Source: Alphaproteobacteria bacterium (lineage in GTDB: Bacteria > Pseudomonadota > Alphaproteobacteria > MPNO01 > UBA830). From it: 64,000 nt of DNA. The stretch lies in contig OZ219790.1 of NCBI GenBank assembly GCA_964291215.2, positions 928,001 through 992,000 of the forward strand. Reading direction: 5' to 3'. The position numbers and the translations under genes were made by a program. The notes below the pieces were generated by a model. The model was not told the DNA's origin, did no database searches, and worked only from the letters and a program-made list of their open reading frames with translations. The first letter of the stretch is position 1, and each line of letters begins with the position of its first letter. Of the stretch, positions 1 through 64,000 are shown in pieces.

Positions 1-525
1 CGTCACCGAATAGGTGACATAGGGCACGCCGGTCCAGCGAATGCCGGAGATGGAAGAGATGTTGATGACGGCGCCCCGGCCGATCCGGCGGCCGTCGGCG
101 TCGATCCGGAATTCGTTGCGCTCCATCGCGGGAAGGGCGGCACGGCAGGTCAGGAACATGCTTTTCAGATTGACGGCGCAAATCCGGTCCCAGTCCGCCT
201 CGCTGACCTCAACGGTCGGCTTCGGCACGACGATTCCGACATTGTTGTGGAGCACATCGACACGGCCGAACCGTTCGAGGCAGGCATCAACCATGGCCCG
301 AACCTGACCGGCGTCGCTGACATCGGTGGCAAATGTTTCGACCGTTCCGCCATCCCGGGCGATGATCCCGGCGGTCTCTGCAGCGGCTTCCAGGTCGATA
401 TCGACCGCCAGGACCCTTGCTCCTTCACGGGCGAAGAGTACCGCCGCCGCCTTGCCGTTGCCCCAACCCGGCCCAACCGATCCGGCGCCGACAACGATTG
501 CAACGCGGTCCCGAAGCTTGCCCAT
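1..525 (-). CDS. SDR-family NAD(P)-dependent oxidoreductase (3' end outside window)
   Basis: Manual translation from ATG at 525: MGKLRDRVAIVVGAGSVGPGWGNGKAAAVLFAREGA..NNVG; RBS GGAGG upstream. Confidence 0.9.
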   Translation of the reverse strand, partial: MGKLRDRVAIVVGAGSVGPGWGNGKAAAVLFAREGARVLAVDIDLEAAAETAGIIARDGGTVETFATDVSDAGQVRAMVDACLERFGRVDVLHNNVGIVVPKPTVEVSEADWDRICAVNLKSMFLTCRAALPAMERNEFRIDADGRRIGRGAVINISSISGIRWTGVPYVTYSVT

Positions 526-651
526 GGCGCATCCCTCCTGCCGATATCGCGGTGCCGAGAACCAATACGCCCACACCACCACAGATCTTGCAGTACAACG
601 AAACGTGACGGTCTGGCCGGTACTCCGGGCAGCCTGCCGGCCAGGCCCGTT

Positions 652-1569
652 TCACGCCAGGTACGCGAACAGCTCTTCGCCGAAGCGTTCGCGCTGCGTC
701 TCGACGACGGGGCGCACCGCATCGACGAAGGCCTGTCGTTCCCTGGTCGACGGGTCGACGATTTCCACCCCGATGTCGCGCAACCCCGCTAGAGCTGCCA
801 TGTCTTCCGCCGCAGCGAATTCGCGCTGGGCCGCGGTTGCTTCCGTGAGGCTGTCGAAAAGCGCGGCGCGGATGTCTTCGGGCCAACCGTCATGGCTCGG
901 ACCGTGGCACAGGACCACCGCCGCTCCGAAGAAATGCCCGGTCAGCGTGACGTAGCGATGCTGTTCATAAAGTCTGAAATTCCAGATGTTGGTCAGGGCG
1001 TTGTCCTGGGCGTCTATGGTGCCAGCCCGGACCCCCTCGATGAGGTCCTTCACGTCGAGCCTGACGGTCTCGAATCCGAGAAGGCGGAATGTCTCCTCAT
1101 GGAGGTCGCTGAACAACGTCCGGATCAGCAGCCCCGCACAATCTGACGGCCCGCGGAGCGGATGCACGCGGTTCGAGAGATGGCGGATGCCGTTGTCCCA
1201 GAAACCCAGAAGCCGGTAGGACGAGACCTCGGCAAGCCTCTCCGCCAGAAGCGCGCCGAGCGGCCCGTCGAGCGCCGCATAGGCATTGCTCCGGTCCTCA
1301 AGTACGAACGGAAGATCGAGAAGCCCGAGCTCCGGAACCCGATTGGCCAGATAGCTTGAGGAAAAATAGCACATCGCCAGCTCTCCCCGTTCGACCATGC
1401 CGAGGAGATCGGACGCCTTGCGCCCGGCGTCAATGACATTCCCGACGATCTCGAAGGAGACCGCGTCGCCAAGCCTCCGGCGCAGCCCGTCGCGGAGCAC
1501 TTCCGCAGCACGGCTGTGAACCGACTCCGGTCCCTGGTAACCGCCGAAGCCGATGACGATTCCCGTCAC
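652..1569 (-). CDS. TRAP DctP-like substrate-binding protein
   Basis: DLPF, WDNGIRH, DAQDN motifs of the DctP family; no visible signal peptide. Confidence 0.85.
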   Translation of the reverse strand: MTGIVIGFGGYQGPESVHSRAAEVLRDGLRRRLGDAVSFEIVGNVIDAGRKASDLLGMVERGELAMCYFSSSYLANRVPELGLLDLPFVLEDRSNAYAALDGPLGALLAERLAEVSSYRLLGFWDNGIRHLSNRVHPLRGPSDCAGLLIRTLFSDLHEETFRLLGFETVRLDVKDLIEGVRAGTIDAQDNALTNIWNFRLYEQHRYVTLTGHFFGAAVVLCHGPSHDGWPEDIRAALFDSLTEATAAQREFAAAEDMAALAGLRDIGVEIVDPSTRERQAFVDAVRPVVETQRERFGEELFAYLA

Positions 1570-1579
1570 GAGTCCGCCT

Positions 1580-2614
1580 CTACCGATTCTGTGGCAGGGT
1601 AATCGGTTTGCCGCGATCGGCGGAGAGGTCGGCAGCGTTGTACACCTCCATGACCCGGCGCGCCTCGTCGGGCTTGACCATTACGGGCCGGTCGAAGGCG
1701 ACCGCCTCGAGGAAATGAACCGTCTCGCTCGCCATGGCACCGACGAAGAGATGCCCGACCGTCTCGCCTGGCATCGACGACAGCGGGTTGATGCTGCCAT
1801 GTCCCATCCGCGACAGCGTCACGTCGCGATGGGTATCGTCGACGACCAGCGCACCATCGGTTCCGAGGATCTCGATCCAGGTTTGCGAATGATTTGGCGC
1901 CGCGGGTGGCAGGCTCCAGCCCCCGCCAACGGTGACGATCACGCCGCTGTCCATCGTCACCATGATCCACTGGATGTCCGGCGCGCCGTTGATCTCCTTC
2001 ATCGCGCCGAAGGCCTGCTGCGAGTACACCCTGACAGGGCGCGCCGGTTCCAGGCACCAGAGAACAAAATCGAGATCGTGCGTCGATTCCATCGCCGCCG
2101 GAGAAAGGCGGGTGCGGCCGGTGATCCTGGAGCCGAGGTTGCGGGTGACGTTGCGGCTGACAAGCGCACTGACCGGCTTGCCGATCGATCCGTTGGTCAG
2201 GCACTGGCGAACATAGGCGAACTTGGGATTGAAACGCTGCGAATAGCCTATGGTGAACTTGAGACTGTTGCGCGCGGCAAGCGCGATCAACTCGTTGGCC
2301 TCCTCGAGCGTGAGCGCAATCGGCTTTTCGAGAAGCACGTGCCGTCCCGCCTCGAGACAGGCCTTGGCCATCGGATAGTGCGTGCTCTCGGGGGTCGCGG
2401 AAATCATGAAGGTGTCAATCTCCGCGTTGTCGATAAGCTCCCTGTAATCCTCGACCGCGCTGCTGGCGCCCGTCTTCGCAGCAATCTCATGCAGACGGTC
2501 TCCACGAATCTCCGCGACATGCAGCTGGCCGACGAGCGGGCTCGCCGCGCACGTCTCGGCGCGGATTCCGCCGCACCACCCGGTGCCGATCACCCCGACA
2601 TTGACGGCTTTCAT
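1580..2614 (-). CDS. Gfo/Idh/MocA oxidoreductase
   Basis: VGVIGTGWCG Rossmann motif, LLEKP, HDLD. Confidence 0.9.
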   Translation of the reverse strand: MKAVNVGVIGTGWCGGIRAETCAASPLVGQLHVAEIRGDRLHEIAAKTGASSAVEDYRELIDNAEIDTFMISATPESTHYPMAKACLEAGRHVLLEKPIALTLEEANELIALAARNSLKFTIGYSQRFNPKFAYVRQCLTNGSIGKPVSALVSRNVTRNLGSRITGRTRLSPAAMESTHDLDFVLWCLEPARPVRVYSQQAFGAMKEINGAPDIQWIMVTMDSGVIVTVGGGWSLPPAAPNHSQTWIEILGTDGALVVDDTHRDVTLSRMGHGSINPLSSMPGETVGHLFVGAMASETVHFLEAVAFDRPVMVKPDEARRVMEVYNAADLSADRGKPITLPQNR

Positions 2615-2708
2615 CAGTCTCTCTCCCGTTCCGGAAAACGCATGGGCGGCACGTCTCCGCTCGCAGCCGCGCCGATTTATTCCCGGGCGCCTGCGGCCCG
2701 GCGGGCGG

Positions 2709-3770
2709 CTACCCTATGCCGTACTGCTCGCTGGCCAGCCATTCGCGGGGGATGACCCGGTTGGTTCCGGCCGCCCGCATCTTCTCGTAGATTATCGCAC
2801 CAGCTGCGGCGAACTGCATCGCGAGGCCGGTGTTGCTCTTGTAATAGACGATGTTGTCGGGGCGCGATTTCACCGCGACGCGGCCTGCGGCGAGATCGGC
2901 AAGCAGGTGAACCCGACTGCGATCGACCTCGCCGGCATCGAGGAGTTCCAGGAGTTCGATCTGCCTGTTGGCATACAGGCTGTCCCAGTCGTTTATCACG
3001 ATGTTCGAGGCATGCAGGAAGGTTTCCTTGTCAACCTCGCGGCGGGTGATGGTGGGATCCGAGTTCGCGATCGACATGACCATCTGGCCTTCCTGCAGCC
3101 ATTCGCCGCGGATGGCGGGCTCGGTGGAGTTGGTGGCGCTGCAAACGATGTCGGCGCCGTCAATGGCGGACTGTGCGTCCGCAGCCGCGACGATCTCGAT
3201 GTCCGGCCGCGCCGCATCCTTCACGAAGGCTGCGAGATGGTGCGCATTGGGACTAAAGACACGCACGCGCCGGATCGGCCTGACGTGACAAATCGCCTCG
3301 CAATGGGCACGCGCCTGCCGTCCGCTCCCGAGGAGCGCAAGCTCGGCAGCATCCGCGCGCGCGATCTCGTCGATTGCCACTGCGGATGTGGCGCCGACGC
3401 GCACGCCGCTGACGTGGGATTCGTGGAGAAATGCGACCGGCTCCGATGTCCTGATATCGTAGAGGATGACCACGGACCAGTTGACCGGCTCGGGATTGCG
3501 CATCGACCTGCGGCCGCCGCCATAGGCGGAATCGTCGATGATGTGGTTACCGGCACGGACGCAGGCGAGCCCGAAACTCGGCGCCGCACCGACATGGACA
3601 TTGGCATAGTAGCTCCGGTCCGGTTCGCCGGATTCGACCGTGTAGCGAACCCGCGGCAGGCTGACCGCCCTGCCGTCCGCAAGATCGCTAAAACAGGTCC
3701 GCATCGCCTCGATGCATTCGGGCATGGACAGGTGCGTCCTCGCATCCTGGTCGGTGATCACTATGGGCAT
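2709..3770 (-). CDS. Ornithine cyclodeaminase/mu-crystallin family protein
   Basis: RVGATSAVA, LGSGRQARAH, YKSNTGLAMQFAA; start moved to MPIVIT behind GGAG RBS. Confidence 0.85.
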   Translation of the reverse strand: MPIVITDQDARTHLSMPECIEAMRTCFSDLADGRAVSLPRVRYTVESGEPDRSYYANVHVGAAPSFGLACVRAGNHIIDDSAYGGGRRSMRNPEPVNWSVVILYDIRTSEPVAFLHESHVSGVRVGATSAVAIDEIARADAAELALLGSGRQARAHCEAICHVRPIRRVRVFSPNAHHLAAFVKDAARPDIEIVAAADAQSAIDGADIVCSATNSTEPAIRGEWLQEGQMVMSIANSDPTITRREVDKETFLHASNIVINDWDSLYANRQIELLELLDAGEVDRSRVHLLADLAAGRVAVKSRPDNIVYYKSNTGLAMQFAAAGAIIYEKMRAAGTNRVIPREWLASEQYGIG

Positions 3771-3787
3771 GGTCTCGCGCCTCCGTC

Positions 3788-4279
3788 TCAGAACTGTCCG
3801 CCGAACACGACACCCTCGAAGACCTGGTAGCGAAGCAGCTGTTCGAACACGATCCACACGACTACCGCCACGACGACGGCCGTCAATGCGCTGCGCCGCC
3901 AGGACATCCGGCCCTGGAGGCGCATGAAGGCGAGCGTATAGGCCGGGACGGCGGCGATGAACCCAATCACGGCTACAAGCGCAACGAAACCGGCGACCCA
4001 CGCGCAAGCCGCTGACGGCGCGACGGCGCGCGGCGCGTCATCGGTCGGCATGCTCGAACTGTCGAGCGGCTGGCCCGAGAGAATGCCGTGCAGAACCCGC
4101 CCCGTCCGGCTGTCGGTCTGCGCCGCCAGGTCGAGAAGGCAGAGTGCGAGCGCGCACCACCCGATGAGCATCGGCACGGTATGACCCCTGCCGTCATAGG
4201 CATAGCTCCAGGCGAGGAACAGCGCGGCGATCGCGAGCGCCAGCAGCGAGGGCACGAACCGTCCGCCAAGTGTTTTCAC
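3788..4279 (-). CDS. tctB: Tripartite tricarboxylate transporter small subunit TctB
   Basis: About 4 TM helices, 163 aa, overlaps tctA stop. Confidence 0.8.
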   Translation of the reverse strand: MKTLGGRFVPSLLALAIAALFLAWSYAYDGRGHTVPMLIGWCALALCLLDLAAQTDSRTGRVLHGILSGQPLDSSSMPTDDAPRAVAPSAACAWVAGFVALVAVIGFIAAVPAYTLAFMRLQGRMSWRRSALTAVVVAVVVWIVFEQLLRYQVFEGVVFGGQF

Positions 4280-5781
4280 TGCGGCGCATCCCGATCGCCG
4301 CGCCGTCGCGCCAGCGCGTAGCGCAACGCCGGCAGGAGCAAGCAGAGCATGGTGACAAGGAAGAGCCCGAGCGAGATCTCGCGCACGAAGAAGACCGTCC
4401 AGTCCCCGTCGGCCATGGCGATTGACTGGTGGTAGCTCCGCTCGGCGAGTTCGCCGAGCACAAGCGCGATGACCAGCGTAATGCGGGGAAATTCGAAACG
4501 GATCATGAGATAGCCGACGATGCCAAACACAGCCGCCAGCACGACGTCGCCGAATTCGCCCTTGAGGGCGTAGGTACCGACGAGGGCGACAGACACCACC
4601 GTGGGCACGAGCACGTTCACGTCGACGAGCGTGATCATCGAAAGCTGGCGGGTCACCATCAGCCCGAACAGGGAGGCGAGTACGGTGGAAGCGGTCAGCG
4701 CCAGTATGATGCTGACCACGACCTCCTGCTCCTCGAGGAGCAGCATCGGCCCGGGTTCGATTCCGTGCAGGATGAGGACGCCGAGAAAGATTGCGGATTC
4801 AGCGCTCCCGGGAATGCCGAACGAAAGCGTCGGTATGAGCGATCCGCCGTCCTTGGCGTTGTTGGCCGATTCCGGCGCGATTACCCCCTTGATGTTGCCG
4901 CTGCCGAAGGTGTCCCTGTCCTTCGCGGTTTGCACCGTGGCGGTATAGGCGAGGAACGACGCCACCGTGCCTCCGACCCCGGGAAGTGCGCCGATGAAGG
5001 TGCCGATCGCCGAGCCGCGAAGCAGGATCCCCCAGTTGCGATAGACCGCAAGGACCCCGGGCAGCACGCCGGAAAGCCTGGAGGACGACTTCTCGGACGC
5101 CACGGTTCCGCCCTTGATGCTGAGATTGATCATCTCGGAAAGAGCGAACAGTCCCACCAGGGCGGGCACCAGCGGGATTCCGTCATAGAGATACTCCACG
5201 CCCCCGGCAAAGCGGTAGCCGCCGCTCACCGCGTCGTACCCGACGACCGCCAGCATCAGTCCGAACAGCGCGCTGATCAGCCCGCGCAGGAACGCGCCGC
5301 CGGTGGACACCGCGATCGCGGACAGGCCGAGCATGGCCAGCATGAAGAACTCCGGAGGACCGAACGACAGCACGATCTGCTTGGCGAGCGGAATGATCGC
5401 CACCAGCGTGAAGATCCCGATCAGACCGCCCGTCGACGAGGCAGCGGCAGCGGCGCCGATCGCCATGCCCCCCTTGCCCTGCCTGGCAAGCGGATAGCCG
5501 TCAAAGCAGGTCGCCGCGTTGGGCGCGATCCCGGGTGTGTTGAGGAGGATTGCGGAGACCGACCCGCCGAAGGAGGTCGCGCCCATGACGCCGCCGATCA
5601 TGGTGATCGCGAGCCAAGGCTCCATGCCGAAGGTAAGCGGCATCAGGAGCGCTATCGCCGTGGTCCCGCCAAGCCCCGGCACGGCGCCGAAGACGAGCCC
5701 GACCAGGACCCCCAGGCAGAGATAGAGCGTACCCTGCCATGTGAACAGCAGGGTGAGACCGGCACCCAGGGCTTCAAACAC
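4276..5781 (-). CDS. tctA: Tripartite tricarboxylate transporter permease TctA
   Basis: GAVPGLG, ILLNTPG, APESANNA, GIPGS motifs. Confidence 0.92.
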   Translation of the reverse strand: MFEALGAGLTLLFTWQGTLYLCLGVLVGLVFGAVPGLGGTTAIALLMPLTFGMEPWLAITMIGGVMGATSFGGSVSAILLNTPGIAPNAATCFDGYPLARQGKGGMAIGAAAAASSTGGLIGIFTLVAIIPLAKQIVLSFGPPEFFMLAMLGLSAIAVSTGGAFLRGLISALFGLMLAVVGYDAVSGGYRFAGGVEYLYDGIPLVPALVGLFALSEMINLSIKGGTVASEKSSSRLSGVLPGVLAVYRNWGILLRGSAIGTFIGALPGVGGTVASFLAYTATVQTAKDRDTFGSGNIKGVIAPESANNAKDGGSLIPTLSFGIPGSAESAIFLGVLILHGIEPGPMLLLEEQEVVVSIILALTASTVLASLFGLMVTRQLSMITLVDVNVLVPTVVSVALVGTYALKGEFGDVVLAAVFGIVGYLMIRFEFPRITLVIALVLGELAERSYHQSIAMADGDWTVFFVREISLGLFLVTMLCLLLPALRYALARRRGDRDAPQ

Positions 5782-5837
5782 GACCGGGTTATCCTTCGCT
5801 CGCTAACCAGATCTGCGCTCGGTGAGGTGCTGCCGGT

Positions 5838-6788
5838 TCAGCTCTTGCCGGCAAGCGCGGACTTGTACTTGAGATAGAACTTCAACACCTTGTCCACGCG
5901 CCCGCCGGTATCGGCCGCGCTTGCCGGCAGGAATGGCCGCTTCTTCGTCTTGGCCTTGAATTCCGGATCGGCCATCGACTTCAGCATGGCCTGTTCCAGG
6001 ATCTTCACGCGGTCGGCCGATACGCCTGGAGGGCCGCCGACCAAACGCTCGAGGCCCATGCCTTCGAGTTCGGCGTAGCCCAGCTCGCGCACGGTCGGAA
6101 CCCCGGGAAAGCTGCTCTTGGCCTCGAAGCTGGCGAGAAGCCGCATGTCGCCAGCCTGGTGATACTTGCGGATGGTGGTCACCAGCGTGTAGACGGCGTC
6201 GCCGTCGCCTCGGACCGCGGCGAGGATGAACTGCTTGGAGCCCTTGTAGCCGGTCAACATCTTGTGGGAGATCTCCATCACGGTCGATGCGACGACGCTC
6301 GCCGTGAAGCCGGTGGAGCCCCGCCCCGTGGTCGTGATCTTGAGCGGACGACCGAGCTTCTTGACGTCGTCGAAGGACTTGATGCTGCTCTTCGCGCCGA
6401 CGGCAAGCACGTAAGTGCCACGGGCCAGCCGCGCCATCCAGCTGACCTTGGACAGGTCGTAGTTCACCTTTTCGCCCATGATTGGCGGAATGGCCATTCC
6501 GGGAATGTTGAAGACCGCGATCGTGTGCCCGTCGGGCTTGGCCCGGAAGAGCTGCGAGATGCCCTTGCGCCCGCCGGCGCCGGAGACGTTCTTGGGAACG
6601 ACATTGACCTTCTCGGGCAGATACTTCTCCATGTAGGGCGTAATCGCCCGCACCGTACGGTCGAAGCCTCCGCCGGGGCTGTAGGGAATGATGAAGGTGA
6701 TGTCCTTTTCCGGAAACGCGTGGGACGCGCCCGGAGCGCCGAGGCTGATCGCAAGTCCAGCGACTGCAGCAAACGCAAAGCGATACAT
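5838..6788 (-). CDS. tctC: Tripartite tricarboxylate transporter binding protein TctC/Bug
   Basis: Signal peptide, FPEKDITFIIPYSPGGGFD, NVSGAGG, PDGHT. Confidence 0.9.
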   Translation of the reverse strand: MYRFAFAAVAGLAISLGAPGASHAFPEKDITFIIPYSPGGGFDRTVRAITPYMEKYLPEKVNVVPKNVSGAGGRKGISQLFRAKPDGHTIAVFNIPGMAIPPIMGEKVNYDLSKVSWMARLARGTYVLAVGAKSSIKSFDDVKKLGRPLKITTTGRGSTGFTASVVASTVMEISHKMLTGYKGSKQFILAAVRGDGDAVYTLVTTIRKYHQAGDMRLLASFEAKSSFPGVPTVRELGYAELEGMGLERLVGGPPGVSADRVKILEQAMLKSMADPEFKAKTKKRPFLPASAADTGGRVDKVLKFYLKYKSALAGKS

Positions 6789-6959
6789 GGCGAAGTCTCC
6801 TCTGTGTCAGTCAATCGGATTGATTTCGGCGGTGTCTTCAGATCGCAACCATACTAGACTTGCCCTGGACGGGTAAACTCTGGCGGATGCCGGGCTGAAG
6901 CGCGGCGGCCGCGGAATGGCGGGCCAAGACGGCCGCGGATTCTGGCGTATATCTTGGTG

Positions 6960-6994
6960 TTGACCCATTTCGATATTTCAGCTATTTTCGAATT
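6960..6994 (+). promoter_or_regulatory. Probable ars promoter/ArsR operator
   Basis: TTGACC at 6960 followed by AT-rich imperfect inverted repeat TTCGA..TCGAA directly before arsR. Confidence 0.45.
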
Positions 6995-7396
6995 GTGGAA
7001 GCTATGGAGGCCGTCACCGCGCTCTCGGCGCTGGCCCAGACCCACCGTCTGGCCGTGTTCCGCCTTCTCGTGCAGGAGGGGCCAAACGGCCTTGCCGCCG
7101 GAGAAGTCGCGAAGCGGATCGGCGTGCCGCCGTCGACGCTTTCCCATCATCTCGCGCAGCTCGAGCATGCCGGGCTGCTCCGCTCGTGGCGAGTGCAGCG
7201 CAACATCTTCTACGCTCTCGACATCGAGGGAGCACGCCGCCTGGTCGCGTTCCTCACCGAGGACTGCTGCGCCGGCCAGCCCGAGATCTGCGGCTACGGT
7301 GCGGATGTTCTCGACTGTCTTCCGGCGGCCGAGGATGAAGGCCGGCAGGCACCGCCTGCGGGACACGACGCAACGATCGAACCAGCCGGCTGCTGA
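6995..7396 (+). CDS. arsR: ArsR/SmtB transcriptional repressor
   Basis: ALAQTHRLAVFRLLV, STLSHHL, FLTEDCC; start GTG 6995 or ATG 7004. Confidence 0.9.
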   Translation: MEAMEAVTALSALAQTHRLAVFRLLVQEGPNGLAAGEVAKRIGVPPSTLSHHLAQLEHAGLLRSWRVQRNIFYALDIEGARRLVAFLTEDCCAGQPEICGYGADVLDCLPAAEDEGRQAPPAGHDATIEPAGC

Positions 7397-7481
7397 CCCG
7401 GGGCTGCGCTGTCAGGCCACGCGACCTCCGCCCGACGCCGAACTCCGTCCTCCTCCACGAAGAAAGCCCGGAAACCATGCC

Positions 7482-8018
7482 ATGACCACCCCACCTTCCG
7501 CCGAACCGTACTTCAACGTACTGTTCCTCTGCACCGGCAACTCGGCGCGGAGTGTCATCGGAGAGAGCATTCTCAACCGCCTGGGCCGTAGCCGTTTCAC
7601 GGGCTACAGCGCCGGCAGCCGACCCGCCGGAGAGATCAATCCGCATGCCGAGGCGCTTCTGCGAAGACTCAAATATCCGACCGCCGGGCTGCGCTCCAAG
7701 TCGTGGGACGAGTTCGCCGCCAGCGACGGGCCTGAGCTCCATTTCGTGTTCACCGTCTGCGACAATGCCGCCCAGGAGGTGTGCCCGGTGTGGCCGGGAC
7801 AGCCCATGACCGCACACTGGGGCGTGCCGGATCCGGCAACGGTCGTAGGCTCGCAGGCCGAAATCGCCGCGGCGTTCCGGGACACCTACCGGATGCTCGA
7901 ACGGCGCATCGACACCTTCGTCAACCTTCCGCTCGCATCGCTGGACCGGCTTGCGCTCCAGCGACACCTCAACGACATCGGCAGCACCGCCGGCACCGGC
8001 GCGAACGCCGCCAGTTGA
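7482..8018 (+). CDS. arsC: Arsenate reductase (LMW-PTP type)
   Basis: LFLCTGNSARS, TVCD, CPVWPG, HWGVPDP. Confidence 0.93.
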   Translation: MTTPPSAEPYFNVLFLCTGNSARSVIGESILNRLGRSRFTGYSAGSRPAGEINPHAEALLRRLKYPTAGLRSKSWDEFAASDGPELHFVFTVCDNAAQEVCPVWPGQPMTAHWGVPDPATVVGSQAEIAAAFRDTYRMLERRIDTFVNLPLASLDRLALQRHLNDIGSTAGTGANAAS

Positions 8019-8038
8019 CAGCCTCCGGAGCCCGATCC

Positions 8039-8725
8039 GTGGAGAACTTCGATCTTGTCCGGAGGCTGACAGCCGAAGCGATCGGCACCGCCATGCTGCT
8101 GGCGACCGTGGTCGGGTCCGGCATCATGGGCGAGCGGCTCGCCGGCGGTAACGACGCAATCGCCCTGCTCGGCAATACGGCCGCGACGGGAGCCATCCTG
8201 ATGGTGCTCATCCTGGTCTTCGGGCCGGTTTCAGGCGCCCATTTCAATCCCGCGGTGACGCTGTCCTTCGCGTTCCGCCGCGACATCAGACCCTGGGACG
8301 CTACGCTCTATGTGGCCGTGCAGATCCCGGCCGCGATAGCAGGCGTCATCCTGGCCCACCTGATGTTCGCCGAGCAAGTCGTCATGGTCTCGACCAACGC
8401 CCGCACCCTGCCCGGCCACTGGCTCGGCGAGTGCATCGCCACATTCGGCCTCGTCGCCACCATTCTCGGATGCCTCCGCGCGCGGCCCGCTGCGGTTCCC
8501 TATGCCGTCGGCCTGTTCATCACCGCGGGGTACTGGTTCACCTCCTCGACGTCGTTTGCCAATCCCGCGGTCACCATCGCCCGCGCACTCACCGACACGT
8601 TCTCGGGCATCGCGCCGGGCGGAGTGCCGGCCTTCGTGTTCGCCCAGATCGCGGGCGCCTGCCTCGCGACGACCCTCCTGTCCTGGCTCTGGCGAAGCGT
8701 TCCCGAACCTGATTCCGGATCATGA
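8039..8725 (+). CDS. MIP/aquaglyceroporin, AqpS-like arsenite channel
   Basis: SGAHFNPAVT and SFANPAVT motifs, inside the ars operon. Confidence 0.9.
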   Translation: MENFDLVRRLTAEAIGTAMLLATVVGSGIMGERLAGGNDAIALLGNTAATGAILMVLILVFGPVSGAHFNPAVTLSFAFRRDIRPWDATLYVAVQIPAAIAGVILAHLMFAEQVVMVSTNARTLPGHWLGECIATFGLVATILGCLRARPAAVPYAVGLFITAGYWFTSSTSFANPAVTIARALTDTFSGIAPGGVPAFVFAQIAGACLATTLLSWLWRSVPEPDSGS

Positions 8726-8806
8726 GAAAGTACCCCACCCGCGTCCTGATCCCGGCGGCCCTGCGCCGCGGTGGCGGACCGCACGCGCTTGACCTATAAG
8801 GTGGCC

Positions 8807-10219
8807 ATGAAGCGCAATCGTCGGGCAAAGATCATCGCGACCCTTGGTCCGGCAACGTCCAATCGGACCGCGATCGAGGATCTGTTCACGGCCGGCGCTG
8901 ACGTGTTCCGGCTCAATTTCAGCCACGGCAGCCATGCCGATCACGAGAATCGCCTCGAAATCGTCCGCGCGATCGAGCGCAAGTACGAGCGCTCGATCGC
9001 CGTGATGGCGGACCTCCAGGGCCCCAAGCTCCGCATCTCGACCTTGCAGGGCGGCGCAGCGGACCTTGCGAAAAACCGGACGGTCCGGCTCCAGCTCGGA
9101 AGCAATGCAGGCAACGCGGAACGGATCTTTCTTCCCCATCCCGAGATCTTCGAGGCGCTTGAGCCCGGCATCAACATCCTGCTCGACGACGGCAAGGTCC
9201 GCCTCCGCGTCACCCGATGCGGTCCGAACCATGCGGACGCGGACATCATCACCGGCGGCAGACTGACCGATCGCAAGGGCGTAAACGTCCCGAACGCACT
9301 GCTGCCGCTGGCGGCGATCACCGACAAGGACCGGGCGGACCTGGATTTCGCACTCGACATCGGCGTCGACTGGATCGCGCTGTCGTTCGTGCAGCGATCC
9401 GAAGACCTCACCGAGGCGCGCGAGCTGGTCGGAGACCGCGCGGCGCTGCTCGCCAAGCTGGAGAAGCCGGCCGCGATCAAGAAACTCGCCGAGATCGTCG
9501 CGCTCTCGGACGCGCTCATGGTCGCCCGCGGTGATCTCGGCGTCGAACTGCCGCCGGAGGATGTGCCGGGAATCCAGAAGCTGATCGTCCGCCAGGCCCG
9601 ACGCGCAGGCAAGCCTGTCGTCGTCGCCACCCAGATGCTGGAATCCATGATCCATGCCCCGACGCCGACCCGCGCCGAGGCTTCCGACATCGCAACCGCG
9701 GTCTTCGACGGCGTCGACGCGGTGATGCTGTCGGCGGAAACCGCCGCCGGCGGCCACGCGCGCGAGGCGGTAGCAACGATGGATCGCATCATCGCCCGCG
9801 TCGAACGGGATGAACACTACCGCGCGATCATGGATACCGTGCGATCCAATCCGGAACGCACGACCGCGGACGCGATCACCGCCGCTGCACGCCAGGTCAC
9901 CGAGACCATCGAGGCAGCCGCAATCGTTACCTTCACGACGTCCGGATCGACGGCGCTCCGGGCGGCCCGAGAACGCCCGACGGTTCCCATACTGTGCCTC
10001 ACCCCAAACCCGGCGGCGGCCCGCCGCCTCACCATCGCCTGGGGCGTGCACACGGTCGTGTCCCGCGACGTTCAGGACTTTGCCGACATGGTCGACAAGG
10101 CCTGCCGGTTCGCCCTGCATGAGGGTCTGGCGAGCACCGGAGAACGTCTGGTCGTGACTGCGGGGGTGCCGTTCGGCACGCCGGGCAGCACCAACGTGCT
10201 CAGGATCGTCCGCACATAG
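8807..10219 (+). CDS. pyk: Pyruvate kinase
   Basis: KIIATLGPA, RLNFSHG, MVARGDLGVE, ATQMLESM, PTRAEASD. Confidence 0.97.
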   Translation: MKRNRRAKIIATLGPATSNRTAIEDLFTAGADVFRLNFSHGSHADHENRLEIVRAIERKYERSIAVMADLQGPKLRISTLQGGAADLAKNRTVRLQLGSNAGNAERIFLPHPEIFEALEPGINILLDDGKVRLRVTRCGPNHADADIITGGRLTDRKGVNVPNALLPLAAITDKDRADLDFALDIGVDWIALSFVQRSEDLTEARELVGDRAALLAKLEKPAAIKKLAEIVALSDALMVARGDLGVELPPEDVPGIQKLIVRQARRAGKPVVVATQMLESMIHAPTPTRAEASDIATAVFDGVDAVMLSAETAAGGHAREAVATMDRIIARVERDEHYRAIMDTVRSNPERTTADAITAAARQVTETIEAAAIVTFTTSGSTALRAARERPTVPILCLTPNPAAARRLTIAWGVHTVVSRDVQDFADMVDKACRFALHEGLASTGERLVVTAGVPFGTPGSTNVLRIVRT

Positions 10220-10313
10220 CGGCTCGCGGTCTGCGAATGCCGGCTGCAGACTCCGCCGTCCGGCAAGTTTTGACCGAAAGAGAACGCCGGGCTCTGGAAT
10301 GGAAGCCGCGCCG

Positions 10314-10766
10314 TCAGCCGGGATCGCGGCAGTGGATGAAGAACACCCCTTCGGCATGCCATACCGGCTCGTTCACCTCGTCGAGCCCCTGGAACTCGAA
10401 ACGCACGAGGCCGCGATCTGGCTTTGAGCGCGAGCGCCGCGAATCAAGCACGCGTGCATGCGGCCTGATCCGGGCCCCGGGAAGGACCGGCTTGAGCCAC
10501 CTGAATGATTCGAAACCCGGCGAAGCCAGTCCCGCAGTCTCGCGCATGACATCGTCGAGGAACGGCGTGATGCAGCTGAGCGCGGTCTGCCAGCCGCTCG
10601 CAATCAACCCGCCATAGGGTGCCGTGGCCGGCGAATCGGGTTCGGTATGCATCGGCTGCGGATCGTGACGCCTGGCGAACTCGAGGATGCTGTCAACATC
10701 GGGCACCCACGGCTCGTAATTCCATTCGTCCCCGACGGCAAAATCCTCATAGAAATATCGTGGCAT
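10314..10766 (-). CDS. MaoC-family dehydratase
   Basis: YEDFAVG, DPQPMH, GLIASGWQT. Confidence 0.88.
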   Translation of the reverse strand: MPRYFYEDFAVGDEWNYEPWVPDVDSILEFARRHDPQPMHTEPDSPATAPYGGLIASGWQTALSCITPFLDDVMRETAGLASPGFESFRWLKPVLPGARIRPHARVLDSRRSRSKPDRGLVRFEFQGLDEVNEPVWHAEGVFFIHCRDPG

Positions 10767-10896
10767 GGCCGTATCCAAACTGCTGTCTCCCGGCAGTGCC
10801 GGCCGGGCGGAACCTATCACCGCCGCGTTGCGGTTGCCATTTGCGACGAACAGCCAAATCCGGCCCGCCGGCCGCCACGTCCGAAGGCGCGATTCC

Positions 10897-10924
10897 TTGA
10901 CGGGCGGAACTCAGGGAATAGACT
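10897..10924 (+). promoter_or_regulatory. Putative sigma70 promoter giving a leaderless transcript
   Basis: TTGACG-16 nt-TAGACT, ATG starts 7 nt after the -10 box, no RBS. Confidence 0.5.
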
Positions 10925-10930
10925 GCAGGC

Positions 10931-11992
10931 ATGCAAACTTCTCCCGATGTTCAATTCGCCGCCGCCGGCTCGGCAGGCCGAATCCACATCAACAAACCCC
11001 GATCACTGAACTCGCTGACCGAAGCCATGTGCAGCGACATCCATACCCGGCTCCGGCAATGGCAGGACGACGACGCGATACGCGTGGTGATCGTGACCGC
11101 CGAGGGCGACCGCGCCTTCTGTGCCGGCGGCGATGTACGCAAGGTCTACGAGATCGGCCGCACAGACCCGGTCGACGCGCGCCGCTTCTTTGCCGCCGAA
11201 TACCGGATGGACGCACTCATCGCCGGATTCCCCAAGCCCTATGTCTGCCTTATCGACGGCATCGTGATGGGCGGCGGCCTCGGCATCTCGGTCAACGGCC
11301 GTTATCGGGTCGCGGGCGAGCGCACGACGGCGGCCATGCCCGAAACCGGAATCGGCCTGCTGCCCGATGTCGGCGCCACCGCATTTTTGAACGCAGCCCC
11401 GGGCCGGATCGGGCTGTATCTCGGCCTCTCGGGCGCACGCATGAACGTCGCCGACACCCTTCATGCTGGCTTCATGACCCATTTCGTCCCCGCCGCCCGC
11501 CATCCGGCGCTTGCCGACGCGCTCGCCGGCCTCGGCAGCAGCGATGACGACTTCGCAACCGTCGAGGGGGTGCTCGGCGACTTTACCGAGGACCCGGGCC
11601 CGTCGGAGCTCGCTAGCCACCAGGACGACATCGACCGCCTGTTCGCAGCCAACACCGTCGAGGAGATCGTCGCGGCGCTGACCGCCGATGGCTCGGAGTT
11701 CGCGGCCGAGACTCTGGCGACGCTGCGCCGCATGTCGCCGACAAGCATGAAGATCACCGCACGGCAGCTGACCGGCCATCCCGGCCTCTCGGTGCCCGAG
11801 GCGCTTACGCTCGAATACCGGATGATCTGCCATGTGCTCGAGCGTCACGACTTCTACGAGGGCATCCGCGCCGTGCTGATCGACAAGGACGGTAACCCAT
11901 GTTGGAATCCCGGCACCTTGGAAGAGGTCGCTCGCGAAGAGGTCGAGGCCCATTTCACCCCGCTCGGGGATGCCGAGCTGGTCCTCTGGTGA
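10931..11992 (+). CDS. 3-hydroxyisobutyryl-CoA hydrolase-like crotonase
   Basis: [43 protein letters not shown]. Confidence 0.92.
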
Positions 11993-12024
11993 ACTGTCCG
12001 ACAACCACAACAGAAAGGCCATCC

Positions 12025-12801
12025 ATGACCCACGAATACATCATCGTCGAGCGGCGGGACCGCGTCGGCGTCATCACGCTCAACCGCCCGGAGGCGCTCA
12101 ACGCTTTGTGCTCACCGCTGATCGCCGAGCTCAACGGCGTGCTCGACGAGTTCGAGGCCGACAACGGCATCGGCGCCATGGTGCTCACCGGATCCGAGAG
12201 GGCCTTCGCCGCCGGCGCCGATATCAAGGAGATGCAGGACAAGACCTGGCCCGATGTCTATATGGAGGACTTCATTACCGCCGGATGGGAACGGCTCGCC
12301 GCCTGCCGCAAGCCAACGATCGCCGCGGTCGCGGGCTACGCGCTCGGCGGCGGCTGCGAGATCGCGATGATGTGCGACTTCATAATCGCTGGCGACAACG
12401 CCAGGTTCGGACAGCCGGAGGTCAATCTTGCCGTCCCGCCCGGCGCCGGCGGCACCCAGCGCCTGACGCGTTTCGTGGGCAAATCCAAGGCTATGGACAT
12501 GTGCCTGACCGGGCGCTTCATGGATGCTGAGGAAGCGGAGCGTTCGGGACTGGTGTCGCGCGTGGTGCCGGCGGCGAATCTCGTCGAGGAGGCCGTCAAG
12601 GTGGCGGAGGTCATAGCGGAAAAGGCGCTTCCCAACACGGTACTGATCAAGGAATCGGTTAACCGCGCCTACGAGACGACATTGTCCGAAGGCATCCGGT
12701 TCGAGCGCCGGATGTTCCATGCCTCCTTCGGAACCGCCGACCAGCGGGAAGGAATGGCCGCCTTCGTCGAGAAGCGGAAGGCGGAGTTCCGACGCGAATA
12801 G
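12025..12801 (+). CDS. Enoyl-CoA hydratase
   Basis: [32 protein letters not shown]. Confidence 0.95.
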
Positions 12802-12869
12802 GGAACTGCAGCCGGCGTCTCGGGGAAATTCAGACCGGATTCCACACGGGACCGGCGGACGGAGACGGG

Positions 12870-13868
12870 TTGATGGATATCGTTGCCTATGCCGCGTCGG
12901 TCGGCCATTCGGTGTGGTTCTCCCGTGATGTGGGCGAGACCTGGAACCGGGCCAACACGACGACCGGCGGCATCTACAACGAGTCGCGCTGTTGGTGCGT
13001 GTCCACCCATCCGGCAGCACCCGGACGCGTGCTGTCCGGCACAGATCTCGGCATCCACCGCTGGGATCCGGACGCGACGCGCTGGACCCATGTCGCCTCA
13101 CCGATGGACGGCCTTCACATACTCCAGATGGCGCAACACCCCGAAGATCCCGGATTCATCGTCGCCGGCACCCGGCCGGCGGCCATCTATGTCTCGGAGG
13201 ACGGAGGCACATCCTGGTTCCAAGCGCCGCTTGACAACGCCGACCACTGCGAGGTCATCAATATACCACGCGTCACCTCGATTCAGTTCGATCCAGCCGA
13301 CTACGACACGATCTGGATAACCATAGAGATCGATGCCATATGGCGATCGACCGACCGCGGCCGCAACTGGGAGCGCCTCGGCAGGGGACTCCGTACCGAC
13401 GACACCCACAACCTGGTGATCATCGACGATCTCGGCGAACGCCGGATCCTGTGCTCAACCGAGCTCGGGCTCCACCGCTCCGACGACAACGGCAAGAGCT
13501 GGCATCATGTCGACGTTCCGGCCGCTCCGTGGCCGTATTTCCGGTGCATGACGCGACGGCCCGACGACAGCGGGATCCTGTTTCTCTCGGTTGGAGACCG
13601 ACCGTCAGGGGAAACCGGCCTGCTGCTCCGAAGCCGCGACTGGGGCGAGACCTGGGAAGATGCCGGTCTGCCCGAACCCGTCAATTCTACGATATGGTGG
13701 ATCGGCACCAACGCCGCCGACCCGTCGCTACTGTTCTGTTGTACAATCATGGGCCAGATCTTCCGCTCCCACGACGGTGGCGAGAGCTGGCAGAAGATAC
13801 GCCGAGAGCTCGGCGAACTACGCATGATCGCATGGGAGCCGGTCGCCGGAACCACCGGCGCGTCCTGA
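12870..13868 (+). CDS. BNR/Asp-box repeat beta-propeller protein
   Basis: Six SxDxGxxW Asp-boxes; no signal peptide. Confidence 0.85.
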   Translation: MMDIVAYAASVGHSVWFSRDVGETWNRANTTTGGIYNESRCWCVSTHPAAPGRVLSGTDLGIHRWDPDATRWTHVASPMDGLHILQMAQHPEDPGFIVAGTRPAAIYVSEDGGTSWFQAPLDNADHCEVINIPRVTSIQFDPADYDTIWITIEIDAIWRSTDRGRNWERLGRGLRTDDTHNLVIIDDLGERRILCSTELGLHRSDDNGKSWHHVDVPAAPWPYFRCMTRRPDDSGILFLSVGDRPSGETGLLLRSRDWGETWEDAGLPEPVNSTIWWIGTNAADPSLLFCCTIMGQIFRSHDGGESWQKIRRELGELRMIAWEPVAGTTGAS

Positions 13869-13884
13869 GCGGTAGGAGACATTG

Positions 13885-14574
13885 ATGAACGAATTCGCAA
13901 TGCCCCAGCAGGTCATCGACCGCGTGCTGGAAAAGCGCGGACGGCACCATGTGTTCGAATCCCTCGATCCTGAAAGGACCGCTTTCGTGGTCATCGACAT
14001 GCAGAACTTCTTCGTCACCGGGGTGCAACCCTGCCTCGACATCATTCCCAACATCAACCGCCTTGCCGGCAGGCTGCGCGATGCTGGTGGCCTCGTCGCC
14101 TGGGTGCTGCTCACGGTCGCCGAATCCCCGGACGGCCCGAGCCTGTGGCCCCTCTACCACGAATATTTCTTCACCGAGGAGAAAAGGAAGGCGCACAAGA
14201 ACGGGCTCACTCGCGGCACCGCGGGCCACGCGCTCCATGCCGACCTCGATGCGCGCGACGGCGACCTGTACAGCGAGAAGACCCGTTTCAGCGCCTTCAT
14301 CCAAGGCGCCTCGGATCTCCACGAACGCCTGCAAGAACGTGGCATCGAGAACATTCTCGTCGGCGGTACGCTTACCAACATGTGCTGCGAATCCTCGGCC
14401 CGCGACGCGATGATGATCGGCTACCGCACGGTCATGGTCGAGGATTGCAACGCGTCGCGGCTGCCCGAAGAGCATCTCGTCGGCCTGACCTCGGTCTATC
14501 AGAGCTTCGCCGACGTGCGCTCGACGGACGAGGTGATCGGCGATGTCCTTGGCACCAGGATCGCCGCCGAGTAG
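13885..14574 (+). CDS. Isochorismatase-family cysteine hydrolase
   Basis: VVIDMQN, KTRFSAF, TNMCCESSARDA. Confidence 0.9.
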   Translation: MNEFAMPQQVIDRVLEKRGRHHVFESLDPERTAFVVIDMQNFFVTGVQPCLDIIPNINRLAGRLRDAGGLVAWVLLTVAESPDGPSLWPLYHEYFFTEEKRKAHKNGLTRGTAGHALHADLDARDGDLYSEKTRFSAFIQGASDLHERLQERGIENILVGGTLTNMCCESSARDAMMIGYRTVMVEDCNASRLPEEHLVGLTSVYQSFADVRSTDEVIGDVLGTRIAAE

Positions 14575-14580
14575 CGCGCC

Positions 14581-15714
14581 GTGCCGTCTCAGACCAGGAT
14601 CCCGTGCGTCATCCAGCGTGGCGGCACCTCCAAGGGGCCGTATTTCCTGACATCGGACCTGCCATCGGATCCCGGCCTCCGCGACCGCGTGCTGCTGGCA
14701 GTCATGGGGTCGCCGGACCGGCGCCAGATCGACGGGCTCGGGGGTGCGGATCCGCTGACCAGCAAGGTTGCCGTCGTCGGCCCGGCGGCAACCGCCGGCG
14801 CGGACATCGACTACCTCTTCTGCCAGGTCAAGATCGACGAACCCGCGGTAGACGTGACGCCAAATTGCGGAAACATGCTTGCCGGCGTCGCGCCGTTCGC
14901 GATCGAACACGGGCTGGTCAAGGCCGAAAACGGGGTAACCACTGTCCGCGTCCGCATGGTCAATTCGGGCAATCTCTGCGATGTCCGGGTTCTTACCCCG
15001 GGCGGCACCGTCACCTATGAGGGAGATGCGCAAATCGACGGCGCGCCCGGCACGTCGGCGCCGGTGATGATCGATTTTCTCGATACTGCCGGCTCGGCCT
15101 GCGGGAGCCTGCTTCCCACCGGGAACTCGGTGGACACCGTCGACGGTATCGCGGTCACGTGCATCGATAACGGCATGCCGCTGGTCATCCTGAAGGCAAC
15201 CGATGTCGGCGTGACCGGTTACGAGACGCGCGACGAGCTAAACGCCGCCACGGACGTCAGGAAGCGCGTCGAAGCAATTCGGCTTGCGGTCGGCGAAGCG
15301 ATGAATCTCGAGGACGTGACCGACAAGGTCGTACCCAAGATGTGCCTCGTCTCCCCCCCCGTTCACGGCGGCGCGGTCTCCGTCCGCTGCTTCATTCCAC
15401 ATGTCTGCCACGCCTCGATCGGCGTGCTCGCAGCGGTGTCGCTTGCAACCGCCTGCGTGCTTCCCGGATCGGTCGCGGCCGAGGTCGCCGCGACGCCCGA
15501 CGACAACCCCGCCCTGTTCTCAGTCGAGCATCCGTCCGGAGAGTTCTCCGTGGAACTCGAGATCGGCGACCAGAAAGATGGAATTCCCCGCATCGAACGC
15601 GCCTCCCTTCTCAGGACCACGCGCCGCATCATGGAAGGTTCAGTCCTGATTCCGGCGAGCATGTGGAACGGAGCGAACGCGCGCGACGAATCGGCCGCGC
15701 TTGCGGCCGAATAG
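14581..15714 (+). CDS. PrpF-family isomerase (4-oxalomesaconate tautomerase-like)
   Basis: RGGTSKG, QIDGLGGADPLTSK, NCGNM, EHPSG. Confidence 0.9.
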   Translation: MPSQTRIPCVIQRGGTSKGPYFLTSDLPSDPGLRDRVLLAVMGSPDRRQIDGLGGADPLTSKVAVVGPAATAGADIDYLFCQVKIDEPAVDVTPNCGNMLAGVAPFAIEHGLVKAENGVTTVRVRMVNSGNLCDVRVLTPGGTVTYEGDAQIDGAPGTSAPVMIDFLDTAGSACGSLLPTGNSVDTVDGIAVTCIDNGMPLVILKATDVGVTGYETRDELNAATDVRKRVEAIRLAVGEAMNLEDVTDKVVPKMCLVSPPVHGGAVSVRCFIPHVCHASIGVLAAVSLATACVLPGSVAAEVAATPDDNPALFSVEHPSGEFSVELEIGDQKDGIPRIERASLLRTTRRIMEGSVLIPASMWNGANARDESAALAAE

Positions 15715-15729
15715 CAGGGAGGCGCTTCC

Positions 15730-16392
15730 ATGGCCGCGGATCCGATCGTCGAACGCCTTCTCGCTCTCGACACGCCGGCGGTGTCCGACGCGCTCGACAG
15801 GCTCGAACTGGCCGGACGGGTCACCGGACTGCAGCCGCTGACGGTGACAAGGCGGATCGCCGGCGCAGTCATCACGGTCAAGCTTGGAACCGATGCGGCC
15901 ATCGGTGGCCCGAAACGCCATCTGTGCACGGCGGCCGTCGAGGCGGCGCGGCCGGGCGACGTCATCGTCATCGAGCAGAGGTCAGGGCTCGATGCCGCAG
16001 GCTGGGGCGGAATCCTGTCGAACGGCGCCAGCGTGCGCGGCGTCGCCGGGGTGGTCTGCGACGGCCCGGTACGTGATGTGGACGAAAGCCGCGCCCTCGA
16101 TTTCCCCGTGTTTGCCCGGAGCGCCACATCGGCCACCGCGCGCGGCCGAATCGTCGAGGAAGCATTCAACGGGCCGGTGACGGTCACCGACGTCACGGTC
16201 AGTCCCGGAGACTATCTGATTGCCGACAGTTCCGGGATCTGCTTCATCACCAAGGATCAGGCAGGAAAGGTCCTCGAGGCCGCCGAACTGATAGCGAAGC
16301 GCGAGGCGCTGATGACAGCCGCGGTTCGCGACGGTCAGCCTATCAGCCAGGTCATGGGAGCGGATTACGAGGACATGCTCGCAAAGAACTGA
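15730..16392 (+). CDS. RraA/HMG-aldolase family protein
   Basis: AVSDALD, WGGIL, DGPVRDVDE, PGDYLIAD. Confidence 0.87.
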   Translation: MAADPIVERLLALDTPAVSDALDRLELAGRVTGLQPLTVTRRIAGAVITVKLGTDAAIGGPKRHLCTAAVEAARPGDVIVIEQRSGLDAAGWGGILSNGASVRGVAGVVCDGPVRDVDESRALDFPVFARSATSATARGRIVEEAFNGPVTVTDVTVSPGDYLIADSSGICFITKDQAGKVLEAAELIAKREALMTAAVRDGQPISQVMGADYEDMLAKN

Positions 16393-16551
16393 TCGGCCGT
16401 TTCGGAGTCGAACCATCCGGTGGAGGGAACGGCCGAAGCGTCATCTCCCAACCCTTCAACGACGTTCCGCGATCTCGGCGGGCCGATCCCTGACCGGTCC
16501 GCACGAAGCGCCACCGGTCACCGATACGAACCGGGCATTGTCCCGACAGGT

Positions 16552-17298
16552 TCAGCCGCCGGCCAACAGTTCCCAAACCAGCCTGACCTCCATTATCCCG
16601 ATTACCCCGACGATGATGAGTCTGAATGCGCGTGGACTGACTTTCGTCGCCATCCGCATGCCCAGCGGGACGAACAGCATCGCGGGAATGATGGCCAGAA
16701 GCCCCTGAACAATTCGCTCCTGATCATAGAGGCCGGCAACGCCCACTGTCACCATATGCATGACCGAAATCGACGTGAACAGTAGCGATATGGCGAAGAC
16801 GTACGTCTCCTTCACGAAACCGAGCGCGTACCCCCAGGTGCCGATGAACGGGCCGGATATACCCGTCGCCCCCTGGCAGATCCCCGCGGCGCCTGCGATC
16901 ACTGGCGACAGGAGTCGAACCGTTCTTCCGGTGGCCTCGATCCTGATGTTGAATGCGGCGGTAATCAGGAACACGCCGATCCAGCAGGCGAGGATGATGG
17001 TGAGCAAACGCTCGTCAATATTGGCCAGTATCCAGGTTCCAACGGACACGCAAGCCGCAGCCGAGACCAGAGACCAGAAGACCGGCGGCATCTCCCGCAT
17101 CCGGTGCCGCCATGTCCATACGACCTGCAGATTAGCGAAAGCGACGGGGATGGTCGCCACCACGATGGCATGCTGAACCCCAAAGAACACCGAGAGGATT
17201 GCGATGACGACAGCGGGCAGCCCGAGTCCGGTCAAGCCTTTGGCGAACGATCCGAAAGCCAGAGCGGCAAAGATAATGACCAGCGAACCGGCGGTCAT
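16552..17298 (-). CDS. TauE/SafE (TSUP) membrane protein
   Basis: KGLTGLG and QGATGISGP repeats, multiple TM helices. Confidence 0.85.
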   Translation of the reverse strand: MTAGSLVIIFAALAFGSFAKGLTGLGLPAVVIAILSVFFGVQHAIVVATIPVAFANLQVVWTWRHRMREMPPVFWSLVSAAACVSVGTWILANIDERLLTIILACWIGVFLITAAFNIRIEATGRTVRLLSPVIAGAAGICQGATGISGPFIGTWGYALGFVKETYVFAISLLFTSISVMHMVTVGVAGLYDQERIVQGLLAIIPAMLFVPLGMRMATKVSPRAFRLIIVGVIGIMEVRLVWELLAGG

Positions 17299-18050
17299 CC
17301 ACCGAGTCCTTCCCACAGCAACTTCACCTCCATAAGAGCAATCATTCCGATGACGACGCCGTTGAAGAACTTCAGGCTGACCGCGCCTCTCACCCGCATG
17401 CCGAGATACTGGAATATCAGCATCGGGATCAGGACGATCAGGCTTTCGAAGACGCGCAGCCAGTTCATCAGGCCGAAGGCTGTCAGGATACCAAGCTGAA
17501 AGAGGTTGAAAACCCCGAACAGCAGCGCGTTATAGAACACGAACGCATCCTTGCTCAGGCGGAACGACAGGATCAGGGTCGAAAACAGCGGTCCGGACAC
17601 GCCCGTCGCCCCCTGAGCAAAACCGCCGCACAGGCTCGCGCCCGCTGTCAGCAGCCGTCCCCTGACGCCGACCAGCCTGAACGAGAGGTTGAAAACGAGA
17701 AGGAAGAGAAAACCGGCCACGATCCCGGCCAGAAACAGGATGATCGTCCGGTTGTCGGACGAATCGAGGAACCACACCCCGAAGAAGAGCATCACGAGCG
17801 CGGGCACGAGCATCTCGTAGCGGAGCGTCATCTCCGACGCCGCCTGCCGGGTGTTCCACAGCAACCAGACGTTGGAAACCAGCCCGGGTATCTGCATGAC
17901 CGCGACCGAGTGCTCGGCACCGAGAAATCCAGCCATGAAGGGTATTGCGACAAGCGGCAGGCCAAGGCCGGTCAGACCCTTGACGAAGGCGCCGGCCGCG
18001 ATCCCGCAGAAAATGACCGCAAGCGCATAGGGGTCGAGCCCCGCTTCCAC
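17295..18050 (-). CDS. TauE/SafE (TSUP) membrane protein, tandem paralogue
   Basis: KGLTGLG, QGATGVSGP; start GTG at 18050 is approximate. Confidence 0.85.
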   Translation of the reverse strand: MEAGLDPYALAVIFCGIAAGAFVKGLTGLGLPLVAIPFMAGFLGAEHSVAVMQIPGLVSNVWLLWNTRQAASEMTLRYEMLVPALVMLFFGVWFLDSSDNRTIILFLAGIVAGFLFLLVFNLSFRLVGVRGRLLTAGASLCGGFAQGATGVSGPLFSTLILSFRLSKDAFVFYNALLFGVFNLFQLGILTAFGLMNWLRVFESLIVLIPMLIFQYLGMRVRGAVSLKFFNGVVIGMIALMEVKLLWEGLGG

Positions 18051-18072
18051 CGCCCGGATCTCCGGACCGCAA

Positions 18073-19011
18073 TCAGCCCGAGAGGCCGTCGGAGACGTCA
18101 GCGTTCTCGGATTCGAGCTCGAGACCGGAGGCCGCAGCCTGCAACGACAGGAGCGCGGCAAAGTCGCCGCTTCCGTGGCCATGGCCGATGAGGGACTGCA
18201 CGACCTCCCTCGCCGCCGACGCAACCGGCATCGGAACGCCTTGGTCGCGCGCAGCTGCAAGGCCGAGATCAAGATCCTTGAGAAGGAGTTCCGGAGTGAA
18301 CGTCACCGAATAATCGAGATTGACGAGCGCCGGGGTCTTGTATCTGGAAAACATCGATCCCATGACGCTGTTGTTCAGGAATCCGAGGAATGCCTCGCGA
18401 GACACACCCGCCTTCTCGGCAAGAACGGTTATTTCGGCAAGATTCTGAATGACCACGCCGAGCAACACATTGTGGCAGATCTTAACGAACCGGGCGATGT
18501 CGCCCTCACCAACATAGGAAGATCCGCGGCCCATGACGTCGAGCCAGGGCTGAACCTCGTCATAGGCCGGGCGCGGACCGGATACCGCGAAGGACAGAAG
18601 TCCCGCCTTTACGACCTTGGCGTTGCCGGATACCGGCGCCGCGAGCATCACCGTTCCCATCTCGGCGCCGATCGCACGTACCCGCGCCGAGGTCCCGGCA
18701 TCGATCGACGTGCAATCCACGAGGATGCGCGGTGCAGAATCGGACCTCAACACGCCGCAATCGCCGGCCGTCACCTCGACAAAATCATCGGGTCCGGCAA
18801 CGATAGTGAAAACGACATCCCGGTCGGCCAGCGCGGACGGGCTGTCGACGATGGTCGCACCGTCATCGGCGAGCGGTTCCGCCTTGGACCGCGTACGGTT
18901 CCATATCGCGACATCAGCACCCGCCAGCAGCAGGCGCCGCGCCATCGCGAAACCCATCCGCCCCGCGCCTATCCAGCCGATTCGATGTCGTGTCGGATCC
19001 AGTGCGCTCAT
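18073..19011 (-). CDS. beta-hydroxyacid dehydrogenase (3-hydroxyisobutyrate DH family)
   Basis: IGWIGAGRMG, APVSG, KICHN, KDLDL. Confidence 0.9.
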   Translation of the reverse strand: MSALDPTRHRIGWIGAGRMGFAMARRLLLAGADVAIWNRTRSKAEPLADDGATIVDSPSALADRDVVFTIVAGPDDFVEVTAGDCGVLRSDSAPRILVDCTSIDAGTSARVRAIGAEMGTVMLAAPVSGNAKVVKAGLLSFAVSGPRPAYDEVQPWLDVMGRGSSYVGEGDIARFVKICHNVLLGVVIQNLAEITVLAEKAGVSREAFLGFLNNSVMGSMFSRYKTPALVNLDYSVTFTPELLLKDLDLGLAAARDQGVPMPVASAAREVVQSLIGHGHGSGDFAALLSLQAAASGLELESENADVSDGLSG

Positions 19012-20628
19012 CCTCGTAATCTCCCTTGTCCAGTTGCCGCCGCATGTTGCCGAGTCCGGCCCGTGAGAACGTCCGCTCATCCGCACCGGGGATGGCGCGC
19101 CGCAACTGCGAACTCGCCGCCACGCGAGTACGCTTGTCGCCGGACGGATTGTCACGGATTAAGCAGGCACGATGTCCGCGAACGCGGTGCACTCTACCAC
19201 TTGGGGCCAGCGCGTTCTCCATCCGATCCGCTGCCGTTCGGCAAACAGCAACGGGAACCGCAGCTTCGCTGCCGAAAAAGCCGGTTCGGACACCTGACCG
19301 GCAGACATGCCTCCCGCGCAACGCGCCCGTCATTCGATCGATGTTGCGATCGCACATACCGCACTGCAGCCACGTTCGGCCGCCCTCTTCGCGCAATCGA
19401 CGATCTCGCGACCGTACCGTTCCCGAACATAGTCCTTCCAGCCTCCGGTGCCGTCCTACACGGACAACCGCCCCCGGCGCTGCACGACCGATACGCCGAG
19501 GAAGAATAGCGTCGGGATCGCGGCGACGGCCAGCGCCGCCCAGAGCCGTCCTGGAACGCGGCGCGCGGTTTCCTGCCACCGGTGAAAGTCGGCGGCACAG
19601 ATGCCGATCTGTTACTCAATCCGCTCGACGACCTCGCCTAGCTGGTCCTCCGGGACCGCACTCGAAGTCGCCTCATCCAAGCCGATGCGAATATAGCCGG
19701 ATCCTGGCCGATCGTGCCTGTAGCACCTACCAGCAAGTCAAGCAAAGTACGGATCTCTGCGAGAGCTTCGCCTTGCTTCGTCGGCAAGCGGTCGGAGTGC
19801 AGATGCGGTTTCTCCAGCGTCAGTCCCGGAACCGCCGGGATCGGACACCGGAGCTTCAAACTTCAGCGATTTCGTCATCAGCGCATGACCTGCGTTCGCA
19901 TCACGCCTCTGGTCGACGCCGAGGCCAGTTCGGAGCCTATCCGCGGGTCCAGCGCCCGCGCCGGACCCGCGGATTCGGATCGCGGGGGAATTTCGCGGCG
20001 CGATGATCCCGCCCGAACACGATAGAAATAAGACGACTCGCGAGGAGCATGCCTTGATGCGTCACAATCGAATATTGTCGGTTCGGGAGGCAACGGCGTC
20101 AAACCGCCCGGCGCAAGAAAACGCCCGCGCGCCACTGCGATAACTCACCGCCATATCTCAGAGTATGTTCCTAAAGTTGCAGGTAGCCCCAAGCCATAGT
20201 ATTTCATCAGGCTACAACCCACAGATATAGGGTATCATGGCTCCGAGGCGGCGCGACCTCCATCCAAACCTGCCTGGTGACGGCGCTTCAGCCGTCACAA
20301 ACCAGATTCTTGGGATTATCCGCGACTTTAGAAACGAATTCTCAGGGATCAGCAAACGAAACGAAACCATCGGAGCGACAGCGGTCTCGACGCCGACGAC
20401 ATGGCATGGAAACATAAAGAGCATGTATGGCCGCCAAGCATTGCCGGACGCGAATTTCCTGCACGAACTGCAATCGGAGACAGGAACGCACCAGAGTCGC
20501 GCAAAATTCGGATTCCTCCCGAAGCAGAGCACGGTGGCGGCACGACAGGACTCTCCGACAGCAACGGCAGACGACAACCGGATTCGACGTTTTCATGCCA
20601 CCCGAATATCAGCGGTTTGGCTGCACGG

Positions 20629-21627
20629 TCAGTCGTCGAAACGTCCGTGCAGAGGAACGAAGAGCTTCTCAACCGGCATCTCTTCGGGAATGAAGCCCTG
20701 CTGATGCAAATAGCGGACCAGCGCCTCCAAAGTTCTCCGGTTCTTCTCGATACCATATGACCACGGATCGCCGCCGAACAACTCGTCAATTTCACGCAAG
20801 TCGTCCATCAGCCACGGCAGCATGTAACGCTGTGCGCCGGAAAAATACATGCGCTCCAGCGCCCATTTCCTGGCCGCGCAGAATGCCTTGTAGAGGCTCT
20901 CGGCTATCCAGCGGTGCTGCTCGTGGAGATCCTTGCGAATGACCACCAGATGCATGATCGGGTGAATCCCCGTTTCGGCATAGTAGCGCTGTTCCTCGGC
21001 CCGAAAATCCGGCCAGAGATAGGCAACCCGGTCGGGGTGGGTGCGAACCGAATCGGGAAGTCTCGAGCCAAGCACTGCATCAATCTCGCCGTCGGCGAGA
21101 AGGTCCGAGAGCGACCTGTCCGACGTGTTCTGCCTCAACGTTATCGGGCGCGAGAACTTCGGCGGGGCCGGCGGCGACCCGTGCGTTCCGGGCTTCTCCA
21201 TCGCACCCTGAACCCACTCCACGGCGGAAAGATCGACGCCATAGACGTTTTCCAGGTCCCCGCGGATGAACACCGCCGCGGTTTGGGTGTAGAGCGGCGT
21301 GCCGATGCACTTGCCGGCCAGATCCACAGGCCCCTCGATTCCCGCTTCGCGATTGACGCAGACGAAGCCATGGCGAAAGGCCTTCGACGGGAAGACCGGT
21401 AGCCCGACGAACGCACAGTCTCCCCTTGCGGTCATGGTCGCGAACTCGGTGATGGACATCTCCGACAGATCGAATTCCAGTCCCCCCACCATGCGATCGA
21501 AGATTTCACGCGGCGCCTGAATCTCAAGGAAATTGAGATCGATTCCCTCGACATCGATGATTCCGTACCGCAGCGCCTCCATCCGGTCGTACGGGCCGCA
21601 TGCGAAGGTAAGGGGCAGTCTGGACAT
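20629..21627 (-). CDS. 4,5-dihydroxyphthalate decarboxylase-like protein (binding-protein fold)
   Basis: LTFACGPYDR, EIFDRM, PVFPSKAFRH, HPIMH, DPWSYG. Confidence 0.8.
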   Translation of the reverse strand: MSRLPLTFACGPYDRMEALRYGIIDVEGIDLNFLEIQAPREIFDRMVGGLEFDLSEMSITEFATMTARGDCAFVGLPVFPSKAFRHGFVCVNREAGIEGPVDLAGKCIGTPLYTQTAAVFIRGDLENVYGVDLSAVEWVQGAMEKPGTHGSPPAPPKFSRPITLRQNTSDRSLSDLLADGEIDAVLGSRLPDSVRTHPDRVAYLWPDFRAEEQRYYAETGIHPIMHLVVIRKDLHEQHRWIAESLYKAFCAARKWALERMYFSGAQRYMLPWLMDDLREIDELFGGDPWSYGIEKNRRTLEALVRYLHQQGFIPEEMPVEKLFVPLHGRFDD

Positions 21628-21689
21628 GTCTTTCTCCCATCTGCTGCAGCGTGCGCGAACCGGACCGGTGCGCCGCTTGCAGCGCTCGT

Positions 21690-23225
21690 TCAACTTGTAG
21701 CGGCGGCTTCGGTCATGGCCCGAAGTTGGCGGCGCAGAACCTTGTTGGCGGCATTGCGCGGAAGCTCATCCAGGAACACGTATCCGCGCGGGCGCTTGTA
21801 GTCGGCGAGCGGAGACGCTAGGCACCATGCATCAAGCGCTTCCCGGTCGGCGCCGTCGACCACCACGCACGCGACGACGCGTTCCGTCAGGCGTTCATCG
21901 GATACGCCGATCACGGCCACGTCGCGGACGCCGCCACACTGACGCAACACTGTCTCGATCTCCTCGGGGTGGATATTCTCGCCACCGGACACGATCATGT
22001 CATCGACACGTCCGCGCAACTCTAGATCTCCGTCCCCGAGCCGGACGGCGATGTCGCCAGTACGGTACCAGCCATCGACCACCTTCTCCGCGGTTGCGTC
22101 CGGCTGTCCCAGATAACCGGAGAACGTCGCGTCTGCCGCAGCGTCGACGAGGACCTCACCCTCCTCGCCGACATCGCACAGGTCGCCTGGTCCCGAGCCA
22201 ATGCGTCCGACGCGGACATCGGAGTAGAAACCCGGCCTGTATTTCGTCGGGCGTCCGGCAGGATCCGACATGTAAAGCGCATTCATTACCTCGGTCGTAC
22301 CGTAGATGTTGGTCATGCGCGCCCCGGGAAAGGCAGAACAGACGCGATCCAGAAGCGGGCCCGGCATCACCGCCCCGGCGTAGACCAGCGTCTCCACCGA
22401 TTGCACCTTGTCCTCCGAAAACCCGGCTGCGGCCAGCAGGGCATGGAAATGCGCTGGTGCGCCGTAAAGGAACGTGATCCGGTCGCGTTCAATACAATCG
22501 ACGGCAGCGGCCGGGTCGAACATCGAATGCACGTAATATGTGCCGTTCATGGTCAATGTGCAGAGGAATGCCGAGTAGAGCCCAACCGCATGGAAAAGCG
22601 GCATGAGCCCGATGGAACGGTTATGGTTGCCATGGCGCAGGCCGCACTGGGTGGAAACATAGAGGATCCGCGCGTCGGTCACGCGATGCGGCAGCATCAC
22701 GCCCTTCGGAAGGCCGGTGGTTCCCGACGTGTAGAGCACGAGCGACAGCGCGTCGGGATCAGGCTGCGACCATGGTGCAAGATCGGCGGGGTTGCCGCGC
22801 CTGGAGGCAAGATCGGCAACCCCCGACACCGTGCCGCCGACGCAAAGCACCCGACCGTTACCGACCGCCTCGCCTGCAGCAGCGGCCATGGCCTCATCGG
22901 CCATGCATATAGCCAGGCGCGCTTTGCCGACTTGCATCAGCGCCCGCGCTTCGTCGGGCTTCAGGCGCGGATTGATCAGGCAGGGTACGGCTCCGAGTCG
23001 GTGCAGGGCAAGGATCACAATGACGTGTTCCCAAATGTTCGGGAGCATGACAGCGGCACGTTCTCCCGGCGAGAGTCCGCCAGCAGCAAGGCCGGCTGCC
23101 ACGACCTCGGCCTCCGCGACGAGTTCGGAAAAGGACGCCGTGCGCGGACCGCGATCGTCGACCATTGCCGTTCGGTCCGGCGTGCGCGCCGCGGCCAGTC
23201 GAACATGATCCCAGACTGCCTGCAT
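21690..23225 (-). CDS. fcbA: 4-chlorobenzoate-CoA ligase-like aryl-CoA ligase
   Basis: ILALHRLGAVP, YTSGTTGLPK, STQCGLRHG, NIYGTTEVMNALY, PGFYSDVR resemble the Alcaligenes CBL sequence as recalled. Confidence 0.75.
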   Translation of the reverse strand: MQAVWDHVRLAAARTPDRTAMVDDRGPRTASFSELVAEAEVVAAGLAAGGLSPGERAAVMLPNIWEHVIVILALHRLGAVPCLINPRLKPDEARALMQVGKARLAICMADEAMAAAAGEAVGNGRVLCVGGTVSGVADLASRRGNPADLAPWSQPDPDALSLVLYTSGTTGLPKGVMLPHRVTDARILYVSTQCGLRHGNHNRSIGLMPLFHAVGLYSAFLCTLTMNGTYYVHSMFDPAAAVDCIERDRITFLYGAPAHFHALLAAAGFSEDKVQSVETLVYAGAVMPGPLLDRVCSAFPGARMTNIYGTTEVMNALYMSDPAGRPTKYRPGFYSDVRVGRIGSGPGDLCDVGEEGEVLVDAAADATFSGYLGQPDATAEKVVDGWYRTGDIAVRLGDGDLELRGRVDDMIVSGGENIHPEEIETVLRQCGGVRDVAVIGVSDERLTERVVACVVVDGADREALDAWCLASPLADYKRPRGYVFLDELPRNAANKVLRRQLRAMTEAAATS

Positions 23226-23581
23226 TGCGGTACTTCCCGTTTCCTTCGCGCAAACCTTATCGACGACAGTATAGCGGGGTGGCACGATGCAGGAATATAG
23301 CTGCCGCGGGCGGCGCGCCCCGGGACCTCCAGACCAACAGCGTCGGCCTGCCCGGAAATCATGCCGAATTTGCCGGACAGCAGCGGGGATGACGGCCAAG
23401 TGACCGAACCCCGTTGCGACCGGGAACCCGCCGGAAACTCTGTCCCGGAACAGGCGAATACGTGAGACGCCCTGCTCCTCGCATCACCCCCCGGCGACAT
23501 ACCGCGATAGCGGCCGGCGTCGGACCCTGATGACAGGGTGGGATTGATCCCATCCGGAAGATTTTCTCTTGTTGTTAAAAT

Positions 23582-23598
23582 ATTTCTAGTCTAGAAAT
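23582..23598. promoter_or_regulatory. Perfect palindrome, candidate operator
   Basis: ATTTCTAG-T-CTAGAAAT in an AT-rich divergent intergenic region, 38 nt before the ATG at 23636. Confidence 0.55.
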
Positions 23599-23635
23599 TT
23601 TGGTTTCAAAATGCCTTGCTGAAGGGTCGGACGCA

Positions 23636-25036
23636 ATGTCTGAAAACCTGGAACTGCTCGACCGCATCGAGGAACACTGTCGACGCAACCGGATTTCGGA
23701 AACGACATTCGGACGCCACGCAGTCAATGACGGCAAGTTTGTTGGCCGCCTCCGTGCAGGAGGGCGCGTGACCACCGCGGTCGTCGCGCAAGTGGAGGAG
23801 TTCATGGAAAAGACAGCGGACGACCGGAATTCGATGCAGACCTACGATCCCCGGATCGGCTCCCCGTCCCCGACGGCGGAGGCAGCAACTTCGGATCCCG
23901 GGAACAGCGAACAGAAGCGACATTTCCGGTTCTATGACAATCGCCAGAAATACCTCCTCTTCGTCAATACCTGCTCGGAAAAGTGGGCAGTGGCGGACCG
24001 CGTCGGCCAGGAGCTGAAACGCCTCCGGGTCCGGCCACCGGCGCTCAGGGTCTTCGACGCCGGCATGGGCGACGGCACCGTGCTCACCCGGGTAATGCGG
24101 AACATGCACCACCTTCATCCGACCGTGCCGTTCTATATCGTCGGCAAGGAAATCAGCCTTGAGGACGTGCGGCTCACGCTTGAGAAATTGCCCGACCGGT
24201 TCAACGAGCATCCGGCAACTGTCGTCGTGATCACCAACATGTTCTACAGCGAGGCAACCGCACTGACGCCGCACGCGCCGGAGGATGCGGCGCGGCTCAA
24301 CTGGCGGGAGGTGGCGCTCGTCGGAGATTCTTCGCATGACTTTGCCGACCAGATTGCCGATCTCGAATCGGAAATTGCTGAGGGCTGGCAGGTACGGACG
24401 AGCGCGAAGTCCGGCAATCCGCTCTATATCCGGCCGTCGGTGCTCATCCTGTATCGCAACGACCACAAGATCCTGCTCGACAGCATCATCCCGCGCCCCG
24501 GCCTGGCGAGCCGCGACTACAACCTGATCATCGCCTCGCAGCCATACCGGGCGCGCGCGTCCCTGGACCTCAAGGTCAGGCGCGTGCTGGCACCGCTGGC
24601 CCGGGCGTTGGCTCCGGGCGGGCGGATGCTGACCATCCATTCCCACGGCAACGATCCAGGGCTTGAGATCATCCGCCACGTCTGGCCGGACGAGGATCCC
24701 TTCCACCACAGCCGCCACACCCTCCTCTCGGCGCTGAAGAAGGGGCTCGGACGTGGCGGCCAAGGGCTGAACTTCGGGCCGGGCGCGGACCGGAGCGCGC
24801 TATTTCGCTACGTCATGCACACGCTGCCAACCGAGATCGGATCCTCGATCGGAACGTCGACGCTGCTGGCAGCCTGGAACGCCGCCGTCTATGTCGCCCA
24901 GATCGAGGATGTGCGCCTTGAACCGGTGATGGCCGACGGAAGGTATCTTGACGCTACCCGCAAGGTCCTCCAAAAACACGGTGGCCTATGGTTTCTCGAC
25001 GAATCCTTCGTCGTCTCAAGGAGAGGCAACGCATGA
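23636..25036 (+). CDS. Conserved hypothetical: N-terminal Cro/HTH-like domain plus class I SAM-methyltransferase-like domain
   Basis: N-terminal ISETTFGRHAVNDGKFVGRLR; VFDAGMGDG SAM-binding motif; overlaps metF start. Confidence 0.7.
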   Translation: MSENLELLDRIEEHCRRNRISETTFGRHAVNDGKFVGRLRAGGRVTTAVVAQVEEFMEKTADDRNSMQTYDPRIGSPSPTAEAATSDPGNSEQKRHFRFYDNRQKYLLFVNTCSEKWAVADRVGQELKRLRVRPPALRVFDAGMGDGTVLTRVMRNMHHLHPTVPFYIVGKEISLEDVRLTLEKLPDRFNEHPATVVVITNMFYSEATALTPHAPEDAARLNWREVALVGDSSHDFADQIADLESEIAEGWQVRTSAKSGNPLYIRPSVLILYRNDHKILLDSIIPRPGLASRDYNLIIASQPYRARASLDLKVRRVLAPLARALAPGGRMLTIHSHGNDPGLEIIRHVWPDEDPFHHSRHTLLSALKKGLGRGGQGLNFGPGADRSALFRYVMHTLPTEIGSSIGTSTLLAAWNAAVYVAQIEDVRLEPVMADGRYLDATRKVLQKHGGLWFLDESFVVSRRGNA

Positions 25037-25935
25037 GCCAACTCATGGAAGCGTTCTCCGCGGGACGCTTCATCATCACTGCGGAGCTATCGCCCCCCGT
25101 CTCGGCGTCCGCCGACGACCTCCGGTCCAGAGCCACCGTGCTGGAAGGCCGTGTCGACGCCGTCAACATCACCGATGGCGCCAGCGCACGCGCCCACATG
25201 TCCAGCGTCGCCGCCGCCGCCCTCCTTCTCCGGCAGGGAACCGAACCCGTGCTGCAAATGACATGCCGCGACCGCAACCGGATCGCGCTCCAGAGCGATC
25301 TTCTCGGTGCCGCCGCGCTCGGCATCGAGAACGTCCTGATCCTGCGTGGCGACGACCCGTCGGCAGGCGACCAGCCGAATGCCAAGCCGGTCTTCGACCT
25401 CGAAAGCCGCGACCTGATGGAAACCGCGCGCTGCATGCGCGACGAGGGCATGCTGCCGTCCGGCCGCCGCATCGCGTCGCCCCCGGCCCTAGTCATCGGC
25501 GGCGCCGACACTCCGATGGACCCGGACGCCGGACATTGGAAACCAGACAGCCTCCTCGCCAAGCTCGAAGCTGGTGCGCATTTCATCCAGACGCAGTTCT
25601 GCTTCGACGAAGGCATTGTGCGCCGATACGCCGCGGCACTCGTGGACCACGGCATAACCGAGCGCTGTGCGGTCGTGATCGGAATCGGCCCCATTGCGTC
25701 GGCAAGATCGGCCCGCTGGATGCGCGAGAACCTCTGGGGCACGACCATTCCAGACCCGCTGATCGAACGCCTCGAAGCGGCGGACGACGAAAAGGCGGAG
25801 GGAACGCGGATCTGCGCGGAGCTCATCGCCGCCTATTCCCGGATAGAGGGCGTCGCAGGCGTTCACCTGATGGCGCCTCTGGGTATTGACGCCATCCCCG
25901 CCGCAATAGAAGAGTCGGGAGTGAGGAACGGCTGA
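25033..25935 (+). CDS. metF: Methylenetetrahydrofolate reductase
   Basis: TAELSPP, NITD, TCRDRNR, RGD, TQFCFD, GVHLM. Confidence 0.9.
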   Translation: MSQLMEAFSAGRFIITAELSPPVSASADDLRSRATVLEGRVDAVNITDGASARAHMSSVAAAALLLRQGTEPVLQMTCRDRNRIALQSDLLGAAALGIENVLILRGDDPSAGDQPNAKPVFDLESRDLMETARCMRDEGMLPSGRRIASPPALVIGGADTPMDPDAGHWKPDSLLAKLEAGAHFIQTQFCFDEGIVRRYAAALVDHGITERCAVVIGIGPIASARSARWMRENLWGTTIPDPLIERLEAADDEKAEGTRICAELIAAYSRIEGVAGVHLMAPLGIDAIPAAIEESGVRNG

Positions 25936-25955
25936 TCCGGGCCGGGGAGAATGTG

Positions 25956-27083
25956 ATGAGCAACGCGAGACCCTTCTTTCGCGCCGACCAGGTCGGCAGC
26001 CTGCTTCGCCCGCAGCGCCTCCTCGATGCCCGCCAGAAATGGCAGGCAGGCGAGATGGGCCGCGACGAGCTGCGCGAAATCGAGGACGACGCGATCGCAG
26101 AATGCGTACGGCTTCAGGAGAAAATCGGTCTCGAGGCAATTACTGATGGCGAGTTCCGGCGCGAAAACTGGTGGATCGACTTCATCTCGGCGATCGACGG
26201 AATCGAGATTAGCGCCCCGGACACCGAGGCGGGTTTCTTCAGCGACAAGGACAACCAGGGCGGCTATGTTCCCAAGAATGTCCTCACGACCTGCAAGCTC
26301 GGCGGCGGCGGCGCGATCTCGGTCGCCGATTTTGAATTCCTCAAGGCGCAGACGTCGAGAACACCGAAGGTGATGATCCCGTCGCCAAGCCGCATCCATT
26401 TCCATGGCGGCCGCGCTGCCGTCGACGCCGATGTCTATCCATCCATGGATGATTTCTGGAACGACATCGCGGCCGTCTACCAGGCTGAGATCGCTGCCCT
26501 CGAGGCCTGCGGCTGCACCTACATACAGATTGACGACCCGGTACTTACCTATTTTCTCGACGACCGTCTGCGCGGGAACGTCGGCGATATCGGCGAGGAT
26601 CCCGACTTGCTCCTCGGACTCTACGGCGATGTCCTCGGTGCCTGCATTTCCCGGCGTTCCGCCAACACCACGATCGCGATTCATCTCTGCCGCGGCAACG
26701 CGCAGAGCCAGTGGATCGCCGCCGGCAGCTACGACCGCATGGCTGCGGAGCTGTTTCCGCGGCTCGCGGTCGATTCCTGGTTCCTCGAGTATGACGACGA
26801 GCGGTCGGGCGGTTTCGAGCCGCTCCGCCACATTCCGGACGGCACGAAGGTCGTTCTCGGCCTCGTCACCACCAAGACCGGACGCATGGAGGACCGCGAC
26901 GAAATTCGGGCGCGAATTGCCGAAGCCGCAAAAGTGGTTCCGCTCGAGAATCTGGGCCTCAGTCCGCAGTGCGGTTTCGCATCGATCGATATCGGCAACA
27001 AGATTGCCTTCGACGATCAGAACGCCAAGCTCGGGATGATCGTCAAGATTGCCGCCGAGGTGTGGGACGATGCGGCTTCGTGA
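25956..27083 (+). CDS. Cobalamin-independent methionine synthase II family (single-barrel MetE-like)
   Basis: DQVGSLLRP, TDGEFRR, HLCRGN, LEYD, LSPQCGFAS. Confidence 0.9.
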   Translation: MSNARPFFRADQVGSLLRPQRLLDARQKWQAGEMGRDELREIEDDAIAECVRLQEKIGLEAITDGEFRRENWWIDFISAIDGIEISAPDTEAGFFSDKDNQGGYVPKNVLTTCKLGGGGAISVADFEFLKAQTSRTPKVMIPSPSRIHFHGGRAAVDADVYPSMDDFWNDIAAVYQAEIAALEACGCTYIQIDDPVLTYFLDDRLRGNVGDIGEDPDLLLGLYGDVLGACISRRSANTTIAIHLCRGNAQSQWIAAGSYDRMAAELFPRLAVDSWFLEYDDERSGGFEPLRHIPDGTKVVLGLVTTKTGRMEDRDEIRARIAEAAKVVPLENLGLSPQCGFASIDIGNKIAFDDQNAKLGMIVKIAAEVWDDAAS

Positions 27084-27096
27084 CGGAATCCAGAAA

Positions 27097-28683
27097 ATGA
27101 CCACATCAATCACCGCCGCGGCACTCAAGGGCATGCTGCATGACGGCACCGAACTTGCCCTACTCGACGTGCGCGAGGACGGCCAGTTCGGCATCGATCA
27201 CATGCTGCACGCCGTGCCCTGCCCTTACAGCACGCTCGAGGCCCGGGTCCGCGAACTGGTTCCGCGCAAGAACGTTCGCACCGTTCTGGTTGACGAGGGC
27301 GACGGCGTGGCTTGGAAGGCAGCGGCAAGACTCGCCGGTCTGGGATACACCGACATCGCCGTCCTTGCCGGTGGTAACCGGTCATGGTGCGAGGCCGGAT
27401 ACGAGAGCTTCGAAGGCGTCAACGTGCCGTCAAAGGCGTTCGGCGAGATCGTCGAGCAGGTCGAGGGAACCCCGCACATCAACGCGGACGAACTGCACGG
27501 GATGATCGATCGCGGCGAAAACCTGGTCATTCTCGACGGACGGACGCCGGCGGAACACAACCGGATGTCGATTCCGGGCGGAATCTCGGTGCCAAATGCC
27601 GAGATGGTCCTCCGGGTCCACGATCTCGCTCCGGACCCCGACACCACGATTGTGGTCAACTGCGCCGGGCGGACGCGATCGATCATCGGCGCCCAGGGTC
27701 TGATCAACGCCGGAATCCCCAACCGGGTGGTCGCGCTCAGGGCCGGCACGATGGGCTGGACTCTGGCCGGCCACGCGCTGGAACATGACAGCAGCCGGCG
27801 CTATCCCGGTTCGGTGAGCAGTGCGGCGCGCGTGGCGGCGTCAGGCTACGGCGGAAAACTGCTCCGCGAATGCGGCATATCGGCGATCGACACCGATACT
27901 CTCGAACGATGGCGGGCCGACGAAGACCGCACCCTGTTCTTTTTTGACGTGCGTGCGGAGGACGAGTTCCTTGCCGGGCACCCTCCGGGGGCCACTCATG
28001 CCCCGGGCGGACAGCTCGTCCAGGCAACCGACCGGTGGTGCGGCGTATGGGGCGCACGAATCGTGCTGTTCGACACGCCGCCAGGCGCGCGCGGAGCCAT
28101 CACCGCGTACTGGCTCAGGCAGATGGGTTGGGACGTCTACGTGCTCATCGGGGAACCGGACAGCGCGCCCGGACAAACCCTTGACGGACCGGTTCCGGAG
28201 CCGCCCGTGATCGACACGATCACGACCGGCGAACTCGCGGACGCCATCGCGGCGAACAACGCCGTCGTCATTGATGTCGGCCATTCGATGGATCACCGCG
28301 CCGGTCACCTGCCGACCGCGGCATGGGCGATCAGGCCCCGCTTCGAGCGTGTCGCGATCCCACCGGACTGGCCGGTCGTCGTCTATTCGGAGCACGAGAC
28401 CCGCGCCAGGCTGGTGGCGCACGATCTGGTCGAGTCCGGAATCGGCAGCGTCGCGGTCCTCTCGGGTGGCCGGAGCGCATGGGTGGCGGAAGACCGGCCG
28501 CTCAAGGCATCGCCGGACGTGCCAACTGACGAGGAGGCGATCGATTTCCTGTTCTGGGTGTCGAGCCGCCACCAGGGCGACGATGCGGCAGCGCTGGCCT
28601 ACCTCGCCTGGGAAGAAAATCTTCCCGCTCAGATTGCCGCCGACGGCGACGCGCGATTTGTCATAGCGCCGCCATCGCCCTGA
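27097..28683 (+). CDS. Four-domain rhodanese-like sulfurtransferase
   Basis: LDVRE, GVNVPSKAFGE, VNCAGRTRSIIG, GGQLVQATD, YLAWE. Confidence 0.88.
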   Translation: MTTSITAAALKGMLHDGTELALLDVREDGQFGIDHMLHAVPCPYSTLEARVRELVPRKNVRTVLVDEGDGVAWKAAARLAGLGYTDIAVLAGGNRSWCEAGYESFEGVNVPSKAFGEIVEQVEGTPHINADELHGMIDRGENLVILDGRTPAEHNRMSIPGGISVPNAEMVLRVHDLAPDPDTTIVVNCAGRTRSIIGAQGLINAGIPNRVVALRAGTMGWTLAGHALEHDSSRRYPGSVSSAARVAASGYGGKLLRECGISAIDTDTLERWRADEDRTLFFFDVRAEDEFLAGHPPGATHAPGGQLVQATDRWCGVWGARIVLFDTPPGARGAITAYWLRQMGWDVYVLIGEPDSAPGQTLDGPVPEPPVIDTITTGELADAIAANNAVVIDVGHSMDHRAGHLPTAAWAIRPRFERVAIPPDWPVVVYSEHETRARLVAHDLVESGIGSVAVLSGGRSAWVAEDRPLKASPDVPTDEEAIDFLFWVSSRHQGDDAAALAYLAWEENLPAQIAADGDARFVIAPPSP

Positions 28684-28860
28684 TCCCGAATCTCGGGCGC
28701 GGCCGACCGCAACAAACCCACCTGCCCTTTCTCGCGCCGGTCTCCCGAATACAGAAGATGCGCAGCCGGACCGGCCGGGGCAGATTCTGGTCAGGGTGTT
28801 TTCCTGTCCGGACAACTCGGGCACTATGGCGACCTGCCGTGACTTCGGGGGAAGTGGCCG

Positions 28861-30069
28861 ATGGCGATACCGCTCAGCCTTCACGAAACGACATCCGAGG
28901 ATTTCGTCGTAAGCGCAGCAGCCCTGCGGCCGCTGATCGCGGACAAGTCCGCCGCCGCGGAAGATGCGCGGCAGGTTCCCGAGGAGGTAATCGACGAAGT
29001 CAGGAAGGGCGGCTTCTTCCGACTGCTGCAGCCGAAGCGCTTCGGCGGGCTCGAACGCGATTCCGCCACCGTGATGCGCTGCGTGATCGAATGGGCATCC
29101 GCCGACGCATCAATCGGGTGGGTCTGTGCCCTTGGCGTCGTGCACCAGTGGCTGGTTGCCCAGTTCCCGATACGTTGCCAGGAGGATGTCTGGGGCGGTG
29201 ACCCTGACGCCATCGTCTGCGGATCCTATGCGCCGGCGGGCGAATGCCGCTCTGCCGACGGCGGCTATCGGGTGTCGGGGAAGTTCCGATTCGCCAGCGG
29301 CGTCGACGTCATGGACTGGGCGGTCATCGCCCTTTTCTTTCCGCCCGACGAAAAGGACGGGAGCCCGATGCCGGGTTTCGCGATGGTTCCGAAGGCTGAT
29401 TTCTCGATCGAGGACGACTGGCACGTGATGGGTCTGGCCGGCACCGGATCGAAGACCATAGTCTGCGACGACATGTTGGTTCCGCGGCATCGCCGGGTCA
29501 CGTTCGCCGAGCTCGCCTCCGGCAATTCGCCGGGCTATCAGGCCCTCGGGAGCAACCTATACCGCTATCCGTTGCTGTCGATCATCGCCTACGGTATCGC
29601 CACTCCGGCGCTGGGCTGCCTCAACGGTGCGCTAGACACCTTCCTCGACGAGATAGGCACTCGCGTCACGCGGGGGGCCGTGGTTCTGGGAGGCAAGAAT
29701 GTCCGCGATTTCCAGGCCGTGCAGATGCGGGTCGGAAGAGCAGCCGCCAACCTCAAGGCGGCCCGGGCAATGCTCTTCGAGCAGCTCGAACTGTCGCGCG
29801 CAAAGATCATCGACCAGGGCGAGACCCTTTCGGTCCGCGACCGCCTGGAGAACCGGATCACGCAGGCAAAGCTCGTCGAACTTTCGGTTGAAGGGCTCGA
29901 TGAGCTGTTCGGCGCCGTTGGCGGACAGGGAATTCACCTGTCCCGGCACATCCAGCGCGCCTGGCGCGACGCCCACGCTGTCGCCCATCATGTGAGCTTC
30001 AACTGGGATGCACTCAGCGCCATGTACGGGCAAAGCCTGCTCGGCCTAGAACCCGAAGGCCAGTACTAA
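28861..30069 (+). CDS. Flavin-dependent monooxygenase (acyl-CoA dehydrogenase fold, HsaA/C2-like)
   Basis: LLQPKRFGG, FASG, WHVMGLAGTGS, QRAWRDAH. Confidence 0.85.
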   Translation: MAIPLSLHETTSEDFVVSAAALRPLIADKSAAAEDARQVPEEVIDEVRKGGFFRLLQPKRFGGLERDSATVMRCVIEWASADASIGWVCALGVVHQWLVAQFPIRCQEDVWGGDPDAIVCGSYAPAGECRSADGGYRVSGKFRFASGVDVMDWAVIALFFPPDEKDGSPMPGFAMVPKADFSIEDDWHVMGLAGTGSKTIVCDDMLVPRHRRVTFAELASGNSPGYQALGSNLYRYPLLSIIAYGIATPALGCLNGALDTFLDEIGTRVTRGAVVLGGKNVRDFQAVQMRVGRAAANLKAARAMLFEQLELSRAKIIDQGETLSVRDRLENRITQAKLVELSVEGLDELFGAVGGQGIHLSRHIQRAWRDAHAVAHHVSFNWDALSAMYGQSLLGLEPEGQY

Positions 30070-30139
30070 ACCGTATGCCAAGGACAGCCAGCGAGCTCCG
30101 CGTCTGGAGACCCTGTCCCGGCGTTCGGCGATTGGCATC

Positions 30140-30274
30140 ATGAATTCTGCCGAACTCGCCCCTGAAGCAGGCGTGCCCGGCGGTAGCCATTGGCTTCGAC
30201 GGCGAAAGTCAGTTCCCTGAGCAGGTGGGACCCGGGCGCGGGCAAGACCATCATGGCAGGGCTGCTGATCAAGG
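30140..30274 (+). pseudogene. Remnant of SNF2-family helicase
   Basis: 30229-30273 encodes DPGAGKTIMAGLLIK, cut by an IS end at 30275. Confidence 0.6.
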
Positions 30275-30405
30275 GTAAGCGTTCGTTCGTACGGTGATGT
30301 GTTGTTTTTTCCGTCCGTTTGACGGGCTTTTGTCAGGGAGTTCCAGCGTCACCCGAAGCGGTTTCGTGCACCGGGATGCGCGGTGAGGTGGGCGGGCACT
30401 GGCGG
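30275..30405 (-). repeat. Terminal fragment of the DUF4338 element (copy 1 of 3)
   Basis: Begins GTAAGCGTTCGTTCG; reverse complement matches 36318-36474 and 41434-41586. Confidence 0.85.
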
Positions 30406-30678
30406 CGAAATCGGGCTATGCGCACAGGACCGTGTAGACAGGATCACGCGAGTATGCGCAGAAAACCGCAAATGCCGCAAACGCGCGCCTCGATTGCATG
30501 ACCTTCTCAGGCGGATATGTCCTTCGGGGACGGGCTGAGTTGCCATCGGACACCGCCGACCAATCTCTTGCCGGCGGCATCCTCCTATCGCAAGGCAATT
30601 TCCGAAATGGTGCCGCCCGTTACTCCCCTTTTCCACGGCATCGATCGACATGCAGGTCCAAGTCGCAAACCGCGACAG

Positions 30679-31656
30679 CTAACCGCCAACCTTGAGTCCA
30701 AGTTCCCGAATCGCCTTCAGGGCTCCCGGATGATACGGCGCCACCTCCGGCAGTGCAAAGGCTGCTGGCTTGAGGCGGTTGAAGGCGCCCATGGATTTGG
30801 CGAGGTGGGCCTTGTTGATGGCAAGAGCCTTGGTAATCTTGTAGACGGTCTCGGGATCCGCATCCTTGTGCGTGAACAGCACATAGTCGATCTCGACAAT
30901 GTTGGTCGGCTTCTTGATACCCGGCATCTTGGTGTTCGATTCGCGGACGATTCTGGCGGCCGGCATGTACTTGCGGAACCGTTCAAAGGCCTCGGGTGAC
31001 GCATCCATATCGAGATAAACGAAGCCGCCGCGGCCGCGCAGCTGGGTATTGACCTTGCGGCCAGCGCCAGAGCCAAGACTGATCCAGCTGATATCGGTCT
31101 TGCCCTCGCCGAGCGCAAGCATGCCCTTTGCAAAGCCGGACACAGGAACCTTCTTGAAGTCGGCATAGGACAGCTTCCCGTTGGCGAGCGCGCCCTTGAT
31201 GAATATCTCGATGATGCTCAGCGAGGTATATTCCGAGGTAATGCGCTTGCCGCGAAGCTTGCTGAGATCGTAAATGGACTCGGCGTCAAAATCGGCCACC
31301 GTTACGATACCGGTGCGCAACGGAAACATCAGTCCGATCATGCGCAGATTGGGTTGCGGACGTCCGTCGAAGGTCGCGATCCCGTTATAGGCATAATAGG
31401 TCTCCAAGCCGTTGGAGAACCCGAAATCGACCTCGCCGCGATTGATGATCGGGATATAGGTGGTCGACCCGCCCATCGGTTGCGGCCGGCCGGTTATCCC
31501 CGGAGCCTTCGCCGAAACTGTCTTGGCTACCGCAATCCCGGTACGGTAGCCGAGACTGCCCTGAGGGTTGGTAGCGAATACCGCAACTTGCGCTACGGCT
31601 GCACCGGCACAGGCAACGGTTGCAGCGAGCGCAACTGCGAACAACGAAACTCTCAT
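30679..31656 (-). CDS. TAXI-family TRAP solute receptor
   Basis: Signal peptide, ATNPQGS, GGS, PYHPGA. Confidence 0.88.
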   Translation of the reverse strand: MRVSLFAVALAATVACAGAAVAQVAVFATNPQGSLGYRTGIAVAKTVSAKAPGITGRPQPMGGSTTYIPIINRGEVDFGFSNGLETYYAYNGIATFDGRPQPNLRMIGLMFPLRTGIVTVADFDAESIYDLSKLRGKRITSEYTSLSIIEIFIKGALANGKLSYADFKKVPVSGFAKGMLALGEGKTDISWISLGSGAGRKVNTQLRGRGGFVYLDMDASPEAFERFRKYMPAARIVRESNTKMPGIKKPTNIVEIDYVLFTHKDADPETVYKITKALAINKAHLAKSMGAFNRLKPAAFALPEVAPYHPGALKAIRELGLKVGG

Positions 31657-31712
31657 GACACCCTCCTCGATCGCGGGATCTTCCCTGAGCCTACGCATGG
31701 CTGGATTGGTGG

Positions 31713-33665
31713 TCAAGACCTCCGGGCCGCCGCCGAACGAAGACGGACGGAAAGCAGTTCGTAGGCCATGATCGCGAGGCCGCATGCCACGCCAGCCGCA
31801 TTGACCAGCGCAGCCGCATCGAAAATCTCCCAAGGCAACATGGCACCAAGACCCGCCGCGGCGAGAACCAGGCGAAGAGCAACATGAAGCGGGCGCACCA
31901 AATACCCGACCACGGCAAGCGATGCCAGATAGGTCCCTATCACCGCGGTGACGACATTGATCAGGATGTCGGCCGGCTCGCCAATCAGGATCAGGGTCGG
32001 CGAGAATACGAACAGAAACGGCACAAAATAGGCTGTCCACCCAAATTTCATCGCGGCGAAGCCGGTTGCCATCGGATCCGCCTTGGTAAGAGTGGAGGCA
32101 GCGAAGGCGGCAAGCGCAATCGGCGGCGTGATCATGGACATCATGCCAAAATAAAGAATGAAGAAATGGGCCGGGATGTCGGCAACACCGGACTCGATGA
32201 TGGCGGGAGCAATGAGTGCGCCAAGTAGCACGTAAATCGCGAGCGTTGGCATACCCATGCCGAGTACGATGCAGATGACTGCTGCGATCAGCAGCAGCAC
32301 TAGCTGCTGCTCACCTGCCAGTTCCACCAGTGCAAAAGTCAGCGCAAAGCCGAGACCGGTGAGATTGAGGATGCCGATGACGAAACCAGCGGTAGCCGTG
32401 ATCATCAGAAGCTCGATTACCACCCGGCCTGTTCTCCAGAGCACACCATAAAGGTCGGCCAGGCGCAGCCGCTCGCCGCGATAGCTTCGGACGAACGAAA
32501 TTGCGAGTGACGCGGTCGCGTAGATCGCCGCCCGTTCGGGCGGAAGATTGAGTTCGAACAGGGTGTAGATCAGTACCGCAAAAGGAAGCATGAAGTGCCA
32601 GCCCTCACGCAGGACATCGAGGGCCCGCGGCATATCCTCCTCTAGGAAAGTGATCTGTTCCTTGGCCGCGATGAGATCGACCTGGATGAAGACCGCAAAA
32701 TAGTAGAGCAGCGACGGGACAATCGCCGCAAGGACGATCTCGGCGTAGGGAATCTCGAGCATTTCCGCCATCAGAAACGCGGCAGCCCCCATGATCGGTG
32801 GCATGAACTGGCCGCCAGTGGATGCTATGGCCTCTATCGCTCCGGCATGGGTGGCGCGGTAGCCCGCCTTGCGCATCAGGGGGATGGTAATGATTCCGGT
32901 GGTCACTACATTGGATACGGCGGTGCCAGAAATGGTGCCGAAGAGGCCGGATGCCACGACGGAGATCTTGGCGGCGCCACCACGGCGGCGGCCAACAGTC
33001 GCCATCGCAATGTCGGTGAAGAACGTTCCACCGCCGGCTTGCATCAGCACCTGCCCGAACAGGATAAACATGATGACGATGGTGGTACCAACCTGGAGCG
33101 GAATTCCAAACAACGCGTTGGTGTTGAAACCCATGTTGACCGCAAGCTGCCAGAGCTCGACGCGCGAGCCCACGAGCTGGCCCGGAACCAAATGCCCGAG
33201 AGGTGCGTAAAGAATGAAGACGCCCGCAACACATAGCATGACATAGCCCGCGGACCGCCTCAGCCCGTCAATAATCAAACCCATAAGGACAGCACCGATT
33301 GCGACTCCGAGATCGGTGCTACCTCCGAGCCCGCCCTTGTCACGCAGATAGAGGAAATTGGCGGCAACGTAGGACAGTACGGCAAGCGAAAGGAGAACGA
33401 GGAGCACATCGTACCATGGCACCCGGCCCTCTTCACTGCGGTTGAAGCGGACGGACAGGAAGACGACCGCCAGTGCCAGCGCCATGATCGCGGCGTAATA
33501 CTGCTCGTTGACGAAGGCCAAGCCAAGATCCTGGAACAGGTCGACGTTCCAGAGAACGGCGATGACGGTCATGAAGGCTGACAGGCCGCGCCATATCACG
33601 CGCGCCCATGGTTGGATTCGATCGCCTGTTTCCGGCTCGGGCGTCGTGATGGCGTCAGTGGTCAT
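31713..33665 (-). CDS. TRAP fused permease (DctQM, 4TM/12TM)
   Basis: GGAAK, GTAVSNVVTTG, EAIASTGGQFMPPIMGAAAF, ITPP; start at MTTDA. Confidence 0.92.
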   Translation of the reverse strand: MTTDAITTPEPETGDRIQPWARVIWRGLSAFMTVIAVLWNVDLFQDLGLAFVNEQYYAAIMALALAVVFLSVRFNRSEEGRVPWYDVLLVLLSLAVLSYVAANFLYLRDKGGLGGSTDLGVAIGAVLMGLIIDGLRRSAGYVMLCVAGVFILYAPLGHLVPGQLVGSRVELWQLAVNMGFNTNALFGIPLQVGTTIVIMFILFGQVLMQAGGGTFFTDIAMATVGRRRGGAAKISVVASGLFGTISGTAVSNVVTTGIITIPLMRKAGYRATHAGAIEAIASTGGQFMPPIMGAAAFLMAEMLEIPYAEIVLAAIVPSLLYYFAVFIQVDLIAAKEQITFLEEDMPRALDVLREGWHFMLPFAVLIYTLFELNLPPERAAIYATASLAISFVRSYRGERLRLADLYGVLWRTGRVVIELLMITATAGFVIGILNLTGLGFALTFALVELAGEQQLVLLLIAAVICIVLGMGMPTLAIYVLLGALIAPAIIESGVADIPAHFFILYFGMMSMITPPIALAAFAASTLTKADPMATGFAAMKFGWTAYFVPFLFVFSPTLILIGEPADILINVVTAVIGTYLASLAVVGYLVRPLHVALRLVLAAAGLGAMLPWEIFDAAALVNAAGVACGLAIMAYELLSVRLRSAAARRS

Positions 33666-33760
33666 GGAGCGAACATATACACCAATCGGAGCCGAAAGCG
33701 ATTGTCCGGGCACCGGTTCGACACCATGCGCAGGAGTGATCGACGGTGCTCGAGTAGTTA

Positions 33761-34211
33761 GTGCCCGCGCGGAAATGACCGTTTTGGCTGAGATTCCGGC
33801 AAAATTTCTGGTTTGATCGCCCTTCCGGGTCCCGCTCCGTTTTCGGGGGGATTTCTGCTGATTCGCAGCGGTATCAGGGCTCTTCCAGCCGAGAAGCCGG
33901 ACGAGCGGCTCCGTTCCCGCTCCCGGCGGGTTTCGCGGGTGGGGTAGGGACGCCGCCGTCAGGCGGCGCGTTTTCGTCGTCGTCGGGCCCGTCTGTGCAA
34001 CAGCAGGCGGTGGACATTGAAGACGACCATGGACAGCGCCACCATCCGCGCAAAGCCGTCCGCCCCACAGGACCCGGTCCATGCCGCGTTGCTCAAGATT
34101 GTTGATCGCCGACTCCACGGCCGGATGCTGTCGGCGCATCTCCCGGAACGTCGGGTCAGCTTCCCGTTCCCGGTCCGCCCGACCAGGCTTTCCCTTCTTC
34201 GGTAGCGCGTT
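33761..34211 (-). mobile_element. ISNCY (ISDol1-like) right-end fragment
   Basis: Near-identical reverse complement of about 62272-62713, terminus GTGCCCGCGCGGAAAT. Confidence 0.85.
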
Positions 34212-34227
34212 GTGATCCCTTGTGATC

Positions 34228-35734
34228 GGGTGAGACTCTCGTATGGCACGGTTGCAGGCTCAGTACCACTTGTTCATCTCATGCGGCCAGTGCCGGGGTG
34301 TGATTTGGGCTGATGTTGTCGTTGGCCGGTGCGTCGTCTGCACCAATCATGGCCGTCCACGCGCTCTCGAAGCGGCCGGATTCGAGCAGGGCGCGGAAGG
34401 CGATTGTCCGCCGACGATGAGCCAGCGCATGCCGGAGCGTTTCATGCGCTGTGTGACAAGGGTCTTGTTTGCCGCCTCGACAATTCCCGAGCCGGTTGCT
34501 TCAGCGCGTGGTAGCGCATGCGGTGGCGATGCTTGCGAAAGAAGGACAGTTCCCTGTCGATGTCGGCCCGTTGGCGCCGCAGTGTCGCGAAGGTGGCGCA
34601 GCGCCCGGATCACCCTGTCGATGCCGCGGGGGTCGTGACGCAGGATCTCGCGGTACTTCTCGAACCAGTGGGGCACCGCTGCATGGTCGGCCGCCACGCG
34701 CAGATGCTCGCAGGCATACCTCGGTTTCGGGCTCAAGACCCCCGAGGAAGGTCCAGTTGTCGGCGGCGGCGTCGGCGATGGCGCTGATCTCGGGACGTCT
34801 CCGTTTGATATGCGCGACTTCGCTTGCGAGCTGCGCCTTCAGTGTGCACTTTCGGCCCTCGGGCATGCGGCCGAGACAGACGGTCTTCAGGCGCTCACCG
34901 TCGGCGTCGTGGAAGGAGACCGTGCCGCAGGCCGCCTCACGCCAGCAGGCCTCGGAACGGCCGTCCTCGCCGGCCCGCAGCGCCACCATGACGCCGTCCA
35001 GCGAGGCGGTGACCGCGTCCTGCGGGATGTCCTCCGCTTCCCGGATGTCATCCAGGGGGGCCGAGACTTTCCCGGCGCTCCTGCATGGTCAGGCGCTGCA
35101 AGGTGCTGGCGTCATGGCGCCGAGCTTGCCGAACAACGCCTCCGCTGCCGCCCATCATCATCAGCCCAAGCCGCCGGCCGTGTCAGCTAGTCGTCGACGA
35201 GGCTTTCGTCCACCGGCATCAGCGACCGGCAGCGCGCGCCGGTGCGGCACGCCGAAAGGTCACCGGGCGAGGTCATCATCGTCTTCGGCGCCCCATCTCT
35301 GCCCGTCCCGCTCGATCCGGAGCGCACCGTCGTCCCGGGCCTCGGCACCCGGGATCTCGCAGCGCGTACACGCTCTCACGCACCCGCCGCTCCGTTTCCT
35401 CAAAGGCCTCGGCAGAGCGCTGCGAACCGAGTTGCCGATGACAAACCGCGGTTATCTGCGTGACCGCCTCGACAACCCGAGGCGGCAAGCCGGAAATATC
35501 GATCGACGCGGAAGGCTGCGAAACTGACATGCGAGCGCTCCTGATGCTGTGGATTGTCACCAATATCATATCGCATCTTGCGGTGCAGAGCGTTCCCACC
35601 TCTACCGCTCGGCCCGTGACAAAATCCTGTCCTGAAACGGGCGATTGTCACGAAAACCCGTTTTTGCTGCTGCCTCGCGACCACATAACCGCGTTAAATC
35701 AATGGCTTGCATTCGCCATACGAGAACTGCACCC
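34228..35734 (-). mobile_element. Decayed ISKra4/ISLre2-like element
   Basis: IRs GGGTGAGACTCTCGTATGGC / GGGTGCAGTTCTCGTATGGC; fragments WREAACGTVS, ADAAADNW, GSGIVEAANK..RMKRSGMRW in shifting frames. Confidence 0.8.
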
Positions 35735-36474
35735 CGGAGAGGCGGCGGAGATTCGCAACGCCGCCGTGAGCGGCGAGGTCGAGTGCCGCTGCCACGGGCG
35801 CAACTTCATGGTCGCGGAGATGCGGCTGCTGCGCGAACTGACGATCACGGAGCGGACCCCATCGCCCGCGCCTTCTGCCGCCGCCAGCCCCGAAGCTGAT
35901 CACGTCGGACACCAAGCCGCTGCTCGACGCCCCGAAGACCCTCGACGAGCTCCGCCCGCTGATACTACCTCGGATACACGCGCCTGGTCGGCGCGCAGAT
36001 GCGCTACGCGGTCCATGACCGGAACGGCGAGCCGCTGCTCGGCTTCTCGACCGCCGCATGGAGCGCGCGCTGCAACACCCCGCCCGTGCCCTGCAAGACC
36101 TTGGTCGAGGTCCCGCGCCATAGCGTCTGCAGGGCCGCGGGCCGGATCCGCGTCGGAACAACCAGCGGGCGCGGCCGCCACGACCGACATGACAGAAGCC
36201 GAAGAAGGACATCTGGCCCGCTCCGCAAGGACTGGAAGCAGACCCTTAATCGCTGAACCCTGCAACCGGCACAGGATGACGCTCAGCTCCTCCTCCGCAG
36301 CGCCGGGACAAAGCGCAACCAATGCGGAAAACACGGCATGGCGCCAGTGCCCGCCAACCTCACCGCGCATCCCGCCCAGCGGTGCACGAAACCGCTCCGG
36401 ATGACGCTGGAACTCCCTGACAAAAGCCCGTCAAACGGACGAAAACAACAACACCTCACCGCACGAACGAACGC
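35735..36474 (+). mobile_element. Decayed DUF4338 (DruA-like) gene with element terminus
   Basis: YLGYTRLVGAQMRYAVHDRNG, GFSTAAW, GTTSGRGR, PLRKDWKQTLNR, followed by the repeated end. Confidence 0.75.
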
Positions 36475-36477
36475 TCC

Positions 36478-37068
36478 CCCTGCTGCAACCGGTTCAACCG
36501 CTGGCGCAAGAAGGGAGTCTGGGATCAATTGATGGATACGATAGTGGAGGCTCACGACGGCAATGTGCAGATGATCGATAGTTCGAGCGTCCGGATTCAC
36601 CAGCATGCGGCGGGATCAAAAAAGGGGGGGGCGGATCGTTGCATGGGCCGTTCCCGTGGCGGACTGACCACGAAGATCCACGCCGTGTCGGACGTTACCG
36701 GCCTGCCGGTCCGCTATGACCTCAGCCTCGGCCAAGCACATGACACCACGGCCGCCGGCGCCATGCTGGCGCCCCTGCCGCCCGACAGTTTCCTCGTCGC
36801 CGACAAGGCCTATGACGCCAAATGGATCCGTGACCTGATCGAACATCACAATGCCGTCCCGATCATCCCCGACCGAGAAGGCGCGAAGACCAGGCACGCC
36901 TTCTCCAAATCCTTGTATCGATTGCGAAACCGGATCGAACGCGCCTTCAACAAGCTCAAGCAGTTCCGACGCATCGCCACCCGCTACAAAAAGCTCGCTG
37001 CCAACCTCCTCGCCATGATCAAGATCGCCACTGTCAGGCTCTGGCTACGCGCTTATGAGTCCACGGCC
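36478..37068 (+). mobile_element. IS5 family (IS427-group) transposase, 5' truncated
   Basis: NRFNRWR, MIDSSSVRIHQH, GRSRGGLTTKIH, ADKAYD, RNRIER..KQFRRIATRY; end TGAGTCCACGGCC. Confidence 0.9.
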
Positions 37069-37069
37069 A

Positions 37070-37507
37070 CTAATCAGTGGTCAGGAACCGCCAGCCTACT
37101 TTTTTGGCAAGCCGCTTCGCGAACCCTTTGGTAATTTTCCCCCACGCATTGCAGTGGGCGTGGTCGCTGGGTTTAGGGTCCCATCCCACCTTGAGGTCGA
37201 CTTGTCGAAGCTCGACTACCGGGAAACAGGCGACGGCATCAAACCGGCCCTCACCCCATTGGTCGACACTCTTACCGATGCACTTCAGTATCTTCTTTAC
37301 GGCAAGTGACATGCCTTGATGCTTGTCGCTGGAAGGGCGAAATGCACCCGAAGATATCCGGCGCTTGCCGGTGTTGCGGTCGCAGATAATGTGCTGCCGT
37401 GGAATGCCGCGCAGCAAGGTGTCACCCGCATGAATCTGCGGATGGTCATGCGGAATTACTTCCCCTTCATCATCCAGCGGAGAGGGACACGTGGGTGCGC
37501 AGCCCAT
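37070..37507 (-). CDS. Hypothetical protein, candidate ADP-ribosyltransferase-like toxin
   Basis: LLR..SSGAF..GMSL..DP..HAH pattern; ATG abuts the upstream stop; lower GC than flanks. Confidence 0.65.
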   Translation of the reverse strand: MGCAPTCPSPLDDEGEVIPHDHPQIHAGDTLLRGIPRQHIICDRNTGKRRISSGAFRPSSDKHQGMSLAVKKILKCIGKSVDQWGEGRFDAVACFPVVELRQVDLKVGWDPKPSDHAHCNAWGKITKGFAKRLAKKVGWRFLTTD

Positions 37508-38254
37508 CTAACGGCGCAACGCTCGGAACAGGCACGAGATCTTCGCAAGGTCGTGCAGACTGTCAATAGGGGCCTCGACGATGCTTCCATCGTCAGTGCG
37601 TTCGTGGTGTAAGGAGGTGGCACAGTCAGGGGCAATTTCGACCTCGATTTCATGGACGCCGACATACCATTCCAGCTGCAGCCCCCCGTTCGAGAGCGGA
37701 ACCACATCCGGCCTGAACGTCGTATGCCTACCGATCGCGTCCAAGAGGCAAAGTACGTGTTTTGCGATGTCGGGCAGGACCGCGATCCCGTCGTAGCCAT
37801 CCCATCCAGCCTCAAGTCTGGTGAACTCATTGATAGTTGCACGGGACCGCTCCGTGAGCGTCTCGATCGGAGCAGGTTCCGCCCACTCGAACGGGAACAA
37901 GACACTCGACTCCGTAAGGCGTGTCGGAAGATTACCCCAAGTTTCTTCTCCCGTCGATGCACCAAGTGTACGGTTCGACCCCGAGGCAGCCTCTTTGAAC
38001 AGTCGAGGCACTTCCGCAAACATCAGAGCGAGGTCGTGGGTCGGGCTCTCCCCCTCCCCGGAACGGAACCGCCAAACAGGGTCGTTAGTGGCGTCGGTCC
38101 AATCAGTGTCAACATTTCGATCAGCTGACACGGGCGCAGGGGAGGCATTGAGCAATCGTGAATAGGACCTCTTTTGCTGCCCTAGCTTAACGGACCGGTG
38201 AAACCCCTGCTCGGGAGCGTTCGATGTGGACAGTATCGCGAGCATGTTATCCAT
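37508..38254 (-). CDS. Hypothetical protein, candidate antitoxin (WDGYDG/GGLQLEW domain)
   Basis: Low-complexity N-terminal half, compact C-terminal LEAGWDGYDG..PLSNGGLQLEW; start overlaps upstream stop. Confidence 0.7.
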   Translation of the reverse strand: MDNMLAILSTSNAPEQGFHRSVKLGQQKRSYSRLLNASPAPVSADRNVDTDWTDATNDPVWRFRSGEGESPTHDLALMFAEVPRLFKEAASGSNRTLGASTGEETWGNLPTRLTESSVLFPFEWAEPAPIETLTERSRATINEFTRLEAGWDGYDGIAVLPDIAKHVLCLLDAIGRHTTFRPDVVPLSNGGLQLEWYVGVHEIEVEIAPDCATSLHHERTDDGSIVEAPIDSLHDLAKISCLFRALRR

Positions 38255-38920
38255 GATCCCTTCGATCTAGGTTCTCAATCAGGTCATGGGCACCACGCCA
38301 GAGCCTCCTCAGCATGTCCTTCATTTCATTGTCATCGGGCATCCGCGCCTCGGGGACATGAAGATTGGCACTCAGGAACACTTTTGTGGTTTCGGCGACC
38401 TGCAATCTGGGCTCCAGCGTGATTGTCCATTGCCAACCTTCCTCATGTGCAAACAGCTTTCCGGCTCCACCCACATGTGTCCATCGTTCGTTCAACTCGT
38501 TCGCGCGGACGAAAAGACGCCGACCCAAATAGGTGCGTGCGGCCTCTCCAGAGTCCTGATCGTAGACCATGTCGATGTTGAAGCCGAAGGCCGCAGGACT
38601 TTCCTCCTGCAGGTTAGTGTTGGTGGCGGCCAAGCCTGCCAACCGCACGACCGATTCCACATCATCGACTTGCCCAGGATACTCCCGTACCACTCGCGTA
38701 GTGTGCTTGGCTGTTTCCACGAACATGCGATCGCGCGGGATCGTCAGTCGGCGGCCTTGGCTGGGAGTAGATTGAGTTGGGTCGAGGGCCAGTCCGACCT
38801 CGGTGATGATCTCTGATTCGAGGGTGGCGCGAATGCGACGATCTCGTTGTCGGTCCTGAGTAGCTGAAGACCGAGAAACACAGCGTTGATCGAGAGGACA
38901 TCTTGGACAGTTGTTGCCAT
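38247..38920 (-). CDS. TIGR04255-like hypothetical protein with a 1-nt frameshift near 38831
   Basis: MATTVQDVLSINAVF..EIVAF joins RATLESEIITEV..AFGFNIDMVY.. if one base is restored. Confidence 0.6.
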
Positions 38921-39024
38921 CACGCTTCCCTGTGACAGGCTCCAGTTGCGCACACTTTGATGCCGAGTGTAGGATTTCCAGAGGCCAAATGCAATGGAGC
39001 GCAGGATCGTTTTCAGGTGTTTCC

Positions 39025-39310
39025 CACGCTGCATTCAATTTTGCTGTCTTCTGCTGTCCGGAGGTTTCACGGCGTGCCGGGTTTTCTGGCTTCGGGGCCG
39101 TCCGCGGTCGTCGCCGGCGGCGTTACCGGCGCGTGGGCGGGCTGTTTTCGGGATGTGGGCGGCGTCCGGGAATCGGCCGGACACCATTGGCGCTCAGGGC
39201 CGGGCTGCGACGGCTTCCCGGCGGTCGAGCCGCCGCCGTGTTTCGGCGAGGTTCTCGCGTCGGTTGGCGAAGATCACCGCGAGCGCGATGTTATCGAAGC
39301 TGGCGCGGTT
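39025..39310 (-). mobile_element. ISAs1-like transposase C-terminal remnant
   Basis: NRASFDNIALAVIFANRR, cut by the IS256 end at 39311. Confidence 0.45.
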
Positions 39311-39828
39311 GATTACGCAACCTGATGTCTGGAAATTGTCGTGAAGCTCTCAGTCATCGAGCTGTTCCCATTCGATCTTGGTTTCGGTTTCCCATTTTTC
39401 GTCGATGAGGACCGCGGTTGAGAGGCGCTCCAACGAGGCGAGGTTCGGAAAGACCCTGACTTTGGAGGTGCGCCGCTTGAGCTCTTGCTGGATCGGTCGC
39501 TCGATGCCGTTCGAGGTTCGCATACGCTTGTGGTGAGCATCGGGCAAGGTGAAGACAGCGAGCCCCGCATTCTTTTCCAGCCAGGAAGCCCGGATGCTTG
39601 TCGCGATAGCTGGCCACGAGGGCGCCCAGTTCAGCCTCGGCGGTTTGGAGTGAGGACGCATGGCTCCGAGCTGTTTTCCAATACGTTTCCTGATGTCGTT
39701 GTTCGGTGCACGGCGTTTTGCGCCAAGTGGAACTGGCAGCGCTGCCACGTCGCCGCGCCCAGCACCGCGCGTCGTGCCGCTTTCAGCCCGGCATCCGAGA
39801 CGATGAAGGTCGTACCATGTAGGGCTAG
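39311..39828 (-). mobile_element. IS256 family 3' fragment (copy A)
   Basis: QRCQFH, RTSNGIER..ELKRRT..VFPN; near-identical to 40181-40692. Confidence 0.88.
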
Positions 39829-40180
39829 GTTGTGGACTCAAATAATTGGTTTGCGATTCTGCGGAGCAAGAATCGGCTGGCAGCCAGTTGCACGGCGGAG
39901 AGGAAGTTCCTTGTCATAACGGGTGGCGACCCGTCGGAACTCCTTGATCTTACCGAAGAACCGCTCGACCAGGTTGCGCATCCTGTAGACCTCGCGGTCG
40001 AGCGGTCGTGGCAATGTCCGGTTGGATTTCATGACCGCGGTTGCTCCTGCTGTCTCGATTAGGTCGAGAATGGCGTCGGTGTCGTAGGCCTTGTCGCCGA
40101 CCACCGTCTCGCCATGCCCGAGGTCGGCGAGAAGCGCCTCCGCCTGCGCGCAGTCGGCCGCCTGGCCCGGGGTCAGGAAC
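39829..40180 (-). mobile_element. IS5 family 3' fragment
   Basis: GDKAYD, RNLVERFFGKIKEFRRVATRYDK; end TGAGTCCACAAC then CTAG. Confidence 0.85.
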
Positions 40181-41410
40181 GATTACGCAACCTGATGTCT
40201 GGAAATTGTCGTGAAGCTGATCGAGCTGTTCCCATTTGATCTTGGTTTCGGTTTTCCATTTTTCGTCGATGAGGACCGCGGTTGAGAGGCGCTCCAACGA
40301 GGCGAGGTTTGGAAAGACCCTGACTTTGGAGGTGCGCCGCTTGAGCTCTTGCTGGATCGGTCGCTCGATGCCGTTCGAGGTTCGCATACGTTTGTGGTGA
40401 GCATCGGGCAAGGTGAAGACAGCGAGCCCCGCATTCTTTTCCAGCCAGGAAGCCTGGATGCTTGTCGCGATAGCTGGCCACGAGGGCGCCCAGTTCAGCC
40501 TCGGCGGTTTGGAGTGAGGAGGCGTGGCTCTGAGCTGTTTTCCAATACGTTTCCTGATGTCGTTGTTCGGTGCACGGCGTTTTGCGCCAAGTGGAACTGG
40601 CAGCGCTGCCATGTCGCCGCGCCCAGCACCGCGCGTCGTGCCGCTTTCAGCCCGGCATCCGAGACGATGAAGGTCGTACCATGCAGGGCTAGCAAGCTTT
40701 CCAGGAAGGCTCTCCAATGGACCTCAGCCTCGGAGAGCGCCACAGAGAGCCCCAGAACGTGCCTGCAGCCCCTATTCCGATGGCCGAGAGCACTGCGACA
40801 TCGCGCACAACGCCGTCATGGCGGGCTTTTTCATAGCGCGCATCCAGGATCAGGTATTTCATCAGGGGCCGGTTGCGCGGCGAGTTCTTCGTCGAGCAAC
40901 CTGGTGGCCCCCTGAGAAGAGGACAGGCTCCCGAACTCGCGCATTACATCCTGCCGCGTGGAAACACCCTTGATGTACATCTCGGCTACGGCGCGAGAAG
41001 ATCGCTGGCCGCGTTCAAGCGACTGGGGGGGGGTCGTCCCCGTGACCGTTTGGCACCTGAACGGTAACAGTGGGGGTGTCGATCCGCTTGTAGCCGTTGG
41101 CCCTGTCGTTCCGGTGTCCGGTGGCCCGCTTTCAAGTGCTGCTCGCGCTCGATTTACATCGCAAGCTCGAAAAGCTGACCAAAGATCCGCCCCAGATCCG
41201 TTGCTCCGTTTGCGATCAGATGTTCCAAAACGGCCTCAATCGTCGTAGTGTGTCGCAGGTCCATTCGCTTCCTCCATGAATGTTTACAGCTCCATGGGAT
41301 AGCACGATGGCACCGCGTTTCACTGGGGGGGGGGGGGGCTAGCCCCCCCCCCCCCCAACGCCTCAAAGCGCAAACCTCAGACAAATTTCCAGACATCAAG
41401 TTACAGTACC
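40181..41410 (-). mobile_element. Decayed full-length IS256 (copy B)
   Basis: IRs GATTACGCAACCTGATGTCTGGAAATT / GGTACTGTAACTTGATGTCTGGAAATT; frameshifted transposase from ATG 41264. Confidence 0.9.
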
Positions 41411-41433
41411 ACCGCAAAAAACACCACCGCACA

Positions 41434-41586
41434 CCAATGCGGAAAACACGGCATCGCGCCAGTGCCAGCCAACCTCACCGCGCATCCCGGCGCACGAAAC
41501 CGCTCCGGATGACGCTGGAACTCCCTGACAAAAGCCCTTCAAACGGACGAAAACAACAACACCTCACTGCACGAACGAACGCTTAC
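41434..41586 (+). repeat. Terminal fragment of the DUF4338 element (copy 3)
   Basis: Matches 36318-36474; ends GAACGAACGCTTAC. Confidence 0.85.
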
Positions 41587-41588
41587 TA

Positions 41589-42709
41589 GTGTTATGTCAG
41601 CAATGATATGTCGTACATTTGGTGCTAGACTGTCCGTCCATTCGGGATGGAGGTCGGAGTATGAAACGCTACGTGGTGACCCTGGACGAACGGGCAGAAC
41701 TTTCGGAGATCAAGGGCTCGCATCTGTCGCAAAAGGTAATCAACGCCCTGCTCAACTGCGACGAGGGCGCGTTCAATGAATGCCAGATGACCGGGAAGGT
41801 CATTGCCGAGATTCTGCGCATCAGCATGCGCAAAGTAGACCGGGTGAAGAAGCGTTTCGAGGGGCTGGAGGCGGCATTGGGTGGCCGGCAAGGACGCCGT
41901 CCTACCTACATGCGAAAAGCCGACGGCACCTTCGAGGCGCGTGGCTCTGAGTTGTGGTGAACCGCCTGAGGGTTACGCGCAATGGTCGTTGCGGCTGCTG
42001 GCCGACCGCGTTGTTGAACTTGGTTACGCCGTGTCACACGAGACGGTGCGGCGTGTTCTAAAAAAACTGCCTCAAGCCATGGCAGCGGGTTGGGTGGGTG
42101 ATTCTTCCTCAAGGGAATGCCGACTTCGCCGCGGCGAAGGTGCTCGATGTCTATCGCCGTCCCGCCGCCTTCCCCGTGGTCTGCATGGACGAAACGCCCC
42201 CCGACCGGCGAGACACGGCAACCGATCGCCATGGCGCCGGGACGGTCAGCACGTAACGACTACGAGTATCGACGTTGCGGCACCTGCAACGTCTTCACGG
42301 AACCCCTGGCCGGCAAGCGCATGACCAAGGTAACCGAGCGCAAGATCGACTGGGCGCAGTTCCTGGCCGACATCGCCGGGCGCTACCAGAATGCTACCAC
42401 CATCACCCTAGTGATGGACAATCTCAACACTCCCCGGCGCCTTCTATGAGGCCTACCCGCCGGACGAGGCCTTGTGGGACCGCTTCGAGTTCGTCTACAC
42501 CCCCAAGCACGGCAGTTGGCTGAACGTGGTCGAACTCAACGTCATGATCCGCCTGAACCGCCGCATCGACTGCATCGAGGTGTTACGCCGGGAAGTTGCC
42601 GCCTGGCAGGCGACCGCATCCAGGCCAAGGTGGATTGGCAGTTCACCACCGACGATGCCCGTGTGAAACTCAAACATTTTTATCCGACATTTTATGAATG
42701 ACAAGACGC
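41589..42709 (+). mobile_element. Decayed IS630 element
   Basis: WSLRLLA, SHETVRRVLKK, VCMDE, VMDNLNT, YTPKHGSWLN; TA within CTAG at both ends. Confidence 0.9.
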
Positions 42710-43143
42710 TAGTTATCAGTAGGACAACCGCTATACACGAAAATCTGCAGCTAACTCGTCTCGCCTCTGAAGCAAACGCCTTGCCTCGTGCATGAACTAC
42801 CAACACTCCGAGCAATACATCTTTGTCCACAACCGACAGACGCGCGAACTGTTCGGAACCTTCTACATGCTAGCGGTTGAAGTATTTGGCGCAACTTGCG
42901 GCGGGCGCTGCCGCTCAAGCGCCGCTCGGGCCAAATTCCGATTGCACGACAGCTCTCATCGCCTGACGGTTCGAGCGGTCAGGAAATCCAGTTGGGGCGC
43001 ACTTTGGCGTGTGGTTTGACACCCGACGCACTTGTCATAACGGCTATGCTGGAGCCCCGTTGACACTTGCACGGGCAATCCTCGCAGCAGGCACAGCGGC
43101 CGTTACACCATAAGGCCGCTCCGGCAGGAAACAAAAGCAGGCT

Positions 43144-43845
43144 TCAGACGCCTAGATACCGGTGCTGGATTTCCTCGTTGTCCCGCAGTTCCCCCGAATC
43201 GCCATCCCAGACGACCCGGCCGCGCTCGACGATAAAGTGCCTATCACCAATTCTGGTCAAGGCGTCGACATTCTTGTCGATGACCAGAATTGACTGGCCA
43301 AGCGCCTTGAGGCCTTCCAGACACTTCCAGATTTCCTCGCGGATCAGCGGCGCCAGCCCTTCGGTCGCCTCGTCCAGAATCAGCAACTTCGGATTAGTCA
43401 TGAGGGCGCGCCCTATCGCCAACATCTGCTGTTCGCCGCCGGAGAGCTGGTTACCCATGTTGTTCAGGCGATTGGCAAGATTGGGAAACAACTCGAGTAT
43501 GCGTTCAAGGGTCCATGGATCGCGCGCGCCCGACCGATTATCCGCGGTCGCAACGAGATTTTCACGCACGGTAAGATTGGGAAACACTTGGCGGCCCTCG
43601 GGGACGATGCCCATCCCCAGCTTGGCAATCTTGTAATCCGCCAGATCGCGGGTCTCCTCGCCTTGGAACAGTACGGATCCGGCATGTGCCCGTACCATCC
43701 CCATGATGGTGCGAATCGTCGTCGTCTTGCCCATGCCGTTGCGGCCCAGCAGGGTCACGACCTCGCCATCGTTGATCGAGAACGACATGCCGAAGAGCAC
43801 CTGGCTCTGGCCATAGGAAGCCTCAAGATCCCGTACCTCAAGCAT
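43144..43845 (-). CDS. livF: Branched-chain amino acid ABC transporter ATPase
   Basis: GRNGMGKTT, LSGGEQQ, LDEATEGLAP. Confidence 0.92.
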   Translation of the reverse strand: MLEVRDLEASYGQSQVLFGMSFSINDGEVVTLLGRNGMGKTTTIRTIMGMVRAHAGSVLFQGEETRDLADYKIAKLGMGIVPEGRQVFPNLTVRENLVATADNRSGARDPWTLERILELFPNLANRLNNMGNQLSGGEQQMLAIGRALMTNPKLLILDEATEGLAPLIREEIWKCLEGLKALGQSILVIDKNVDALTRIGDRHFIVERGRVVWDGDSGELRDNEEIQHRYLGV

Positions 43846-44602
43846 CTGCCGCGACCTTATCCTCGCCCAGATAGGCGGCGCGAACCTCGGCATTGCCGCG
43901 TATTTCGGCAGGCGTGCCCGTTGCGATCGCGCGGCCATATACCAGTACCGTGACCCGGTCTGCAATGCTGAACACGGTATCCATGTCGTGCTCGATGAGG
44001 ACCATCGAATAGCCGCCCTTGATCCCGTTCAGGAACCCGCGCATGCGTTCCGATTCTTCCTGTCCCATTCCCGCAGTCGGCTCGTCGAGCAACAGGAGTT
44101 TGGGTCCGGTCGCCAACGCCATGGCAATCTCCAGCTGGCGTTGCTCGCCGTGGGCGAGATTGCCTGCCAGCACCAGTGCACGGTCGGCGAGCCCGACATC
44201 GGCAAGTATTTTTCGTGCCGGGTCAGTCAGGACTGGATCCGTCGCGGCGTATCTCCAGAACCGGAAACTGTGCCCGGCATGGGCCTGGATCGACAGCGCG
44301 ACATTCTCCAGCGCGGTAAAATCGCGAAACACGCTGGTGACCTGGAATGACCTCGCCAGGCCGACATGGGAGCGCTGCGGCGCGGACAGGTTGTTGATGA
44401 CCCGGCCGTCGAAGACGATCCTGCCGGAGTCCGGTGCCATCATCCCCGACAGCTGCGCAACGAGGGTCGTCTTGCCGGCACCGTTGGGACCGATGACAGC
44501 ATGGATCTCTCCCGGCTCGACGTCGAAGTAAAGGTCTTCGGTCGCCGTGACGCCGCCGAATGCCTTGTTCAGTCCCTCGACCCTGAGGATCGGTTCACTC
44601 AT
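43838..44602 (-). CDS. livG: Branched-chain amino acid ABC transporter ATPase
   Basis: GPNGAGKTT, RSFQ, LDEPTAG, EHDM, AYLG. Confidence 0.92.
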   Translation of the reverse strand: MSEPILRVEGLNKAFGGVTATEDLYFDVEPGEIHAVIGPNGAGKTTLVAQLSGMMAPDSGRIVFDGRVINNLSAPQRSHVGLARSFQVTSVFRDFTALENVALSIQAHAGHSFRFWRYAATDPVLTDPARKILADVGLADRALVLAGNLAHGEQRQLEIAMALATGPKLLLLDEPTAGMGQEESERMRGFLNGIKGGYSMVLIEHDMDTVFSIADRVTVLVYGRAIATGTPAEIRGNAEVRAAYLGEDKVAADA

Positions 44603-45545
44603 TCGAGATGTCCTCCCGCCCCGGCAGCAGGCCCCACAGCCCGCGCTTGGCAAAAAGAACCAGCAGGATCAGGAGCGGTCCGAAATAGAACTGCCAGTGC
44701 TCCGTGAAATCGGAAAGGTATTCCTCGACCATCAGGTAAGCGAATGCGCCGAAAAGCGGACCGAACAGCGTTCCCATGCCGCCGACCATGACCATGATCA
44801 TTAACTCGCCCGACCGGAACCAGTGCATGTATTCGGGGGTGAGAAATTCCGTATAGTTGCCGAGGAGGAAGCCTGCTATGCCGCAGACCACGCCCGCGAT
44901 CGTGAAGGCCGCCAGACGGTACCTGAAGGTCGGGAAGCCGATCGCCTGCATGCGCGCGTCATTGGAACTCGACCCCCGGACCACCATGCCAAACCGCGAG
45001 TTGATGATCTTCCACAGGAGGATCGTGAGCACGGTCAGCGCACCGAGAATCAGGTAGTACATGTTCCAGGATTCGCTCAGATCGAAAAATGAGAAGAACT
45101 CGCTGCGGCTGTCGATCGGCAGCCCGTCATCGCCGCCATACTCCTCGAGGCTGATGCCGAGAAAATAGAACATCTGGGCCAGAGCGAATGTGATCATGAT
45201 GAAGTAGATGCCGGTCGTGCGCAGCGAGATCAGCCCCAAGAGCGCCGCGATCGCCGCGCAGCCAAACATGCAGACGAGAAGCTGAATCCAACCGTTCGTC
45301 ACCTCGTAATAGGCAAGGATGCCGACCGCATAGGTTCCAAGCCCGAGATAGAGCGCGTGGCCGAAACTGATCATCGCGCCGTATCCAAGAATAAAGTCCA
45401 GACTCATCGCCGCAATGGCGAAAATCATCACGCGCGCGATCAGATCGACGTAGAAGGGCTCGTTGATCATCTCCGCAATCGGCGGCAGCAGCGCCAGGAC
45501 CAGAAAGCAGATCAGCAGGAAGGAAAGCTTGAGACGACTGAGCAT
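44595..45545 (-). CDS. livM: Branched-chain amino acid ABC transporter permease
   Basis: SFGHA, YFIMITFALAQ, GGDDG, VGGMGT. Confidence 0.9.
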   Translation of the reverse strand: MLSRLKLSFLLICFLVLALLPPIAEMINEPFYVDLIARVMIFAIAAMSLDFILGYGAMISFGHALYLGLGTYAVGILAYYEVTNGWIQLLVCMFGCAAIAALLGLISLRTTGIYFIMITFALAQMFYFLGISLEEYGGDDGLPIDSRSEFFSFFDLSESWNMYYLILGALTVLTILLWKIINSRFGMVVRGSSSNDARMQAIGFPTFRYRLAAFTIAGVVCGIAGFLLGNYTEFLTPEYMHWFRSGELMIMVMVGGMGTLFGPLFGAFAYLMVEEYLSDFTEHWQFYFGPLLILLVLFAKRGLWGLLPGREDISNE

Positions 45546-45549
45546 GGGG

Positions 45550-46473
45550 TCAACCGGTACGCGCAGGGAACAGCCCCTGCGGCTTGAAGAACAGGATGAT
45601 TGCCATCAGGATGTAGACCAGCATCGACGCGAGAGCCGGGCCGGCTGTCTGCGCCGCTTCCGAGGACACCACCTCGAGCATGAAGACGGGCAGGATCGAG
45701 CGCCCGACGGTCTCGAAAATGCCGACGATCACCGACGCGACCAAGGCGCCCCGGATCGAGCCGATGCCGCCAATGACGATGACGACAAAAGCGAAGATCA
45801 GCATTTCCTCACCCATGCCGCTTTCCACCGAAATAAGCGGCGCCGCCATCAGGCCGGCAAGGCCCGCAAAGACGGCGCCGAGTCCGAAGACGACGGTGTA
45901 GAGGAAACGGATGTTGATGCCGAGCGCGCCCACCATCGAACGGTTGCTGGCTCCGGCGCGTATGAGCATGCCTAGCCGGGTGCGGGTAATCATCCAGTAA
46001 AGGGCCCCGGCCACGACGATGCCAACGCCAATGACAATGAGACGGTAGACCGGATAGGGGGCGTCTGGCAGGATCTCGACATTGCCGCTGAGCCAGGCCG
46101 GCAGCGTCAACGGCAGCGCCTCGACACCCCAGACCAAGCGCACGAGTTCATTAAAGAAGAGGATGAGCCCGAACGTCGCCAGCACCTGATCCATGTGGTC
46201 GCGCTCATACATGGTTCTGAGCACCACGAGTTCAATGATGATGCCGACAAGGAGCAGCACCGGCACCATCAGCACGAGTGCCACCAGCAGACTTCCCGTC
46301 CAGCCGAAGAACGTCGACGCGAAATAGGCGCCAACCATGTAGAGTGAGCCGTGGGCGAGATTCACCACGTTCATGATCCCGAGGACCAGCGTGAGGCCGG
46401 CGGAAATCAGGAACAGGAACACACCGAACTGGATCCCGTTCAGAAATTGCTCAACGACCAACAGGAAACTCAT
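45550..46473 (-). CDS. livH: Branched-chain amino acid ABC transporter permease
   Basis: GLTLVLGIMNVVNLAHG, TRLGMLIRA, IGGIGS, KPQGLF. Confidence 0.9.
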   Translation of the reverse strand: MSFLLVVEQFLNGIQFGVFLFLISAGLTLVLGIMNVVNLAHGSLYMVGAYFASTFFGWTGSLLVALVLMVPVLLLVGIIIELVVLRTMYERDHMDQVLATFGLILFFNELVRLVWGVEALPLTLPAWLSGNVEILPDAPYPVYRLIVIGVGIVVAGALYWMITRTRLGMLIRAGASNRSMVGALGINIRFLYTVVFGLGAVFAGLAGLMAAPLISVESGMGEEMLIFAFVVIVIGGIGSIRGALVASVIVGIFETVGRSILPVFMLEVVSSEAAQTAGPALASMLVYILMAIILFFKPQGLFPARTG

Positions 46474-46551
46474 CTACGTCACCACGATTGTGTCAGGCGA
46501 AAGGGTTGGGGCTGGCGAAGGATGCGAGACAGGCAGGAAGCCTGACAGGCA

Positions 46552-46579
46552 CGGGGAGAATCCCGGAGGATTCTCCCCG
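46552..46579 (-). terminator. Intercistronic stem-loop after the binding-protein gene
   Basis: CGGGGAGAATCC-CGGA-GGATTCTCCCCG perfect 12-bp stem. Confidence 0.7.
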
Positions 46580-46602
46580 CAACGCAGTGTTGGCGCAGCA
46601 GC

Positions 46603-47784
46603 TTACCACTTCATCTTGCACTTCGTGTGGTGGCTGTCCTTGGCCTGCGCAAAGACCTTGCTGCGCGTGACGATGGTCGGCTTGCCGTCCGGACCGTTCA
46701 CGACCTCGCGTTTCCAGTAGTCCTGGATCGGGCTGTGGTTCACGTTGTACGAGAACTTGCCGCGCGGCGACTCGATAGCGGCCGTCCGCATCGCGTTGCG
46801 GATGGCGTCGTGATTCTTGAGGTCGCCATCGGCGCCGCGAACGCCGAGATCGATCAGCAACGCGCCGTCATAGCCCTGCACCGAGAAGTTCGACGGGTGG
46901 TGCCCGTACTTCTTGATGTAGTCCTTGATGAAGCGCTGATTGGCCGGGTTCTTGGACTGGTGGTTCCAGAAATTGGTGTGATAGCTGCCAACCGCATTCT
47001 GGCCGTGGGCGGCGAGCGTGCCGAAATCCACGGTGAACACGGTATAGAGCTTGACTTCCTTGTCGAGGCCAGCCGCCTTGTACTGCTTCATGAAGGAAAC
47101 GCCCATGGCACCCGGAAGAAACGCGAAGATGGCGCCGGGCTTGATCGCGCGAATCTGCGAGATTTCGGCCTGCCAGTCGCTCTGCCCGAGCTTGTAGAGG
47201 ATCTTGCCCTTGGTCGGCTTCTTATACTGCCGGTTGAACCCGGCCAGCATGTCCTTGCCGGCCTGATAGTTGGCCGAAAGCTCGAACACATCCTCGATGC
47301 CCTCGTCGCGCATCAGCTTGCCCATCGCCTCCGGCATCATGTCGTTGTTCCAGCCCGAGCGGAAGAAATACGGATTGCAGTTCTTGCCGTCCATGCCGGA
47401 CCAGCCCGCATTGGTGCTGATTAAGAAGGTCTCGGCCCTGAAGGCCTGCTTCCACACCGCGGCGAGTATGTTGGACCAAGTGATGCCGGCGATGAAGTGC
47501 ACCCTGTCCTTCTTGATGAATTCATTCACGACCTGGCGCCCGACATCGGGTTTGTGCTGGTCGTCCTTCTTGACGATCTCGGGCTTCAGCCCTCCGAGCT
47601 TTCCGCCAAGATGGTCTTCGACGGCCAGCATGAACCCTTCCCATTGATACCTACCAAATATTCCTCGCCCGCCGGAGAACCCATTGATGAAACCGACCTT
47701 CACACCTTCGGCAAAGGACGGCGATGCGCCGGGCGCGACAGCGAGAACCGCTGCGGCGGCGACGCCCCAAAGAAGCTTCTTCAT
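46603..47784 (-). CDS. LivK/HAAT-family ABC substrate-binding protein
   Basis: Signal peptide MKKLLWG, DDQHKPD, NYQAGKD, QGYD, SPRG. Confidence 0.9.
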   Translation of the reverse strand: MKKLLWGVAAAAVLAVAPGASPSFAEGVKVGFINGFSGGRGIFGRYQWEGFMLAVEDHLGGKLGGLKPEIVKKDDQHKPDVGRQVVNEFIKKDRVHFIAGITWSNILAAVWKQAFRAETFLISTNAGWSGMDGKNCNPYFFRSGWNNDMMPEAMGKLMRDEGIEDVFELSANYQAGKDMLAGFNRQYKKPTKGKILYKLGQSDWQAEISQIRAIKPGAIFAFLPGAMGVSFMKQYKAAGLDKEVKLYTVFTVDFGTLAAHGQNAVGSYHTNFWNHQSKNPANQRFIKDYIKKYGHHPSNFSVQGYDGALLIDLGVRGADGDLKNHDAIRNAMRTAAIESPRGKFSYNVNHSPIQDYWKREVVNGPDGKPTIVTRSKVFAQAKDSHHTKCKMKW

Positions 47785-47940
47785 GATATTTGTCCCAGAA
47801 GTTTGTACGGTGTACGGGAAATCCCATGGAAACGTACTACAAGTCCGGCTACCATGCAAAATCGTTGCGTTGCCGTTCCGCACACCCGATCCTCGCAGCC
47901 GACAACGGACGCCCGGTCGATCAAAAGGAAACATGCCGGA

Positions 47941-48429
47941 ATGAACCGCCACGTACGCACCCTCCTATCCCGGATCCTGGCCGGCCCGCCGCGGTGCCCG
48001 GTCATGTCCGCCGACTTCGGGGGTGACGACGGAGCGCGCCTGCTCGCCGACATGCGCGCCTGCCTCGACGACGAAAGCGTCGTCGGCACGACGCAGCGCG
48101 CCAACGCGCTTGCGGACCTCTATCATCGGCTCGCGCCGCCAGGGCAGGCGCGATTCGTCGCTATCGTCGGCGCGCTTGGCGATCGCTCCGGGACGGCCGG
48201 CGGCGGCCTGTCGGAACCCGGCGCCTTTGCCCGGATGGAAGAGCTCGAACTGTTCGGACGGGCATCCAGCAAGCTCGCCCTCCTCGAGAGCCTCGAGCCA
48301 CCGCGACGCAGACTGCTGCAACTGTTCGCCGCGACTGCAAGGGGCCGCGAGATTCTGAATGGAATGCGCCGGTACGCCGATACCGGACTTTCCGCCGAGA
48401 TCGACAGGATACTCAAGACGGGCCCATGA
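47941..48429 (+). CDS. Hypothetical protein resembling the malonyl-CoA decarboxylase N-terminal helical domain
   Basis: RANALADLY..F, LEPPRRRLLQLF..G..L..MR. Confidence 0.5.
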   Translation: MNRHVRTLLSRILAGPPRCPVMSADFGGDDGARLLADMRACLDDESVVGTTQRANALADLYHRLAPPGQARFVAIVGALGDRSGTAGGGLSEPGAFARMEELELFGRASSKLALLESLEPPRRRLLQLFAATARGREILNGMRRYADTGLSAEIDRILKTGP

Positions 48430-48451
48430 CAGGCCGCCGGCGGCGGACGGG

Positions 48452-49465
48452 TCAGGTTACGGCCCGCACTGCCAGCCTCAGCGTCTCAAGAATGTCGAAC
48501 ATTCTCGCGACGTAGTGGGTGCGATCCCGAAACCCGCCGGCCCCGGACTCCCGGAGCGCAACATTTGCGGCCTCGACCAGCCGCCGGAGCCGCCGGTGAT
48601 GAATGCCGAGCAGCCGCTGAACCGGATCGGCAACGACGCCTGCGAACGCGGCCAGGAGCGACATCGCAACCAGGAGCGCCACCGTCATCGCGAAGACCAT
48701 CGAGAGTGACGCGTCGACAGGGAACGCGGCTTGCCAGACGCGGCCCATCGCCGCGCCGAGCGGGAACGCGTCGATGGCCGCTTGCCGGGCCTGCAGAGCC
48801 GCCAGCGACGGTCCGAGGGAAAAGGCCGTCGGCGTCAGTTGATGCAACAGGACAAGACCCGCCGCCGCGGAGATGCATGCGGTCGTGATCTCTGCCGCCG
48901 GAGTGCGGGCGCTAACATAGTGCGCAAGGTCGGCCGCAAGCCCCGCCCCGACCACCTCGCCCCTGTGGGTGTCGAACGTCTCGCAGAGCCTCACCGATGC
49001 GGCGGCAAGCGGGGATTCTGCAGCGCCTTCATCGCCGGATCCATCCGCTGCCGCATCGCGCTCTCCCAGCACCGCACGAACGGCACGCCCAGCATCCCCG
49101 GCACCCAACAGCTCGATGCGGACCAGACGTTCGACCTCGCGCTCGACATCGGTCCGGAATTGCGTGGGAAGACGTTCCACCGACGCCGTCAGACCAGCTG
49201 CGCCGATCCTGCCGGCAAGAAAGGTAGCGGCAGCCTTGATCAGATGCGGTACGGCAAGGAAGAGGTTCGCCGGCGCACGCAGGAGGTCGAGGCCGAGCGC
49301 CGCTCGATGGATGCGAAGAGTTCCGCGGAAGCTAAAATGCCGGTCAACGAACCCGTCGACGCGACCGTGGCAGGCCTCGACGTAACTGTCGATGAACAGG
49401 TCAAAGACGTGTTCCGCTTCGGCATCGCCGGATGCCACCGCCTCCCCGCCGCGTGTTTCGTTCAT
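48452..49465 (-). CDS. DUF6635-like membrane protein
   Basis: VDGFVDRHFS..GTLRIHRAALGLDLLRAPAN, DPVQRLLGIHHRRL. Confidence 0.65.
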   Translation of the reverse strand: MNETRGGEAVASGDAEAEHVFDLFIDSYVEACHGRVDGFVDRHFSFRGTLRIHRAALGLDLLRAPANLFLAVPHLIKAAATFLAGRIGAAGLTASVERLPTQFRTDVEREVERLVRIELLGAGDAGRAVRAVLGERDAAADGSGDEGAAESPLAAASVRLCETFDTHRGEVVGAGLAADLAHYVSARTPAAEITTACISAAAGLVLLHQLTPTAFSLGPSLAALQARQAAIDAFPLGAAMGRVWQAAFPVDASLSMVFAMTVALLVAMSLLAAFAGVVADPVQRLLGIHHRRLRRLVEAANVALRESGAGGFRDRTHYVARMFDILETLRLAVRAVT

Positions 49466-49683
49466 GGCCCCGAACCTGATGCAAGCGCAACGCCCAGCTG
49501 CTTCCCGCAGCCCACAACATACATCGGCCGGCCGGCGCCCGAAACCGCCGCCGCACTTGGCGCCGACACGGAATCGGCTTGCCCGCTTGCAAACCGACCC
49601 CGTGGACGCCACGCTGAGCGGAAAGGCTCAGGGAGCGGGTCCGGCGTGGTAGCAGACCCGCGAATTTCACAGGAGAATAGAAG

Positions 49684-50682
49684 ATGCTTGACGCAGCCAT
49701 CATCGGCCTCGGCTGGTGGGGAAAGATCCTGACGCAGACCCTGTTCGCGAGCAGCAAGATCCGGGTCGTGCGCCTGTTCGATGTCGACGCCGACGCCGGC
49801 CAGGCGTTCGCTGGCGATCACGGCATCAGGTTCGCCGAGAGCTTCGAGGCGATCCTCGAAGACGATGCCGTCGGCGCCGTCATTCTCGCGACGCCGCATT
49901 CGCTCCACGAGCAGCAGATCATCGCGGCAGCGCGGGCGGACAAGCACGTCTTCTGCGAGAAGCCGCTTTGCCTCGACCGCGCGTCGGCGGTCAGGGCCCT
50001 CGACGCCGTCCGCGAGGCCGGCGTCCGGATCGCGATCGGCCACGAGCGGCGCTTCGAGCCGCCGATCATGAAGGCCGCCAGTCTCATGCGCGAAGGGCGG
50101 CTCGGCGCGCCGATGCACATAGAAGGGAATTTCAGCCACGACATCTTCACGGCGCTCGACGCCGACAACTGGCGCATGAACTCGAGCGAGAGCCCGGCCG
50201 GCGGGCTTACGGCGACCCTGATCCATCTCATGGATCTCTCGATCAGCCTCTTCGGCCAGCCCGAGCAGGTCCGCGCATCGTGCGAATGCCACGGCGGCGT
50301 CGTCACCAACGGCGACACGCTCTCCGCCCATGTCCGGTTTGCCGGTGGCCGCACGGCGACGCTGAACGCGTTGACCCACACTCCGTTCTTTTCGAGATTC
50401 GCCATCTTCGGCGCCGAGGGATGGGCGGAAGTGCGCGACAAGGCCCATGTCCAGACCCCCGAGGGCTGGTTCCTCACCACTTGCTTCAAAGACGAGAATC
50501 CGTCCACCGAGGAGTTCGCCGCCACAACCCCGGTACTCTCGAACCTCGAGGCCTTTGCCGATGCCGTCGCCGGCGCAGTGCCCTATCCCAACACGCCCAA
50601 ACAGATGACCATGAACGTGTCGCTCCTCGAAGCAATCGTGAAGTCGAACGCTTCCGGCAGGGTCGAGGAGGTAGAGCGTTGA
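49684..50682 (+). CDS. Gfo/Idh/MocA oxidoreductase
   Basis: IIGLGWWG, ATPHSLH, FCEKP, GHERRF. Confidence 0.9.
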   Translation: MLDAAIIGLGWWGKILTQTLFASSKIRVVRLFDVDADAGQAFAGDHGIRFAESFEAILEDDAVGAVILATPHSLHEQQIIAAARADKHVFCEKPLCLDRASAVRALDAVREAGVRIAIGHERRFEPPIMKAASLMREGRLGAPMHIEGNFSHDIFTALDADNWRMNSSESPAGGLTATLIHLMDLSISLFGQPEQVRASCECHGGVVTNGDTLSAHVRFAGGRTATLNALTHTPFFSRFAIFGAEGWAEVRDKAHVQTPEGWFLTTCFKDENPSTEEFAATTPVLSNLEAFADAVAGAVPYPNTPKQMTMNVSLLEAIVKSNASGRVEEVER

Positions 50683-50706
50683 GCGCCGACGCGGGGCCGC
50701 GCCGGC

Positions 50707-51348
50707 TCAGGCGGCGCGGCTCACGTCCGGACGGGCGTCAACGGCGTCATACCACCGCGTGACGTTCGGGCAGTCATCGGTGACGGCAAGCCGTCGCGAG
50801 GTCCCGAAGGCGATCGCGCAATAGGCGGTGATGTCGGCGAACGAGAAGCGATCGCCGACGATGAATTCGCGACCTTCGAGTTGGGTGTCCAGCTTGGAGA
50901 AGAAAAGCCCGAGCCGAAACTGGCCGCGTTCGGCGAGTTCCGGTATCTGCGGGACTTCGTTCGCGTATCCGGCCACGCCACGGCCGGCAAAGGCCTTGTG
51001 GGTGTTGCGGAAATACTCGGACACTGCCATCAGACCCTCCCATTCGGCCACGCGGTCCCACATCTCGATCTGAGCGGCTTCCTTGGCGTCGCGGCCCATG
51101 AGCGGGTTGTTCGGGTAGCAAGCCTCGAGGTACCGACAGATCGCCGGCGCTTCTGCGATCCAGTCGCCGTCATCGAGTTCCAGAAGCGGCACCCGGCGAT
51201 GTGGAAACCGGTGGCAAAAATCGGGGCTGAGCCGCGACGGATTCTCCGAGTCGCCCGCGTTGACGATCTCGATGTCGATTCCCTTCTCGGCCACGAAAAT
51301 CGTTGCGCGCCTGGGATTGGGGGCCATCGGCCAGTTATAGAGCTTCAT
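50707..51348 (-). CDS. Glutathione S-transferase
   Basis: APNPRR, VPLLELDDG, AICRYLE, FSFADI. Confidence 0.9.
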   Translation of the reverse strand: MKLYNWPMAPNPRRATIFVAEKGIDIEIVNAGDSENPSRLSPDFCHRFPHRRVPLLELDDGDWIAEAPAICRYLEACYPNNPLMGRDAKEAAQIEMWDRVAEWEGLMAVSEYFRNTHKAFAGRGVAGYANEVPQIPELAERGQFRLGLFFSKLDTQLEGREFIVGDRFSFADITAYCAIAFGTSRRLAVTDDCPNVTRWYDAVDARPDVSRAA

Positions 51349-52357
51349 CGGCGGTCTCCGCTTGTATCAGCCTGTTGAGCAGGGTTCGCGCCTGGATCAC
51401 CGGCGCATCGGCATTGACGTCGATGCGCCGAGACGGCAGCGCTGCCTCCCGCGAGGCCTGCAGCGCCTCGACGATCTCGACATCCTCGGCGAATATGCGG
51501 GAAAATTCTGCCTTGCGGGCGACCGCAGCATCCTCGTCCGCGGGGGCACCGCCAACCGACCAGAAATAGTGGCAGCTGCCTGCCGTCTCCGGCGTCATGA
51601 AGTGCATCGTGTGCAGGGTCATGCCGCGGGACCGGTCACCCTTCTCCGCCCCGGTTCCCGCGAGCGCGCATCCGATGTCGAAAGCGCAGAGAGACGGCGG
51701 ACTGAAGTCCCAGATCAGCCAGCGGTCGACATTGTCGCGGGTGCCGAGCGCCCGGGCAAAGGTCGGTGACGGAATGACATCCATCATCCAGCGTTCAGCC
51801 CTGACGCCCCCCGCCGTGCGCCGCACCTTGGGCGGCGTGTCGGTAATCGCGCTTGAGCCCAGCGTATCAGGATGAACGAACGGCGCGTGGGTGTTGTCGA
51901 GTTGGATGTCGATGAGCAGTTCATAGGCGCATTCGACGTGCCGGTACTGCTCGACCACGGCCCATTCCGGATTCTCGCGCCAGGTCAAGTCGGGGATCAG
52001 ACCGGTATCGGCGCGGCCCGGATCTCCCATCCAGATCCAAAGCCAGCCATGACGCTCGGTCAAAGGATAGCTGTGGACGCGCGCGCCGCGCGGAACGCGG
52101 GTCTGGCCGGGTACCCGCACGCAGGTGCCGGCGGAATCAAATTCGAGACCGTGATAGCCGCATTGCAGCCGCTCCCCGGTCACCTGCCCGAGCGACAGCG
52201 GTAAGCCCCGATGGCAGCAGCGATCGGCGAGCGCGGCCACAGTTCCCCACCCATCACGGAACAGTACCACGGGTTCGCCGAGAAAGGTCCGTCCCAAGGG
52301 CGCGGCCCCGACCTCCGATGGCTGCGCCGCGATGTACCAAGTGTTACGAAGATACAT
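51335..52357 (-). CDS. Rieske oxygenase alpha subunit (VanA-like demethylase family)
   Basis: LRNTWY, CCHRGLPLS, CGYHG, DNTHAPFVH, FAED. Confidence 0.88.
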   Translation of the reverse strand: MYLRNTWYIAAQPSEVGAAPLGRTFLGEPVVLFRDGWGTVAALADRCCHRGLPLSLGQVTGERLQCGYHGLEFDSAGTCVRVPGQTRVPRGARVHSYPLTERHGWLWIWMGDPGRADTGLIPDLTWRENPEWAVVEQYRHVECAYELLIDIQLDNTHAPFVHPDTLGSSAITDTPPKVRRTAGGVRAERWMMDVIPSPTFARALGTRDNVDRWLIWDFSPPSLCAFDIGCALAGTGAEKGDRSRGMTLHTMHFMTPETAGSCHYFWSVGGAPADEDAAVARKAEFSRIFAEDVEIVEALQASREAALPSRRIDVNADAPVIQARTLLNRLIQAETADEAL

Positions 52358-52469
52358 GACGTGGGCTTCCCGCCGTCTTGGACCGCAGCGTCCCGGGTTT
52401 GGCGCCGCAGGAGAACGTCGGGGATTATAGCGAATAGTCCCGGCCACGATGATTCTTGGTTTTCCCGGC

Positions 52470-52670
52470 CCGTGGGGATTTATGGGCATCGGGCTGACGC
52501 CCGCCGGATGCTCGACGACAAGGCGGGGCCGTCATCACGGTCACCCCGCCTGCATCGGCCAGACTTGCGCGGAGTACAGCGCCATTGGCGCTGCCAACCG
52601 GATGGCGCAAGCGACCTTCAAGTGCGTGGCCTGCGGCCATGCGGACAACACTGCGGCAAACATTGAGGTC
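52470..52670 (+). pseudogene. TnpB (IS200/IS605) C-terminal zinc-ribbon remnant
   Basis: RRMLDDKAG, PACIGQTCAE, FKCVACGHADN..AANI. Confidence 0.65.
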
Positions 52671-52699
52671 GGGGCCCGGCACAACTGCGCGGAGAGGGC

Positions 52700-53612
52700 G
52701 TGACCGTTGGGCTGGGGATTGGCCGAACGGGAGTACGGCCGCAGCACGCACCCGGACGACAGGATCAGGCGCCGGATCGCGCAGATGGGCGCGGCCTGGA
52801 CCCGGCGTCTCGGCGAGCACCTACCGGCGATCTTCCCGGGGCACACAGAACAGGTGGCGACCTACCGGTTGCTGTCCAACGAGGCGGTGAGGATGGAGTA
52901 CATACTGGATTCGCATGTCGAGCAGACGGTGGAGCGGTGCCGCGCCGAGCGGCTAGTGCTGGCCGTGCAAGACACGACCACGCTGAACTACGACGGCCTG
53001 TCGGGGACATCGGGCCTCGACGACCTCGCCGGTGGCGGCAAGGGCACCTCGGGCATCCTGGCCCATGTCGGCATGGCGGTGAACGCGGTCGGACGGCCGC
53101 TCGGGATGTTCGATGCGGACGCGGACTTCTGCCAGGCTGAGGGCAAGGACAGTGTCCGCTGGATCGCCGGTCTCGACCGGGCGCAGGAACTTGCGCGCGC
53201 CTGTCCGCATACCCGCGTCGTGACGGTCTGCGACCGGGAAGGCGACTTCCGGGAGATGAACTCGCGGGCCGAGGAGACCGGGGCGTCACTGCTGATCCGG
53301 GCGAGCCAGGGAACGCAGCGCCGGGTGGCGCTGCCTTCGGGCGACGACGCAGACCTCTGGGACCACGTGCTGGAAACGGACCCCGTCGGAAGGCGCCGGA
53401 TCGTGGTTCCCGCCTGCGGCGGCCGAACCGCAGGAAGGGCCGCAAGGCGAAGCTGACGCTGCGCTGCGCGCCCGTGGACCTGCTTGCCCCGAAAGACCGG
53501 GCGGGCGAGGGGCCGATTCGCGTGATCGCGGTCTCTGCTCTCGAGGAAAACCCGCCCCGTCGCGGCGGGAAAGAAGGGCGAGCCGCTGCACTGGATGTTG
53601 CTGACCACCGAG
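52700..53612 (+). mobile_element. IS4 family (Tn5-like) transposase fragment
   Basis: YRLLSN, VLAVQDTTTLNY, VCDREGD, HWMLLTT; truncated by an IS256 end. Confidence 0.85.
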
Positions 53613-53621
53613 GGGGGGGGG

Positions 53622-53689
53622 GGTACTGTAACTTGATGTCTGGAAATTTGTCTGAGGTTTGCGCTTTGAGGCGTTTCACTGGGGGGCTA
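53622..53689 (+). mobile_element. IS256 left-end fragment
   Basis: GGTACTGTAACTTGATGTCTGGAAATTTG equals the reverse complement of the 41410 end; cut at CTAG. Confidence 0.85.
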
Positions 53690-54901
53690 GTAGTCCACCG
53701 GCATTGTATTGATGGTTTTTTGTGGGTAGTATTTTCGTGTCGGCGTTCGTTGGAATCTGGACAGTGCCGATATCCACACGGGCAAGATGCCGAACAGGCA
53801 GGCAGCCCCATGCGCAGGTCCGGACAACGGGCATGCCCGCAGGTCTTCGGCGCAATGACAGGAGCAGCGCATATGGCCAACTCTCGGGGCAGGAAGCTCT
53901 ACCGGGTGACCCTTTCAGCGCAGGAGCGCCGGGATCTGAAGGCGATTGTCGACGGCACCGGGGCTGCCTGGCGCCGGACACAAATCCTGATGCTGAGGGG
54001 GCGCTTGTCGATGCCGACATTGCGCAAGGGCTGGGCATCGGCACGGCGACGGTCGAGCGCTTGCGCAAGCGCTGCGTCCTGGAGAAGCTGGACGCCGCCC
54101 TCAGCCGCAAGGAGCAGGTGAACCGCCGGCCAAAACGGGGGCGATGGAGGCGAAGCTGGTCTCGTCCCCGCCCGAGGGCTGTGGACGCTGAAGCTGCTCG
54201 CCGGCCGTCTGGTGGAGATCGTCGAGCGCATTTCGGAAGAGACGGTCAGGAAGACGCTAAAAAAAGAGATCAAGCCGTGGCTGAACTGGTGCATTCCACC
54301 GCACCGGAGCGCACAGTTCGTGGCGGCGGACGTGCTTGACATTTGTCAGCGGGACTTTGCCAGGGACGAGGTGCTGAGACCAGCCGGCAGCAGACGAAGG
54401 ACCCCCCCCCCCCGTCCTCCGGTCAGCCGGAGGTGGTCGACTATGAATATGAGCGCAACGGCACGGCCAACCTCTTCATGGCCTTTGCGCCCAACGAGAA
54501 CTGGCGCACGGTGAAAGTCACCGACCGCCGCGGGACTGGGCGCACTTCATCCGGGAGCTTGCCGACGACCATTTCCCCGACAAGAAGATCGTGCTGGACA
54601 ATCTGAACACGCACAGTCACTGTATGAAGCCTTCGAGCCCGAGGAGGCGGGTACGAAAGCGGTTCGAGTTTCGCTATACGCCAAAGCATGGAAGCTGGCT
54701 CAACATGGCCGAGATCGGTGCGCTGTCGTGGCAATGCCTTCGGCGACGCATTCCCGACCGCGACACCATGCTGCGGGAGACCGTGGCGTGGGTGGAACGG
54801 CGCAATGCGGCCGATGTCACTGTCGACTGGCGTTTCACGACGAAGGATGCCCGGACGAAACTGAAGTCTCTATATCCGTCAATCCAATAATGCCAGACTA
54901 C
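53690..54901 (+). mobile_element. Decayed IS630 element (different from 41589)
   Basis: WTLKLLA, SEETVRKTLKK, DYEYERNGTANLF, LDNLNTH, YTPKHGSWLNMAE; CTAG at both ends. Confidence 0.9.
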
Positions 54902-56412
54902 TAGTTGGGTTCTGATTGGTCGTAGTGCTCGTTGATGATGTCTGCGGCTTTTCCGTCGAGGGCGATCTGGGTGGCGACGAGTGGGTTGTAGCCGAGTGCG
55001 GCCATGGAGGTGAGGTAGCTTGAGCCCCGGCACCATGCTTTTGCGTGGAGCGGAAGCATCCGGACACCTTGACCTTTGCCATCCTGATCTTCTGTTCTCC
55101 GGCATTGTTGGTGAATCTGACGTCGGGGTCGTCTGTGAAGCGCAGGTTTTCGTGTTTCACGAGACGTTCGTGCAGGTTGTGCGCGTCGGACTTGCGTCCA
55201 CGTTTTCCTTTCGGCGGCGGCGGGATGTCGGGCAGTTCCCTGGCGCCCTGATGGTGCGGTAGCGCTTGCGCCCGGCGTCGTTCAGGGTTTTGGATGCGCT
55301 CTTGTTGACCTTGTGGCAGACCTCGCGGAGCAGGCTCTTCATCAGTCGCGCGGTAGCCTCGACGACAAAGGTCAGTTCGCGCAGCAGGTGGCTGCCACAC
55401 AGCTGGTGGCTACACTGGCCCATGTACGAGGCCCAGGACGTCCTTGTAGCACGGGCCGATCTCTTGCCCGCGCTTGCGGTGCGGGAACTTGCACGTCAGG
55501 GTCCCACGACATGAAACCACTTGCTGTTGATCCGAAATCATCGACATCGGGCGTTGCAGGAGGTACGCCACGGCGGCCTCCTCCCATGACGCATCGTGAA
55601 AGCATAGCTGAGGCAGGTTGCCTCGGAGAGCTTGATGCCGGAGATCGCCTGCACGAGCGCGACGGCACGGCGCAGGGACAGCATCTGGGCGACCAGCAGG
55701 TTGATGACGAGAGCCTGGATGCCGATGCCGTACTGCACGGGATGTTGTCGGGGAACCGGCCCTTGGTCCGGGCCTTGCACTTCGGACATTCCTTGATCTC
55801 GGCGCGGCGCTCGACGACCTCGAACACGATGTCGTGCGGCGCTCCCGATCGATGGGGCCGTCGATGTCGGTGCCGCAGGCGTCGCAGGCCGCGACCGTCT
55901 CCTCGACGATGATCTTGCGCAGGTTGTCGCCCATCTGCCGGTTCGGCTTCGGGCCGTTGCTCCCGGCACGCTCTTGTCCGTCTGTGACGGCGGCAGACCG
56001 GAGTTCCGGCTCGTGCGTGGTCTTCTCCAGAAGGACGACGATGATGATGTCGAGTAGGATGACGAGGACGCGGATGACGGCCTCTTCCGCCACTTTGCCG
56101 GCCGCACGCAGCGCCACGATCTTGGCCGCTTCGAACTCCTCGCGCGCCGCCCGTCGCCATCACCCGGCCTTGCGCTTCATCAGCGCGCCGCTTCCGAGAT
56201 GCGTTTCCACATACAGATCATGCGGGGGCTGGAGCCCCGAAAGCAGCTGGCACAGCCCGCTCGTCGCCTTCGATCCAAAGTAGCCCACTGGCGGTCCCCG
56301 TCGTTCTCGATGACCACCACTAAACGAATCGGCCTGCAGTGTCAAATCTCCACGAAAACCCGTTCGTTGCTCTACCCCGACATCAAGCTGGAACCAGGGG
56401 GTGAGCAGTTAC
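54902..56412 (-). mobile_element. Decayed IS66-family element (copy 1) with adenine-methylase passenger fragment
   Basis: End GTAACTGCTCACCCC; CGSHLLREL, FTNNAGEQKIRMAKVKVSGCFR; GYFGSK..YVETHLGSGA. Confidence 0.85.
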
Positions 56413-57058
56413 GTACGTTAGATTGATAGATCCCGGACCATGTCTTCCTGTCGTCATCGTCTCGTCTCCTTCAGGCGAAAGCCCATCTGCAGCGCCCGTC
56501 GACCGCCGGAGAAGGCGCACGACGGGGCGGCAGGTCACTGAAGGATGAGAGTTGGAGCCGCAGCCCCTGGAGGGCCGCGACAGGGATCGTGCCAGAGAAA
56601 GCTGATCCGCCCGCAAGGCCGTCCTGTCGCCGGCGCGGCGTGCGCGCTCTCGCGCGCTGCCCGGTAACCTGTTCATCTGGCCGCGCCCGGCGTTCCTCCG
56701 GAGAGGACGCACGGGCGGGGAAGACAGCAGTCAGGCAGGAGCGGCTCTCCCGAAGGCGACCCGGCAGACCGGCGCCGGAAGCCGGCAAATGCAAGACATG
56801 AAGAAGCGCGAGGCGCGATTCTACACCGTGTTTGAGCCGCGGAAGTCAAGTCCGGATACACCCGTCGCTACGATGGCGCAGAACCAGTAACCCGTTGCGC
56901 AGCCCCGCACAAGCCGCCCGGACGCCGATTGTCCCGACCTGTTGCATCCGTGCCACAGCCCGCAGCCGAAGGGCTCCCGCACGCCGAGCCTGCGCCGTTT
57001 CTGCCCCCTCCGGCTGGCGCTCTGTTCGGCGTTTCTCGCATAACTCTGGCTCGGCGCG

Positions 57059-59428
57059 TCAGCCGACGAAGTCGAAATCGGCCTCGGTCAGTTGCGACGC
57101 CTGGACCCCCTCCAGGGTGACAGTCCCCGACCACCAGGTAATGATAGCGCCGCTGTCGGTCTGCCGGATATCGAGGTCGTCGAAGCCGAGTTCCGAGTCG
57201 ACCGAATAGAAGGCGATTTGGTCCCTCACGAGCCTCCCGTGATCGAAATCGAGGATCGTGTCGTCGCCACCATACGTGAATCCGAACCGGTCGCTGAGGC
57301 CCGCGCGGCCCCGGAGCGTGTCATCGCCCATGCTGTCGTCGAGTATCAAGTGGGGCTCGTATAATTCGACCGGGACGTGGGCAAAGACATCAGCCTTGCT
57401 CAGTTGCCACGTCTGAATCCCCTTCAGGGTGATGGTCCCCAAGGACCAGGTGATGACGGCGTCACTGCCGGACTGCCGGATCTCAAGGTCGTCGAAGCGG
57501 TACTCCCCATCGACCGAGCCGAGGACGATGTAGTCCGTCCCGTCCTCAAAGTCGAGGATCGTGTCGTCGCCGCCATCCTTGAATCCCCACTTGCTGGCGT
57601 AGCCCTCCGTTCCGAAAACAAAATAGTCGTTGCCCTCCCCGCCCCGGAGCGTGTCATTGCCCAGACCGCCCGAGAGCCAATCCCAGCCTTTGCCGCCTTC
57701 CAGCAGGTCGTCACCGTCACGACCTCTCAGCGTGTCGCTGCCATCGCCGCCCCAGAGCTCATCGTCACCCGAGTTGCCGCGGAGGTGGTCTTTCCCCGCG
57801 CCGCCATAGATCTTGTCATCACCTTTTCGACCGTAGAGCTTGTCGTCACCCGAGTTGCCGTAGATCGTGTCGTCGCACGCGGTGCCAAAGATCGACTCGG
57901 CGCCTGCACCGCCATGAATGGTCTCACCGCAGACCTCAGCGTCGTCGAGGGGGTTGCCGCCGTCGTTGTCATTGTCGAGGGGGTTGCCGCCGTCGTTGTC
58001 GTCGTCGAGGGGGTTGCCGCCATCGTTGTCGTCGTCGAGGGGGTTGCCGCCATCGTTGTCGTCGTCGAGGGGGTTGCCGCCATCGTTGTCGTCGTCGAGG
58101 GGGTTGCCGCCATCGTTGTCGTCGTCGCTCGTACTGGCGCCGTAAGCGGCCTTTTCGTGATCGTCGCCGCCAGAAGGCAGGATGAAGTCGTCCTCGCCGA
58201 GGGACGCCGCCGACACGCCCGACAGCCTGATCGTGTCGCCGCCGCCGCCGTAGCGAATGACGGTATCGGTGCCGTCCTGCTCGATGACCAGCGCCGCGAA
58301 TCCGCCGGACTCGCCGTCGAGGCGAATCCGGTCGCCGGCTCCGAAGTCGGTGATCGTGTCGTGGCCGTCTCCCGCCACGAACACGAAGGTGTCGGCGCCC
58401 TTGCCGCCCCCCAGCGTGTCATCGCCCGCGCCGCCGCGCAGGGTGTCGGCACCCCTGGCGCCGCGCAGCGTGTCGTCGCCCGCGCCGCCGTCCAGCGTGT
58501 CGTTGCCCTTGCCGCCCCCCAGCGTATCGTCGCCAGCCCCGCCGGTCAGCGTGTCGGCGCCCAGGCCGCCATAGAGGAGGTCGTCGCCGGCCCCGCCGGT
58601 CAGCGTGTCGGCGCCCCCGTAGCCACGCAGGGTGTCGTCGCCGGCCCCGCCGGTGAGCGTGTCCGCGTCCTTGCTACCCTTCAGCACCTCGCCGCCAGAA
58701 GGCCCGCCGCTCGAGGCGTCGCCGGACGTGCCCTCCGGCGGCGCGCCCTGTGCAAGAGCGTCCTCGCCGCCGCCCTCCGGCGGGGCTGCCTCGACGGGAA
58801 GGAACCGGAAGTCGTCCGCGCCAAGGGAGGCCGCCGTCACGCCCTCCAGCTTGATCGTGTCGCCGTCGCCGTAGCGGATGACGGTATAGAAGCCCTTCTG
58901 CTCGATCACCAGATCCCCGAAACCGCCGGACACCCCGGCAATCTCGATGATGTCGCCAGCCTCGAAATCGCCGATGTAATCGGCCCCGTCGCCGACCGCG
59001 AACGCAAAGACGTCATGGCCACTGCCGCCATAGAGCGAGTCCGCGCCCCGGCCGCCGGTCAGCCTGTCGGCGCCCCGGCCGCCTTCCAGACGGTCGTTGC
59101 CCGCACCGCCATCCACCGTGTCGTCCCCGTCGCCGCCATAGAGCGTGTCGTTGTCCGTGCCGCCGTCCAGCGTGTCGTCGCCAGCACCGCCGTCCAGCAC
59201 ATCGTCGCCAGCACCGCCGTCCAGCGTGTCATCGTCCGAACTGCCGGGGTTCATGAGGAGAAAGTCCGCGTCGGCACCCGGGCTTGCGGTTCCGCCCGTC
59301 AGCGTGTCGTCGCCAGCGCCGCCCGTCAGGATGTCGTCTCCGAGGCCGCCTTTCAGGATGTCATTGCCGAGGCCACCCGTCAGGGTGTCGTCGTCGGCGC
59401 CGCCGGTCCGGGAAATATTCTGTGTCAT
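57059..59428 (-). CDS. RTX/hemolysin-type calcium-binding repeat protein (probable T1SS substrate)
   Basis: Many GGxGxDxL nonapeptides in four modules; C-terminal DFDF; GAGGAG RBS. Confidence 0.92.
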   Translation of the reverse strand: MTQNISRTGGADDDTLTGGLGNDILKGGLGDDILTGGAGDDTLTGGTASPGADADFLLMNPGSSDDDTLDGGAGDDVLDGGAGDDTLDGGTDNDTLYGGDGDDTVDGGAGNDRLEGGRGADRLTGGRGADSLYGGSGHDVFAFAVGDGADYIGDFEAGDIIEIAGVSGGFGDLVIEQKGFYTVIRYGDGDTIKLEGVTAASLGADDFRFLPVEAAPPEGGGEDALAQGAPPEGTSGDASSGGPSGGEVLKGSKDADTLTGGAGDDTLRGYGGADTLTGGAGDDLLYGGLGADTLTGGAGDDTLGGGKGNDTLDGGAGDDTLRGARGADTLRGGAGDDTLGGGKGADTFVFVAGDGHDTITDFGAGDRIRLDGESGGFAALVIEQDGTDTVIRYGGGGDTIRLSGVSAASLGEDDFILPSGGDDHEKAAYGASTSDDDNDGGNPLDDDNDGGNPLDDDNDGGNPLDDDNDGGNPLDDDNDGGNPLDNDNDGGNPLDDAEVCGETIHGGAGAESIFGTACDDTIYGNSGDDKLYGRKGDDKIYGGAGKDHLRGNSGDDELWGGDGSDTLRGRDGDDLLEGGKGWDWLSGGLGNDTLRGGEGNDYFVFGTEGYASKWGFKDGGDDTILDFEDGTDYIVLGSVDGEYRFDDLEIRQSGSDAVITWSLGTITLKGIQTWQLSKADVFAHVPVELYEPHLILDDSMGDDTLRGRAGLSDRFGFTYGGDDTILDFDHGRLVRDQIAFYSVDSELGFDDLDIRQTDSGAIITWWSGTVTLEGVQASQLTEADFDFVG
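57941..58127. repeat. 30-bp tandem repeat x6 encoding DDDNDGGNPL
   Basis: Units start at 57941, 57971, 58001, 58031, 58061, 58091. Confidence 0.95.
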
Positions 59429-59640
59429 CGCGCTCTCTCCTCAACATATGGGTTTCCATCGCAGGGCCATGACGGCATTGCCTCGCCGAAAGGCCGGTTC
59501 CGCCCACCAAGCCGCCCACTCGCAGAACGCATCCTACCCGGCGCATCCGGCCGTTGCAACCGAATTCGGCCCGGTGGCACGGTGATCCCGCGCTGCTAAT
59601 CCGGCGACGACTGGCGAGATTTTCTCAGTTTGCGTCGCGC

Positions 59641-59656
59641 TGCAATCGTGCCGCCA
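59641..59656 (-). promoter_or_regulatory. Candidate sigma54 promoter facing the RTX gene
   Basis: Minus strand TGGCGGCACGATTGCA (GG-N10-GC). Confidence 0.45.
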
Positions 59657-59675
59657 AGGCTCGATGGGACCTTCT

Positions 59676-59690
59676 TGGCACGAAAATTGC
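59676..59690 (+). promoter_or_regulatory. Candidate sigma54 promoter
   Basis: TGGCACGAAAATTGC matches the TGGCACG-N4-TTGC consensus exactly. Confidence 0.6.
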
Positions 59691-60204
59691 GATCAAGGAG
59701 GCGATCTGTGATGAGCCGAGCCCCAACGCATTCGGATTTCGCGTCTCTGAATTAGTGCCTGCGAAAAAAACATAAAATCGCTTGATTTTTTTGTAGAATC
59801 CTGATATAGAGGGGATGAAGAATCTCGCTTTGGGGTAGGAATTGGACGATCAGACCGGAAATCCACCGGATTTTCGGAAAACTTCGCGAGAATTGCCATG
59901 CGAAACGTTCCGCAGCTGGAATTGGGCCAGGTTGCGATCGAGAAGATCGATCTCAGCAAAGACTCGCGGGATGACATGCGCGGGATTCAGCACGTGTATG
60001 CCGACCCGGCTGTTCAAGATCCTGGAGGAGGGGACCCTTCCGAGAGTGTCCCACAGGAAAGCGCGTCCCGGCGTTGTGGAAGATTCTGGTGTCCTGAAGC
60101 AGAGCTTGGGGTATGACCTTATATGACTAGGTTTTGTCCCCTTGATGATGAAATCATCCACAGCAGTTGGGGGCGGGAAAATGTGGATCTGTGGGAGAGC
60201 TATG

Positions 60205-60392
60205 GTTGCAGAGAGATTCCGCTCCCCTGAGCGAACACGCACAGGGGAGCGGGGATCAAACGATCTCCGCGGAGGTTGCCGTTTTGACCTTGACAGAGCC
60301 GCGACCGAGTGTGGTCGGCCAACCTCCCTTGACGTCCCTCGCTGGATGCTTGGGTTTGAACCCGTATCATCGTAAGGCGAGGAGCAAGGGAC
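60205..60392 (+). ncRNA. IS110 bridge RNA
   Basis: 5' hairpin plus two internal-loop stems whose guides match the target (TGACCT / CGAG) and donor (TGGATGCT / TAAG); boundaries approximate. Confidence 0.85.
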
Positions 60393-61146
60393 GATGGTCA
60401 AGATAGTAGCAGGGGTCAGCAAGGCCAGTCTGGACATCTGGCGCATTGTTTTGCGAACGACGCCACGGGCAGGTGGCTTCGCGGCCTCGGGGTGAGCCGG
60501 GTGGTGGGCGACAGGCCGCTATCACCGCAAGGTTCACCAGTGTCTTCATGACCGGGGCTTCGAGGTTATTCTCGTCAACCCGTTGCGGGCGCTTCGCCGA
60601 GGCGATGGGCCATCTGGCCAAAACCGACCGCGTCAACGCCAAGATCGGCTGGGCGATCTTGAGCCTGTGGCTCCGCCTTCCTCAAGAGCCTGGAGGATCT
60701 CTTGGTGCCGCGCTTGTCGACGCCAAGCAGGTGGCAGATGAGGTGGATGGCGAGACCGTCACAAGGGCCTCGGCGGCCGATCTCAATGATCGCATTGCCG
60801 GCGCGGCGATCAAAGCGGTGATCGCCGGTGATCCCGAGCAGAGGTACGCCATCCTGACCTCGATCCCCGGTCCGGTGACCGCCGCGGCCCTTCTGGATGC
60901 CCGAACTCGGCAGCGTCGGCAGCCTTGATCGGGGTGGCGCCGATGGCCAACGACCACGGTGCTCGGCACATCCGTGGCGGGCGCCGAAGGCCACGCGATC
61001 TCCTGGCCGCAACCGGCACGCTTCAACGCGAACCTGGTGCGCCTCAAGACTGCCGGCAAGGCCCACAAGGTCGCGATTGTCGCCGTGATGCGCAAGCTCT
61101 GGCGAACACCCTGCTGCGACAGCAGCGTTGCCTGAAGCACCGGTGA

Positions 61147-61353
61147 GTGAGCGAAGGAGACACGGCCCTCACCCCTGCCGAGAGCGCGATCGGGACTGTC
61201 TCGACAGTCTCCCTCTACGACACGACTTGGGGAGAATGTCTGCAGATCATCGTCGAGGCCGACATCGAGGAGACCGAACCGCCTTGGGACACCTGGAACC
61301 CAATTGACGACGGTCACGTGCCCGGGGACGGCAAGGTAGCCGCGTTCACGTGA
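61147..61353 (+). CDS. Small acidic ORF inside the IS110 right end
   Basis: 68-aa open frame starting right after the recombinase remnant; no motif recognised. Confidence 0.3.
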   Translation: MSEGDTALTPAESAIGTVSTVSLYDTTWGECLQIIVEADIEETEPPWDTWNPIDDGHVPGDGKVAAFT

Positions 61354-62727
61354 CCAATGGACGGCAACCCGCCGCCGGGACCACAAGCTTCATGTCGCCT
61401 CGCTCGCAGAGCAAACCCCACACCGCTTGTGGACAACCACAGAAAACATCACCGCAGACACCCGCAAAAACCTTGCCAAGAAACATGGATGCTCGATCAT
61501 CTGCACGAACTGGTGAACGAGACGGTTCGCAAGTTCCTGGACCACGGCGATATCCGGGACAACACGAGGTACAGCTATCGGACGGTGCTGGAGAACGTGA
61601 GCCATCTGACGCCGGAAGTGCTGGAGAAGGTATCGCAGCTGGTGGCTGAGAGCGGCCATGCGATGGTCCGCAAGAGCAAGTCGGACGGGTCCTTTGCGGG
61701 GCCGCTGCGATTCGTTCGTGGTGCACTACCCGACGGACGTCAACCTGCTGTGGGATGCGATGCGTTGTCTGGTGCGCGGCCGTGTTCGCGGGGGTGGCGG
61801 CAGTGGCAGCATCGGAGTCGCGGGAAGCGCTTTCAGAAGGTTTCCGGCGGGCCTCTTCGGAGGATGGTACCTCGACGACAGCCGGGAGTTGGAGCGCAGG
61901 AGACGGTTTCGGCACTTGTGGAGAAGGGCGTCGGGGCCTCCAGGATTCACAAGATCCAATCGTATCTCAACCATGCCCGCCGGCAGATCGACCAAGTAGA
62001 CCGCCGCCTAAGGCGAGAAGATCCCGCAGGAAGAGAGGGTGTTTTCGATCTTCGAGGAGCGCTGGTGCGTGAAGGGCAAGTGCCGGTGGCCGTGCTGGAG
62101 GACCAGCACGGCTTCCTCCTGCACCACCGGATCCTGTGGGAGGGCAGTGACGTGGACCATGCGGTGCCCATGATCCAGGAAGCACAGGCTCGCTTCCCCG
62201 ATCTGCGCCTGTGCAGTTTCGATCGCGGGTTCCACAACCCCTCCAACCGGATTGCACTGGACGAGTTGCTGGACGCGCTGCCGAAGAAGGGAAAGCCTGG
62301 TCGGGCGGACCGGGAAGCTGAGACGACGTTCCGGGAGATGCGCCGACAGCATCCGGCCGTGGAGTCGGCGATCAATAATCTTGAGCAACGCGGCATGGAC
62401 CGGGTCCTGTGGGGCGGACGGCTTTGCGCGGATGGTGGCGCTGTCCATGGTGGCCTTCAATGTCCACCGCCTGCTGTTGCACGGACGGGCCCGACGACGA
62501 CGAAAACGCGCCGCCTGACGGCGGCGTCCCTCCACCCCACCCACCCGCCGGGAGCGGGAACGGAGCCGCTCGTCCGGCTTCTCGGCTGGAAGAGCCCTGA
62601 TACCGTCGCGAATCAGCAGGAATCCCCCCGAAAACGGAGCGGGACCCGGAAGGGCGATCAAACCAGAAATTTCGCCGGAATCTCAGCTAAAACGGTCATT
62701 TCCGCGCGGGCACGAATTACCAAAATA

Positions 62728-64000
62728 GTATCTACTCACCCCTTGTTGGGTTCTGATTGGCCATAGTGCTCGTTGATGATGTCTGCGGCTTTTCCGTCGA
62801 AGGCGATCTGGGTGGCGACGAGTGGGTTGTAGCCGAGTGCGGCCATGGAGGTGAGGTAGCTTGAGCCCCGGCACCATGCTTTTGCGTGGAGCGGAAGCAT
62901 CCGGACACCTTGACCTTTGCCATCCTGATCTTCTGTTCTCCGGCATTGTTGGTGAAGCTGACGTCGGGGTCGTCTGTGAAGCGCAGGTTTTCGTGTTTCA
63001 CGAGACGTTCGTGCAGGTTGTGCGCGTCGGACTTGCGTCCACGTTTTCCTTTCGGCGGCGGCGGGATGTCGGGCAGTTCCCTGGCGCCCTGATGGTGCGG
63101 TAGCGCTTGCGCCCGGCGTCGTTCAGGGTCTTGGATGCGCTCTTGTTGACCTTGTGGCAGACCTCGCGGAGCAGGCTCTTCATCAGTCGCGCGGTAGCCT
63201 CGACGACAAAGGTCAGTTCGCGCAGCAGGTGGCTGCCGCACAGCTGGTGGCTACACTGGCCCATGTACGAGGCCCAGGACGCCCTTGTAGCACGGGCCGA
63301 TCTCTTGCCCGCGCTTGCGGTGCGGGAACTTGCACGTCAGGGTCCCACGACATGGAGCCACTTGCTGTTGATCCGAAATCGTCGACATCGGGCGTTGCAG
63401 GAGGTGCGCCACGGCGGCCTCCTCCCATGACGCATCGTGAAAGCATAGCTGAGGCAGGTTGCCTCGGAGAGCTTGATGCCGGAGATCGCCTGCACGAGCG
63501 CGACGGCACGGCGCAGGGACAGCATCTGGGCGACCAGCAGGTTGATGACGAGGGCCTGGATGCCGTACTGCACGGGATGTTGTCGGGGAACCGGCCCCGG
63601 GCCTTGCACTTCGGGCATTCCTCGGCGCGGCGCTCGACGACCTCGAACACGATGTCGTGCGGCGCTCCCGATCGACGACGCCGTCGATGTCGGCGCCGCA
63701 GGCGTCGCAGGCCGCGACCGTCTCCTCGACGATGATCTTGCGCAGGTTGTCGCCCATCTGCTGGTTCGGCTTCGGGCCGTTGCTCCCGGCACGCTCTTGT
63801 CCGTCTGTGACGGCGGCAGACCGGAGTTCCGGCTCGTGCGTGGTCTTCTCCAGAAGGACGACGATGAGGATGTCGAGCAGGGTGACGAGGACGCGGATGA
63901 CGGCCTCTTCCGCCACCTTGCCGGCAGCGCCGCGGTCTTGGCCGCTTCGAACTCCTCGCGCGCCGCCCGTCGCCATCACCCGGCCTTGCGCTTCATCAGC
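62728..64000 (-). mobile_element. Decayed IS66-family element (copy 2, runs off the window)
   Basis: End GTATCTACTCACCCC; near-identical to 54904-56183. Confidence 0.88.

Follow-up and report, generated by a model that had tools for sequence, protein, structure and literature searches.

Deletions of 5–7 bases in the repeated elements of an alphaproteobacterial genome and their likely spread by short-patch gene conversion

Repeats, which make up 36% of the genome of this alphaproteobacterium (G000), carry a real class of deletions that is set by size and sequence and not by microhomology. Among 566 clean indels between sister repeat copies, 400 are of 5–7 bp (89 of 5, 196 of 6, and 115 of 7 bp), compared with six of 4 bp and 17 of 8 bp, and the 1–4 bp indels as a whole form a rare class (104/566). 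It is rather likely that these deletions spread among the copies by one-way, very-short-patch gene conversion, by means of a putative nuclease and a ligase.

The window, that is, the whole stretch of 64,000 nucleotides analysed (positions 928,001 to 992,000 of contig OZ219790.1), contains several dead elements of this kind in its second half (Table 1). The four allele pairs and three G/C runs quoted in the original prediction were all found at the coordinates it gave, and both alleles of each pair recur genome-wide, for example CCTTGATCTC in 97 copies and CCTC in 26. The gaps are deletions, as an IS66 sequence whose gaps are filled from sister copies aligns over 482 amino acids with the intact IS66 transposase of the sister species G001, with no stops and no bases missing. 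From the IS66 alignment, about 35 deletion events per copy were estimated in 1.45 kb. Searches with the IS66 DNA gave no match among plasmids and one weak match in metagenomes.

Table 1. Features of the window from 33,761 onwards; examples are the quoted allele pairs, and missing sites are distinct 5–7 bp sites
Feature	Position	Strand	Basis and remarks
Unclassified IS-like repeat fragment, family F35 (about 18 members)	33761..34210		blastn to family representatives; no Pfam match; example 3 at 34161
Mosaic of eroded unclassified repeats F28, F72, F46, F27/F49	34228..36475		Example 4 at 36371; 9 sites missing in 34240–35600 (against 8 copies)
End of repeat family F26	39014..39310		Comparison with family representatives
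Dead IS256-family copy, 3' part	39311..39828	-	Transposase_mut E 1.5e-10; family F1, 114 members
DDE_Tnp_1 (IS4/IS5-type) transposase fragment	39826..40180	-	PF01609 E 3.7e-10
Dead IS256-family copy	40181..41410	-	21 sites missing in 40300–41500
G14-CTAG-C14 run	41325..41356		Expanded from G6-CTAG-C6, the commonest sister state (116 arms of 6 G)
End of repeat F27/F49	41426..41586		Carries deleted allele at 41486
Dead IS630-type copy, F9, 52 members	41586..42712	+	HTH and DDE_3 in separate frames; 13 sites missing
Single-copy host genes (branched-chain amino-acid ABC transporter, GST, Rieske oxygenase)	42750..52270	-	Pfam; control: 91.7% identity to G001, 7 indels, 0 of 5–7 bp
Low-copy IS4/Tn5-like transposase remnant	52710..53600	+	Tnp_DNA_bind E 3e-4; related multi-copy elements in G002, G004
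G12 run at element junction	53612..53623	+	X1 and X2 contigs identical across run, only about 25 letters beyond
Dead IS630 copy, F3, 79 members, with C12 at 54402	53687..54904	+	DDE_3 E 1.6e-8; 19 sites missing
Dead IS66 copy 1, F0, 194 members	54901..56412	-	205 nt gone in 22 blocks over 54880–56260, against intact G001 IS66 transposase (PF03050 E 6.7e-42); examples at 55718, 55791
F35 element interrupted by F5 element (60117–61495, 77 members)	59802..62713		Both eroded, unclassified; no Pfam match; example at 62310; 27 sites missing in 59800–61350
Dead IS66 copy 2, cut by window end	62728..64000	-	230 nt gone in 24 blocks over 62800–64000, against intact G001 IS66 transposase; examples at 63559, 63620

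The density of deletions depends on copy number, as the comparison with fungal repeat-induced point mutation (RIP) in the original prediction had implied. At 3–6% divergence, gaps per kb rise about 20-fold (0.4, 1.5, 2.1, 4.9, 6.4, 8.6, and 9.6) from two-copy to over-100-copy repeats, in a curve for which as many as 150 pairs were sampled in each class, not independent of one another. The low end of this curve is not a neutral control, because selection acts on the clean two-copy pairs, which are intact restriction/defence genes. Heavy damage also occurs in some low-copy repeats, such as a group II intron pair with 20 gaps in 1.8 kb. Broken single-copy genes, where the density is about 100-fold lower, have 8 deletions of 5–7 bp in 36.9 kb and 43 genes (0.22 per kb), although some of these genes may have broken only recently, or may look broken through errors in G001 or in the gene calls. 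Non-coding single-copy DNA contains 29 such deletions in 57.5 kb, and all these single-copy controls are of G000 DNA. The host genes are nearly clean, as predicted: the host stretches of the window align to G001 at 83–92%, with indels mostly clustered between genes, and two window genes were flagged as broken by a gene classifier. Over 907 kb of aligned single-copy DNA, 5–7 bp segments are missing at 65 places in G000 and at six in G001, and the G000 lineage shows a mild genome-wide excess of microhomology-rich 5–8 bp deletions, which is a separate and much sparser class.

The same pattern was found in a second species, G002, where 95 of 105 events are of 5–7 bp. Here, repeat copies differ by eight deletions and no substitutions, one copy (L164) is the union of the deletions of two others (L161 and L163), and in several IS families the copies are identical, with no gaps. 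The deletion peak is absent from the repeats of G004; G003 offered three repeat pairs only and had no power, and repeats are nearly absent from the stretches of G001 examined. Contigs of the public runs X1–X3 also show 5–6-base indels between copies. X3 represents a different strain, in which one unique stretch of 2 kb has 12 SNPs and no gap of 5–7 bp.

The original prediction had described microhomology deletions; the deletions are real, but this wording does not fit their junctions. In the G000 repeats, 96 of the 400 events of 5–7 bp lack microhomology altogether, against a chance expectation of 207, and at least 3 bp is present in 105 (about 27 expected), and among the five-base deletions of G002 the share without microhomology, 28/43, is at chance level. 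Junctions with at least 3 bp are found in part of the G000 repeat events and in 37 of the 65 single-copy deletions, but are not a feature of the five-base events of G002. The size lock at 5–7 bp is a feature that the prediction had overlooked. A second feature is a sequence preference of the form N-T...purine, present on both strands and spotted in the same data before being tested on them, in which T occupies position +1 (the second deleted base) in 63 of 69 deletions in G002 (27.9 expected) and, more moderately, in 132 of 205 in G000 (94.5 expected). Single-copy deletions of G000 lack the preference (8/23, with 10.6 expected). An RNA template or the transcription strand was ruled out as the source, since the motif is on both strands and its strand skews are opposite in G000 and G002; no RNA holder is listed.

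The distribution of alleles is not explicable by descent, given an excess of four-gamete combinations, mosaic matrices of presence and absence, and the union copy in G002. Many deletions are common to most copies of a family, and undeleted survivors are spread over different copies rather than kept in one old lineage. At matched frequency within 10 bp, all four gametes occur in 34 of 65 deletion–SNP pairs compared with 25 of 180 SNP–SNP pairs, so that deletions are less linked to neighbouring sites than SNPs are. Pairs of SNPs recombine too (45% four-gamete at 11–30 bp), and as SNP linkage decays with distance, the copies exchange DNA. With polarity taken from the intact transposase, the exchange is biased to the shorter allele: 133 of 247 deletion alleles (54%) are at a frequency of 0.8 or more, and flanking diversity is kept. 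Within 10 bp, diversity is lower among deleted copies (0.026 versus 0.039); at 11–60 bp it is barely lower (0.032–0.035 versus 0.035–0.040). One allele dominates nearly every site, with 19 size-variant pairs among 485 sites where 36 were expected by chance; this points to a single origin of each allele and, like the local dip in diversity, favours transfer over recurrence at the same site. Mismatch as a trigger was ruled out, as there is no extra diversity within the deleted segments (0.040 versus 0.039).

We propose that repeat copies would pair through ordinary RecA recombination, and that a copy facing a partner without the 5–7 bases would loop those bases out. MutS is reported to bind indels of up to four nucleotides (PMC8235422). 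Such a limit would set the lower size edge and would leave the upper edge of 7 bp unaccounted for. A putative nuclease preferring N-T loops would then clip the loop and the strand would be sealed on the shorter partner, so that the shorter allele prevails and carries few flanking SNPs along. More copies would mean more donors, and large families would therefore be shredded and single-copy DNA spared. In the weakest step of the scheme, the same activity would also create most of the new deletions (nearly all in G002 and, judged by the mix of microhomology, roughly 60% in G000), and slippage between short direct repeats would supply others. A stronger version, in which G000 and G002 possess a dedicated, homology-triggered anti-transposon nuclease–ligase that senses paired repeats, cuts one base before T, removes 5–7 bases, and spreads the scar to all copies, is conceivable but rather doubtful.

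Loss of mismatch repair, suggested in the original prediction, is not supported: mutS and mutL are open-frame, score above the family cut-off, and keep their FYEM and DQHAAHE motifs, and 1–4 bp indels are rare; one conservative change in MutS/MutL is common to G000 and G002. End joining by Ku/LigD fared no better, as Ku and ATP-dependent ligase were each found in none of the five genomes while the controls matched. Family searches of G000 also gave no match to Piwi (divergent Argonautes could escape such a search), endonuclease V, topoisomerase IB, RecT, UvdE, NucS (two weak matches, in G002 only), or Vsr (eight matches in G002 and one in G004). No match was obtained to pPIWI-RE or endonuclease VII either, where the positive controls were also silent. 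With 48 Escherichia coli proteins as queries, the main replication, recombination, and repair genes were found open-frame (radA left out); rayT, family-1 ung, priC, rdgC, and sbcD had no match, and matches to sbcC, topB, ligB, dinG, and xni were weak or to paralogues. The 12 family searches and this inventory yielded no candidate enzyme for the deletions, and the standard repair set, being normal, does not account for the presence of the pattern in G000 and G002 but not in G004. Reverse transcriptases occur in G000, G001, and G002 alike and do not discriminate.

Of the competing explanations, one is unlikely but accounts for several observations: a nuclease, guide-directed or transposase-like, would cut each copy independently at one fixed set of sites, leaving a 5–7-base staggered break whose ends are trimmed and joined without copying. 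The narrow size range and the N-T...purine motif resemble the geometry of a cut, microhomology is at chance level in the five-base deletions of G002, a few sites have 6- and 7-base alleles with one edge in common, and some sites recur between IS66 subfamilies 18% apart (105/147 columns shared, which is partly an alignment artefact, with some sites differing in size or position). Against it, a single allele prevails at nearly every site, the dip in diversity within 10 bp of deleted alleles is a mark of co-conversion, and the motif is too loose to select only about 30 sites per element. Piwi, Ku, and ATP-dependent ligase were not found, and the 112 CRISPR spacers have no full-length match in the rest of the genome, which also rules out CRISPR self-targeting. 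It is improbable that transposition multiplied non-autonomous copies that already had the deletions, and that unbiased gene conversion of the ordinary kind then shuffled them. This would account for the many deletions common to most copies and for the recombination of SNP pairs, and a few families may keep less damaged members (open frames of up to 521–577 codons). The reading is largely refuted by the nearly full SNP diversity of deleted copies beyond 10 bp; moreover, the survivors belong to no single old lineage, the linkage of deletions to their neighbours is weaker than that of SNPs, and both size and motif are left unexplained.

A genome-wide slippage or end-joining mutator that is seen only where selection is absent, the first option of the original prediction, with mismatch repair clearing loops of up to 4 nt and leaving those of 5 or more, has still less probability. 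The 65 single-copy segments missing from G000, over half of them with microhomology, and the 5-bp deletion in 6 of the 43 broken genes agree with it, but the broken genes are about 100-fold too sparse in deletions, the single-copy deletions are without the T motif, and no effect of copy number is predicted. Eight deletions per zero substitutions across a genome would be an unbearable load, and the unique 2-kb stretch of X3 accumulated SNPs and no such gap. An assembly or polishing artefact on repeats, named in the original prediction as the main alternative, can be set aside almost entirely. The assembly of two contigs, despite the share of repeats, is presumably from long reads, and the library type of the runs is unrecorded; however, the indels recur in the contigs of X1–X3, one of them another strain, identical junctions are present in dozens of copies, the pattern and its motif are found in a second species, and the repeats of G004 and some other repeats are free of it.

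The expansion of G/C runs is a trait separate from the deletions and is also seen in G004, which has no deletion peak. The genome has 114 runs of 10 or more; the original prediction had placed long runs in dead DNA, and the runs are real but not confined to repeats, 28 being in single-copy DNA and seven of these over 900 bp away from any repeat. Growth by 5–7-base jumps was ruled out, as the tail of run lengths is flat and not bimodal.

In the RIP of ascomycete fungi, C-to-T changes are introduced before meiosis via the RID methyltransferase; bacteria have no premeiotic stage. Repeat-dependent damage to many unrelated element families, which are left dead, is common to RIP and to the present case, but here the damage consists of deletions, the alleles are common to copies, and no dedicated gene is known. 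Dense C:G to T:A transitions of the RIP kind were not found; in G002 the changes are deletions without substitutions, and the C-to-T excess over the reverse in the G000 repeats, about 2.6-fold, is an ordinary bias. To our knowledge, no bacterial genome defence senses repetition itself.

A closer parallel is deletion-biased nonallelic gene conversion, reported from Drosophila and primates with a bias of about 3.5:1, in which indels pass one-way between paralogs with the shorter allele favoured, at a rate far above mutation, so that neutral paralogs shrink together (Assis and Kondrashov 2012, PMC3280953). The bias to the shorter allele, and probably one-way transfer, are shared with the process described there; the present case is bacterial and is distinguished from that description by the 5–7 bp lock, a sequence preference, co-conversion over about 10 bp or less, and the removal of about 15% of the element. 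In bacterial pseudogenes, small deletions are reported to outnumber insertions, with microhomology in 171 of 396, Ku absent, and sizes following a power law with a mild 3n excess (PMC6054270); only the sparse single-copy class resembles what is reported there, as in the repeats 5, 6, and 7 bp dominate and 2–4 bp are scarce. Recombination in natural transformation is described as importing deletions more easily than insertions and as able to cure mobile DNA (PMC3375284, PMC13663708), but in those accounts it brings kilobase tracts with SNPs and has no size lock, and the uptake channel ComEC was found in none of the five genomes of the genus. No bacterial precedent for repeat-targeted 5–7 bp deletions was found in print.

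If the proposed conversion is correct, it would be an undescribed bacterial way of wrecking repeated mobile DNA, in which whole IS families are killed in place to a degree proportional to their copy number, a way to end IS expansions without loss of the elements or reshuffling of the chromosome. Copying a short deletion without its flanking SNPs, past intact mismatch repair, would be a new activity for a repair enzyme, and a dedicated system, if real, would be to bacteria what RIP is to fungi, with deletions written in place of point mutations. Even without a dedicated gene, these repeats would illustrate deletion-biased conversion in bacteria with unusual clarity.

The studied genome G000 (6.15 Mb, 64% G+C, two contigs), whose closest RecA relatives are alphaproteobacterial with a top identity of 89%, carries a second copy of ~36% of its bases, and its repeats were delimited into 88 families. 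From 33761 onward, the window (C1:928001-992000) has a single-copy host block flanked on both sides by a nest of dead elements, of IS256, IS630, IS66, IS4/IS5-type, and unclassified kinds, and the sister species G001 (92% identity) could be aligned to the host stretches only. The four pairs of sister copies and three G/C runs of the original prediction were all found in the window. Near-full copies were aligned for 20 of the 88 families; with five redundant families removed and 12 identical bases required on each side of an event, 566 distinct indels between sister copies were retained. These comprised 72, 18, 8, and 6 events of 1, 2, 3, and 4 bp, and 89, 196, 115, and 17 of 5, 6, 7, and 8 bp, respectively, with a minor peak at 12 bp. 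A study of bacterial pseudogenes describes a power law of indel sizes (PMC6054270). Aligned to an intact G001 transposase, the repeat indels of G000 prove to be deletions: a gap-filled IS66 element aligns over 482 aa without a stop or lost bases, and 205 and 230 nucleotides are missing from two IS66 copies in the window. The predicted role of microhomology stood only as an enrichment among 5-7 bp events (at least 3 bp in 105 of 400), not as a requirement (none in 96 of 400).

Features located in the window and elsewhere in G000
Feature	Location	Strand	Observation
Single-copy stretch	window 37039-39043		inside IS nest; Pfam scan without match
IS256-family end	window 41325-41356 (and sister copies)		palindrome, G6-CTAG-C6 centre; arms grow independently, up to 17
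789-aa open frame	window 57059-59428	-	11 RTX calcium-binding repeat stretches, between IS nests; multi-copy repeat units, yet a single 5-7 bp site lost
Three tandem tyrosine recombinases, RIT-like	L206:1376-4934 (stretch fetched from C1, ~452-456 kb)		
CRISPR array	C1 574173-581198		97 repeats
CRISPR array	C2 2068487-2069553		17 repeats
Two-piece (permuted) tmRNA	C1 1957012-1957350		normal expectation in alphaproteobacteria

The deletions are not an artefact of assembly or polishing on repeats, the main alternative originally raised and one that now deserves next to no credence, as the same indel sizes occur in contigs of public sequencing runs and in a second species, G002. Contigs of runs X1-X3 (four runs, one study, library type not recorded) differ from the window by indels of 5-6 bases; such contigs are assembled directly from reads and do not pass through the polishing of this genome. 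X1 contigs match unique DNA exactly, and X1 may be the very sample assembled; the different strain X3 has 12 SNPs and two single-base gaps relative to window 37039-39043, over 2,007 unique bases. G002, of the same genus (~79% identity to G000), holds a younger form of the pattern, where 95 of 105 indels in 30 stretches of 20 kb are of 5-7 bp and one copy pair of 2,279 bp differs by eight deletions and no substitutions. Its low-microhomology deletions have T at the second deleted position (+1) in 63 of 69 cases (expected 27.9), AT at the start of the lost piece in 44 (expected 5.3), and T at +1 plus a purine at the end in 57 (expected 14.7), figures that are post hoc because the T rule was noticed in the same data. 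Repeat deletions of G000 have T at +1 in 132 of 205 (expected 94.5), and the motif was found on both strands. Tandem arrays of ~1.6-kb paralogues in G002 (fetched stretches L163, L169, L177, and L180), presumably AAA-ATPase/nuclease-like by motif rather than IS elements, also have 5-7 bp gaps. Repeats of a further genome of the genus, G004, have seven such gaps versus 2,835 mismatches over 43.9 kb; G003 yielded just three repeat pairs.

Single-copy controls came from comparison of G000 with ~1.1 Mb of G001. Intact gene cores (636; 528 kb) held 13 in-frame 6-bp deletions, broken cores (43; 36.9 kb) eight deletions of 5-7 bp, and non-coding DNA (57.5 kb; the first 40 stretches) 29 deletions in G000 versus four in G001; each 1.45-kb IS66 copy has an estimated ~35. 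As the single-copy 5-7 bp deletions are lineage-specific (65 in G000 versus six in G001), rich in microhomology (37 of 65), and devoid of the T motif, this class looks like slippage. Beside these densities a genome-wide mutator is very improbable, and the proposed loss of mismatch repair is not supported, mutS and mutL being intact in G000. Among repeats 3-6% diverged, the density of 5-7 bp gaps climbs from 0.4 to 9.6 per kb as copy number grows. The low end of this curve is weakened by the nature of its clean two-copy duplicates, which are restriction and BREX-like genes that remain intact. Duplicated, mostly intact, and nearly deletion-free defence loci in G000 (L203, L204, L205, L207, and L215) contain a DUF499/DUF1156/SNF2 cluster with GmrSD, MmeI-type enzymes, a type I restriction subunit, and an Mrr-helicase fusion. 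The L206 recombinase trio has a second copy with one base difference over 3.65 kb, and was thus recently mobile.

In the two families shown, deletions occupy ~30 fixed positions per family, most near fixation, with the undeleted survivors dispersed among different copies; a frequency of at least 0.8 was reached by 133 of the 247 deletion alleles scored across 13 families. Diversity loss in deleted copies is limited to ~10 bp around the deletion, and for pairs within 10 bp at matched frequency, four gametes were seen in 34 of 65 deletion-SNP pairs versus 25 of 180 SNP-SNP pairs. Set beside this dispersal, amplification of already dead copies appears improbable. Independent recurrent cutting of each copy is the least implausible of the rivals, though still unlikely: the 485 sites yielded no more than 19 size-variant pairs, and this scarcity argues for a single origin at each site, then copy-to-copy transfer. 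An IS66 subfamily (four copies, 18% diverged) has some deletion sites in common with the main family, at least three with identical junctions and others differing in size or place; for one of the identical junctions, the main family still has both states (61 copies deleted, 34 undeleted).

We therefore lean, with some reserve, toward one-way short-patch conversion by a candidate loop-clipping nuclease, below which recurrent cutting, dead-copy amplification, a mutator, and artefact all rank; it covers neither the origin step nor the 7-bp ceiling, and its spread step is well supported. In paired copies, 5-7 bases would be looped out, a putative nuclease would clip loops beginning N-T, and the short allele would then be sealed in. 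MutS binding is restricted to indels of at most 4 nucleotides (PMC8235422). In G000, recA is intact and open frames match the standard repertoire for repair and recombination; Ku, NucS, Piwi, endonuclease V, ATP-dependent ligase, topoisomerase IB, Vsr, ComEC, RecT, and UvdE gave no match there, nor did pPIWI-RE and endonuclease VII in searches without a positive control match. Vsr endonuclease has eight matches in G002 (L244, L246-L249). CRISPR targeting of the repeats was rejected, no spacer having a full-length self match.

G000 has 133 G/C runs of at least 9, and its A/T runs reach a maximum length of 10. The long G/C runs proved real (114 of at least 10) but not confined to repeats: 28 are in single-copy DNA, most adjoining repeats and seven lying >900 bp away. 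G004 has long G/C runs and lacks the deletion peak. Run growth is treated as homopolymer instability distinct from the deletions; a tie whereby loops without T escape a T-preferring nuclease is speculation.

No precedent for bacterial 5-7 bp erosion of repeats was found in the literature covered, mainly non-subscription main texts without supplements. The RIP-like targeting originally suggested is apt in that the process works like RIP, by the generally known features of the latter, yet it is not RIP. Natural transformation is biased in favour of deletions (PMC3375284, PMC13663708), but the ComEC competence channel, present in 10 of 14 controls, is absent from all five genomes of the genus (G000-G004). 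Of three tests for deletion-biased nonallelic conversion (PMC3280953), the one for transfer over recurrence has one allele per site and the local dip in diversity in its favour, and two find its traits here: indels common to paralogs beyond descent, and a favoured shorter allele.

Follow-up and report, generated by a model that had tools for sequence, protein, structure and literature searches.

In IS621, according to PMC11208160 and PMC11208158, each loop of the bridge RNA is laid out as a stem, a left guide, a stem-loop, a right guide and handshake bases, and a promoter is formed across the junction of the element ends. The IS1111 group is described in PMC11208160 and PMC11187229 as having the non-coding RNA downstream of the gene and long subterminal inverted repeats. 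Covariation between guides and targets over 5,511 pairs has been published along with low conservation of the target loop, and thousands of orthologous guide sets have already been analysed (PMC11208160).

The element described here occupies positions 60118..61493 of the window (the whole stretch of DNA that was analysed, 64,000 nt long; the source genome, of 6.15 Mb in two contigs with 64% GC, is called G000 below). Features that it has in common with IS621, as described in PMC11208160 and PMC11208158, are a long left end with a 5′ hairpin, a target loop and a donor loop upstream of the gene for a DEDD/Tnp recombinase of ∼315 aa, the CT core on both sides, the order and strand logic of the guides, the handshake bases after the right guides and the layout of a predicted junction promoter. 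The differences are in the donor and target sequences, in the right target guide (7 nt here) and in the left target guide, positions 1–2 of which are unread; moreover, deletions in RNA and enzyme alike have made the window copy a pseudo-element. An IS621-type bridge-RNA architecture had been proposed from the sequence, and it is borne out by the ends, the RNA layout and the relatives of the recombinase; the element is a genuine, though decayed, IS621-type member of the IS110 group. The IS1111 group was considered and rejected, since the guide RNA region lies upstream of the gene, not downstream. Coordinates are collected in Table 1. The strings on which the original prediction was built were all found in place (the two CT dinucleotides, TTTTGACCT and TGGATGCT as listed in the table, ACCGAG at 60304–60309 and GTAAG at 60372–60376).

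Table 1. Features of the IS110 element and of its insertion site (window coordinates)
Feature	Coordinates	Strand	Basis
Host ISNCY-type element, left part, decayed	59760..60117	+	Joined to the right part in 9 uninterrupted paralogs; NF033593 match on L097
Left target GTATGAC (positions 1–7)	60111..60117	+	Sequence; empty site at C1:916846
Left CT core	60118..60119	+	Letters checked; register recurs genome-wide
Right donor TATAT and predicted −10 half TATGAC (60122–60127) of circle-junction promoter	60120..60127	+	Spacing; promoter role by analogy with IS621
5′ hairpin of bridge RNA; 7 nt missing near 3′ foot	60219..60252	+	Fold; alignment to L108 and L111
Target-binding loop; 5′ strand of outer stem lacks 6 nt after 60278	60271..60327	+	Segment present in C1_1320149, L006, L108, L111 and all 13 relatives of alignment A2; helix covariation
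Left target guide TTTTGACCT; positions 4–9 match own site	60282..60290	+	Covariation with sites, relatives and paralogs
Remnant of inner stem-loop of target loop, 5–6 nt lost	60291..60300	+	9 nt versus 13–20 nt in relatives
Right target guide GACCGAG and handshake bases TG	60303..60311	+	6/7 to own site, 7/7 to CT-CGGTC site class; handshake position by analogy to IS621
Donor-binding loop; 8-nt deletion after 60342, 60380–60383 left unpaired	60333..60393	+	Alignments, helix covariation
Left donor guide remnant TGGATGCT	60343..60350	+	Letters checked; guide register in relatives
Right donor guide GTAAG and handshake bases GC	60372..60378	+	Guide follows donor in relatives, L108 and L111 included
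Recombinase pseudogene (DEDD RuvC-like and Tnp domains), frameshifted, catalytic motifs lost	60394..61146	+	Alignment to P0001; motif scoring
Right end, with predicted −35 half TTGCCA (61473–61478) and left donor ATGGATG (61485–61491)	61147..61491	+	Right-end register; hexamer spacing
Right CT core	61492..61493	+	Letters checked; register recurs genome-wide
Right target CGATC (positions 10–14)	61494..61498	+	Sequence; empty site
Host ISNCY-type element, right part, decayed	61494..62720	+	Uninterrupted paralogs

The CT-core boundaries are supported by the recurrence of the same register across G000. A BLAST search with both ends produced 64 left and 70 right ends of the family: CT follows an ATGGAT(G/T) donor in this register in 68 of the 70 right ends, and the left CT boundary is intact in 41 of the 62 left ends that could be parsed, the remaining left ends being truncated. 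In 57 copies, called full copies below, the two ends are ≤1,700 nt apart, and the window element is one of about 60 copies in G000. The expectation that excision would restore the host element was confirmed by an uninterrupted host copy at C1:916846 of G000, which has the exact empty site and reads through it in frame (GYDLDHLHEL); in run X2, one contig lacks precisely the 1,374 nt that separate the cores. Only one of the nine uninterrupted host copies keeps the full target site: four have position 10 changed, three have the core changed and one has a deletion there. The host had been taken for an ISNCY-type element, in agreement with NF033593 being the best family for its decayed paralog L097 (E-value 3e-40; 138 bits, with a cut-off of 325 bits). 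Across the junction of the joined ends, the right end would contribute a −35-like hexamer of the TTG type and the left end a −10-like one, 17 nt apart, in the window copy as well as in eight relatives, and the joined ends may have served as a promoter, as in IS621. The circle-junction sequence is absent from the G000 assembly and from the listed contigs, which does not count as evidence since contigs drop rare variants.

Pieces of 60394–61146 align with an E-value of 7e-20 to P0001, an intact 315-aa protein from a genome of the same genus. P0001 scores above the cut-off for NF033542, has both the PF01548 and PF02371 domains, and in PDB matches IS621 (E-value 4e-27) and ISCro4 (9t56, E-value 3e-25), the bridge recombinase of ISCro4 being a second solved relative that is distant in sequence. 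The window pieces alone give an E-value of just 0.05 with PF01548; paralogs exceed the Pfam cut-offs. That the recombinase is dead, as originally proposed, is evident from the window copy having none of the five scored motifs, and the catalytic DEDD residues and the serine of active elements do not occur in one frame. No intact recombinase was found among the 57 full copies of G000; each of them has at most two of the five motifs, and the first catalytic Asp motif is kept in two of the 57. The genome carries only two intact IS110 ORFs, which are ∼410 aa long, belong to another group, are ∼25–26% identical to P0001 and would probably be unable to use the window RNA. The 124 matches to P0001 in G000 are either partial pieces or these two ORFs, and the suggestion that the RNA acts in trans therefore finds no cognate intact enzyme in this genome. 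A DNA search of 60 related genomes produced weak matches in three only, one of them the intact P0001, and a class-wide sample of 400 genomes added three distant relatives (44–46%).

The RNA region with its 5′ hairpin, target loop and donor loop is present upstream of the gene (alignments A1 and A2). The left end (60210–60395) folds better than shuffled sequences (z −4.8); the two loops alone do no better than shuffles (z −1.65), and single-sequence folds of the two loops are uninformative for L006 (z −0.6) and L092 (z −1.2) as well. A structure drawn by hand for 18 sequences has 92.4% of its cells paired and 11 of 31 pairs changed on both sides, which was reached in 0–1 of 500 shuffles; the structure was drawn from the same sequences, so the test favours it. 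Rfam gave no match with E-values up to 1 in region 58000–64000. The registers assigned to the left and right target guides (LTG, RTG) and to the left and right donor guides (LDG, RDG) were upheld, and some details had to be revised. The left target guide, said to match at 7/9, has the right register but its positions 1–2 are unread in this clade; the right target guide, given as ACCGAG with a match of 5/6, was placed correctly but is 7 nt long (60303–60309); the 8/8 donor match exists but belongs to a 9-nt guide which lost its first base. The predicted ideal target, TTTTGAC-CT-CGGT, would rather be about TGAC-CT-CGGTC, a site class that the family does occupy. In 31 of the 35 guide–site pairs of relatives, target position 7 is complementary to the handshake base of the donor loop.

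The RNA of the window copy had been described as looking intact. In comparison with the closest intact relatives, L108 and L111 (84% identity; 1,841 and 1,840 nt), it has four internal deletions, of 7, 6, 5–6 and 8 nt after about 60248, 60278, 60294 and 60342, respectively, and three of the four fall in helices conserved among relatives. Lost with the 8 nt after 60342 are the inner part of the donor-loop outer stem, the linker and base 1 of the donor guide. The stem CCTCGC..GCGAGG, originally drawn around the donor guides, is an alternative pairing left by this deletion and not the conserved stem, which pairs with 60380–60393. Over its whole length the window copy lacks 35 segments present in L108 and L111 (466 nt in total, with 20 segments of 5–8 nt and none of 1–4 nt) and has one or two single-base gains. 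The intact relatives (L108–L112, P0118 and P0120) share ∼84% DNA identity, the ends and the RNA scaffold with the window copy, and their own guides fit their own sites; they differ in being uninterrupted over 1,840 nt, in having other target guides and in a CT-TGTAT donor with a matching right donor guide. In the 62 parsed copies of G000 the 5′ stem segment is kept once, the stem-loop segment 28 times, the 3′ stem segment 26 times and the donor stem segment 27 times; all four are found only in C1_1320149, itself without a right end. Judged from these losses, the window copy is likely inert.

Short gaps were also surveyed in other repeats. In 900 sampled of the 2,629 500-nt windows of G000 high-copy repeats, 1,260 of 1,641 distinct clean gaps of 3–16 nt measured 5–7 nt, with a mode of 6. 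The density of 5–8-nt gaps was 2.76/kb in high-copy versus 0.44/kb in low-copy repeats with similar substitution divergence. Gaps of this kind made 1 of 57 at IS110 loci of five other genomes, and 5 of 7 and 3 of 10 in two genomes of the same genus. Microhomology is enriched at the deletions and not required (376 of 1,344 have none), and a TCGA bias is weak (57 versus 17). As a control in unique DNA, mostly coding, strain X2 showed one 7-nt loss, inside a tandem repeat, among ∼160 substitutions. The Ku, Piwi and NucS families were not found in G000 (99.3% complete), and MutS is present. One idea is that loops of at least 5 bases would exceed a size limit of mismatch repair and escape it when copies exchange sequence; the literature consulted offered nothing usable on such a loop-size limit of MutS. 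The process making 5–7-nt deletions in G000 repeats may deserve a follow-up of its own.

To relate guides to sites we examined 57 of 80 loci of relatives, of which 55 had a parsable target loop and yielded 35 unique guide–site pairs; matches without the N-terminus, loci L015, L043 and L050 (truncated left ends) and several partial or weak matches were left out. The check proposed originally, that of collecting other insertion sites, came out in favour of the guides: in these relatives from other genomes they covary with the sites. Left guides match their sites at 141 of 245 positions (85 when shuffled) and right guides at 151 of 175 (77 when shuffled); none of 20,000 shuffles reached either value, the p-values being overstated since the loci are kin. 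By target position, the number of matches in the 35 pairs is 9 at position 1, 5 at position 2, 19 at position 3 (weakly read), 25–30 at positions 4–7 and 26–33 at positions 10–14. The 62 parsed copies of G000 carry 12 left and eight right guides, and their unique pairs match their own flanks at 85 of 115 left positions (62.8 shuffled, p 5e-5) and 65 of 85 right positions (53.5 shuffled, p 3e-4), with much of the signal lying between kin subfamilies. Within-genome shuffles pooled over five other genomes, each having two or more guide sets, gave 81/115 versus 67.3 (p 0.007) and 65/80 versus 50.0 (p 0.003), no single genome being clearly significant (best p 0.05). In the 16 site classes of G000, the best copy matches at 9/9 in five, at 8/9 in four and at 5–7/9 in seven. 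The fit of each copy to its own guide points to an RNA that mostly directs the circle it belongs to. A distinct guide set had been presented as new; with thousands of orthologous sets analysed earlier (PMC11208160), this novelty is not supported.

In this family the target guides evolve far more rapidly than other parts of the element, and they follow the site of the copy that carries them. Among 1,340 windows of 5 nt, two that lie in the target guides come second and fifth in diversity (0.37 and 0.32, with a mean of 0.057). Two siblings of a single genome, L014 and L016, have 10 of 12 guide positions changed, against 5 of 184 positions of the neighbouring RNA region and 14 of 178 four-fold sites; the 15 sibling pairs compared were hand-picked among copies with differing guides. 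Eight copies of another genome (L028–L035) all share one guide pair. L021 and L055 are 98.8% identical, have the same flanks and differ at three right-guide positions, and one and the same left guide occurs with three right guides within one genome. The re-direction of seekRNA seen between ISEc11 and ISXne4 (PMC11187229) is similar in that the RNA scaffold is kept and the target-matching stretches are changed; there, however, the transposases are 72% identical and belong to separate named elements, whereas here the siblings are 89–99% identical within genomes, with left and right guides recombined. Among the papers listed by the literature searches, none dealt with guide divergence between siblings of one genome, and the Supplementary Data of PMC11208160 may already list pairs of this clade.

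At its own site the window copy was thought to have inserted with a tolerated mismatch. In a sister copy, C1_342437, which occupies this same host site, the left guide is that of the window copy and the right guide pairs at 7/7. The window copy differs from this sister by 22 substitutions and from C2_2248871, located at another site, by 7; in a mostly unresolved tree built from the sequence outside the RNA, the window copy is grouped with C2_2248871 (support 100/98). The interior of the window copy is demonstrably mosaic and likely derives from another paralog by exchange, and the present right guide is the common type, which fits CT-CGGTC. The target mismatch is therefore probably later than the insertion, a direction read from one sister copy.

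We put a probability of roughly 0.85 on the following reading: a decayed IS110 element with IS621-type ends, a recombinase pseudogene and four RNA deletions, likely inert, which was inserted with a fully matching right guide and later changed by patch exchange, in a family with fast-changing guides. The ancestor would have moved as IS621 does, with ATGGATG-CT-TATAT at the junction of its circle and with the joined ends as promoter, and its RNA would have paired with donor and target around the CT core. When the element entered the ISNCY-type host, its right guide most likely matched the site in full, as that of the sister still does. Later exchange of short patches among ∼60 paralogs likely replaced the interior of the window copy, including the right guide, and likely spread the 5–8-nt deletions through RNA and enzyme. 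For the guides, the simplest reading and the likely route is point mutation, combined with selection for sites still free and with an exchange of left and right guide modules in patches.

Against this reading, the deletions and mosaics might be thought to be assembly artefacts covering an intact element, given that every copy is affected and that 28.6% of the genome lies in 20-mers seen at least three times, which makes it hard to assemble. This is extremely unlikely: the same junctions, along with further 5–7-nt indels, are present in short-read contigs of three runs, the deletions are common to several copies, and run X2 comes from a different strain (132 differences over 16 kb). A unique stretch of 19.3 kb is identical in a short-read contig of run X1, and with zero differences X1 is probably the source sample. 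The contigs bridge the junctions at 60248, 60278 and 60294; at 60342 there are only 7 nt on one side among the listed pieces, with no listed gap-free contig having 31 nt on both sides. For the deletions, then, the artefact explanation is largely refuted; the mosaicism could be partly an effect of assembly, the contigs being too short to phase a whole copy. An intact RNA that could still act in trans with a sister recombinase is very improbable, even though all four guides are readable, the left end folds well, the bridge RNA of IS621 works in trans in E. coli (PMC11208160) and PMC13626964 reports a low level of read-through transcription from integrated IS621; both would need an enzyme. This view has to contend with four deletions, three of them in conserved helices, with the IS621 structure, where the protein binds stem and stem-loop features (PMC11208158), and with the lack of an intact cognate recombinase in all 57 full copies. 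It is also rather unlikely that the shortened RNAs of the family stayed functional, with some copies moving after the losses. In subfamily B, deletions of 6 and 5 nt on opposite strands leave a perfectly paired outer stem of 10 bp; the 5′ stem segment is missing in 61 of 62 copies, 18 copies carry the two deletions while keeping an intact inner stem-loop and donor loop, and doubly deleted copies occupy several site classes matching their guide. Still, lethal deletions in the recombinase are shared just as widely, which indicates that wide sharing reflects exchange after death, and in the window copy the compensating deletion is absent, whereas two additional ones are present.

The insertion could alternatively have been made with the present guide, by way of a tolerated mismatch or a half-match, with the perfect guide of the sister arising later. 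This we regard as unlikely, albeit with several points in its favour: relatives have imperfect sites (74–94% match per right-guide position), half-match insertion is reported for IS621 in 10.64898/2026.08.31.748434, and the right guide of the sister is also found in C2_889760, next to a different flank. Yet it requires a chance change to the exact matching base, it has to accommodate a mosaic interior of the window copy, and mismatch tolerance of IS621 is low (PMC11208160); besides, a unique guide fitting its own site recurs at a TCAC|CGCTC site, and a 9/9 copy is present in five of the 16 site classes. With regard to the guides themselves, it is doubtful, if conceivable, that IS110 elements of this clade retarget by a localized guide-diversifying process, in which siblings rewrite or swap their left and right target guides as cassettes much more quickly than silent sites change, with G000 as a fossil record of at least five sites fitted by their own guide pairs on near-identical scaffolds. 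A dedicated process for rewriting target guides, such as copying of the target sequence upon insertion, is improbable: guide divergence is far above silent-site divergence and a number of sites are each matched perfectly by a guide pair of their own, but left-guide positions 1–2 mismatch the sites, recent copies (L018–L020, L032, L033) keep mismatched guides, and selection with patchwise exchange can explain the pattern. In its routine form, with copying at each insertion, such a process is excluded by the unmatched positions 1–2 and the copies that keep mismatches.

Taken by itself, the element is one more dead IS621-type IS110, and its value lies in the family. The window copy illustrates that readable guides do not imply an intact RNA and that, where a family has many copies, guide and site may have come to mismatch only after the insertion. 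The family offers a natural series of guide–site pairs on near-identical scaffolds, from which it is seen that this clade reads positions of about 3–14 and not 1–2. The intact relatives L108 and L111 would allow a direct test of how bridge-RNA guides retarget.

Among the parsed copies of this IS110 element in G000, the genome that holds the window, only locus L091 retains a complete bridge-RNA scaffold; in its donor loop the handshake base is A against T at target position 7, a compensated pair. The target-loop stem of subfamily-B copies carries two deletions, of 6 nt and 5 nt, one on each of the opposite strands, and the resulting 10-bp stem is perfectly paired. This doubly deleted stem was found in 18 copies in G000, in which the rest of the RNA is intact. 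Two other IS110-family ORFs apparently escaped decay.

Features located in the window and elsewhere in G000 (C1 and C2, its two contigs)
Feature	Location	Remark
Intact protein, 789 aa	window 57059-59428, minus strand	
Two decayed transposase-like remnants	window 55372-56163 and 63251-63979	
Stretches exemplifying 5-7-nt deletions in repeats	window 53000-56500 and 59700-64000	
Examples of subfamily-B copies	G000 C1:340552 and C2:2335969	
L091	G000 C1:1319513-1320149	without right end
Two intact IS110-family ORFs, ~410 aa each	G000 C1:480800-482100 and C1:883400-884800	group differs from that of the element under study

Deletions of 5-7 nt are densely over-represented genome-wide in the high-copy repeats of G000, where they account for 1,260 of the 1,641 distinct clean gaps of 3-16 nt in 900 sampled high-copy windows out of 2,629 (500 nt each), with a mode of 6. 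They are borne out by short-read contigs; microhomology at the deletions is not strictly required, and a TCGA bias is weak. Such deletions are nearly absent from the IS110 loci in five other genomes.

Across the whole genome, 20-mers that occur at least three times cover 28.6% of the bases of G000. Its insertion sequences are nested and grouped into islands, and long repeat-free stretches are present as well (e.g. window 1-30000). In the window, the transposase-like remnants, which by their sequence we take to be IS66-like, bear short deletions like those of other repeats in this genome, and a fragment at window 56160-56345 presumably resembles a DNA adenine methylase. The 789-aa protein has RTX calcium-binding repeats in 11 stretches and an internal tandem repeat; every one of its toxin-family matches fell under the cut-off, and the DNA of its interval is multicopy in G000.

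Among relatives from other genomes, five loci of one genome (L014, L016, L017, L021 and L055), whose elements are 89-99% identical, have five guide combinations with left and right guides mixed among them; L021 has the right guide of L016 and L017 and the flanks of L055. The guide set of L018-L020, L039, L040 and L066 has a right-guide mismatch at position 13 that is common to all the sites of this set. In G000 itself, several IS110 copies, the one at C2:3385611 among them, have a left flank from one site class and a right flank from another, a sequence pattern pointing to rearrangement between copies as the probable source of the mixed flanks.
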